Source of the DNA: Oikopleura dioica
Lineage: Eukaryota > Animalia > Chordata
Direction of reading: 5' to 3'
Assembly: GCA_907165135.1 (NCBI GenBank)
Contig: OU015569.1
Coordinates: forward strand, 7,750,001 to 7,814,000
DNA: 64,000 nt
The notes under the pieces are model-generated. The model was not told the DNA's origin. It saw nothing but the letters and a program-made list of their open reading frames with translations, and did no database searches. Made by a program: the position numbers and the translations under genes. The first letter of the stretch is position 1; each line of letters begins with the position of its first letter. This document shows, piece after piece, positions 1-64,000 of the stretch.

Positions 1-562
1 TTTCGTTAAAGCCGTTTCAGAACTGAAAAAGAAATAAGGCAAAGAGAAAACAAGTTCTGCTGGCACTTCCAAAACTGAGCAAAAATAATGGGAAATCTAA
101 CGTTGGGAAGGAAAAACACCCAGCCCATAAGATCAGTGCTTTTAACGGACGCTGGACAAATAGAAGAAACACCACGATCAGGTAGATGAGCTTTTTTATT
201 TGATCCTTTTTACATGTTCTTCTCACGACATATTATTTGAATATTTACAAAGTCGCTCTTAGTTTAAATGTCAAGTAATTTTTTCATTTAAAATGTTTTT
301 TTTTTCTTAAATTTGACCTTTAGTCAAGTTTTAACATTGTTATAAGTATAAACATAAAGCATCCAACAAAAACACCGCGAAGACGACTTAGTGTTAGTCC
401 TGCCAAAGCTGACCCGTCAAATATTCACTAACTTGCGGCGTAATTAGATTAGTTTCAGAGCGACGAGATTCGTATCGAAAGGAGCGTGCACCACCTTTGC
501 TCTACATTAACCGACTAAGCTCAACATTGTCCTCTGACGGTCTCTGTCGCTGTAGAAGCTCT

Positions 563-1189
563 ATGGATCGGGCTTCGAGCTTTTCTTCGCGCGACGATGT
601 CTTCGAAGAAGAGAACAAGTACTGGGCGCTCAAGATCAAAGAACTAGAAAGTTATGACGACTGGGACAAGCAGTACATCTTAGGCATGGGATATATAAAG
701 CACGCGGTAGTTACTGTAACGTCGAATGGAAAAGGAAAATATGCCAGAATTAATCAAACACGCGCTGCTTGTTCATTCCTTTTTCTGATTCACTGCTTCG
801 CGATGCAATTATTCTGAAACGCGAGATGGAAACGGCGCAGTTGATTGAGCTCGGTGCCAATGTCAATTGCAAAACCTTCTCTCAGGTAAACTGATTTGCC
901 AACAATAAGCCAATTTATACGCGATGTAAAACTCAACTACTCTCTGTTCGAAATAAATGCGACTAAAATATTATCATCCTTGCTATCAATGATTTTTCTG
1001 TTTAAGTTTTCACCCGACAACAAGAATGATAGTCAGCTGCATTATGCAGTGAGAACTGGCGATGAACGTATCCTCAAACGCCTTCTGAAAAGTGGTGCCG
1101 ACCCTGTCTCCTGTGGGCATAAAGGAAAAACACCTCTCGATATTTGCGATGATCCAACACTCAGGATACTCCTCAAGGATTTCGCCTGA
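563..1189 (+). CDS. Small ankyrin-repeat protein (multi-exon)
   Basis: ATG at 563 (MDRASSFSSR...). Ankyrin-like segments LRDAIILKREMETAQLIELGANVNCKT and QLHYAVRTGDERILKRLLKSGADPVSCGHKGKTPLDIC. First intron boundary uncertain. Confidence 0.7.
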
Positions 1190-1297
1190 TTAAATTATTC
1201 TTCCGAGCAACTCAATACTTTAGCTGTAATAAACATGAAGCATAAATTGATTTTGTAAATAACCAATTTAGTTTGGGTAGCTTTATTAATGAATTTA

Positions 1298-1777
1298 TTA
1301 CTGAAATTTGGTTTTAATCAAATAAATAATAAACAGTAGGACAACAATTCTGCCGACTCGATTCACATTCTGCTCCATTATATGGACCCTGTCTCGGTAC
1401 TTTTCTTCGGAAAGGATGTCTTCTGCTTTTGTCCCTTTTTTCGTTTCTTTTTTGACGTACTCTTCGTATTTCTTCGAGATAAGATCATTGCCCGCTTCTT
1501 GTTTGATTTTCGCCTTTTCAGCCTGCCGAGTGTAGAATTCCTTCAGTACATTTTCCGACTCGCTGTCCGATTTAACTTTCGTTGCCTCAAACGCTTCGAC
1601 AGTCTTTTGGAAGTCCTCGTGGTTTCCACCTCGATCAGGATGTTGCTCTTTTGCGAGAACTAGAAAGGCTGCACGAATCTCTTCTGCATTTGCTTGCTCA
1701 CTCACTTTCAATATTCGAAAAGCATCTTTTCTACCGATCGACGAAAAGCGATGAGAAGCTCGGATCAAGCGATTCAT
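1298..1777 (-). CDS. DnaJ/J-domain protein with C-terminal hydrophobic segment, possibly mitochondrial; intronless
   Basis: AFRILKVSEQANAEEIRAAFLVLAKEQHPDRGG (HPD motif). Arg/Ser-rich N-terminus MNRLIRASHRFSS. C-terminal IVVLLFIIYLI. Confidence 0.85.
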   Translation of the reverse strand: MNRLIRASHRFSSIGRKDAFRILKVSEQANAEEIRAAFLVLAKEQHPDRGGNHEDFQKTVEAFEATKVKSDSESENVLKEFYTRQAEKAKIKQEAGNDLISKKYEEYVKKETKKGTKAEDILSEEKYRDRVHIMEQNVNRVGRIVVLLFIIYLIKTKFQ

Positions 1778-2204
1778 AATAATCTTAAGCAAAAAATGGG
1801 ATAAACAGGATATTTTCAATTTTTAGCGAGAAATTCATAGTAGAACATGGTATAAGTGAAGGTATTCATGTTTGAAGAAAATAGTACACTCTGTGCGACA
1901 AATGCAATGAACATTAGTGTTAGATAAATTTATTAAATATATTTTAAATAAAGTATGTTAATGAGAAAAAATAAATCGAAAGCTTGACGCTCTTAGGCAT
2001 TGATAGTCGTCCACGCGTTTCGGATTCGTAGACCAGAACTTCTACAGGGAGAAATTTGTAGAAGTACACACTTTTGAGAAACTTAGGACTTTTGCGTTGG
2101 AAATGAATGGTTGCGGCTCGAATAATTTGAAGAAATAATAGGTAGCGAACAGTCGGAGGAAAAGAAATAAGGTAAGAATGATTAATAAGCGGTTAGTATC
2201 TTTG

Positions 2205-4290
2205 CTATTTAGAAGGTTCATGTTTCGGCATGCCCGTATGAGCCCTTAGGGGGGACATATTCGTTTGGAAATGTTAGAAGCTGGACTTTTTGAAAGGCGT
2301 ACAGGTATTTGTCTTGGTTTTTTTTGCAGTTGTCCCGACGCAGTCCGTGGAACCTCATTTCGTTGAGCGAATGTTTGTAGAGAGCGTCATCAATGCTGAA
2401 AACTGTTAGCAGAGTCGCTAATTGTCTGCCCTACCTGATCTCGCTCCGAATTATCCTCGCTTGCTCGAGAGTGACCGCCATTCCAGTGCGGTCCTTTCCA
2501 GACTTGCAGTTGATAATACGGCCTCCCTTGAGCGAGCGGGTAATTTCGGCAGCAATGCGATGTATCTCTACGTTTTTCTTCTTTTTCATCGTCTCGTAGA
2601 GTCGGATCTCTTCGGCAAGTTGCTGAAATGGACCGTTGAGAAGCACATTTGCTTGCTCCTCGCAATGAAGCTCTGAACACAATATCAAAACGGTGGAGTA
2701 GATCAGTTACATACCAATCCAATGATAAAGTCTATTCAAACTAAAACTATTGATGGCATTTATCAGGGGAGAAGGCTTGTTGCGAATGTCCTGGAGCTCC
2801 TGTCTTTCATTGATACCGATGTTGAACATAATCGGCACACATTTGAAGACAACGTTGTTTGACCCTTGGAGAATCTCTTGGGAGACAGGGACATAGACTC
2901 GTGGGCTCTGGCGGTCTCCTTCTATGCGAAACTCGACGATGTCGGCACTGAGGACGAATCGAACATGTTCAAGAAAGAAATGCACAGCAAATGCGTAGTC
3001 CGCAAGCATACCCGTCTCCTTGCCGCTCTCGGAAAGAAGGGACTCAAAATTTAGTATAAGACCTGTCTTCTGCAGTTCCTTGAGTTCCTGGAGGTTTCGG
3101 GATGCCACCACTAATAAGGGTCAGATATGTAAGCACGAATGCCTTGCCTGTCATAACAGAAGCTGTCGCGATCGTCAGTATCTGCGAACAGACATTGTCT
3201 AAGCGCTGTTGATCCGAGTCTGTGATGAGAACTGAGAATGCGCGAAAGACGAGAAATTCAAGGCACTTGGAGTAGGTGGAGAAAAGGTTCGTTTTTGCCT
3301 CCGTCAGAAAGACACTCTCGTCAGGCGCTTGGCGAGCGTTGCGCAAGTGACTTACGCATTTCATCGCGCTTTCTTTCACCTCGTCTACAAGACCACCGTC
3401 GCTTTCGCTGATGATAGACTGGCGGACGTTGTGAAGAAGAACCTGGCACTGAGAAATGAACACGTCTAAACATCCCTCGCCTGAGCGCATCTGCTGGAGG
3501 CCGCTTGTGACGTCGCCCCACGATTCTTTTAGGTTCACAATCGCAGTTCTAGCTAAAAAATAAACTTTACCTTTTTCGTTACTTTTTAAAGTACCTTTGC
3601 AGTGGCGCTCATAGGTGAGACTGAACATTTTGCTGCCGAATTCCTCTTCCGTGTCAAGCTTCGCAACAGACATAATATTCCAGAGACCATTGTCGCGGAA
3701 GCCTTTTGTATGAGCGGCAGCGGCGCCACAAGATGTAGTAAGCCAAACTCTGTTCTCCAGCGTGAACTTCTGTATGTGCACATTGATCCCTAGAAACTCC
3801 TGGTCTTTGATCTCGCGATCTTTCGAGCGTTTAAAATAACGCTTGTGGACAAGCGGAAACGCTGCAGTATCCTCACTCGCCGTTTTGTAGTAATTCATCC
3901 GGTTCTCGACCTCAAGGGCACATTTGGTAAAGTGGTCGTAGTTTCCATTCACGTCTTGGAAGATAGAATGGAATCTTAACAAAGTGAATAACTGCCGTAT
4001 ATGTTTTATCTACCTAGCATCGTCCACTTTGCATAACTGTATATACTGCACAGCAAGCAATGGACAGCACTTGAGCTCCGACATCTCCTCCGAATAGCTT
4101 GCGAGAATTTCATTGTTCTTTCTAACTTTAAAATGCTTCTGCAACTTGTTGATAGTCTGTTCTTCCAGCCAAGTCAGCCGCTGCTGCGCTTCATCACTCC
4201 CATCTTCCATCTAAACGAAAAGACGCTCAAATAGTATAATGAATGATATGGACCATATCATATGGTAGTTGAATATTTTATCTGCACGCA
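2205..4290 (-). CDS. INPP4: Inositol polyphosphate 4-phosphatase (INPP4A/B-like)
   Basis: Catalytic CX5R motif [16 protein letters not shown]; FESLLS; [11 protein letters not shown]; C-terminal [17 protein letters not shown], stop at 2205. Includes a 37-nt GC-AG intron at 3111-3147. 5' end approximate. Confidence 0.9.
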
Positions 4291-4391
4291 TTGTGCAAAC
4301 GTTTTTGTATAGGTATGTTCGGATGAAGAATTCTGAAGTGAACTTGAAGAATCAGAGACGAAAGCAGATAATAAGAAAGAACTAGAAAATG

Positions 4392-7300
4392 CTAGCGAAT
4401 GGAACTGAATTGGTAGTGGAGGAATTTATAGGCAGCCTCGATTTGGGGGGTTTCTTGAATTACAGAATCTCCTAGCTCGTAAGAGAGGCCTTCTTCATGA
4501 AATAGCTTGCGATGTCGCTGACCTTAATGAGTTTCGTCAACATCCAATACGAGAAGAATCATTCTTACCGTAAATAGATTGAGAGGGGTGTTCCTCCGGA
4601 TCCAGCTTGATGGCATCGAATGAGTATTCTTGGCTTCCTTCTCTGAAAAGGACTCGAGAGTTTTTTCCAAGATCATCCCCAGATAACGCGCAAGTCGCAC
4701 CAGGTAATCCGCCAACAATAGCTCTCCTCCGTGTTTGGGCTAATTCGGCCTGCTGCGCAAAGCGTCCACTTTCAGAGATGCGGCTCATCTGTACCAGATT
4801 CGTAACATCCCTCGTTGTCGAGTCAAGTATTGAAGTAACAAGTTGCTTCATCGGACCAAAGGGCACATCTACGAAAGATATGTTAATCGTCGTGCACATT
4901 TACAGAAAAAGTGTACATACCATCAAATGTGCTAGAATTGAAGAAAGCAATGAAAGCTTGAACTGTTTTTGACATTGGAACATGTCCGAGGAGACCACAA
5001 AAAGCACGCGGTAAGTAAACTTGCAAGTCTTCAATTTCCATATCGTTGAAGATATCAAAAACGGCGAGAAAGAGTCGTTCTCTGTCAGCTGCAAGATTAA
5101 CGCAGTGTATATTTGTGTGGTGATAATTAACTTACATGGTGGAACTAAAGAAGACGTCCGTTGTACAAAAGCCAAGAAGATGTCGAGATTTTTCGAAAAT
5201 TTAGAGCTGTCATGTCGGAGCTGTGAAAGGAGAATTTCGCTCGTCTTCTCGTAATTCTGGGCTTTCTCATAGAGCACCGCTTTAGCGCTCTTGTTAGAAG
5301 ATGTCACAAGAACTGGCTCAATCAATGCCGTATCAAAGTCTTCATGTGCTCTTAATTTATCGAAGATGACCCGACTTCGACTCTGTACACGAAATTAATA
5401 ATAAATTTTAATATTAAAGCATCTCCTGATTCGGTGAGGACGTCAATCAGTTCGCTAGCATTTGAATCGATTAAGTGCTTAACAATTTTTTTAAAGTAAG
5501 GAGCTAGAAGTTAAAAAAGAAAAAGCGTAGCTAAGTTAACTAAATTTAGTAAATATTATTTGTGCCTACTTGAAGCAGTACTAACGGTATATAATTTTAA
5601 TTGTTTGTATGTACCTTGATGTATTGTAAAAAGAATGGCGAGTTTCTAGGAAGCTCTCTTGTTGGAAGGAAACACTCACGAAAAAAATCGTGTAGCGCGT
5701 CGTCACTCAAGTTTGAAGCAATGGCGGCAAGCTCCTCTCCATAATATGTAATGCACAACGTCACAACTTCAGACGGAACTTCTCCAAATAAAAGGGACAG
5801 TCTGGTGAGAACTTTGGCTTTAAAATAGCCATCGTACGTCAGTGATGACATGACCCGTTCAATATATCTGACGATTTCTCTAGGTTTCTCAAACTTCTCC
5901 AAAGCCATCATCGCACTCACATAGTCTTCGTTTTTGAATGCTATCTTATGAGCGATTCTTTCAAAGGGATTTCAAAGTTTTTCTAATCTTTCTATATTTG
6001 TTCGACTTAAAATGTGTCCCGATCCTATAAAACTTAGTTTTGATCATGAGACGCTGTATTCTTTTTGGTGTCATTTGGTTCAATTTCCCAGAGTCGTAGA
6101 GTAACTCGCAAATTCGCTCTCGTTCTTCCATGTTATCACCGGACTTGTTTGTAAGAAAATCGACAATCTCATCGATCTGCAGCTTATCGACATGTATCTT
6201 TGCGTTTTTGGCGATCTGCTGGCCCAAGAACAAGAGAACAAGTTCCCGCTCTCTCTTGCCAACGATCGACGTCAGCTTTAATAATACATCTATCAGTTTT
6301 TGAGCCTCTTGATCTCTTTATTGCGGCTAGCAGGCGAAAAGTAATGAACATTAAATTTTATATCTCAACAAAAAAGGAGTAGTTAGATGCCGCCGTTCAA
6401 CACTTTCAAGTAAAAAAAAAACTACCAGTTTTTCTGTAAAAAACATTGAAATAAAAAAAGATACATGAGTCATGTAACATGACTTTTTGGAACTAGCATC
6501 GAATCAAATTAAATATAATTATTTCCAAGGCGCTCTAGCCCACTACCTGAGGTACTCGATGGAGTCTCCAAGCGACTTGAATAATTTAATGCCCACACGT
6601 TTTAACAAAATTCTCAAAAGCGGGTAGTTGCGTTCGCTACTGACATATTCCATCAACAGCAGGGTGAAAACCTTTTCGCGAACTTTTTCGGGCTGATCCA
6701 AGGGCGCTTTAGACGGGTATTCAACTCCTTTCAGACAACAAGATAAGTACTTATTCGTGGCCGATAAAAGTGAACTATTCAGAAGGATGATGGTTTGCGC
6801 TTTAGATTTAATGTATGTTGACACAAAGCCACGCAAAATCAACCTTGCCTAGGAGGATCGCTTGATTCAAGAACAAATTGAAGAGGTTCCTCAAAGTTTT
6901 CAAGAACATAATTATAAAGTATGATTCTTCCTTCCCAGCAGCCATGCTCTTTGAAAAGTCGGAGCAATTCGTTGACATTGAGGCTTTCTCGGTCGACACA
7001 GCGGATAAGCTTCGTAAATTCTGAGATTTTTCCTTTCTCGTCCATCCATGCTATTAGTTGCGAGAGAAGAGACGGTCGAATCGCTGTAAACTCGCCAATT
7101 TTCACAATATCCTGCAAAGCCGTAAAGAAAACGTCTCTAGAACTGCTTCCTTTTTGCGCAAAGAGCTCAACTATAGACACGACGGGTTGTTCAGCCGCTC
7201 CGATTGATTCACTCAGAAATTCATGTAAATCTGACCGAACGCATGCCGCCAAAACAAAAGTCGCTATTGAGTAGTCATCGTTTTCGCAGTTTTTGAGCTC

Positions 7301-8776
7301 TTTCTCAATCAGCTTTGGAAGCAGCTTCACAAGAGCAGATTTGATATTTGATTGAGCTTTGAATGCATCGCCAAGTCCGATTACGCCCTTCATCAATGGT
7401 CATCAAATTTTATTAATAAAAAATCAATATTGCAAGTTGACTACTCACAGTTGTCAGAATCTTTCAGCTAAACGAAATGGTCCATTTGGTAACCTTTCCT
7501 TGATCTGGCCAGTCGCAAGGCTCAAAACAAACTTGACGGCTTCCTTCATGGAGTTCTTGTTCTTTATTTTAACAATTCGCTCGTTCCAGTCACGCATGCG
7601 AACGGAGAATAAATCGCCCATTTTGTCTTGGAATAAGATGTTGCTATTCGTTACGTAGGGGCTGAATGATTTGAGAGAAATGTTCTCATCGCAAATTTTA
7701 TTGTACATCGGCGTGGGGCTCTCATCGTTGTAGATGTAAAGTTTATAGGGAGGTGTACAGTCTGGAGATGCAAGAACCAGCTTCAGCGAGGTCTGCGGGA
7801 CTATAGAAACGAAACTAACTATTTCATCTAATTGTATGGAGCGCAACACAACCCACTGAGCGAATTGGGCGAAACGGAAGATGGTTATTTGTTGATTGTG
7901 GCCAAGTATCAGTTCAGGGTCGTTTTCTTCTCCTAAATGCCAGCTAGCGTAGAGTGCGTTGTGGTGACGCGTGAGATGGGGAAAGGAGAGCTCGAAATCA
8001 GAGTTCTCAAGCGTTTTCGAAATTGGTCGAGCTATGAGTTTCTGTGGCGTTAGTACTGCCATAAGAGGGCGGCGATAAAGAGGAGAGGTCGCTTCATAAG
8101 ATTGGAATATTCTTGGTGGGTTCACCATTTCTCCTTTGACAAGTTGGAAAACGTCCGTGCTTCGCTTGGTGATTATCTTCGTGAATTCTAGCATACTTAC
8201 AGAACTCGAGTCGGAGCAAATGCCTTGAATATTCTGCTCGTTCGTAAAAGACAGCAGCTGCACTCGAGCAGTTCTTATCGCGTGGCAGTCGCTTGGTAAC
8301 TTTCTCAGTTGTTTGAAATTGCCCAAGTCGTACATGAACACTTGTCCTTTTGCAAAGCCGATTAGCAGCCGACGCTGGTCATGTGAAATGTCCAACGCGC
8401 TCACATCAGCATTTCCCTTCGCGTTTGAGATCGTGCCGAGATGTTCGAAGTCTGATTGCGCGAAAACTAGCACGTCAGAAAGATTAGTTCCCAAGATCAG
8501 GTAAGATTCACTGGCTGCGATGGAAGTGATTCGCGCCGACGGGAGCACTTCTGCCAGACGAGCAGCATAATTCACTTTCGAAATGTTGAGCAGGTCTTCT
8601 TCTACCTCGCATTCCGTTATGAGGAAGGCTTCCCTGATCTTCTCAAGCTCGGTCTCCTCTGAGAAATCGTTGAGTTCATGATCAGCTTCAGAAGAAACTT
8701 CAAAGTCATCAGTCGGGATCAAAAAGCTCTCGACAGGTTTGAGCTCATCCAGCTCGTCAACGCTAAACGATTCCAT
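4392..8776 (-). CDS. VPS8: Vacuolar protein sorting 8 homolog (CORVET subunit)
   Basis: N-terminal WD40-like region (ITSIAASESYLILGTN; VSALDISHDQRRLLIGFAKGQVFMYDL) followed by about 3 kb of helical-repeat exons. Family assignment from recalled similarity. Confidence 0.75.
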
Positions 8777-9224
8777 ATCTTGCGAATTAGCAGCCCATTC
8801 TTAACTCTCTGCATATAAATTCTAAATTCAAATACAATAAAATCCTTAGAAATTCATAATAGCACGAGCGTATTCAAAAATATGAAAACCGCGAAAGCTA
8901 AAACTGGCAATGAACGAGAACAGTGTGCAATGAGAGAAAAAAAAGCGCCAAATATATCAGCAAGTAGGAAACGCTTTAGCTTAACTTAAGTTATAAACCT
9001 TTCTAAATCACTCATAGTATTGATTTGCTCGTGCAATCCAGGAACGATCGGATCATTATTTTTAGCCGCAAATTTTCCGAAGTGCTGCCGAAGGCTTTCC
9101 AGCGCGCGTTTTGTAACAATTTTCGTTAGCTCTTCTTTACTAAGCTCAGCCTTAAAAACGAATAAAAGTGAACCTTCGCAAAGAAATACTTGTTGCTCGG
9201 TCGACTCTTTTAGTAGAAGCTTTG

Positions 9225-9908
9225 TCATTTGCCTTGGCAAAGAAACATTGCTCTTGTCCAGTCGCTGGAAACACTCTTGGACTCTTGCTTTTTCTTCGTG
9301 AGTCGTTCCTTCGTTTTGAAAATTTCGTCCTCACGTATTTTTATGTTCTCGATGTAGCGCGTTACTTTGTCTATCATTTCATTTTGAAGCTGATTTTTCT
9401 CTCTCTGTCCTGCTCTTCTCGCCAGCGAATGTGACAATCTCGACAAAGGAGCTCTATAAATAGGGCTCGGGCCGTGGGATTTTGCGTCACTGCATACCTA
9501 CTTTATCGTCGATTTTCTGCTGAATGAAGAACGGAGCGAAATCGGTGCGGCATTTCGCACAAATGGAATGCATCGAGTAATCAGAATCACAATCAGTCTC
9601 CATTTCTTCATTTTCTTCTCGGTTTTTCGCGGCACCTTCGCCATTCACTCTTTTGACAACTAAATACGAATGTTTTGAATCCGTTGTCCGAAAAAAGGAT
9701 TCACCAGGAAACGATAGCTTTGCCTGAAATTACCTTGCTCGAGTCCGAAATTGGAACTAAATCCATTAGGAGTGAAAATGTCCAAAACTGGAAAAAGAGG
9801 AGGAGGCGGAAGATTGACTCGGGTGAATTCTGAATCGTAGAGTTCCTGTGCATATTGCTGCGACGCCTTTGTCAGCCCGTGATTGATAATTCTAGACAAG
9901 TGATCCAT
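9225..9908 (-). CDS. GATA-like CxxC..CxxC zinc-finger protein, GATAD2/p66 CR2-like; apparent frameshift near 9400
   Basis: Spliced reading FGLEQVV...ICAKCRTDF...LLCRDCH followed by a coiled-coil-like segment, resembling the GATAD2 CR2 pattern. ATG at 9908 follows ttttttag|aa. 3' end uncertain. Confidence 0.45.
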
Positions 9909-10121
9909 TTCTAAAAAAAGCAAGCGTCAGGGAATATTAGGTAAATAGGATTTTTGATGAAGAAAAGGGACACGAATGAAGAAAGGATGACAACAGGATA
10001 TTATCAATTGTGAAAACATTGACATATAAAGTATTTTTTTTTATCAAAGAACTAGAATATTGCAAACTAAACGTAATTGAAGGCGAGAAGAAACGAAAAA
10101 AAAAACATGATTACAGTAAGC

Positions 10122-11552
10122 TCATTCCTCGAGCCTGTTGATAAGGTCTTCGTTGAAATTGGTGAGTCGCTTTCTGCCAGAGCTAATGTTGGAGTCGATT
10201 GAAGCAAAGAAATCGCTCAGCGATTTGTCGCGAACTTCTTCTTTAACGGAAGCGTCTTTTCTACTCTTCGTTGCTGAATTATCAGCAGCTCCAGTCGACT
10301 GGATGGCTTTCTGGCCAGGGTCATGAAAAATTGGTGGATTCGTGGTGGATTAGCGCTCCTTGCACCTCGCGCTCCACTGCGCCGCGGGGGAGTGAAAGCA
10401 AAATCCACCGCGGCCCGGTGGATGATTTTCACTTTTACCTTGGGTAGTTCATTCCTGCGCCAAGCTTGGAGCGCCCTATTTCCTCGCTTGTGCTTTACGC
10501 ACTCTAAAGGGTCACTCGAAAGTGATAGAGCTCGCCAAAATCTCGGTGGGTGCACTCTGACCTACTGTCCGAAATCAGATGCAAATAATACCGTGTGATT
10601 TACACAAATATATTCCTGGAAGCGAAAAGCTTCCTTTTTGAGAACAATTTCGAGGATTTATAGACTTTTGTTCTAATCGAGCAGAGGTCTTCCGCACATC
10701 AGTAAAAGTATTTCTGATTATTTTTGGTGGCAGCACCAATGTTAGTGGTGGAGAAATGACGTCATCGTCAATTTTCCTATGATTTTAGTGCATTTTGACT
10801 ATCTGGTTTCTCCACCACCACTGATGGTGCTGTCACTTAATCATTATTTAACACACGACAGACCTTCTTTAACAAGGTCCAAAAGAGAGATTCAAAATAT
10901 CTCGACTCTAAGGTACTCAAAACCGCTCCACAGTTGAGGAGCAGTCTTAAAAAAAACTGTTAAAGTAATACTTGATATTCAATAATTTAAAATATTTTGG
11001 AAATGATAATAAGCATTCTTATTTCATATAAAATTATCATGAAGACAATAAATTTCTGAAAAATATATAAAATTTTCGAGATCCACCGGCCCCGGTGGAT
11101 CCACTGGTGGATGGTGGATCGACTATCCACCGGGCCGCGGTGGATTTTGCTTTCACTCCCCAGCGGCGCAGTGGAGCGCGAAATGCGAGAAGCGTTAATC
11201 CACCACGAATCCACCAATTTTTCATGACCCTGTTTCTGGCCCCTTAGAAGTGGAACTTTGATCACTTTTCCGGACGTGAGTTCTGGGTCGTAGCAAAGAA
11301 AGCGATTGTGGCTCTTTAGCACTTCGACTGAAGTTGAGAATTTGATCGCAACGCCAGTGATTGTCTCGCCTGAACGATAGCGTGGGAAGAGTGACGAGGG
11401 AAACTCATACCTTCAGAAACTGCGTAGTCGACGAGATCCACTTCTTTCGCTTTTCCCATTGCAGATCCAAGGTAGGCGCGTTGACTGACTGTTCCATAGT
11501 TTCTTTCTTTGTGCGAACCGAAGGACAGTAAAGACATACTTTCGCCCTCCAT
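10122..11552 (-). CDS. LYSMD1/2: LysM-domain protein (LYSMD1/2-like), coding exon interrupted by a MITE
   Basis: After a 41-nt GT-AG intron (11370-11410): DYAVSEGETITGVAIKFSTSVEVLKSHNRF...KVIKVP (LysM). C-terminal SLSDFFASIDSNI resembles the LYSMD1/2 tail. Frame is continuous once the insertion and one TSD copy are removed. Confidence 0.85.
10316..11232. mobile_element. 917-bp non-autonomous hAT-type MITE
   Basis: About 108-bp near-identical TIRs (10316-10423 and 11125-11232) starting CAGGGTCATGAAAAA. Exact 8-bp TSD TTTCTGGC (10308-10315 and 11233-11240). Subterminal GGTGGA/TCCACC repeats. No transposase ORF. Confidence 0.93.
10727..10836. repeat. Internal ~110-bp imperfect inverted repeat within the hAT MITE
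   Basis: cagcaccaatgttagtggtggagaaa ... tttctccaccaccactgatggtgctg. No clear TSD. Confidence 0.6.
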
Positions 11553-11773
11553 TTAAATTCTCTTAAAAACCTTTTTAAATCGATGAATTTAAAGGCTAAT
11601 TTTAAAACTAAGTTAAAAATATTGGCGATGGCACAGAATTGATCAAGAGATAGGAAGGTTTCAATCACAGCTCGAATTAGAAATATATTAGGGATCATTC
11701 GTTTTAGAAGTAAAGCAAAATTGAAGAAGTAAGGAACATGCGGAGAATTAATCGTGGCAATAATTAATCAGAA

Positions 11774-13201
11774 TTAATTAAATTGGCAATTTTGGTTCAC
11801 AAGTAACGGATTCGTATTTGGATCTCGGCCGAGGCTAAATCCTGAAGAAGTCGGCATGATAAATTGAACGAATGGTTTTGAAAGGTTCTCGCAGCCACTG
11901 CAGGGCGGGGGAAGAGGTGAATTGGCGTCAAGGTAATCGGTTATTGTGTGGGATAGTGTCGCGTCCGCGCAGGAACAAGTCACAGTTGAAGAATCCTCGG
12001 AGAAGAGATAAAACCGGCCGGACTCAGCTCCATCGTCTTTTCTCGGCTTTATAATTGCTACGAATGCGCGCGTGAGCTTTCCTCTTCATCGACTACCGAA
12101 GCGATAATTACTCAAGACCTCGTTATCGAAGTTATAACAACGTGCTTTGTAGTCAAAAAATTATATCGTCAAAGATAAAAATTTTAGCCGGTTTCTTTCA
12201 TTCCAAATTCCATTGCCTGGAGAAGCGCTTGAACGAGCGCCTGAACTCCTAGTTTGCCATTGCCAGCAACGGCGCTCATCCAAAGCTCCCCACCGCGTAA
12301 AATGAAAATCGGGACTTCCAACGACTCGTCATAATGAATTTCCAGGGTTTCTGTCAGCGAGGACGCTCTTAGGAAAAGATCGGGACTGACGATTGAAGAA
12401 GACTGGGAATCTTTGATCGAGGGAAGGAGAAACTCGCTCTGAGAAAAGACAGAAAGCGTCTTCGTCCAGTAAAAAAGCTTGTCGAGGTGGTGAGCTTTTG
12501 CGCGGTTGATCAATTTTATTGGAGATCGTTAGATTGAGTAATTGATTAATACTTTTTTAACCCGTTAACAGGGCACCTCATTTTGCCCTACTGTTAACGG
12601 GTTAACAATAAAAGCTCTCAAATATAGTACATAAAAATCATAATCGAGGAAGAATCATTTTTATTGCGAAAGTAAAGATGAACAATTCCTGCATGCCTTC
12701 TTTCGCGTGTGGGCTCGCTTAAAACGGCTGCCATCGCCTCCGTGAACTCTTGAACGAGAGTCGACTTCGGCCCAAGAATCGTCAGATCGTGTGACTTCAT
12801 TGCGAAGAATTCGAAAGCCGGCTTCTCCGTCGATGTCAAATTCCAGCTTACAGAAGAAAGCGAACTGCTCGAGGGGCATTCCGGTGAAAACGAAGCGAGG
12901 ACTTCTTTGTAGCTCCTAATGTGATTTTGTCAATTCAAAATTTATTTCAAAATTTACATTTTTTGCTGAGGAGGTGGCAAATAAATTCCAGCTTCCTTCC
13001 GAGCATGGTGTCCGAATGATCTGCTAATAGCGCAAAAGGCGAGCAAGAATAAAACACCGTTCAAAGCTAGAAATGTCCTCGATGGTTTGCTTTCCGAATA
13101 TCGCGTTTTTCCATCAAGGGTTTCATAATCGTACCTATTTTAAATGAAGCATTTAAAAAATAAGAGCATTGTCAAAAATACCCTTTGCCCGTTTTCGCCA
13201 T
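11774..13201 (-). CDS. Type II membrane protein of unknown function (multi-exon)
   Basis: Spliced MAKTGKG|YDYETLDGK...TFLALNGVLFLLAFCAISRSF (single TM), then exons at about 12640-12915, 12184-12500 and 11774-12090. Some junctions uncertain. Confidence 0.5.
12561..12601. mobile_element. 41-bp piggyBac-like mini-MITE or hairpin remnant, intronic
   Basis: TTAA|CCCGTTAACAG...CTGTTAACGGG|TTAA: TTAA on both sides and CCC/GGG termini. Confidence 0.6.
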
Positions 13202-14404
13202 TGTTCCCCTCTTCTCTTAGTTAGTTATGCTTCTGTTTTGCTCAGAAGCGTCAATTTCATCCTGAATCCTTTTGCTTATCGAATTTGTCAAGCGGCGATT
13301 GGAGCTCGTGGGAAAATCTCTGCTTTGGGTGGCGATTGGCGATAAATTTCCCAAGTCGAGGCAGAAGAGCGACGAAGCTGACGAGGCGAAAACGCGCGTT
13401 TCTTTTTTAATTTCGCGAAATCCGCGTAATTTTTTTCGCGGCGGCGGAGTTTGCGCCGCTCGCTGCCCTCGGGCGCAAAGGGCCCCCACCCACGCAAAGC
13501 GTCTCTCCCAAAGTTGGACTTAGTGCAAAAATCAAACTGTTTATTCTTTTTTGATCGCGGAAATGTGAAAGAAATGATAAGAAAGAAACAATTCATTGAT
13601 TTGGAACATGCACGAAGAGAAAAAATAGAGATCATGGAAGAAGACGTCGAGTCGCAAAGAAAATAATTGAGGAAGAGGAGAAGGCGATCAGACGTGGAAA
13701 CGGAAGGTAATTTGATTGTTCGTTGCTTTTTATGATTGTCGAAAATGAATGTTCCTGACAGTTTGGGGATTTCGATTTATTGCGCTGGGAAAGAAAGGGA
13801 AACGATGCTAGAATGGCGCCACGCACGTACTAATCTAGCGAGATTATTTACTAATCTCTGCCAGGAGCACTCTCTTTCTAGTTATTTATCTGTCGCTAGA
13901 ATTTCTTTAGAAAGTACAGGATAATCAATTTGATTTTGCGCTAGCCCATTTCCATCTTATCTTCGGGCTACTTATTGTCTCTTTTTGATTTAGACTTCGC
14001 CAGTCCAGACAAAATAGCTTGTCGAAAGCACCAATTTTATTACACGCATTTCTCGATTTGTTTTACTCTAATTGATTAGAGCTAATCTTAATTGCCTGAA
14101 TCATTATTTGATGACAAAAGAGGTTTACGGTGGCTTTTTTCGGAGTCGCGTTGTAGAGACTGTTGCTAAAAATATATTTGGGAACTGCTCTCTCCCCATC
14201 ACTTTCGAGACTCAGTAGTGAATGGAACGTGTATTGTTTGTAGTGAACTGGGTCTGGGCTGCAATGAGTCAATCTGTCTAGCAAGTGTCTGGGCGACGGT
14301 TCTTCGAGGGCGAGTACCAGCGCGCGGCTGCAAGGAAGAGGGAGGGGAAAGGGATCAGCTGATCAGGATTTAAGCGGGGCCTATTTGTTGATGGTGGTGG
14401 TGGA

Positions 14405-14475
14405 GTTTGAGATTGGCTGCGCTTTTGCGTCAAGCTGCTCGGTGTCGGGTTCTAAGGCGTGATTGGTCGGCTGAC
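14405..14475. promoter_or_regulatory. Paired CCAAT (NF-Y-type) boxes in a GC-rich putative promoter upstream of EAF
   Basis: gattggctgc (14411) and gattggtcgg (14461), 50 bp apart, in GC-rich intergenic DNA. Confidence 0.4.
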
Positions 14476-14625
14476 GAGCTGCTCTGCCCGCTCGCGCGCC
14501 TCAAAGCACTTTTCCCGTCTTTACTGAAGATTTAACACTGAGTGCGTTGAGCAGTTGTTAATAGCAGAGAGTGATTATTATGGTGTTTCCTTGGGACGGA
14601 AAAGGAAAATGGGCGGCGAGCACCG

Positions 14626-16315
14626 ATGCGCAGCAGCGCCACCCCGAGCCGCAATAACAGAATAACGCATATTTCTTTGAATTTTATGTATTCGCTCAGA
14701 AATGCGCCTTTCTCTCTCCCATATCTCGGTCCAAGGTGTCGTCGCTGCACTTTGTCGTTTGTTTTCGCACCTATTGAATCAGAACGCGCCGTACAAGCTG
14801 GACAAAGCTTTTACGAGAAGAGCCAATGTCACATCGTCACAAAAAAGTTCGTCCCCACATCCATCATCAAGGACAAAGAAGGCATTTTCGGAAGGGCTGA
14901 GAGTTCTCTGTTGTTTCTCCTTCCCCTATTTATACTTCCTTGTGAGCGAGTAAACGAGTTTGATAATCCGCGTCTTCTTGTCATCTTCAGTCAACTTTAA
15001 CTGTCTCTCTGTTTAAGACGAGAGTTTCTATTCTGTTTCGAAAGAAATCACCTCGGATGACTCGCATAAATCAAACGATTCGGTTATTTACTATTTCAAG
15101 GAGCTATTTTAACTCTGGTAGATGGACTTGGCCGAAATTTATTATTTTGCAAAGGTCATCGACACGAGAAATTCAACGAAACTCAGCTTCAGCAACGATT
15201 AAATTACATAACTCAAATTTATAAGATTTTGTACTCGCCTTAGCTAGGTGACAAAGTAGCCCGATGATTCGTCTCTTACTCGCTATGAGTGCATAGGAAC
15301 TCCCTTCTTAATCGTGGATAATAAAGATTCTGTTGTAGCACGACGAGGACATGTCTATTTTTCTCCGCGACGGAAGTTAGAATTATACTAAAACGAGAAT
15401 TTTTACAAGAAATCAACACTGAGAAGCGAGAGCTGCACATAAAACTGCCAAAAAAGAAAGATGATTCCTATGAACCTATCGTCTTTTCCGGTTTTAAAAC
15501 AATTATCTAGCTCTGAGTGGTTAATTAAATATATTTTAGGGGAGTTTCGGCAACAGGAGGGGAAGCAGTGCCTGATCATCGTTGATAAGCAAACCGGACA
15601 GATCACGCTGGAGAAAGTCACTTCCAAAAGTCTGGTCGGGCTGACACGAGAAACCGTCATTGAAAAAATCCACTTCAAGGATAAGGAGACTCCTCGCGTG
15701 CCGACACCCGATCAGGCTTCGAATCGCTCTGAGCCCAAGCGATTAAAATTAGGTTCGTAATGGATCCTCTAAATTAAATTTTCAATTTATCGAAACTACA
15801 CTCCATCCAGTAACCCATATCGACGTGCCCAAATGACGAGTATTTTCAGAAGAAGAAGCGTACTCCCGCGATCCTACGCCGAAGAATGTGGAATCCCCGC
15901 CGGACATAATCTTCCCTTCAAACGGCAAAGAAAACATGCCTATATCTGGTTAGTCTTTCGTTCCGCTAACATGAGACTGGGCGCGATAGAAAGCTGGAGA
16001 CAAATCTGTTCAGATATGACCACATCTGGCACGAGCGACGAGAGCTCTGATGAAGAGAACTCAGATAAGAGATCGTCTGAAGATTCCGACGACTCATCGG
16101 ACGACTCTTCCGACGGGACTTCAAACGCTTCTGATCCACTGGAGGACCTAATCGCCGCACCGAATTCCACTACCTTCCAGGAAAAGATGACATTTTACTA
16201 TCTGAACATATTTTCCTCTGAGTCACTAGTTTTTGTCAATTTATCGAAAGCCCAACCAAGGAGACCTGCAATTCGGACAGATTGGGCTCGACTTGTCCGA
16301 GAATTCCGAGTCTGA
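14626..16315 (+). CDS. EAF1/2: ELL-associated factor (EAF1/2-like); boundaries approximate
   Basis: GQSFYEKSQCHIVTKKFVPTSIIKDKEG and GKQCLIIVDKQTGQITLEKVTS match the EAF N-terminal domain. The Ser/Asp-rich exon at about 15900-16200 fits the acidic tail. Confidence 0.7.
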
Positions 16316-16529
16316 CTGAAGCGACAAACTCAACGGCAATTTCAACATTGACACAAGCCTGAATTATATAGTTATTTCTTCTCAAAACCCTACTGATCAC
16401 TTCAATCACAGATTGTGCAATACTCAATCATTGGATGCAATATCAATCCGCATGAGACTAACTTGAGCTTGTTTTAGCCTGGAAACCCAAAAGTGAAAGT
16501 TCCTACAAATACACACACCCGTCAGGGTT

Positions 16530-20928
<4,399 letters not shown>

Positions 20929-23059
20929 AAAAACACTTTCTCTCACTCTCTTGATCTGAACTTGTATGATAAATGATGTGAACAACCTGTATGTCATAAC
21001 AACAAGTCGGATATCATACTGTATGATATGGTTTGCTGGGAACTCGATTGATTACAACTTCAAATTTCAACTTCGAATCAAATCAGCCTCCCCCAAAAAT
21101 GGCCCTATCCAGTCCTTCTACCAGACCTTTCTCTACTACTGAATCTATCACTACTACACTACTTACCACACAAGTCCGTCTTACTTGTAACAACGACATC
21201 AAACCAGAAGTCGAAATACACCCTTCGACAAGGCATTTCAAAGTTCATTATTTTTAGTGTCAATTATTTCGTCACCTTCGAATAATTTATTCTGGACCAG
21301 AATTTTTGCTAATTGACAATACCAATAAGTAGCGATCAAAGATCTTATACAAAAGCAATTCTCTTTTAATAAATGCGTAAAGAGCGCAAAACGCACTCCC
21401 ATTGAAGAACATCTATTGAAATATATTGTTTTCAACTCAACTAGGAATCGTTCTGTTCATAAAATTGTAATTTGTAAATATTTTGACGGTGTGCATTTTA
21501 CTAGTTCTAGTCCTGAAGACGCTTCTCAAGCTGGGTTTCTCGTAGCTATACATTCGTGATTGCAAATCAATAGCAACTCATACTGGTTATCTGCAGGTCC
21601 TCTTCTTCCCAAGCATATACATTGATACTACTTTTCAACAGCCAAACAACTCTCTTGTCGACGTATACAGCATATCTTCACTGAAAGATCATTTTGCTCC
21701 TGGACCTCACGCATAGCCGCAGGGCGGTTACTTCAGCTTTAAGGTTATGATTTTCGGTTAAAACTTTAATTTCAAACGTACGGATGCTTATTATCAGTAT
21801 GTGGCTGTGTCTCACGAACGCGTTTAATGAACTCGACTATCGTCTCGAAATTGCCTGGTTGTCTTAACATCCCTACAAGTGAATATACACATGAGTTCCA
21901 TGCTTCCTAATACTTCATTTTTTATACAAAATACGTTTTTGTAAGTAGTGTCGTCGTTCTCCTGCTGCGATTTCGAGCTTATTAATTATTGACAGAGGTT
22001 CTTTTCAACATTTCCTATTCTAGCGATGGCTTTTCCCTACGTGCCTTTATCCCAAAAAGCTCCTTTTTCCCCGAAAATAAAACTAGAATAATACATCTAT
22101 TCGTACATTTTCCACTTTTACATTTTTCATCACTGACCTGACTGACTCTCTTTTTGTTCTTACTTTTCTTTTTGTTTATATATATCTAGCGAAGCTTTCC
22201 GTCTTTTGCTCATTTATATTTTGCAAACAATTTCGCGCGTTTTTTTTTAAATTATTTTTTTTATTATTAAAAAAAACTATCTTCGTTTTATTCGTTTTAG
22301 ATTTTATTTTTACTCTTTCACATATCTCGATGTTATTAATTTTGTAACGGCTTCCTCTGACAAATTTGGACATTTCATAAATTCAGTGGAGATGATATAA
22401 AAATGCGGAACTAGCCTTAACAATCTATTCCTAATTAGTTTTGGCGGGATCTTCATCTGTCACCGGTACCTCATTTACTGTAGTTCTTATTTTGCCGTCG
22501 ATGATTCCCCGCGGCCCTTATTCGACCACCTATCTAGGTGAAACTTTCTTTGAATTTCCTTTCCTGGTACGCGAATATCACTACTGATTATTGCTTAAGT
22601 TTAAATCACCTCCTACTCCCTCTGCTCTGTTCCCTGGTTAAGTGATTAGCGATTATTTATTTATTCTTTTCTAACGGCTGGTCCGTGGCCTTCTCACCAC
22701 AATTGAACTTGTCTACAAAACTAGGACTCGCAACAGATTTTCAGTCTGTTCTAAATCTGTTTTAAACTTTCGAGTGTCAACCAACATTCAACTGTAAAAA
22801 CATACCAAGAATAACTACGAAAGAACGCACCGCTAATCCAAAGTTTTTCTTTAGCCATGATTTTAAAATTACAGCTTTTACCACTCAATAAATTCATCGT
22901 CTGCAGCATGGCTGTCGATTTCGAGTCCTTTGAAATCGACAGCCATGGTCTGCAGAGACAAACACTACCAATGCGTTTAAACGAGGTTTTGTCTTTGATT
23001 CTGTTTTCCTCTAATAGAAAAGAGCTGACTGATCATCCGTTACTTATTACAGATCAAGA

Positions 23060-24433
23060 ATGCCGACGACATTGACGGAGATTCTTGAAAGATGGGATGG
23101 TAGTACTGGCGAGCACAGAAAAAACATACTCAAGGAATGGTCTCTTTCGTAACTTTGGAGCTTTTTTGAAGCGAATCAACACGGTCGAGAATTGTAAATC
23201 TAATCTCCAGATAGTGACCTTCAGTGGAGCGCTTTATCAACATCTCAAAGGATCTAACAGCAGCAGACATTGAAAATGAGCTGGGTTCGTGCGCGCATTT
23301 AATGTTCGCCCGACTAGTGGCCAACTTTCGCATGCGATATACGAAGGGCAACTGTAAAATGATTCTCATCGCAATCAGTCGCTTTATTCATCCAGTCGGT
23401 GGACTCGAGTTTGTTGACGAGCTTCTGGATTCAGCCGCCATCTTAACCGTGCTAGAGATGATCTCCCTGAAGAAGACATCGGATGAAGACAGAATCCAAG
23501 GCGTCGATCTTTTGCAGTGTATCTCCGAAAACGGCATTCAGGCGAAAGGTTTGCATCCTCTGCCGGCGGCAATCTGTTCTTAATTCTGCTTCCAGAAATT
23601 CTCTGCAAATCCGGTTGCATTCGCGTTATCTGCGAAGCATTGGCAGTGACCGAGAATGCTGAACTTGTTGAAAAAAGCCACAAGTTGTTGGTGGGTATCT
23701 CTACTGGCAACCCAAAGTATCTTTCACACGTGTATCGGGCTTTTATCGCACTTCTTCCATGTGACTCGCCAGGCGCCGTTCATCTAGCGCTGCGTATGTT
23801 ACGCTCTGTTCAGTACGAAGTGGAACCCATTAAAGAAATAGCAGCGCCGCTAATACAATACGGATTTGGTTCGATGCATGGAGAAATTCGCTACGAAGCT
23901 CGTCATTTGGCTCTCGACCTTCTGAAGACTGATATTGCTCCGCATATTTACCAGGCGATTTATAAGGCAATGATAGACTGCGAAGAGTGGATTACCATCA
24001 ATTTCGTCAGGTAAAAAGGGCTGTTAATGCCGTCCAATCGTAAATTCAGACAAGGCAGGCCTGTGCTGTCAAGATGATCGATGAAATCCTGATGACTTTC
24101 CCGGAAGAACATCTTCAAAAAGTGCTCGTCGAAAAATGCATTATCGGGAGACTTTTACTCACGCTAGCTTGCGTCAAATACAAGGAAACACAGAAAAACT
24201 CAGCTCTTGCGTTATCAACGCTGGCCATCCGTATACCATCTGGTTTGATCGCTTACGTCGTAATTTGCGATCAGTTGAAATTTTAAGTAACGCCTGTAAT
24301 AACCAGCTCTCTCGGTACTCTCGCGGAACATTTCCCAGACGATGCAAAAATGATCTTCACAAAGATGACGGAAGACGAGGCAGAAGCTATACGCACAATT
24401 GGAAAAGGCATGCTCGAGGGACAGCAATTGTAG
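23060..24433 (+). CDS. ARMH1: Armadillo-like helical domain-containing protein 1 (C1orf228-like)
   Basis: ILERWD...RKNIL, HLMFARL and GNPKYLSHVYRAFIALLPCDSP match recalled ARMH1 motifs such as [22 protein letters not shown]. Confidence 0.8.
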
Positions 24434-24681
24434 TAAAATTTCCTACTGAAAAGGAAATCAGTAATATCTCCTATTTTCTATATTCTGAAACTATATTTTT
24501 GATATATATTCTATTTTTATATAAAATAAACAGAGGAAAATGTGTATATCAGAGAACGCTTCTTCGATTTATAGAGTTTTGCTTTTGGGAATCCTAATTT
24601 CAGGATAACCAGGCGGAATCTGAAAAACCGCAGAAGAAGAAAGAGTATTTTTGCTATGCTTAAAACACTACTTCTTTCAGA

Positions 24682-26097
24682 ATGAGTCGTCCTTTAAGCC
24701 ACAACGACAGTGGTACGTCGGTTGTTGTCGATTTTGGCTCGCATACTGTGAGGTAGATAATTCGTATTGTTTTGATGTTATCTTATAATTGAGGGCTGGA
24801 TACTCGGGAGAAGAACTGCCCAAACATGTACCATATAATTTTGTCGGTGAAGTGGAAGTCGATGGTAAGTCAAATCGCTATTGCGGCGACTCGGCTCAAT
24901 ACGTCCGGGATCCCAACATTACCATCGGCCGACCAATGGAGAATGGAGTTGTAAAAGACTGGGACCTATTCGATAGTATGCTTAGCTACACACTACATCT
25001 CTTCTGGGCGCATGCAGATGCAGCGGAGTTACCGTTTCTCTTTACAGAAGCTGCTTGGGCTCCGCCAGAAGACAGAAAAAAATTGGCGGAGCTCATATTC
25101 GAGAAAAATCATATCCCGGCTACATATTTTGCCAAGAGTCAAGTCTGTTCTGCTTTCGCAAACGGGAAGTCAACAGCCTTAGTTGTTGATTCTGGGGCAA
25201 CGCATACGTCTGTCGTGCCTGTTATTGATGGATTGGTACTCAAGAAATCGATAAAACAAAACGACATGGGCGCACAATATGTTCAAAAATGCGTTGAACG
25301 TTTCGCTGAGAAGAAAGGCATCGACCTAGCTGTCCGACAGGAAATAGAGTCTAAAGAAAAAGTTCATCCTGGAGAAAAACCTAAATTTGTAAAGCAAACC
25401 CATAAGTGTTACAGCAGATCATGGCTCAGCCAACAGGTGAAGAGACTTCTCTGATCAAAAATTAATAACTTTTAATAGAAAGAACAACTTCTTGAGGACT
25501 GTGTTAAACACTTCGTCAGCATTCCTGTTTCCCAAGCTGATGTTCTCGAAGATAACCAAGAAAATAAAACTGTGAAAGAGTACGAATTTCCTACAGGGTA
25601 TACACATATTTTTGGTACCGACAGATTGGGGATCGCCGAAAGCCTTTTTGTTCCGCAAGGTGACTGTCAACATTTTCGACAATAGAAAAAAGACCAGTTA
25701 TTCTAGATGATAGATCATGCGTAACTTCTCTTGTGAAAGCAAGTGTAAACTCATGTGATCCTGATTTGCGACCAACACTCATGTCTGGATGTATATTGGC
25801 GGGTGGGAACACTTTGATTGAAGGTTATGGAGAGCGATTAATATATGAGATGCAAAAGAAGAACGCACCCACACTCAAATTCAGAGTTAGTAACTCAAGC
25901 AAAAGCTCTCACATCGAGTGGGAACGACAATTTTCGTAAGCTGAAATTTCTTCATTTCGATTTCTAACTTCTTATTACGCAGCTCTTGGACTGGAGCATC
26001 AATTCTGTCCTCGCTAGCGACTGTTAACGACCTTTGGATATGCAGAAAACAGTATGAAGAAGAAGGAATGCGAATTTTAGACAGAAAATGCCACTAG
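24682..26097 (+). CDS. ACTL6: Nuclear actin-related protein Arp4/BAF53 (ACTL6-like)
   Basis: VVVDFGSHTVRAGYSGEELPK; SAFANGKSTALVVDSGATHTSVVPV; GGNTLIEG; SWTGASILSSL...W. Confidence 0.85.
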
Positions 26098-26195
26098 TAT
26101 CTTTATTCTCAACCTATCCTCACACTGCCCTTCATTTAAACATGTATTTAATTCTCACGTAGTTTTACAGGAACCTTTTAAGAACCCGCACTTTT

Positions 26196-27071
26196 ATGTC
26201 TACAGGCGAAGGCGATCAGCGCCCTTTAATCGCCGAATTCGACGAGCGCGACTCGGTTAGCTACGAAGAATTCGGCGGCACTCAAGACTACGTTAACTGT
26301 CCCACTTGCCAAGGCACTGGCAGGATATCCAGGTGGTGTCTCTTTTTCACTTTCGAATTATACATAAAAAAGCTCGACTTCCCAACAACTTGTGGCGCTC
26401 ATTCCATATGACGACGATAGGCTCAAACCAAAAAAGACTGCCATGTATGTTACTCTTGCAATAAGCGGCGCGGTCTTCGTTTGTGGTCTCATCGCCGGTA
26501 TGCTTGTCTACTTTATGATGCCAAGGCCTGTCGAAATCAACATGATCGGGGTAAAATAGAATCTTCAACCGGGAAATAGTCACGCAAACATTTAGCTGGA
26601 ACGAACGGGCGCTGATTTTAATCCTGAAACGAATTCCTTGGCGATGAATTTTACGATTCCATTGTTAGCAAAAAACCCAAACTATTCGAATGCGAACTTG
26701 ACATCGACCGACGGCACCGTCAGCTTTATGACATCTCAAGTGGGAAAAGTAAAGGACAAGCGGTTTCACATTTTACCGTCGAGAACGACGGAATCTTGGC
26801 AGAATGTGACAACGACTATTATCTTCGACCAGTCGAATCATCTTCAGTGGATTTACGAGTGGTGCCAAGTAGGCGCGACGAAGGTACTAGTTGTCGTTTT
26901 AAGAAGAAATTCCATGAAATTATTTAGATTCTTTCACTAACAATACATATAAATGCGAATGTAACGGTTCGCGGAACTGTGCAGCAAACAGCCATCCAAC
27001 AGCTTTGCTACGTTTCGTGCGATCCAGAGAACAGGGACAGCCGATCCAACTGTAACTACTCACCTTTTTGA
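26196..27071 (+). CDS. TMEM106: TMEM106-family protein
   Basis: CPTCQGTGRI, QLVALIPYDDDRLKPKKT, a TM segment, then a lumenal LEA-2-like region. Confidence 0.92.
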
Positions 27072-27221
27072 GATTGATTAATCTTTATTGGCCCTCACTT
27101 ATAATCGGACTCTGTGTCTCCGAATTCCAAACTCTTTCCCTATGTACAGTTCAATGAGACAATTTCTTCATCATTCTACTTCTTTTTCAAAGGAAAGCTT
27201 TTTTCAGAGGTTTTGCCGATA

Positions 27222-27761
27222 ATGGTCTTTGTCGAAAGGGAAAAGTTCCTTCACTCTATGAACCGTATGTTCCAGAACAATCGAGAGGGGACTGTACGAA
27301 TGTCGGTGAAGCCATACGATGGACAGGACAGGCCAATGCCTAAAGATGGAAGCAAAAAGAAGTGGACAAGTGAAAAGCTAGTCCTTATAAGGGTAACATC
27401 GATATGAATTATGTAACATAATTTATGTTTCTAGAGCTTTATTATTGTTCCCTGTTGCGGAATTACTTTTTGCCCTTTATTCAGTATGAATTAAGTTATT
27501 GATAAGCACTCCTCGTATGAGTTTTGTTGTACACCAGTATTGTTGAACTCAAATCTGATGTGTTTTGATAAATATTCGCTGTATCTCTAGAACAACATTT
27601 GCTTTTAGTTGACGTCGGAGAAGGAAAAAATTTCTACTGTGGTAGATGAAGAAAATATGGGCGATTTTTCTGTAGAGTACTGTAAACAACTTAGATCGAA
27701 CATGAACTGCCTCCCCAAAAGACCGACTCAGAAAAAGAAGAAGAAGACGACAGACAACTAG
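27222..27761 (+). CDS. SRP14: Signal recognition particle 14 kDa subunit
   Basis: MVFVEREKFLHSMNRMF...VKPYDG...LVLIR|LTSEKEKISTVV...LRSNM followed by a Lys-rich tail; two coding exons. Confidence 0.9.
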
Positions 27762-28083
27762 GTACTCACTAATAATAAGTAACTGGCTCCAACAGTGTAT
27801 ATTTTAGAAAGCTCTTCCGACTCAAGCTGTGACTACCCCCTCTTTTCTTTCGTCTTTTAACATTTTCTAGGACTTTATAATTAAATCCGATCTTTATAAC
27901 AATTAATGTTGCTTTTTCTTTCCAGTCTGCTTTTTAAAAGCTGTACAGGTCGCTTCATTCTTGACAAATTATTTATGTGAATATCTCTTTCGAGTGCAAT
28001 CTAAAAAATATCGCCTTCGCGCGTGCTAACTCCAATCTATCATCTCTCTTTAGAGTCGGTCCATCAATAGATTCGGTGTTGAA

Positions 28084-29211
28084 ATGAAGGTGCGTGATGC
28101 CGGACTCGAACGTTGCCGGACCGATTTGCATCTGACATCGACTGGGAAAGCCCATTACTACAAACCAGTGAACTCCTTTCCATCACCATCATTCCGTGAG
28201 TAGTATAAGTTTTTCCCTACTGAATATTTATTAAGATCAGCGCGCGTTCGATCCGCTGCCTGCTGGACTTTTGAAAGAGCACCTTAACCCTGCCCGACGC
28301 TTCGAAACGACATCTGGCTCTTTTCATAACAAAAAAGCGTCGATTCCTGAACTTAGAAATCCAATCTACCAAAAAGCTCCCTCCTCAAGAAGAATCCAGT
28401 ACATGTCAAATACATCAGACGCAAGACAATCTCATAATAACCATTTCTAAAGAACGTCTAGGTATTGAATCAGCATCACACACGCACTTTCACGATGGCT
28501 GACCGAACTTCAGAAAATGCAGACAACTACCAAGCTCATCCAGTTTCCAGAAAGCACATCGTCAGCGGTATCCCAAGGCACAAGTACTTGAAGGCAAAGA
28601 AAAACACAGATCAAGGATTTGTGTTTCCCTCTGCCGATTACCAGTCGACAACTATGAAGGACTTTAGACGATACACAGCGTACGTTAACTTTAATCACAC
28701 TTTTATATTACTCAAGAGATTCATTTTAGGTCTGAGCAAAAGAGCAACGGGTCTGGAAAAGAGAATTTGACTTACTGGGAGGCAGAAGGATTTCCGAAGG
28801 TTTGAACTAGTGTTTGATAGGCATGTCTTAACTATTCCTAGGTCTGGGGCTACGGATCTAACGAGAACCGAGCACTTGTCAAAGGAAGAGACTACAAACC
28901 TGGTGTAAAAATGGAAGACGCATTCATGGGTGGGTGCAAAATCATCTCGAGAACAATCGTGAGCCCAAAGCGAACTGTCCCAGTCAAAGTACCAAATAGA
29001 GGTGACTTATCTTCAGATTTACAAGAAAGTTACGTTTTATCCGTCAGGTGACACCTCAACGTCAAAGGAAGACTACGTAAGACGCGTCAACCCTAATGAC
29101 CTTTTGCCTGCTTCACTTTTCTTCAGCGGTGGCAAGCGTCGACGCGGACACTTTTCTGACTTCGGCGGGTACACTGTTGAGTCAGACAGGATCGGAAGCA
29201 TGACTAGCTAG
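28084..29211 (+). CDS. Hypothetical low-complexity protein (multi-exon)
   Basis: Spliceable reading MKVRDAGLERCRTDLHLTSTGKAHYYKP...FETTSGSFH...YQSTTMKDF...STSKEDY. Recurrent (S/T)Tx(K/R)xD(F/Y) motifs are reminiscent of ciliary microtubule-inner proteins (inference). Confidence 0.5.
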
Positions 29212-29502
29212 AGAACGTTTCGGGTTGATTTACATGCAAAAGTTCTTTGTTTCAAACTATACTCTCTTATATTTTTTCACTAAAATAAATATATTTTTGT
29301 AATCTGTTTGTCATTTCTTCTATATAATATCCGAATCATCCAAATTAGATACAACGAGTTTGTGGCTGGGTGCAACTCTTATTGTAACTTAGCGCTTCCA
29401 AATATTTCTGTCAGGGAACATTTATTCCCTTGCGAATGCGTAATGTCCCTATTCAGATCTTGTGACTGTTAGATAGGGCTTTCTGCTGTTTCTTAGTCGA
29501 GA

Positions 29503-30360
29503 ATGCCAGGGTATGAACCATTATCAGAAGACGCAAATGAAGTCCTAAAAAATGAAAGCCCGCTGGAAAATGCTGAACCGTCAACAGCGGATAAATTGTC
29601 AATCCCGATACATACCGAAGATCCCACCTTCGCGGATCAATTACAATTAGGTTAGCTCACATGTGCTGATTTACGATAGTAGCCGTGTTGGTAGCAATCA
29701 TTTCTAGTGGTCTTTTTAACCATTTGTAATAGATGAGGAGCCAGAAATTGGCATCTTCGAACCAAACGATAGAAGATACCTTCTTTATTTCTGCTTGAGC
29801 TTTGTCGGCTTTAAAAGTTGTGTAGCATGGAAGTAAGTCGAAATTCGTGTTACCGCGATCGAATTAGGATTATTAAGGACAACGAAAACCTATTTTTCAC
29901 AGGATATCAACAGTCCTGGTTTGCGGTTCATAGTTACTGGGTTGGCTGTTTTGTTTTCGCGGTTTGTTGTTATGTGCATTCACTGGTCAGTCCTTGGTCG
30001 ATTCCCTGTTGAATTTATTCTACCCGACGCCGTCTCGCTTCCAATCTTGTATTACGAAGATTATGGCAAATCCAAATGGAGAGCGATCGAGGCTTTTTCA
30101 TTCTTGGAATCGCTTTTTGAATTGGCTCTGCTTTTGCAAATCTTTCTCCTAAGACGACGCTTCACCATGTTAGCCCAGAAAGGCTTAAAAGTGGCCAATG
30201 ATATATGGATCGGTAATTTCATTGAATTTAACTCTGCTTTAAATTTTTAGATATGTGTTTGGTCCTGTGTTGCCAATACTGTGCATTAGCACAAACACTC
30301 CGCCATATGGAACTACGCAAAAGCACAGAACCTCGTCTTCAACTTCAGACAGTTTGAATC
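29503..30360 (+). CDS. Multi-pass membrane protein of unknown family
   Basis: ATG at 29503 with an acidic N-terminus, then several hydrophobic exons (VAVLVAIISSGLF; FIVTGLAVLFSRFVVMCIHW; LFELALLLQIFLL). 3' end approximate. Confidence 0.5.
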
Positions 30361-30905
30361 AGCTCGTTTTGTTTAAATTAAAGTACGGAAAACAATAAGC
30401 CCAGTAACATAAGCCCATTATCTTGATTTTTGACTTTTGGGAAAACTTTGCGGGAGTTTAAAAAATCATATAAGACTACTTTGCTCCAGCATATCTCCGC
30501 AACTTTTCGAACTCATAAATCCTCACTGCTTCAAATTCTAATTCGACCCGTTCATAAGCCAACTTATCATTCTCTTGCTTTACCGTTTATTTGCCTCTGT
30601 GAATTATCTCTCTTCAAATTGAACTTGTTAAAAAGCCTTCCCCTGAAAATTGTCCTCAGCCTTCCAAAATAACTTCCAATGACTTCTTTCTAACATGCTT
30701 TTCATTCTTATCATAAAAATTTTCTGCCGTGCAATGCCTAATAAATATGAATGATCACAAATCAAGCAAAAAAAAAAAAAAGAAAAAATAAAAATAAATG
30801 TTTTATTTTTAAAGATTTAAGCTTTTTTTTTTTGCAGGACAGGTATAAAATTGCTTCATAAGAAATACGATAAGAAAAGAGGTTCTTACCAAGAACTTCT
30901 GAGTC

Positions 30906-31470
30906 TCATAGCTCGTCGTCTTTGTTCTCTTCTGTATCGCCTTCGGTGTATTCATCAGTTTTGTCCTCGGAGGTTGTTTCAAAATTGTCCCTAGGAGTTT
31001 CTTCCTCGTCATCTTCATCAGGAGTGATAGGCCAGCGTGAATGATTTCCGATGACAGAGCTCACGTGCTTCACAATAGAAAAGCAGATTTCCTTGTAATC
31101 ATTTTGTTCTTCGATCAGTTCCGTTTTGAGGATTTCCAGATGTTGATAGATCTCAATGATTTTATCCCATGACCTTATCTTACGGTCTTGCAAGACCTTC
31201 AACTCGTGCTCGTATTTCTTTTGCTTTTCTTTCTTTTCGATGAAAAGCTCAAGGTAAAGCTCGGAACATTCTTCCAAAACATGACGGCGAAACTTATTTT
31301 GCCCCAGGTAGGTTTCATTGTCGATTATAGCGTCGAATTTTCTTTTGAGAGATACATATTTTTCGGTCACATTCAATTTTGTATTGCTCTTCACTCAGGT
31401 CCGCCGTATTTACTTAGAATACCGAACACAGATGGCGCCAAGCTACGCCTTATAACAAGGTGCTCGAGGT
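30906..31470 (-). CDS. Coiled-coil protein with acidic tail, unknown function
   Basis: 162-codon open frame rich in E/K heptads with a D/E tail. 5' exon uncertain. Confidence 0.55.
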
Positions 31471-31971
31471 AGAAATTATAACCTCCAACATCCCGCTGAG
31501 AGTAGTAAGTTCAAGGTGTGTGATAAAAATCATTCGTTTTCTTAGTTACTGGCGAGATTTAGAGAACACATCGCTGAATGCCTGTGACGTGTTATTTCAA
31601 TATGCTGCTGAACTTTTAAGATAAGAGCGAAAATTTATGAGCCTTTATTTTTGTCATGAGTAAAGCCAATTCGTCCCAGTAGAGGCATAATGTAATCTTT
31701 GCAAAAAATCTCTAAAAATTCGATAATGTCGCGGTCGGCAATTAGTGATGACTTTATTCTACTAAATCTGTTTCGAAATCAGTGAAAAACCGCGAAAAAA
31801 CCACCACCAATATATTGGATGAGGATGTCTAGTCGGCGCCACCAACCGGTTAGAAGTTTCCGGACACGCGCTAGCTCCGAACAAAACTTAGCAGACGTTC
31901 AGAAATTGAGTGCTCCATTGAATAGAGAGGGAGCCGCAATCAGCAGAGAAAAAAAAAAGAGATTTTTTATC

Positions 31972-33409
31972 ATGAAGAGAAGCAGCTTTCTTGCACTTGG
32001 GTGCTTGTTTGTTGCGTCACTTGGACAAGTTATCGGTTTAAATGAACCTTTTTAACGCTAAAATTCTGGGTGTCACTGACCTCATACTTAATAATCAAAG
32101 CAAAAGAAGAAATATTTGAGCCCTGAAAAGACATTTTGCCTCTGGATGAGTATATCACGCAAGTGTCCTTCCCAGAAGAACAAGAAGCACTGAAAATGGA
32201 ACTTAGTCGTTCAAATTCACTCTTCAAATTCGGAGATACTCGCGATATTCTTTACAATATGCTTTACTATCAGTTTTACGTGAAGAGAATAAACCTAATG
32301 CCCAAAGATTTCCTCCAATATGGATGTCAATGTCAGGGCCGGATTCCAGAAATCAGGAATCCCAATAAATGATAACACAACTGTATTTCAATTTCTTTCC
32401 ATATATTTTACTCGTTTGGGACAGATTTTAGCTTCAATGACGAATTGAAGTTTAGTTGAGCTTCGAACCACCGACTAGTTTTGATAGTTGTGGAACCGGA
32501 AACAGATCTTAAGCTCATCCAACGTGGGCGCCGCTAAGGACCCTCTTGACAGAAGCTGTGTGGACTGGCATCAGTGTCGCACCTGTGTCTCACTGGAGAA
32601 GACTTTCAAGGGCTGTTCAGAGATATTTCTAGATATAATTTTAGAATAAAGATAAGGAAATTTTGAGTATAGAGTTGTGCAGCCCGTTGAAGAATGATGA
32701 AGAGTTCTGCGACCCTCTTTCACAAATGTACCCGATCGGAGTCAATGTCACAAATGGAGAACTGTCCTGTATTTTGACAAGTGAGAATTGCATTTTCTTA
32801 TTATGATCCGTTCTAACATTGATGTAAGCTTCTAACTGCCAGAAGACAACATGTGAGTGCGACGTGAAACTTGTAAATGGATTGGTACGCAACATCGACT
32901 CGTTTGATCAGTCCCGGTATTAGAAGAATTCTTAGCATTGAAATAACAGGAGATATTAAGCGTTCTGGGCTACAATTATGACCAAAAGCGACATTGTAAA
33001 CGTAGTAGCAGAGACCCAAATGAGGAAAGCAGTGATGTTGAGATGCCTCAAAACGATATGTTTCGAATGGAACTTGAATCGCTCGCATTTGATGATGTCA
33101 ACAACGAGGAGCAGCTGCAAAAGAATCAAGCTCGTCCGAACAGGTCCAACTTAAGTTAAATTTCTCGACTGACGTATATATTTTAGAAAGTTATCATTCA
33201 ATCCCAGCAAAGGAACACACGACATTTGCTGCGGTGATTTCCCCAATGTCAAGTCGTTCAATTCTTTCGGAGGTCGCCGGGCTTGCTGTGCAAAGTACGT
33301 GATTGAAACAAGAACTTTAATTATGTATAAACTTGTTTATAGCAACGTTTACGACATTCGAAAAAATGAATGCTGCGATGGATTGATCAAGCAACTCGGA
33401 TCCTGCTGA
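31972..33409 (+). CDS. Secreted phospholipase A2-fold (otoconin-like) Cys-rich protein, probably non-catalytic
   Basis: Signal peptide MKRSSFLALGCLFVASLGQ; FLQYGCQC; KDPLDRSCVDWHQCRTC; TCECD; C-terminal CCGDFP...RACC...YDIRKNECCDG. Confidence 0.7.
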
Positions 33410-36400
33410 GTATTTGATTCAAATTGTAAGTTTTGGTCGTTTTTAAAAGCTTTTTATAGATAAAACGACAGGAAAATATTTCCTGATTGTACTTTTCATT
33501 TCTCATTTTCTGCTGATCTTGGACTTTTCTGTTTCATTGTAAATAAAATTGTCAAATATATCGTTAAATTGCGTTAGTTCGTAAAAGTATGGCATATCTG
33601 CTCGCGTGAAAAGCCACATCCTACTCATAAAAGATATCCAAGTGGGAATTTCAGTAAAATGAGTCAAATTGTACTCTTAACGAACCATAAAGAAACTGAT
33701 CCATCATTTCTCGCACGATTCGGAGAGGATAGAAAGCAACGACAGCAAAGGATATGATTTCGATACTCTAATAATAAAAACGCAGTTTTAGAGAAGAATC
33801 TCCTGAAATCAGGTCAATTGCAATGATTCCTTCTGTCGCAGTCAAGAAGAGTTGTGAGCACGATAAGTGTAAAAAGACCGAGAGAAGGGGAAGCCTTTAA
33901 ATGTTATAGATTTCTTTTTTTTTTTAAGATTCTACCTTCAAGAATTTTGAACTTCTCCTATAATGATATTAGAACAACTCCTAAAGTTACCAACCCACAA
34001 TTTCCAGAATTATAAAACTGCGCGAAAGTCGCCTCCAGGAAACCTTGCTCTCTATATTACTAAATGACCTTTTATTTGTGGTCTAAATCTTTGTTTAGTG
34101 CGTTTCAACCGTAAAAGCGTAGTACGATTTTATAGTTTTTCGGCATATTCAAAAAGGAACTCAAATTTTTCGCGCCTAATAGTAGATTCCCCCTTGACTT
34201 CAGTCCGGCATGTTATGTGAGTCTTGATAAAAATGGAGTTTGTTAGTGAACATCAGAGCAGAAGTTATCACGATTACGAATTTTTATATTGCCATCGTAA
34301 ACGTCTTGCGCTATCAGAAGCGTACTTGCTAAACTTGATGAGCCGACCGTCGCTACCTCCAGAGAAGCTATTGATAGAATCAACTTTCAGAATTGCAGAA
34401 ACTTTTCAGGCAATTAGTTAATCTTTTAATTTCGAAATTCATTCTCAAAGACTATTGGTAAAAAGACCAAAACTTATTTTTAAAGGGCTTGATAACTTGC
34501 TCAATAATGAAATGATTATGCTGCGGCTCAATTTTGATAAATGATGACTTTTTCGATTTCCAGTAAGGATACAATTTTGTCGTAAACTTGCCATATCGAT
34601 GGGGTGTGCATCTGAAGATTCCTCTTTTCGGCTTTTCTTGACATTTTTCTCAATTTTCCTCTGCCCGTAGAGATGCATATTCTTTTCAAAGAAAAAGTAA
34701 CGAATAAGAAAAAATCGAGATAAAGCCATGAATTCGAGGATGGCGCGTGCTACAACAATCGGTACGTGTGTAGGAGTGCCGGTTTTCAAAAATTCTTACA
34801 ACCCCTACGAATACATGTGACCTATAAAGATTTACAATTTTTTTTTCGGGAAAAAATTCACAAGAAAGCCGCCGAGTGCTCATGATCGAACTGATGAGAG
34901 CTACTTCAAAAAGAGCGATCTTTAGCTATTTCACTCTAATTTCTATTTTTTATCAGACGGGCATAAACATAAAAGACCTTAAAAAACACAAACCAATAAA
35001 ATCCGGACGTAAATGTAAATAAAACAAGAGTAACTCAAATTAAGAGACATTAGAGAGAAAGCCTACCGAGGAAAAGTAAAGACGCAGACTGTGATGAATG
35101 GATTGAGCAATGAGTACCCCGCTGATGAGGAGAAACTTGCGTCGACTACACCGCTCCTGCAGAAAGAGTGCCTAAGTACCGGATATTCCTATTCTCAAAA
35201 CGCATTGGTTCTTTAGAATAATGACTCTTTTAATATTTGATTCTTAGTAATGGGAGTTGAAAGAGGATGTTTTAAGTGTTGAACGCAAGTAGAAAACGAA
35301 GATAAGCTACGTCGTAAAAGTTAGGGACGGTGAAGCGATCTTCAAGGAATTAATCGACTTCCGCAGAACCACTAAAACATAAAGACGTACCTCCCGAGGT
35401 ACGGCTATCCCATCGCGCTTTTTTCATAGGGCGTGCGGCTTACGGTATTTATGGGATGCATAAATCGTTGATGATCATGTTGGTCCAGTCTTGTTTTATT
35501 TGAAAATAGGTCTGTCGATGTTTAAAAGGTCGCACAGAATTTTTAAAGACTTCAATGTGTTAATTAACTTTATGATTTCGAACCTAACTAATAAATGTCC
35601 TTTTCTGATATCCAAATCACTGATTTATTCTCATCAACTACCATATACAAAAACCTATATCTTCAATTTCTTTTATTTGAACTCAGCGATAAGAATAGCA
35701 TGTGAATATCCCAAAAAGTTCGCAAAGCAACCGAGATGAGCTAGCACTACAAAAAATTGGCAATTCGGAACTTCAGCTCATCTATGACAGGCCGGATACC
35801 AGGATCGTGGGCATTTCCGGAGAACACAGGAGCAGCTGGCTACCTGCTCCTTTTATTAAATTTTTATGATTACTTTTAATTGACACTTTGACTTGACCCT
35901 ACCCAAAGAGCGTTTAATGCAATTGTTGATGATATTAGATATCAAGAAACTTAAAATCAGAATCTTCGTATTAATCTCCTGATTTTGATGGATACCTTCA
36001 AGAGATTAAGAAGTCTAGATGAGCTTAAAATTAACCTCGCATTCTTCTGATTGCCTTGCGGATCAAGATCGTCCGCGGTGCCGTAAAACTTCCCGCCATA
36101 AATAAAATTGATCTCGGTACCAAAAAGTTTCTCAGCACCCAAAAAATAAGAGTTATTAAGCGTTTTTTTTTAATCAGAGTTTGCGCAAACACTCGAAATT
36201 CACGGTGATTTCTTTTTGCGTGCGGAGCGCCGTAAAATCAGAGAATTATAAGACCGCAATTCTGGTGTACGTCGTGTACGCAATCTAGACGATATCGTAA
36301 ACTAAAAATATGCGTTACTTGTAAACTTTAATCATGCATCAGGTAATAGTATTACCGTAATACATAATGTTGTGGAAAATGTGGATATTTTTAAAAAGCA

Positions 36401-37045
36401 TTCCCGTTTCTTTGAATGTTTAGATCTCTGCGAATGGTTCAGTAAGAACGCCCAGCATAAATAGATATCTCAACAAATATAAGAAAGAGTTTATTGAGTC
36501 GTTCTCTACAAGCAAAAATCCGCTTTAGTTAATTAACACGAGTTTTCGTGTAGTCGCACCAGTTAGCACTGCTTACTTGGCAGTCTTGATATTCGTGCGC
36601 TAGAATTTGCTAGCTTCGAACGAGTAATGAATTCTGTGATAAGCGTGGACTCGGCCTGTGTTTGACATTGATAAAGTGAGTCTGAGATCGATCAACAAGT
36701 ACTGACTGCTCGATTGCTAACGGGGAGGACTCAAAATCCCAAAAATTGAGATTATGTCACGACCGCCCGGTCGCTGAATACATCGGCAGCACTGGACACA
36801 GAGTCACGAGCAGAAAAAAATCTCTTCGGGGTTTTCTTATTTTTAAACAAACTCATGAAAAACACAGAGAAAGCAAAATGGCATCCTCAAGAATTGCCCA
36901 GAGCGGGATTAGGGAAATGGCTGATTGAATAGCGAAATATAATCTTGGATTTGGATACTAATCCCACAATTTTTAAGCCAAAATTTGATATCTCGTGTTC
37001 CTTGATACTTCCATTCCGAGTATTTCAGCATTTTTCTTTTGAGCC

Positions 37046-38760
37046 ATGAAAGAAATAGTAGAGCAGCTTAGTGGAAATGCCTCCTCAAGAATAAAGATAA
37101 ATGTGTCCGGAAGTCATTTCGAAACAAGAAGAAATACGCTGGGTAAGTTATTAAACGGTATTACGGGAAACAGTAAAATTATCGAAATCGTATTTCAGCA
37201 AAGCGAAAGGATTCAAGACTTTTCCAAATGCTCGAGGATCATTCGCTCGCTGATGGATTCGAAGTCGATGAATTCGGTGTGGAGACTTATTATTTTGATA
37301 GACATGCTCCGTCCTTCCCTTCTATTTTGTATTTTTACCAGAAGAATGATATGAATTTGTACAGACCGTTGGACGTCCCAATGGGAAGGGGTTTTTATTC
37401 AACATTCTATTTAAAGACGCTTTCCGCTTGTGACTATATAAACCCTGGCTGAAGAAGTTTTTGTGGAGGAAGTTATTTATTTCAAACTGGCACATCACGT
37501 TTTGGAAAATGAATTCGAGGATAAAATAGAGGTCGAGCACCGCACGCTCTGTATAAATTCACGAAACGCAGTCTGGGCCGTCTTTGAGAAGCCAGAAACG
37601 AGCAAGTTGGCGAAGATTGTAAATTTTGTGTCTATATTCTTCATTCTTGTTTCTACAGTTTCATTCTGTCTAGAAACTCTCCCGGCCTTTCAGTCTGAGT
37701 GCGAATCAGTAAGCAATATAAACGAGACTCTATACCGACATCAAGACTGGTCGCCAAAGAGGTAATCTACCCGAGAAGCATTAAAGATAAATAAAACATC
37801 TCTTAGTAAAGCATTCGGCTTTTGGATTATTGAGACCACCTGTATCGGCTTTTTTACGATAGAGTATATTCTCAGGCTTTATGCGGCTCCTCGACGATGG
37901 CCATTCGAGAACGGTCTATTTTTGGATCTAGCTTTTACTAAAACGCTTAAACTAATATGACCCTGTTAAAAGTTAAAGATTTCATGAACATAATTGATTT
38001 GGTGGCAATTTTGCCGTATTATTTCGTGATGACATTTAACATTCGCCTCGGCACAAATGGTCCCATTCCATGCGTTCCAGAAGGAGAAGAGGACAGGCAA
38101 GTACACACTCTTGGTACTCGTCATTCACAAATTATATTACAGTTCGGGAATAGATGGCAAGTTTCTAACAGTTCTCCGAGTCGTTCGACTGGCCCGTATA
38201 GTTCGGATTGCCAAACTATCGAGACACAGTCGCAATCTCAACACGCTTATCAAAACATTTCGACAATCTCTGCGGGAGCTCAGCTTTCTCATGCTCTTTT
38301 TCATCGGTTAGTTGGGCACTTATCTAAATCTTGTCTCTTCTTATCGTCACTTTCAGTATCCATGGTTTTGTTTGCGACGTTCGTCTTCTTTTGCGAAGAA
38401 GGCGAAAATGATTTCAACTCGATTCCGCACTCATTTTGGTGGGCGATTGTGACGATGACCACCGTCGGTTACGGCGACATGTATCCAAGAACAGGGCCTG
38501 GCAAAGTCGTCGGCTTTCTCTGTGCCATCTGTGGAGTTTTATGCATCGCTCTTCCAGTTCCCTCGATCGTTTCCAACTTCCATCGGTTATACCAGGTCAG
38601 AAATACCAATGCCCAAAATAGAAATCAACAATAATCATTCAGGAAGACCAGATCATGAATCCGCACGGGGACTACACTTACAAAGACGATGACGAAAAAA
38701 TTAGATGCAAGGTAATATAATATTCTCTCGGAAAATATAAAAAACACTCTTTTTAGCTAA
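37046..38760 (+). CDS. KCNA-like: Voltage-gated K+ channel, Shaker/Kv1-like
   Basis: T1 domain ([10 protein letters not shown]; [10 protein letters not shown]); S4 [18 protein letters not shown]; pore [17 protein letters not shown]; S6 [11 protein letters not shown]. Includes a GC-AG intron at 38097-38142. Confidence 0.95.
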
Positions 38761-39175
38761 GAAAAAAGTTCCTAAACGACGTTTGAGGCTCAACTTTTTC
38801 CGTCTGAGACTCAGTTTGAAGAAGTTTGTTTCTGTTATTTAAATATGTGAATATGCAAGAATCAACAAAAATACATATTATAACGATAAAAACAACACAA
38901 TAACGAAAGCGCTTCACTGGCGTTAAAAATCTTCCAAACGCTATTTTTGGCGTTTTTATGTAAATTCATAACTTCAATTTTCTCGCTGTTTACACGGAAT
39001 AAACCTCCTTATTGTCAATTTTATCCATGCTACTTCCCTTTCTTCCTCGATGAAGCAGTCTTTGGAGCTTGGCGGATAGACGGGCGGGACTTTTCCGTCT
39101 CAAACAGAAAATTCTCTAGATCAAGTCTCGACAACTTTCGGTGTTTTGTTTTTTTTTGGACAGTAAATTATCGAT

Positions 39176-40600
39176 ATGAGCAGATCAAGGAAGGGCGAGA
39201 TTGCGCTAAATTTGAGTGAAGATATTCAGTTTCCGGAGGACTTTCGCTACGTACAAACGAATAATGGTAAGCTGGACCAAGAAAGAACAGGATATGTTTT
39301 TTTTAATTTAAGAGGTTTACCGAGTCAGAACCCTCTTTCGATTGCACAGTAACCCAGTGACAGAAGCAGGGCTGGATATTTTGAAATCAGCAAAAATTTC
39401 AAATCAATTTTTGTGCGAAATCTCATTTCTATCTCAAAATTTTGCACCATCTCAACAAATCTCAAATTTCAATATTATTGCAATTCCCTCGTCATATTTT
39501 TTCCATTCTTGAGATTGCTGAGATCTCGAGATCTCAAATCTCAAAATTTTGCAAACCGCGCAAGGGCCGCGGACAAACGTCGCGGGCTTACAGCAAGACT
39601 TGTGATTGGTTCAGATCGGTCTGAAATGCTTGAAATCTCATAATCTCAAATCTCATTTCATTTCAACGCGTGTATCCAACTCACGCAGTTTTCTGAGATA
39701 ATTGAGATCTCAGCATTTCAAATATCATTTTTTTGCAAAATCGAAAATTGAGATCTCAGACAGAAAATTTTCTGAGATTGCATTTTTGAAATGGATGAAA
39801 TGATGATTCATGTTCTTTTCGGGGTTTGAGATTTTTGTTGATTTCAAAATATCCAGCCCTGGACAGAAGGGATACTCGGTATTCGTGGTGTCAAGAAAGC
39901 ATTCATCACCGACGTTCGATTACTGTTCGCACGACTTCTTTTCAAAAAGCTCAAGAATGTTACGAAACTCGAATTCAAGCACACTATTATAAGAATAAAG
40001 GTTCGTCGTAATTTATTTCTAAAGGAATTTTTTAATTTTTAAAAGGAGAAAGAATGGCAGTCGAAAAAGTCCTACGTGAATCGCGACACGAATGCACCCT
40101 TGAGAACCGCAGCGAAGTTTTTAATTGTGATGGAACTCAAGGAAGACTCATTTGAAGCCTTCGTCGATAGCGATCGAATCTACAGGAAGGGACGCTATCC
40201 AATCATGAACGACGAAGATGGGGACTTCGGGTAAGACTACGCTAAAACCACCTTTGTCTAAGTACGTAGGGACGAGATTATTATACCGGACAGCTTATCT
40301 GACGAGGATTCAGCCGGTTCAGCTAAGACTTGTCTAAACCAACCTATCAAGAAGGGCCAAGATCTGAAGAGAGAGCACTCAAGAAGTTCCTTCGCCAGCC
40401 CACCGAAAAGACTCATTCTTGAACCAGCGCATTCTCGCACATTTATCTCACGTCCAAAGACATCAGATCGTCTTCTCTTTCCAGGTGTAGAAAAGCAACG
40501 ACCTCGCAAAAAAGAGCCGACAGCCAAGGTTGACAAGTCGAAAAAGAAGGGCAAGAAAGAGAAGAAGGAGAAGAAAGAGAAGCCATGTCTGCTCATGTAG
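39176..40600 (+). CDS. Hypothetical protein with Lys-rich C-terminus; second exon interrupted by a MITE
   Basis: Four exons splice in one frame: MSRSRKGEIALNLSEDIQFPEDF...VTE/GILGIRGVKK...KEWQSKK...DEIIIPDS...KKGKKEKKEKKEK. The frame across 39367-39861 is restored by removing the insertion and one TSD copy. Confidence 0.65.
39367..39861. mobile_element. 495-bp non-autonomous hAT-type MITE
   Basis: About 37-bp TIRs CAGGGCTGGATATTTTGAAATCA... Exact 8-bp TSD GACAGAAG (39359-39366 and 39862-39869). Many subterminal AATCTCA/TGAGAT repeats. Confidence 0.93.
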
Positions 40601-40704
40601 AACTATATCTGCAAGAATTTTCAAATAAACACAAATTTTTAGCCTTGGATTTATTCGAAACAGGGTCCGTTCAGAACATTTTTAATCAAACAAGGAGGGA
40701 TTTT

Positions 40705-43600
40705 TCAGGAGGAAAATTTTGTAGTCTTGCTTCGTCCACGGTATTCGAATGGATTACTATCTGCTTTTCGACATCCAGTAGCGTCAAATCTCTCTGGATG
40801 AAATATTCGTTCGAGTTCCTTGAGAATTTCCTCTTCTTCAGACGAAATCGATGAGGTTTTATTCGGCGCGTTCAAATCTTTTTTAGGTCGAATTCTTTCT
40901 CGTTTGATCGTGTCATCCATTCTTCTTGTACCTCCGTTGGTATAATAACGGGGACGAGACTTGCTCCGTTCTCGGCCCGCAGTTTCGTTGATAAGACTTT
41001 TAGAGGATAAATAAATAAGTCAAAGATCAGCTACAGATATTTGAATATACCGATCATATCAGTCGTTAACCTGGCATTGTCGCCACCTTTTTTAACCGAT
41101 GAATGAAAATGACATTCTCGGGACAAAATCCTGACCCCCATGTTTTTCGTGCTCTTCTGAAAGCCCGTGATCTGGGGAGTCGAATGGTATAGGTTTTGGG
41201 TCTTAGTCATCAGAAATGACGTCATAGGGCCTCTGTCATTGGTTGAAAACAACCGACACCTGTAACTTTTAAGTTTGCTGATAAAAGTATGCTGATTTTG
41301 GGCTCATTCGAAAGAACAGGTCGAGATCTACTAGCGGTGCACATGCGGGAGGAAAAATTCCCAGGGGAAAAAATTCTAGAGCAACCTAACCACGTGGTCA
41401 AAAATTAAAAACCGTTTGGTTGACCCAGATTTGTAGGCCCGCTAGTAGATTTTGAGCTGCGCTTTCGAATGAGCCCAAAATCAATATAGGTTCCTATATT
41501 CAATTAAAAATTAGCGGTAGCTATAGGTTAACCCCATACGGCCCTTCAATTATCCATAATGACGTCATTACCGTTGACTCAGCCCCAGAATTATATACCA
41601 TTCGAATCCTCAGAGCACAGGCTTTCACATAAGCACAAGAAACCTGAGGGTTAGGATTTTGCCCCGAGAATGTTATTTACATTCATCAACCATCTGATAT
41701 CGTCGGTATTACATGATTTAACTTGTATCCCTGATTATACATAGGCCGTTGTATGGGCAGAGGAATCCCATAATAGCGTTCGTAGCAGATCATCTGAACG
41801 TAAGTTATGTGCCGTCGATGCAAAAATCGTCTCACCATAATCCCCTCGGTATCCTTGAGAAAACGTGGGTCTTCGATGCCGGCGTATCCAAGAGATCGAA
41901 TTTGGGAGGTAAGATTTAGACCAACTTTTGAATTGTTTCGTAAATGGTTTCTTTTAGTGCGATTAGAAACTACGTTAGCATTTGGAAACATAGCTATGTC
42001 GAAAAAGTGCCATTCTAGATCGCTTTTCTCTATTCCATTTTTAAAACAAAGAAGAACACTTCGCAGCGAGGAAAATAGATCTGGCGTCTTCATTTTTATC
42101 GTATAAAGTGGTAAACTAACTAGCCAACTCGATAAAGTAAAAGTTGACTGTCGACTCGAGAAGAAACGTGACTATGGAAACTGAGTTCAACCGAATCTCC
42201 GGAGGAAAATCGAGTGTATTTCGAGTAAGAGACTGATTTTGGGCAAAAGTAAAGGGGAAAGAAAAAGAGCGGAAATCTGATAAAGGAGTATTTATTCCAA
42301 ATGTTTAAGTGGGAAATTGTGGTACAGTGAGTGGTACTAATCTCAGTTTGGAACATTGTTGGCAGTGGCTTACAAATGAGCTTATCAGTCAGAGCTGTTC
42401 CAGACGCACATGTTTTTGGTTGAACCGAATTGATCCTTGCTTCGAGCTTCGTAAATGTCCGAATTGTTGAATAAATCGTGGGCATTAACGGTTTGTTGCT
42501 TTCTCTTACAATCTGCGCAGCGTTTCTTTGAAAGGATCTCATTGACTCGTGTGAAACTAGTAGTTCTTGATTGCGGAGGACCCTTGCCTGAGGATTGTCT
42601 ATCCAGAAGTCGAAGGCTCGCTGATCGTCCTCGAGCCTTTTGACTCCTCTAAAAGCATTGTTAGAAAATCGGCTCTGAAAACAAGAAGAACTTACGAATG
42701 ATGTACGGCGCGCTCTCTATTGAAGGCCTTATTTGTTCCCATCTGATCAAGAATCTTGTCGATTTTTTCGGGCGAAACATCAAGTCGGAAGTCTAAACTC
42801 CTCCAGATCTCGCTTTTCGCTCGGTGAAGGTGTTTTCGACCGATCTTGAACTTTCTCTCGGCGATCTGCTCGATCATGACCTGGATAAAGCTCATTAGTT
42901 CTCAGATAATCAGTTAAAAGTCGTTAAAATTCAAAATTAAAAGAGCTTACTTTACTTACTCCGTTGGTGCCTTCATCAAAGTACTCGATCGCCAGGAAGA
43001 GCAGCGAAAGAAATCTCGAAGTCGTCAAAAAGCTCCTGTTAAGCTTTTCAGTCTTGTTGAGTCGATAGAGATATTCAGTAATGACAGCAAGGATTTGTTT
43101 GTCTGTGAATAAGTGACATGGGTCGAAACGGAAGATGATTTGGGCATTTTCGCTCTCGAGATATTGCTAAATAACTCTGAAAAGGGAAGAAGCTTTTCTG
43201 CGATGAATTACCGAGAAAATCTCCTTCACATGTGCCCATTTGATTTCTGCCCAGCACTCGGTTTTTGGTACCGTTCTATCTTCGGCTGGAACTTTTCGCA
43301 CAATCGCTCTCAGGGGTGTAACTTCCAAAATCAATGTAAGCGAGTTGAATATCTATTTTTTCACAAACCTGGATATTTACTCTTTTCCCGTGTTTTATTT
43401 TTGGTCCGTCCCATGATCTGACGAAATAAAAATATCTCTCTGAATGATGATTCCGGCAGGCCGACAAATCAAAATGCAGCTTCTCTGTCACGATTTCTCA
43501 GAATTCTCGAAATGAAAAAGTCTCTTCGGAGAGCGGCGCCGACCACTTTTTGAGACGAGCCGGGTCTTTCTCCATTTTTCCAAAATAAGTTGCCGAAAGC
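40705..43600 (-). CDS. Gene or gene pair with a Tudor-like and a LOTUS/OST-HTH-like region
   Basis: LAYIDFG|TEDRTVP after a 37-nt GT-AG intron (Tudor core-like). LRSVLLCFKNGIEKSDLEWHF...LGY...FLKDTEGI (LOTUS-like). Last exon open 40705-40996. Exon linkage not fully resolved. Confidence 0.45.
41098..41687. mobile_element. 590-bp foldback MITE with long imperfect inverted arms and a 4-bp TSD
   Basis: Arms GATGAATGAAAATGACATTCTCGGG.../...CCCGAGAATGTTATTTACATTCATC match over about 115 bp and again internally (GATTTTGGGCTCATTCGAAAG). AACC flanks both ends. Confidence 0.8.
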
Positions 43601-43788
43601 ATAAGTCTGCATCGACCGTGTATTCACTCATAATCAGATTCTTTATCATTAATCTAAAACCAGTTACAGTAAAGTTGAAGACACGCTGTCTAGTCTGTAT
43701 TCATGTTTTAGCAGAATCTAGATTCTAGGGGTAAAAATGATATAAGTACACTGAAGTGTAGCTAACGCAATCAGCTAGTTAATTCGGC

Positions 43789-43941
43789 AAAAAACTCCTC
43801 CCGCCGGATCTCGTCCGGTACAGGGGAGAAACTCAGGGACTACGCCCTTACCGAGGTGTGAGTTTTTTGGTTCACGGAGGGATTCGACCCCGCGCCTTCG
43901 CCGGTCAGAGTCCTTCACTCTAACCAGTGAGCCACCCGGGC
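43789..43941 (-). ncRNA. tRNA-derived SINE-like or Pol III RNA: tRNA-like head, structured body, T6 terminator
   Basis: Head gcccgggTGGCTCACTGGttagagtgaaggactctga...GGGTCGAATCCctccgtgaacca (A- and B-box-like, D-arm paired, acceptor and anticodon stems unpaired). Body hairpins aggg/ccct and ccgga/tccgg, ending in TTTTTT. Confidence 0.65.
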
Positions 43942-44105
43942 GGCGACCTTTGACCTGCAAAATAAGTGTTTATTGTTTAGCTTCAAGGTTCTAGAAAATT
44001 TTTATTCGATGGACATTACAGACACTCGAATCGCATCCGAAAAGTTGGATAAATTGAATTAATTTGAGGCAAAAGACGAAAATAGTTTAATTTTCAATAT
44101 TAGTA

Positions 44106-44515
44106 CAGTTTTTTATGGAATTTGTGGACATCAAATTTGTGGACATTTTTCAGATTATAAGGGTTTTTCTTGGGACATATTCAAAAAAAGAGGGTATCAA
44201 ATTTGTGGACATTTTTTCTCAATTGATATCTTTAACTTCTAAATTTATGGTCTTACTTTCGTAATTGAAGCCAATTTTATCTGCAAAGAACTGTTTTTCG
44301 TCAAAAATCTTAATTTTTGTTTAGATTTACGTCTTTAGATTCAATCTTGTATTCTTTTTCTCATTATTTTTTGAGAAAAATCATCAAATTTTCTTTCTAG
44401 GAAAAAATTTAAACAAGTTCGTTGGGACATTTTTTTCGAGGCTCTTTATCAAATTTGTGGACATTTTTCAGAAAACTAGGGGACAAAAAATGTCCACAAA
44501 TTCCATAAATAACTG
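44106..44515. mobile_element. 410-bp Tc1/mariner-type MITE, intergenic
   Basis: TA|CAGTTTTTTATGGAATTTGTGGACA ... TGTCCACAAATTCCATAAATAACTG|TA. Internal repeats of AAATTTGTGGACATTTTT. Confidence 0.85.
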
Positions 44516-44737
44516 TATAGTTATGGGCATCAATGATTCTTATCAAAGTTTTGTTCATTTTCAGGATATCATTGATATCGTATCAATTTTAGATAAATCC
44601 TTAGATATAAATATCACTCTCCCGATAAATTTTCATGCTTGTCGAGCATTTGCATTGCATTTAAATAATGTCCCTCTTCAGTCTCATCTATTTGAAATGT
44701 CGAAGTTTGAAATTTAGAGCTAGGGCCTTTCTAATAG

Positions 44738-45671
44738 ATGAAATTTCAGAGTTTTTTCTTGACGAGAATATCAGAGGCACTACTGTCGCATTGTGGAAGC
44801 GAGCAACTGATGTGAGCCCCGATCCCAAAGTAATGTGTTTTTAACCTTTCCGATAGAATTGGATCTGAGCCTGTGATGATCCAGAGTCCCGCCTTTCCAG
44901 AATATTTTCCTGTGCAGTCGCAGTGCCAATGGCAAGTCACGTCTTCGGAAAATCTGAAGATTAGTTTTATGAACTGGGACATGCCCGTAGAGCGGGACAT
45001 ATGTCGAAGCGTAAATTTAATGATCGTAAGCGGCATTACAACCTTAATCACAGGGTCAATTGCAATCACTTATTTAGACTGCGAATGGAAAGTCCGCCAG
45101 GCTATGCTCAGATAACCCCTCAGAGATTATCATCGAAAGAACACAGCTCTCTTTTTTGTTAATAAGGAAAGGCTTTTTCTGATTATCTGGGAGTCGAACT
45201 CACATGAGTCTACGCAGTCAGGAGTAAAAAGTCTTAAAAAGCGACATCGTCCGTCGCAACTCTTCCATTCTTCCTCCTTCTTACCGATTTAAAGTCGAGC
45301 TCTCGTCAACTATCGAGATGCCTAACACGCTTATTGAGAACATCGACGACTACGGGGATCTTCTCTGGCCGGATAAGCCTAGTTACAGGACGCGTGTTGG
45401 ATACGGAGCAGAGCGCGGGAACTGGTCTGGCTTTCATCGCGAAGCTTTCGTTTCTTTCGCTAAAATAGGCCCGACGGCTTCGCCAACGCCGAATAGCACG
45501 AGCTCGCACAATCCCTGGCATGAGGATGCTTTGCCCAACAATGAAAATAAAGAGATGAAAGAGAGAATCCAGTGGGTAGAGCTTGGAGTCGGAACAGGAA
45601 ATAGGAGCGAGCCTTTACACAGTACCTCGTGCGATAAACAAAATGGCCACTCCTCTAACTATCAATTCTGA
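44738..45671 (+). CDS. Secreted CUB-domain-like protein; 3' part uncertain
   Basis: Signal-like N-terminus, CGSEQ, VMIQSPAFPEYFPVQSQCQWQV...LKISF and RLCSDNP follow the CUB pattern. Confidence 0.55.
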
Positions 45672-46094
45672 GCGTCCTTGGAGTCGTCATTTCAATAACT
45701 CTCTTCTGCAACTATCAAGATAAAGAAGATGCAGATAGCAATTGCAAACCCCAATTACCTCCTGTTTCAGATTCATCAATGTGAACGAAAACATCGAAAT
45801 CAACCAGTTATATTTTCAAACTCGTGGGCTATTAATAAAAAACGATTACCTGTAAAGAAGTATACGTTTAATTCTTGAGCGCGCTTCCTTCGGATGTTTG
45901 CATATCATTTGAATATTAAAGAAATGTGGTGGTGTAAACGTGTGGGCGGTCGGGTGCGTTGGCGGCACCATACCGCGGCTTCGAATGCTTTATAATTTTA
46001 ATGGGCAATTACAACTAAAGCAAGAAGTTGTCCTTCTTTGACATCTGTCCCGTTTTTCTTTCGGGATGGCAAAAATGACCACAAAGAGTTGAAA

Positions 46095-47805
46095 ATGAAA
46101 AGTGAGAATCTGGTAAACGGTTGAGAAAAAACGAAAGCTTAGAATAGGAACGCGATGTTTAATAATTAGAGAAGGAATTTTTCGAAACCGTTAGAAGAGA
46201 CGGAGAACCCGAGTTAATATTGTCTTCGTCTTCGCGGTACTGTATATTGTCTTCAGGGCCGGCTGAATGTCTATTAGCAAAATAGATTTTACTGCTAGAT
46301 TGAATTTAGCAATATTGCTATTGAGCCATATGGCAGAAAAATTGACCGAGGCTTGGATCAAAAAATAAAAAACCTCCCGCAAAGGGTCTACAATGAAAGT
46401 CTTCGGTAAGTTTTTAGCGTAAACGTGCGCTGGGTGTAATCTGATTGAGTTTAGCGCAAAGAAGTTTATTTCCAAATGGTCGGTGCCAGTACTCAATCAA
46501 AGCCCCGCTAACGATTCTGTGGACTTTTTGGCTAACGTTCCGAATCGAGAAAAACTAGAGAAGCGATTCGATAAGGGCATGTTATAGATTACTTTCTCGG
46601 CTTAGAAGGTATCTACTCCGTCAATTTACAGTCGTGTTATCTAGATATGAGCTTATTAGTAGCATCTACCTCAAATAAGGTAGATAAGGTTGTCGCCGAT
46701 TCGAAAAAATATAGATGATCTATAACCGCACACAAGAGGAAACACGAGTTGGCCTCCCACTGCGTCCAGCTGAATCGGACATCTACATCTAATGCAGACA
46801 TGTGGAAACATGTGATCGGAGATCTGTCAGTACCACGGCAAGACGGACAAGAACCGCAAGGAGTGTTTGGTTGTATTCCCCGCAATCTGGAAACACGATT
46901 CTATCCGCCTGGTGGTTTGAAAAGGGTTTCCAAAACTTGTAGTCGTAGCTGACGTATGATCGCTAGCACTGGCGTGTATGTTTGATTGCATCACACGTTG
47001 TCTTGCAATCGACGCTTGAGTATTTAAAACAGATGACTCCGCCAGGAGCATTTGAGAAACCTATCCTTGACATTTATCATCCGAACGACGAATTCAACAT
47101 GAAAGCAAGGGCGAAATTGAAGTCTTGGAAGGACAGTGTCCAAATCACGGAGTGGAATGAGCTTCTCACGCGCAGCGATGTCGTGAAGTTCGTTGTTGTG
47201 AGACATCCACTGACGAGATTTGTCTCTGTGTGGGACGATCATTATTGTCGTAGCTGCGAGCCGCCGAAAGATCCAATGCTAGAAAGAAATCTGAATAAAG
47301 ATGCTCAAGATGAATACCAAATCTCACTCAACTCACTTGCGCAAGCTGTGGTCGACCAAGGCCGGTATCTTTCAGTTCATAGCCTATAAATTATAGCGCT
47401 TCTCTCATAGTTTCAAATTCGAATTTGACTTATACCTTTAATCAGCGACTTCGACGGATATGTTTGAGGCTCAACTAAATGCATGTCGAATATGTGATAT
47501 CGAGTACGATTACATCATCAAACTTGAAACCATCGATCAAGGTAGATTGTTGATATTTTCGAATTGTAATTAATTTTACAGATTTACCATATCTTATGGC
47601 AAAAATGGGACGTCTTGACAATTCAAAAGAGCTGGTTTCTCCAGAAACTGTGCATCGTAACAAAAATTCGAAACTGTACGGCTACTTTTTCGAAACCCTT
47701 GACCCGTCAGAACTCAAAAACCTCGTGCAGCATTACTCTTCCGACTTTACCCTTCTTGGCTACACATTTAATCTAGCCAAGAACCTTATTGGTGGTTGGG
47801 ACTGA
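46095..47805 (+). CDS. Golgi carbohydrate sulfotransferase (Sulfotransfer_2; CHST8-14/HNK-1ST-like)
   Basis: Type II anchor KRRRTRVNIVFVFAVLYIVFR; 3'-PB motif KFVVVRHPLTRFVSVW; CRICDIEYDYIIKLET; HYSSDFTLLGY. Confidence 0.85.
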
Positions 47806-48084
47806 AAAGAATACTCTTCAAACTTCTGAACCTAACTAGACCTACAGCGGATACTTCTTCAAACTTCATAAGGCAGTCTGTTTTTTTTCATAATTTGAAT
47901 ATGTTTATATATATCGAAACCGCAGTACTTCAATATACAAAAATAAAGTACAAACACCAGATCTTCCGTGCACTCTTGTTTTGTCTCACCCAGCATTTTC
48001 TAAAAGAGGATTCTAGATAACTTTCTTTTAAAAACATATCTGTGGCATCCTTAATATGAAATCGATGCTCAGAGAAAAATAATA

Positions 48085-48650
48085 TGTCGTCCACCGCTAT
48101 AAAAGAAACTGTAAGAATGATAGGTAAATCTCAGAAAAAATGATTTTCGAACTCTAGGAAAAGATGATAACAACGATGACCAAAACAATATCAGAGAAAG
48201 ATTTAAGGTAAGCGAATAAATAGGTTAAGAGTTAATTTTTGAATACTTTGTGAGTTCAATAAAAGATTCAAAATGAATCACACAAGAAACTCTCGGAGCA
48301 ATATCAACCCAGCAGGGTTAGGGCTAGACTCTCTGAATTTGAGACTTGTTTTCACTGAAATGTTTTAGCACAATGCTTTCGCAGCCTGATCTTTTTACAT
48401 CAACGAGAACAAAGAAGTCAACAACGAGCATTAGATCTTTGCGACGAATGAGCTCAAGGTGCGTTGTTAATTTAGTACCGTAATCTTAAATGGGATGAGT
48501 TGCATAGAGATCGAATTTTTAGAATGAAAGTAGCGCCCAAGCAGACCATGAGTCTCCAATTCTACCCGAGTCAGCCTGGCGAAGACACAATAAATGCAAT
48601 CGCCGATTTAACGAGCAGCGCCGTACCCGAGCTAACTGAATCTCAATTAG
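48085..48650 (+). CDS. Possible small multi-exon gene, unknown
   Basis: Series of short GT-AG-bounded open segments (MSSTAIKET; MLSQPDLFTSTR; MKVAPKQTMSLQFYP). No recognisable domain. Confidence 0.3.
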
Positions 48651-49144
48651 GAAATCATTAAAAATAATAGAGACGAAAAATCGAGTCAGAAAATTTATCT
48701 AATGCTCAAAAGAGGAACTTCACGAGTGCAATCAATCTACAATCGAAGATGAGAAAAAAATTTCATGCTGTTGCTTTCTCTAATTTTTTTCTCTGGCAGA
48801 TGACAACATATATTATTTCTAATAGAAGCAGTTTCTTTTTCAAATGTATTGAGTAATTATTTCAGCGAAGGCGAATTAAAAATACGTTTTCAAGGTTTAA
48901 ATATGCAAAGGAAGAGGAATGTCGGTCGACAAATATAAAAATGTAAAAACGAAACGGATCTCAGAAAAATTCTGACTGCAAATAACAGTAAACGAGTGGG
49001 TCACGAATCTGATACAGGAGTTTGTGAAATGTTTAAAAACTCACTCTACGAGCTCGCTCTTGACGACTTCGATTGGGGTTTCATCAAAAACTGCAGATGA
49101 AATAAGTCGTGGTGACGGTTGATATGGGGTACTCATCTCAGTAG

Positions 49145-50188
<1,044 letters not shown>

Positions 50189-52229
50189 CGATATCTGGAT
50201 TTCGCGTTTGGAAGGAAAAACTCCTGTCTGCTTAGACGTATTCCTCTTCAAGTAAGGTTCGGTTCAGATAATCATAGTTTTATATGGAAAAAAGGGAAGC
50301 CGTCGCTAGTGGCGCGTCGACACGCCTGCGGCGCTGTTACCACACAAACACCCGCGACTTGATACGCCCGTAAGCGTGCTAGGCGGAATTAATAGAACTC
50401 GAATGTTCGAATTTTGTAATCTTTCATCACACGTCTAAATTTATATTTCTAGGATAATCATGATCAATATCCTCTTCCCCCGCCATTAATACGCGCGTGA
50501 AGTCAATATTTTAAGCCATGATAGTGAGATTATTTGAATTAATTTTACATCTGGATAACTTTACAATAACTGAGCTGCGATATTCTTTAAAACTATTGTT
50601 CAGCACCTGAAAGCCGGTTACGGATTAGCGGACATAAAAGATGAAAATTTGTAATTGAATAAAAACACATTTTTGTCACGGAGCTGTATCAAAAGCCCTA
50701 TTAGACCGCATAAAAAGGAACATACTAAAGATTGAACCTTTTTTCAACAAGTATATTTTTTCAGCGGATTTTCACCGCGATAGAATACATTTAAGTTAAT
50801 TCATATCTGTACGTTTCGCTCTCGCCGTTATTCGAATGGATAGATAAAGGCCAAAACTGCTTATTGTGATGAATTGAAAGGACAAAATTACGCTCTAGCA
50901 AGTATGAGTCCGGTCGAGTTCAGCGAAAAGAACTAAAAAGCTAGAGTGTAGAAAATGCTCAGGAAAGGGCTCATTTGGTTCGGGCTGATCGCACTGATCT
51001 CTTCCTAAACATCGTCACAAACAGCGCTAATGAATAAGTAAACGATTGATGGGGATGCAAAGGAGCTCATGTTTGTAGGAAAAGAGTTAAAATCTAATTT
51101 TGAAAAAACATCTCATGGAACATGAGCTTCGCAAAGTGTCTTTGATCCGCCGACCGGGCTGAACAAAGCGACGGGATTCACTCTTGAGAGGTTCCACAAG
51201 TTTTTTGCGAAAACAATTTTGATCCATTTCCTTGATGTTTATCCTTCTTAAAATTGCCTCGATTGCTCTTTAGTAAAGCTCATCCAACTCAAAACTTCAA
51301 ATCAACCTCTTCTTGCTTTTTGAAAATACTCTTTCGTAAAATTTTATTTTCGATATTTCGTAAGTGCATATCCAGAAAAGCAAGACAGATCCGCAAGCGC
51401 ATCGCAGCTGATGCGTAAAATTTGCTCTCCGATCAAAATAATAATCTCGAATTAGATAACCGTTTGAATTCGCAATTAACGCATTTGTGTATAAATTACT
51501 GCGCTGAAGAAGCTCACTTTTTCACAGTGAGTGTGTTGATCAAGCCAAGGTTCCATAATCGGAAAGCGTTAGGACTTGAAGAAAATTGGCAAAGGATAAA
51601 AATCACCCGCGGGGCGGCCTTAATTATCTTTACGCTGCCACGGTCGAGCATTGCGTGTTTGATGCTATTGTTTCGTTAATTTTGTAACTGTTCGATAATT
51701 ATATAATTGTCAGACTTGGAAGCGGCGCGATTTTTTCAACTCGTGCGAAGATGAGTCTTCTTTGAGCTTTTGTTCAAGTCGCTAAAGATAGTTTCGCTGA
51801 AGCAAATTCGCGGAACCGCTTCCACCGCTTTATCATAAAAGGCCTAGAAGATGAATATCTTGGGCAATTAACACGGGTGAATATGATTTTTTCGCGAAAA
51901 GTTTTTCAATTTTTTCCTTTTAAAGGAACCAGGAAATATGATAAATATCATATTAAAAAATGACGTCCGAAAATTACATGAATCCGAATCTATCAAAATA
52001 TTAAATCGACGATCATTTGTAATTTATTCAGGATACTATCGCAGTAAAGAGGGAATAAATTACTTTGCAGAAACGAAGAAAAAGTCTTTTTTGGGAATGG
52101 TTAGCGTCTATATTGTTTTAAGTCATTAGCAGTCTATTCAGAAGATAGCTGATCAGGTGGCCAGGAGATAAAATGTGGATTGCATCTTATTGTGGAAGTG
52201 AGCGCGATCAAATAGCTCGATGGGGCCGG

Positions 52230-53560
52230 GAAACACAACTTGAAATCATAATCACAGGGGATTACAGAGGTAATTGTCCCCCGATTTCCCATGGAGCTGC
52301 GCCTTGCTCAACCTGAGCAGATGTGCCCAAATACTTCAGAAGCAGTATTGTGCTCACAATTTCATTGTACCAAGCCTGGCTTATTTCAATCTCGCATATC
52401 AGCAAACCCCATTTCTAACAAACACACAAGTTCATTACGAGCTATTACTTACAGGCTATAAGCGTTCTCGTCAGTTATAAATGTAAACTCAGCCCGCTGG
52501 CCCTTGCGAATTCTGGTCGATAAGCTGAGTTCAACGACTTCGAGCCAGACCAGATGATGACTTTTGGACCGGAACTCGCAGTCGCAAGGTCTGCCCATCC
52601 TGCATTCTATAGGCTTAGTTCGATACTACTGACTCACCGTCAAAGAGAAGAGGCAAAGACGACTAACGCGTGCGTCTGCTAGCTCCACCGATCCTAGACA
52701 CGAAGCTGGTTAATGGTGATACCACTCAGACGTAAAAAACACCCTAGCTTTTTCCTCTTGACTCTTAGACTTTCTTTCAGAAGGCCTAGCCAATTCGCTT
52801 TGACGTCTTCGTTGAAAAAGACGTTTTAGACAGAGAAATCTTAAAGTCTGTCTTGTAACCTTAGTTGAATATTCTCCTCTGTAAAAAGCTACAGTCTTTA
52901 TGATGGTTTTTGATTCAGCCTAGCACTAAAATAGCCATGAATTAATCTCTCAGCGGAAAGCTTCCAGTTCGGATGCGCTGGCTAAGACGACAAGACCCTA
53001 CTTTCCGTGGAAATTTATGGCGAACGATGAAGCACAGCACGAACCACGCCATTGAACGTTTTTCTTCATGCCAGTTTTTCCACCCCAATGGGAGCCTCCC
53101 ATGAATACTAATAGTTTTGTTGTGTTTCAATGAGTTCAACTGATACATATAATATATTTGAATATTTAAAATCGGCTGATCATTTCGTTATGGCTAACTT
53201 TGATATTTTTTTTTTTAATTTTTGTTTGGTGGTCAGGACCCAGTCATCGGGTAAGGCTCTCTCAAGTTCGAAAAGAGTCACGAAAACATCTTCGAGAAGA
53301 ATAAGAATATGTCTAGTGAGCTAATGAATACTTCCCGAAGGCTCTAAACTCAGACGTCTGATATAAACTTCCATGAGGTCTGAGAGCCAGATCGTCTAAG
53401 TCCGCCACGCACATTTTAGACAACCAACGCTCTGCGGATATTGCTGGTCAGATGAAAATTAGCTGATGGAGATGATAGAAATCATCATCCTGTCGTAATG
53501 GACTCGCGAAACTTCGAGCTGTTATACCCAGACAGTTAATCACCATCAACACATCTGCTT
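52230..53560 (-). other. Possible unresolved multi-exon gene fragments
   Basis: Several splice-bounded protein-like frames (KWGLLICEIEISQAWYNE; ECRMGRPCDCEF; HILILLEDVFVTLFELERALPDDW) that could not be joined into one model. Confidence 0.25.
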
Positions 53561-54962
53561 ACAGTCAAGACGCCTGCTATGAAGGAAAACGCTTAAAGGA
53601 AAAAGTAATGCTAGGATAAGTTAGCCGGGATGATTTTACTTAGAAGGGATAACAGGCTGAAATAACAGCAAGGGTGAAAAAAGAAATCTAGTTCCGAAGA
53701 ATCGCTTTGATATGCGTTCACGAACTCCTTATCGTGAAGCGTACATCCTTCTATCGAGGGTTAATTATAAAAGCTGCTTGGGATAAGAGGGTTTTGTCAA
53801 CACGGGTACCACCCGAGGTACTTGTCTTATCGCCTTCCCGATATTGTTAATTTTTGCTTCCGAATTCGAATCGCAGAAAGTTGCGAAAATAATCATATTC
53901 CAGGTTTCAGCAGAAGTTGGGTGCTCAGTGATGGCATCATTTGAAGACTACATAATTGATTTTCTTTTTGTTCAAATCGCGGCATTGCCAAGAACTGATC
54001 CCAAAATATCATTTCGCCACATTAATATATATTCAAAGGAGTGAGCAGTATGATCGTCGGACGGATGCATTTTGAACGACTAATTACAAAATCGAAAAAA
54101 CTCCAGCCGAGAAGACGAGTTCGAAATTGAAATCGATTGATCATTTCCGATTATCCAAAAACCTCATCTGTACTGATTACTTAATTAATATTTATCAAAC
54201 GACGGCTAAAAATCACTCTCCAAACTTACCAACTTGGATTGTCCAATCCTATTTTACTCATAAATGGTTTGGGATAAATCAGCAGTGAAACAATGAAGCG
54301 AGTTCTTGAAAATATGATTTCAAACGACCGTTGAAAAACAGAGCTGATCTGCGATTATTACGCAGCGCGAAATCAGTTTGGCCCGAGCGGTTGTTTTTCA
54401 ATGAATTCCATTTATGTTTTGAGATTTGCGTTGCTTACACGTTTTTTTTTTACTTTTCAGTTTCTATTTTCCGTTTTTATTTTGAGTTCTTCACTGCACG
54501 ACACCTCACGGAAATAATCACCAGAATATGGGCAACGTACTAAGTGGCCGGCAAAGGTATTAAACGCTTTTTTGGAAAATATTATTTAATAATTATAAAA
54601 AGCAAAAGATAACTGTAAGCAATAGACATTAGCCAAAAATACTAATCTTCTATAAAAAGAGTCGATCATAAATATCATCGTTTGTGTTTCCCATTTGTCG
54701 CGCATAGATTTTCCTGAGAGGAGAAGCTGATCTTCTTAGCCTGTCTAGATGGAAATGTTACGATTTAATCCGTCATCGATCATTCGAGAGTGTTCTATCT
54801 TATCCTCTCAGAATTACTTTAATATCGAGTCATCTTTTCACATAGAAATGCATCTTTCGCTTCCATCGGCGGCAAAAAGCGCGGGGATAGGAATGGGAGA
54901 CGGAATTAGTAACGTAACATTCTTGATTGCGAATGGAAGGATTTATTAAACCCTCCCAAAGC

Positions 54963-56577
54963 ATGTCATCCCGCAATTACGAACGACGCTCGCAAAAGAT
55001 GCCTTATCGGCGTGTGTTACAACTCTGCTTGAATTTTTTAATAATGTTATTTGGGCGTCAATAACCCTCAAGATCTATTCGTAACGCGCGGCAGTGTCGA
55101 GCATGCTCTGGAGCTTGAGGATGCTCCTGTCGAAATTCAGAAGAAATTCGGATGGAGCCAGTGGGACAAATCAATCAACATCTACATAAAAGTAACAAGA
55201 CTGTAATCGCAAATAATTAGCAGGAATTTAAGTCGGACGCGTTGACGATTCACCGACGGCCGATTTCGCAGTCGACAGACTGTGCGCGCGGCAAGTATGG
55301 ATATAGAGAAGGCCTTCACATTTGGGAGATTGTTTGGACGAGTAACCAACGCGGAACTCATGCTGTGGTCGGTGTCGCTACTGAAAAAGCCCCGACTCGA
55401 AAGGTAAAACGTTTTATTTTCCTATCGTTTTTGATAAAATTAGCCCAAAGAGTTAGAAGATTTCACGAGGTACACCTTACGAAAATAACGTTATTTTCAA
55501 ATGGCCTTCTAACAAAACTTGATTCAGAAAAAATACTTTCGTTTTGTAATAAAAAATATTTCAAGATCGGATATTGCGCGCTTGTTGGAAGTTGTAACCA
55601 AACATGGGGGTGGGACTTGGGGAGAAACGCACTCCGTCATGATGGTGAGGTTGTTGCTCCTGCTTGCCTTGCAAGGTTGGCTCTTTCTTTTTTTATCATA
55701 AAATAACGGTTATTTTACAGTTCAAATAACAACGACGGCGAGAACCATAATAAGCTTTCTTATCCTCCGCTGGACGACTACGATACGAATTTCATTGTGC
55801 CTACGAAATTCTTATGTGTACTTGATATGGACGCTGGAACACTGGGATTCATCGCGGATGGACAATGGCTGGGAACAGCGTTTACAGGTCTCAACAAAGT
55901 CCGGGACGAAGACGGAGAACAATCGCGTCTCTACCCGATTGTAAGCTGCGTTTGGGTTTGGGTCCTTGATTTATATCCACAATAACAGTCATAAAGTTTG
56001 GGTGTTCTCTGTATATAATATAAAGTATATTAGGGTTTAGGCTAGACAAAAAGTTAAATTTCCTTCTGCTTCAAGTCAGATCATGTCAAGTATCCTCATT
56101 CGGGGTCACTGTGAGGTAACGATGCGATATGTCAATGGACTCCAATCAAACCCGCTTTCGCTAAAGGTAAAATTCCTTTTATTTATTAGGCATTTTGCTA
56201 TAATATACTTGTTTAAATTAAATACGAGCACACATGCTAGGAATTTGCGCGACGATCAGTGCGCGAGTCGTTACCACAGATGCGCGGAAGAGGCAAGCAG
56301 GAGAATATTCATCTCCCTCCCAAGCTGGCCAACTACTGTAAAGACTACGGGCTTGGTTTCGACGTTCGCAACAAAGCTAGCTATCGATATAAGTTTGATC
56401 TTGCGGAAGAACCAGGTAAACAGTTAACACAAATTTATCAGAAACCAATCTTTAGAAACCATTTCTTACATAGAAGATTCATCGGAGTTTTCCCTCGAAC
56501 TCTCCAATCGAATCGAAATGAACTCGGCCTCAATCATGCGTAGGAGCTCGATTAGATTCGTCGACTCAAATTTTTAG
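54963..56577 (+). CDS. SPSB: SPRY domain SOCS-box protein (SPSB1/4, gustavus-like)
   Basis: HRRPISQSTDCARGKYGY..GLHIW..W...QRGTHAVVGVAT; WGWDLGRN; LDMDAGTL; LYPIVSCVW/GHCEV; SOCS box PLSLK..ARRSVR...LPPKLANY. Confidence 0.95.
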
Positions 56578-56792
56578 TTAACCTCAATCTTAATTTTATC
56601 AACCGAATTTTATCAGTGGATCTAATCAATCTCCTACGAATCAATATCTAGCTGAAGAAGACGTCCCTGTATCTTCTGATTTCTTGTAACCTGCAAGAAT
56701 ATTTTAATAATGAAACACTACCACAAATTTGTAGAAATGATTTGTATTGTACAGTGTAAAATTATCAAAGTTGTCTGATTCGTGTCTCGACT

Positions 56793-59700
56793 CTAGAGCA
56801 AACAGATGGGATCAATGTCGGACCACTCGCATATCTGGTTCTATAATAAAGGTTAATATCACATAAATTATCAGTAAATAGATTCTTTTTTTATGTTATT
56901 TTCATCACGGAATCGAAAAGCTCACTCCAGTTCCATATAAGGCGCCATGATTACGAATTCTCCTTGAAATGTTAATTACTCCCGCTTTGGTTGAATTATA
57001 TTGAAACATTATTTCCTGTTTTGGCAAGGATTCAAAATAACAATAAAAAAATCAGACTGAGTAGATCCTTATTTAGAGTCGAAATTTCAGACATTACCTG
57101 ACAAGAACAAGTTATTCTTTTCATTCTTCCGCTACATCTTCCCTTGCAAAGTGAGTTGTGGACGAAGTTATTTCCATCCATTTTTGAGCACTTGAAATGT
57201 TGGATCTCTTCTGGAAGCGCAGCACATGTTTCGCTCGACGTCACAGTAGTTATGGCTAAATTTGGGGTTGTCGTTGTAATGCCAACATTTGACGTGTCGT
57301 TGGTAGAAGATAAATTCTCGCATTTTTGCAGACTTGTCTTTCCCTTCCATGAACATTTTCCCTAAATTGGAAATTCGAGTGACAATCAATGCAGGTTTGA
57401 CAATTTAGGTATAACTTATAAGTTATAACTATCGTAACATGAAGTTTCCAGGAGCTTACATTTTTACATTTACACTCAGCAGTGTATTTTCTAAATTTTC
57501 CTCTTGACTCGCAGTCGAAAGAACACTTCTGCTTGTTCAGATTTGATTCCATTGAACAAGACCAGTGGTCCTGCTCTTCTAGAGCAGCGCACGAAGCAGG
57601 AGCAGTCACTGTTTGAGTGGTTGACGTTGTGGTCGGGATTGTGTTCGGGCCGGTTGTAGTTGTGCCAGATATTAGGGACTCGCACTCTGAGGGGAAAATA
57701 ATACTTCCACCGCCGTCAAGTTTGCCGGACCAGTTCCATTTACAAGAACCCTGAAGAATGTTGGGTAAAGATTGATGCTGAAAAATACCTTTCGACACTG
57801 GCATGAAGCTCGATATTTTTTTGAAGGGCAGGTGATCTTGCAAGTCTGCCTGTCGATGTTCGCGTCTTTTTTGCAGTCCCAAAGGCCGTCTTGATTTTCG
57901 TAAGGCAGTGGAGGACAAACTTCTCGTTGAGGAGTAGTTGTGGTTTGAACGGTTGTCGAAACATTTGGATCAGCAGTTGTAAATGCACATTCCGGAAAGT
58001 CCTTTTCTTTTTGCCAGCCGCAAGTTTTGCCTTTTTTGCAAACGCATTTTGTTTTGAATTTAGCGCAACTTGACTCACAAACTGTATTCTTGGTAAAAGC
58101 AAAGCCGTCTTTATCTTCCCCTCGACACTGCCAGTTTTCAGGATAATATGGCAATGGTGGACAGAACTCAAACGAGGGCTCAAACTCTGTCGTACTTGTT
58201 GAGCTGGCTGATGTTGTGGTTGTGGTCGTCGTAGTTGTAGTGGTACTCTTCGCTGTGGTTGTAGTCGTGGTTGTAGATGTAGTTGTCGTCGTTGTTGTAG
58301 TCGATGTTGTTGTAGTTGTAGTTGTCGTCGTAGACGTTGTCGAAGAGGGAGATGGTTTATCAGTATTTGCCGCCCAGGTTGTTGTTGTCCAAGCTTCAGT
58401 GACAGTTGTAGTACCATCTTCGATAACATCCCAGACTGGTTTAGTCGGCTCAGGTGCTGGCGCTTTTGTCGCCAGGACGAGTATGCTCACAGACTTTCCA
58501 TGTTTCATAGGAAAATTAGAAAAGCTGCCTCTAAATCGAGATGACGCAACATTTCTGGAGGATTCCTGTGCCGGGGTGAAGCCAGAGCTCGACACAGCTG
58601 CGACGCGCTTGACTGCGGTATCGGACTTCTGCCAGGATCCACCGTTGCTTGTCTCGAACTGTGATCTGGATTCTGGTTCTTATACGTTCACTATTTAGAT
58701 ATTAACTCTTTCAACTAATCAAATATTTCAAGCCGCTTATAAAGCTAGGACTCGTTATCAATAACTAGCGCTAGGATATATTCACAGGAGGGTATTTGAT
58801 TTGTTTAAGACCTTTCGTCAAAGAAATAAAAACCAATTCCTTGCAAATTTCTTTGCTTTCGCTTCTAATTCTGCATTTCTTTCTTCTAGCGATTGCAAAT
58901 AGAATTTAACGTCAAAATCTTCTTCATCCTTAGGTATCCACGACTCCGTGGAGATCCCGACATCGCCCAGCATTCCTTTCCCAATGCTGCCAATTCGCGC
59001 AAGCTCTGATTTTTCTTCTATGAAACCGTGGTATCGCTCTTTCCGAATGTCATTCTGCTTTCGGTGTGTTCGAAAGTTGTCCAGCATCTGTCTGTATTTT
59101 GCAGTTGCTTCTGTCAAAACATCACGAATCGGTGCTGCGAATTCTATCCGGAAAGCTGAGTTCATTTGGCGCAGCTCTCCATCATCGAGAAATTCCGATG
59201 AGCTGAGACAGGGGCGCTCCATTGGCTCGGAGCTGGCTTTAAGTGCTGTCAGATCGCCGAAGGTTACCGAAGGGCAGCGATTTGATATGTATTCAGTCAA
59301 TGATTCTAACCGTCGAACTAATTGACAAGCTTCCTGAATAATATTATCATTTAATGTGCACGTCGCATAATGTAAGGCAATGCCTTTTCCTTGATCCCTT
59401 GTAATCTATCCGTACGCAATTTTACGGTGCCAACCACTTTCTAAAGTGAAACGATTGAAAGATTTTAGTGGGAAAGTACGGTTTAGTAAATAAAATGACA
59501 GTTTCTCAACAGTGACGTAAGAGGAAAGTCTACCAGGAGAGTCTGAATAAAAATCGACTGGCGGCTGTTACACTGGTAGAGTCTAACACTGAAAGATTGC
59601 CGTCATCAAGAATAAATATTTTTCTGTCAGGGATCTGAGGCTTTGAAATCTCATCCTCATATAAAACAAGTTATCTCAAGCTCACCTCATTCTTTGGAAA

Positions 59701-60186
59701 CTGGACGTAAGAACATGGAAACAGTTTCAAGTCACAATCCAGATTGCGCCCTTTTTCGAGTTCAAGACTAATCGACGATTAGTAATCGTCTAATAGATAG
59801 CTAACAAGTAAAAGTATGATTCAAAAGTTATTCTTTCGAAGATCCATATTTTGAGACTCTTTCCTTCATTGATTCTTGAGATATCTTCAAGAATCTCATC
59901 AAATATTTTTTGTCCATTTTCTCTATCTCTTGCATTATATGATCTCGCAGTGAAAAAAACAGAACCTCGTTCAGCCAACGATCTGAATTTGCAGAGATCC
60001 TCCGATTCTTCTGCTTCTTCAATTTCATAGTTAAAATATTCGTAGTCTGTGGCTTCTTCATATTCAAGCATATACTCTTGCAGACCGCCAAACTCAGCAT
60101 TCAGTACACCCAGACCAAAAGCAGCAACTAAGATAAATTAGTTCGGAAATCATTGAATTGTCGTCGAATTTACCTGCAAGCCTCAT
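56793..60186 (-). CDS. Large secreted protein with Thr-rich mucin-like spacer and four 8-Cys modules; possibly two genes
   Basis: Signal peptide MRLAVAAFGLGVLNA, acidic and coiled-coil N-terminal part, poly-Thr tract, four C-x(10-13)-C-x(10-15)-C-x3-C-x(6-12)-C-x-C-x(4-5)-C-x-W...C repeats, stop at 56793. Link across 58700-58820 is unresolved. Confidence 0.65.
58210..58340 (-). repeat. Degenerate ACN trinucleotide repeat encoding poly-Thr
   Basis: gttgtcgtc/gttgtagtt runs on the + strand; reads TTTTTT on the minus strand. Confidence 0.9.
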
Positions 60187-61235
60187 TTTCGGTCAATCAA
60201 CTCAGAAGTTATCAAATATATAAAAATCTCTACAAAAGTACAAATAAAAGATAAGCGGGGTAGTTATGAAAATAACCGGGAATAAATGCTGCGATTTTTT
60301 ATGAATTTTCAGAGGGCGCCGGAGACTTACTATAGGTGGCGCCTATGAAATATTTGATAAGGCTAGCGATTCCTTCCTTATCATTAAAATAAAATCCTTT
60401 CCTCAACACCGATATGGTCTAATATTCCGAAGTATGCCACGAACACACACACCATAGTCTGACTAAGTAGTTCCGTTGATATATATTTTATGACAATCAT
60501 CTTTTTATAAAAAAGCTATTTATGGAAAAATCAATCTCTCCAAGAGATTCTCTCGTATCAGCAGGATATGCTCTTGAAACTTCAATTCGGACAACGTCCA
60601 CTTTGTTAGGAACAGAGCTTTTTGGAAGCTGAAAGATCAAATTTGACAATATGCTGTAAATAATAAATGCACCTTTTGCGCAAAATAGTTGAGATAGATC
60701 GTCCTTGAGTGCAAAGTTTCTAAGTATGATTATCGCTCTCCATGCTCTTCTAACTCCTCAACAGGCGTGATATCCAGAGAGACCAAAAACTAAAATACCC
60801 TTTTTCGCAGGGTCTATTAACAAAAAACAGGAAAGAGAAAAGGTACGTTTCTCCATAAAAGCAAACGTTTGCATTTAATAAAAACATGAATTATGTTAGT
60901 GCGGCAAGCATATGTGGCCTATGATTTGTGCGTAATATACACGCCGAAATAAAATTATAGGATCGTCGCAAATTTCGATAGCGTTTAATATAGATCTCTA
61001 TGAATGAAAATTATATTTTCGTGTTAATCAAGTAACACACGAGATATTTATAGAATCGTCATTTTGGATAGATTTCAATTATACCTATAATTTAGATAAA
61101 AATCTGTTAGACCTGAAAATACTTAAGAGATAACCTTGCAACTCACTGGTTGAAGCGCACGTTGTAGGGTCTTAACTCCAATAAAATCTTGATATAGAAT
61201 TTCTTCAAAACGAGGTACAAACGCTCTTTTTAGAG

Positions 61236-61857
61236 ATGGATGAGGAGGATCTGGCTAAGATCGCCTCCCTTTCGGAGGCACAAAAAACCGAGTTCCGTGC
61301 TGCCTTCGATATCTTCGTCGATGATCCAGAAGAGGATGCTATCTCTGCTAACAACTTGAACCGACTTTTCGCCATGTTGGGCCAAACACCTACCCCAGAA
61401 GAGCTCAAAGAAATGGTTGAAGAAATCGATGTCGACGGGTAATGATTTTTGCTAATTTGAATGATAACAAGGAGACTTATGACTGGGTTTTGCTGACCAC
61501 ACTTTTAGCTCTGGATCTATTGATTTCGACGAATTTTGCCTTATGATGGTCAAGCAATTGGAAGCGGAGCAGGAAGAAAAGATTCCAGAGCGACCAGAGA
61601 AAGAACTCGCTGACGCTTTTAAAATTATTGACTCCAAACTTGATTCTAAGATTGACTGGGACGAACTCAAGGCTGCTCTTACTGCTACTGGTGAACAGTT
61701 TGAGGTAAAAACTAGTCCATTATTGACCAAGATCTATTTTTTTTTTCAGGACTGGGAAGTTGACGAGATCATGCGAGACGGAGACAAAAACACTGACTGG
61801 ACTTTGGACTACGATGAATTCATCAATATGATGAAATCAGTTCCCCAATCTGTCTGA
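61236..61857 (+). CDS. TNNC1: Troponin C, slow/cardiac type
   Basis: [53 protein letters not shown]; four EF-hand positions, with site I non-canonical as in TNNC1. Confidence 0.9.
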
Positions 61858-62794
61858 GAAACTTCATGTGCCATTCTTTTCTAAACCTGAAACAAATAAC
61901 TCGCCCCATCACACTATCTTTCCCAAATTCTGTTCCGCGGCTTTTTAACTCGTCTCGTTTATTAAATTATCTGCAGATTCTTTAGTATAATAAATTTGAA
62001 TTTTTTGTATTTTTGTTTATTTCGAGAATGGTGCTGTAAGTCACACTAAAATTGAGTGACTCATCAAACTTGTAGGTGGTTTTTTCCATAAAGGTAGGAT
62101 AGTTATATAACTATAATATTCTCATCATCGAGGCTAGTGAGATCGATTATTTCGCGTTGCTGACGCCTCTCGACAACCTGGAAAAATTTTAAAAATACTT
62201 CAAATATGAAGACTTACCTGACCTTCTTTCCAGGCCTTAGTTTTTACGGGTACCCGGCGCTGTAATTGTATCTTCGGTGGTTTAGATACCCTTATCTTTT
62301 TGGTAATCTCTTGCATTGTACTTCTAAAAACGTTAACCTTTAACTTTTGAATGATCCAACTTGAATCTAGATATAAATTGAAAAGGTAAGGCTCAACAGT
62401 GTGTTCAAGTCTCTTAAAATGTGAAAAAATATTTGTCGTTATCTAAAGTCTGGCTGCGGACGCTTTCGCGTCTTTTGTAAATAAAATAACTTTGCTTTCT
62501 CACATAATAAAATTTTAAAAACAATGTTCAGCCAGCATCGTTAAATATTCCCTTGATGTTAAATCGGGAGGGCGCCCATTTTCCCTTCTTATTTCCCTTT
62601 TCTTACTCATAATCCATGATTCATTACTCATTGAGTAATACTCAATGCATAATTTTATGAAGTTTTACCTGTTGCCTCAGGCAAGGTAGTCATTTTATTG
62701 ATAAGAATGAGAGTTACAGAATCGGAAAAAAATTTCCTAGATTTTTCTTGTCGAAAATACGATTGGAATTTACAAGGTAAAGAATAAGTGAAAA

Positions 62795-64000
62795 TTAACA
62801 GACAATTCGGCCTCTAATTGGAGACCAGGAGAATCGACCTTTGCAGACGAACAGTGATCTTTGAGATGAAGATCCATCGGGCCAAATGTGTGTTGGTGCT
62901 TTACCATTTTTCTTGCAGGAAACGAGACATTTATTCCCCGTGCAGTTCACAACAATTTCTTCTCTTCTCACTTGAAACAATTATTAGATTTCAAAAGCTT
63001 AGAATTATTCGAACCTCCGTATTTCTCATAAATAGAGTTGAAGCAAGTTGTAGTATCCTGGACTTTAGTTGAAGCATAATCTTCAAAACCGCCTACAAGA
63101 CCAAGTCCTCTCTGAGAGCCACCTGTGCATGAAGCTTTAACTTTCTTCGGTGCGAATCCTTTTTTGCCGCACTTGATCACCATTTTATTATTTTTAGGGA
63201 GCTTTGCAGGGGTCGCTTTCATAGTTGCACCTGCATTCAAGCAAGATAAAATACATTGTGTTTTGTCACAATGAGCATCAAGACTGTTTCTATCCAGAGT
63301 ATATCGTGACAATTGGAAGATATCGCCGCATTGTGCATGTACGTGTTTTGGTAATGGTGGTGGTGGAACTGAATTTGTGACTGAAATCTACTCTGTTGAA
63401 CCATTTTATACCTTTGCAAGATATCTTTGCTGTTCGGGGGAAGAAAGAAAATTTTCCTTTCTTAGCAGCTCTACATTGAACTTCATCAATTGATGGAGCG
63501 AGGGTCTCATCATCACATTGTACTTTGCAAACTTGATTTTTCCCTACTTGGCGACAATCTCCAATCGAACCAGAGCTACCCGATTGGAAGCTGATCGATG
63601 GTGCGAATTGTCCACACTTAGTTGGTGGAGGAGCTAAAGGTTATGATAACAAACATAAAAAATTCTAACTGTCATACCCAGGCATTTGATTCCTCCAGGT
63701 GCTGATGCAGGAATGAACTTCGTGATTCGTTTGATTGTTTTACATAGAATAGTGGGTACAGACGCAGCGAGCAATGGATCAGTGCATTTTGCTGTGCATG
63801 TTTCAAATTTTCCAGTTTTAGCACATGAAATAGATCCCTCATGTCCAGGAGCAAAGTTAAATTTCGGAGCGAGGTTTCCACATAGAGTATCCTTTTTCTC
63901 GACGCATTTGATTACACCTTTTGCTGGCATGATCTTTCTCTTTTTCCCCTTCACTTGACATTTGATAATCTCAGGACCGATGAGCATTTCATTAGAATCA
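62795..64000 (-). CDS. Lys/Cys-rich protein of tandem 6-Cys sushi-like modules; partial, continues beyond the window
   Basis: Repeated CG-x(~17)-C-x(4-8)-C-x3-C...C...P...C units, roughly one per exon (e.g. LCGNLAPKF...ISC...TCTAKC; KCGQFAP...DC...VCKVQC). Confidence 0.65.

Follow-up and report, generated by a model that had tools for sequence, protein, structure and literature searches.

Two coding exons in the stretch of Oikopleura dioica DNA analysed here (64 kb in length, hereafter the window) are interrupted by young insertions of two unrelated non-autonomous hAT-type transposons, E1 and E2. The sequence (OKI2018_I69, Okinawa) belongs to an X-specific scaffold of an assembly made from a single laboratory-cultured male. 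E1 spans 917 bp at 10316-11232 and is bounded by inverted arms of 108 nt with 94% complementarity (10316-10423 and 11125-11232); its target-site duplication reads TTTCTGGC in both copies (10308-10315 and 11233-11240), or GCCAGAAA on the coding strand. E2, a MITE of 495 bp at 39367-39861, has inverted arms of 37 nt (39367-39403 and 39825-39861, 95%) and lies between two copies of GACAGAAG (39359-39366 and 39862-39869). Both elements have CAGGG...CCCTG ends and neither contains a long ORF. CAGGG is a generic hAT terminus, and the ends of E1 and E2 carry YARNG, the terminal motif that defines hAT inverted ends; further, the 8-bp duplications are exact, and the corresponding empty sites carry the 8-mer singly. 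The initial annotation had assigned both elements a CAGGG start and exact 8-bp duplications, and its coordinates and letters proved to be correct.

We scanned the window for exact 8-bp duplications around inverted ends that pair at no fewer than 12 out of 14 positions, and recovered E1 and E2 as the sole matches; shuffled controls (n=20) gave no match in 19 cases and one match in the remaining one. A looser scan of the same 64 kb for further elements with 8-bp duplications yielded extras at noise level only. The terminal 22-mers of each element are confined, within the window, to its own ends, and no further copy of E1 is found there. A comparison of E1 with E2 showed nothing in common except CAGGG, and we accordingly rejected the idea that they represent a single family. 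Their subterminal repeats also differ, with GGTGGAT occurring 12 times in E1 and ATCTCA 18 times in E2, the interior of which additionally contains GAGATCT; the earlier description of two unrelated hAT-type elements is thus upheld. With the Ac/Ds-like hAT MITEs E1 and E2 share the 8-bp duplication, the terminal CAGGG, subterminal repeats, the lack of a transposase ORF and precise empty sites, and differ from them in the unusual length of the E1 inverted arms (108 nt). The Ac/Ds terminus itself starts CAGGGATGAAA. Beyond the window, the E2 interior has contigs of about 94% identity in two plankton RNA libraries. The E2 terminal 20-mer has 8 matches among JGI metagenome contigs, all of them bare 20-23-mers, and these are chance matches, since the rest of E2 is absent from each. 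Exact look-ups of ORFs running from the exon into E1 or E2, as expected of carriers or unspliced RNA, returned none on record.

Gene 1 (10122-11552, minus strand; public model OKI2018_I69.XSR.g15555) encodes a small LysM-domain protein in two exons (11552-11411 and 11369-10122) separated by a 41-nt GT-AG intron (11410-11370), with E1 located in exon 2 directly after the LysM domain. Gene 2 (39176-40600, plus strand) codes for a conserved Oikopleura protein that is about 263 aa long, contains a polybasic stretch and has a CaaX C-terminus; the exons of the gene (39176-39266, 39313-40000, 40046-40230 and 40270-40600), the second of which contains E2, are separated by GT-AG introns at 39267-39312, 40001-40045 and 40231-40269. 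A profile search did not find the public OKI2018 model of gene 2 among proteins of 121-387 aa, nor did the look-up of a neighbouring ORF. Orthologues (P0009, P0011, P0002-P0005 and P0007) display neither a gap nor extra residues at either insertion site. Empty sites are available for both: that of E1 in metagenomic DNA of a diverged relative (contig L001, 88-90% identity), and that of E2 in three genomic metagenome contigs (L011-L013, 96.5-97.6% identity; possibly re-assemblies of one sample), which keep intron 2, are colinear through the E2 site and contain the 8-mer once. The existence of these empty sites, which the haplotype comparison proposed in the initial annotation had called for, identifies E1 and E2 as insertions, and together with the orthologues it confirms that both interrupt coding exons. 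E1 is at least lineage-specific. The E2 insertion is missing from every wild sequence recovered, both the DNA contigs and a near-reference transcript, and hence is most likely segregating.

That transcript, a 723-nt contig from a metatranscriptome (library X1), is the only one recovered across the E2 site. It matches gene 2 with 2 mismatches and has all three GT-AG introns removed. At E2 its joint is an exact skip of 503 nt (39359-39861, with an 8-nt placement ambiguity), i.e. the element plus one duplication, as against the 497 nt (39370-39866) expected from the splicing proposed earlier; the contig may derive from a non-carrier. As wild DNA lacking E2 exists, an empty allele is the simpler source of the exact skip. 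We found no contigs joining the exon to E2 in library X1 or a second RNA library (X2), and two raw RNA runs carrying the same species label (X8 and X9) placed 0 and 1 reads on gene 2, too few to judge. For gene 1, none of the RNA runs is recorded as containing it.

Taken as a whole, we consider it probable that E1 and E2 are young segregating or lineage-specific hAT insertions, alike because of target preference and generic ends, with no dedicated splicing rule. Two different non-autonomous hAT-superfamily transposons would have inserted recently into coding exons in the Okinawa lineage, and the insertions were captured in the reference because the assembly came from one laboratory-culture male. 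In carriers, transcripts are most likely disrupted, or spliced heterogeneously through cryptic sites, which would leave two genes, possibly dispensable to a male, with weak or null alleles. Some observations weigh against this. Given the X-specific scaffold and the male donor, the interrupted alleles are the animal's only copies of both genes, and removal of the elements from RNA would more readily account for its reaching maturity with these alone. Further, the X1 transcript is nearer to the reference haplotype than the empty DNA contigs are (2 versus 15 differences per 723), so that a carrier allele could be its source, the skip then reflecting exact removal or a reverse-transcriptase jump between the duplications.

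The feature that had first drawn attention to the pair is that excision from CAG/GG in the element end to the CAG/ of the downstream duplication adds 6 nt, exactly two codons, in both genes. The arithmetic is right, but its recurrence in two genes is not an independent coincidence: once the end supplies CAG and positions 4-5 of the duplication are AG, the net gain is +6 whatever the phase of the gene. The proposed GG-AG pair is one of several G*-AG combinations that keep the frame, contain no stop and lie no more than 40 nt from the junctions; E2 has 24 of them and E1 has 36. In-frame removability as a sign of a special element was likewise rejected, as some 30% of donor-acceptor pairs overall keep the frame. 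What does exceed chance is the similarity of the two duplications, which on the coding strand agree at 6 of 8 positions (P ~0.006 for random 8-mers of the window, 0.011 with either orientation allowed), while AG at an in-frame duplication position in both E1 and E2 has P ~0.03. That both duplications fit (T/C)TTCTG(G/T)C is most likely due to a target preference of related hAT transposases. Coupled with the generic CAGGG end, these duplications lead to the same hypothetical +6 excision, and no dedicated splicing rule is needed.

A rather unlikely alternative to this reading is that carriers remove the elements via other sites, giving a partial, gene-specific rescue without a common rule. E1 offers a canonical pair (CAGG/GT...AAAG/) that is in frame and would add 3 nt, i.e. 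one extra Gln. The public AUGUSTUS model of gene 1 instead uses an upstream host GT donor (AAA/GTGATC to the CAG/ of the duplication, a change of -30 nt), implying an intron at 10311-11265 on the minus strand, as deduced from protein P0006. This model may be ab initio, and its intron removes VIKVPLLRGQ, the last strand at the end of the LysM domain, so that the Pfam match scores 15 bits, below the 20.9 cut-off, compared with 21.6 for the orthologue. For users of the OKI2018_I69 reference, it is relevant that the insertion distorts at least one public gene model (g15555). At E2 some other cryptic pair would have to serve, as neither nearby AG yields an in-frame product in the GC register.

The splicing rule of the initial annotation would have carriers join CAG/GG in the inverted end to the CAG/ of the downstream duplication, making the elements nascent introns that add two codons. 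We regard it as quite unlikely, and it is not favoured. The hypothetical GG-AG introns, read off by arithmetic, would span 919 nt in E1 (10311-11229, minus strand; product ...GQK-QK-AIQ...) and 497 nt in E2 (39370-39866, plus strand; product ...PVTE-AE-GILG...); neither was seen in the data analysed. The sequence permits this stop-free excision in both genes, the male is hemizygous for both insertions, the duplications are more similar than expected by chance, and non-GT/AG introns make up about 11% of the OKI2018 total (PMC8008620). In sequence, both elements are compatible with the O. dioica G*-AG pattern of G at +1, a 3' AG and an AG in the exon preceding the donor, and the exonic CAG ahead of the donor agrees with the conserved AG upstream of O. 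dioica GA donors (PMC7072748). Against this: 1) the predicted junction is absent from the only spanning transcript contig, which may be from a non-carrier. 2) A shift of one base downstream reaches a GT (E1) or a GC (E2), which would compete and, with the first AG, give +7, a frameshift. 3) Position +3 of the donor is G in E1 and C in E2, and not A as in O. dioica GA-AG introns (PMC7072748). 4) The donor, branch region and pyrimidine tract are placed within very stable predicted RNA stems, with the donors buried in stems of ~39 and more than 100 base pairs. 5) The candidates would be 10-20 times as long as the median O. dioica intron of 49 nt (PMC8008620).

A third possibility is that the exact 503-nt skip came from a carrier allele, by hairpin-assisted non-canonical excision or because reverse transcriptase, during library preparation, switched from one duplication to the other at the foot of the inverted-repeat stem. 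The E2 stem is very stable (z-score -8.8), the X1 haplotype is almost the same as the reference, and the joint, ambiguous by 8 nt, can be written as AG..AC following exonic GAC, which recalls the introns of Fritillaria borealis, mostly AG-AC or AG-AT with inverted ends and duplications and placed after exonic TAC (PMC11282704). Such excision is described for F. borealis only (PMC11282704), and we found no O. dioica report of it. The same register at E1 gives AG..CC, so that no common rule would follow, and for E2 the empty DNA alleles are the simpler source; no contig in X1 or X2 joins the exon to E2. This explanation is very unlikely.

Comparable cases are known from several systems. From 1987 onwards Wessler and colleagues reportedly described Ds elements spliced from maize wx and adh1 transcripts. 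In these, Ds elements in exons, with CAGGG or TAGGG ends, are said to supply donors from their termini, to leave a few extra nt and to retain partly functional alleles; the splicing, reportedly demonstrated with cDNA, is said to be usually leaky and heterogeneous. The maize cases thus rest on cDNA, whereas removal of E1 and E2 is known here as a possibility of the sequence. In the introners of Micromonas, Aureococcus and others, the donor lies in the inverted end and the 3' AG is co-opted from the duplication, and the scheme initially proposed for E1 and E2 amounts to the same mechanism (PMC11282704). What defines an introner is a family with many copies whose splicing has been demonstrated in genes unrelated to each other; the 64-kb window contains two families with one copy each, the candidate GG donor is non-canonical and E2 is missing from all wild sequences recovered. 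The window itself shows no introner system. The MITE-derived non-canonical introns of F. borealis (Henriet et al. 2019, as summarised in PMC11282704 and PMC13326754) offer a parallel from another larvacean tunicate: the intron borders carry inverted ends and duplications, and the idea is that the spliceosome neutralises exonic transposons. Their borders are mainly AG-AC and AG-AT, in contrast to the non-canonical G*-AG of O. dioica, and duplicated U2AF subunits have been proposed as the cause of this usage in a 2026 paper (PMC13326754).

At present, what the window records is that hAT elements were recently active and inserted into genes. A bolder interpretation, which we hold to be doubtful, is that in Okinawa O. 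dioica exonic hAT MITEs are routinely tolerated, with CAGGG ends and the duplication supplying non-canonical sites (GG-AG or neighbouring registers), such that active families are now creating in-frame introns. If true, a chordate would possess an intron-gain system that is live and polymorphic, and that would be a source of the many G*-AG introns of O. dioica. Should carriers indeed splice the elements out, E1 and E2 would represent segregating transposon-born introns on a hemizygous chromosome of a culturable chordate, in which the birth of an intron could be traced allele by allele between carriers and non-carriers, and hAT termini would be linked to the unusual G*-AG introns of O. dioica.

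A blind scan of the window for exact 8-bp duplications around good inverted ends recovered two elements as its sole matches, E1 (10316-11232, 917 bp) in gene 1 and E2 (39367-39861, 495 bp) in gene 2. Both have ends of the form CAGGG...CCCTG, with inverted arms of 108 nt (94% complementarity) in E1 and 37 nt (95%) in E2, and are flanked by the duplications TTTCTGGC (10308-10315 and 11233-11240) and GACAGAAG (39359-39366 and 39862-39869), respectively. The same scan on 20 shuffled controls returned no match in 19 and one match in the other, and a relaxed scan of the window added candidates at noise level only. An 8-bp duplication combined with a YARNG end is the signature of hAT transposons, and E1 and E2 are hAT-type insertions within exons. 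Their common sequence is limited to the five terminal bases, which bears out the structure described in the initial annotation, namely two mutually unrelated hAT elements in coding exons. Neither contains a long ORF, and their subterminal repeats are unlike (GGTGGAT, 12 copies in E1, versus ATCTCA, 18 copies in E2), a pattern typical of sites bound by different transposases. Further copies of the E2 family are represented by contigs from two plankton metatranscriptome runs, X1 and X2, which are 93-94% identical to the E2 interior (39496-39848) with unmatched flanks; these are either transcribed copies or DNA carry-over.

Gene 1 (minus strand, ATG at 11552, stop at 10124-10122, one 41-nt GT-AG intron at 11410-11370) encodes a LysM protein of ~149 aa. 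E1 lies directly past the LysM domain (...LLRGQK / AIQST...), where the orthologues have no interruption. A search with the LysM protein returned the public model OKI2018_I69.XSR.g15555, whose locus is OU015569.1, a 12.96-Mb scaffold of GCA_907165135.1. The OKI2018_I69 genome was assembled from one single male, and XSR denotes the X-specific region (PMC8008620); hence, both interrupted alleles are hemizygous in a mature animal. The model joins an upstream host GT donor to the CAG acceptor of the duplication (intron 10311-11265, minus strand) and thereby loses ten residues, VIKVPLLRGQ, truncating the LysM domain, which scores 15.0 bits against a Pfam cut-off of 20.9, as compared to 21.6 for an orthologue (P0003). 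The E1 insertion has probably produced this structure as an artefact; the model may be ab initio and is no evidence of real splicing. In a TARA metagenome contig of a lineage ~78% identical (L002, 760-838), the LysM frame leaves that of the other orthologues right after ...KGQ, a few bases from the E1 site, with a stop 12 codons on; the 60 nt of contig that remain would fit plain divergence as well as an intron or a further insertion.

Gene 2 (plus strand, CDS 39176-40600, four exons) encodes an uncharacterised, Oikopleura-specific protein of ~263 aa that matches no Pfam family. It is conserved in Oikopleura, and its polybasic, lysine-rich tail closes with a conserved CaaX box that reads CLLM here and CFVM in orthologues, which suggests a prenylated, membrane-associated product. 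Closely upstream, a 225-aa ORF with the potassium-channel pore signature TVGYGD (37957-38634, plus strand) looks like a piece of a voltage-gated K+ channel gene. E2 interrupts gene 2 at PVTE / GILG, a site at which the orthologues P0009 and P0011 are gapless.

Gene 2 is present in two plankton metatranscriptomes, while gene 1 is found in none of the RNA runs listed. A 723-nt X1 contig with 2 mismatches spans exons 1-4 of gene 2, with the GT-AG introns of 46, 45 and 39 nt all removed, and joins 39358 to 39862, with 8 letters fitting on either side. The 503 nt skipped equal E2 plus one duplication, giving the empty-site form PVTEGILG. The intron predicted in the initial annotation (39370-39866) would remove 497 nt and does not match this contig, which is possibly an empty allele. 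A G*..AG border is impossible anywhere in the 8-nt ambiguity of the joint, the options including AA..AG, CA..AG and AG..AC.

Comparison of haplotypes, as the initial annotation advised, yielded empty sites for both elements. The E1 site, with its 8-mer in single copy, is empty in a marine metagenome contig 88-90% identical to the window (L001). For E2, a profile search recovered an ORF running from exon 2 of gene 2 via a retained intron 2 into exon 3 (P0014), which is therefore genomic. Its contigs from ENA marine metagenomes (L011-L013) are 96.5-97.6% identical to the window, colinear with 37179-39366 and from 39863 on, and carry one AACAGAAG at the E2 site. Thus, wild DNA of this lineage lacks E2 in the contigs recovered, although these three may be re-assemblies of a single sample. 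Closely downstream of gene 2 lies another element (41098-41687, 590 bp), flanked by AACC as a 4-bp duplication and with inverted ends of ~40 nt starting GATGAATG. L011 lacks this element and has AACC once at the site; the element is thus also a recent insertion, of a transposon type unlike E1 and E2.

The simplest source of the X1 transcript is an empty allele on a haplotype nearly identical to the reference; the E2 insertion would then be very recent. Alternatively, the transcript may derive from a carrier allele, by exact removal or by a reverse-transcriptase jump between the duplications at the hairpin base. The transcript is indeed far nearer the reference haplotype than the empty DNA contigs are (2/723 versus 15/723 differences); against this, wild DNA lacking E2 exists.

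Regarding the GG-AG rule of the initial annotation, by which both elements are spliced from a CAG|GG donor in the element end to a CAG| acceptor in the downstream duplication, the arithmetic is correct: 6 nt are added in both genes. This number is independent of the genes and follows from a CAG at end positions 1-3 together with an AG at positions 4-5 of the duplication. What is truly coincidental is the likeness of the two duplications, which have 6 of their 8 bases in common when read on the coding strand (P ~0.006, or ~0.011 with either orientation allowed); the chance of an AG at any of three in-frame positions in both elements is ~0.03. A target preference common to hAT transposases would explain the likeness without selection, and two cases cannot decide. 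Nor is in-frame removability diagnostic: up to 40 nt from the junctions, E2 has 24 and E1 has 36 G*-AG pairs that keep the frame and introduce no stop. E1 also has a fully canonical alternative, CAGG|GT...AAAG|, that adds one codon.

Judged from these sequences, removal of E1 and E2 as introns by this common rule is, on balance, not the most likely outcome. It would suit a male hemizygous for both insertions, and O. dioica does splice non-GT/AG introns (~11%, PMC8008620). However, a GT (E1) or GC (E2) stands one base downstream of the proposed donor and, with the first AG, would leave 7 nt and a frameshift. Donor position +3 is G or C; the GA donors of O. dioica are reported to have an A downstream, besides a conserved AG in the exon (PMC7072748). 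In the predicted pre-mRNA folds, donor, branch region and pyrimidine tract would be paired in both elements, within a stem of ~39 bp in E2 (z-score -8.8) and of >100 bp in E1 (z-score -23). Finally, g15555, possibly an ab initio model, takes the upstream host GT instead, and shows that the annotators' RNA hints imposed no GG-AG intron on it.

An older precedent comes from maize, in which Ds is spliced from transcripts. The scheme proposed for E1 and E2 is the mechanism described for the Micromonas introners, in which the donor lies in the element's end and the AG comes from the duplication (PMC11282704). In the larvacean Fritillaria borealis an adapted spliceosome removes exonic MITEs with AG-AC or AG-AT borders (PMC11282704), as opposed to the GG-AG borders proposed for O. 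dioica. Hence, if true, the splicing of E1 and E2 would be known in kind, yet valuable since it would be polymorphic and testable.
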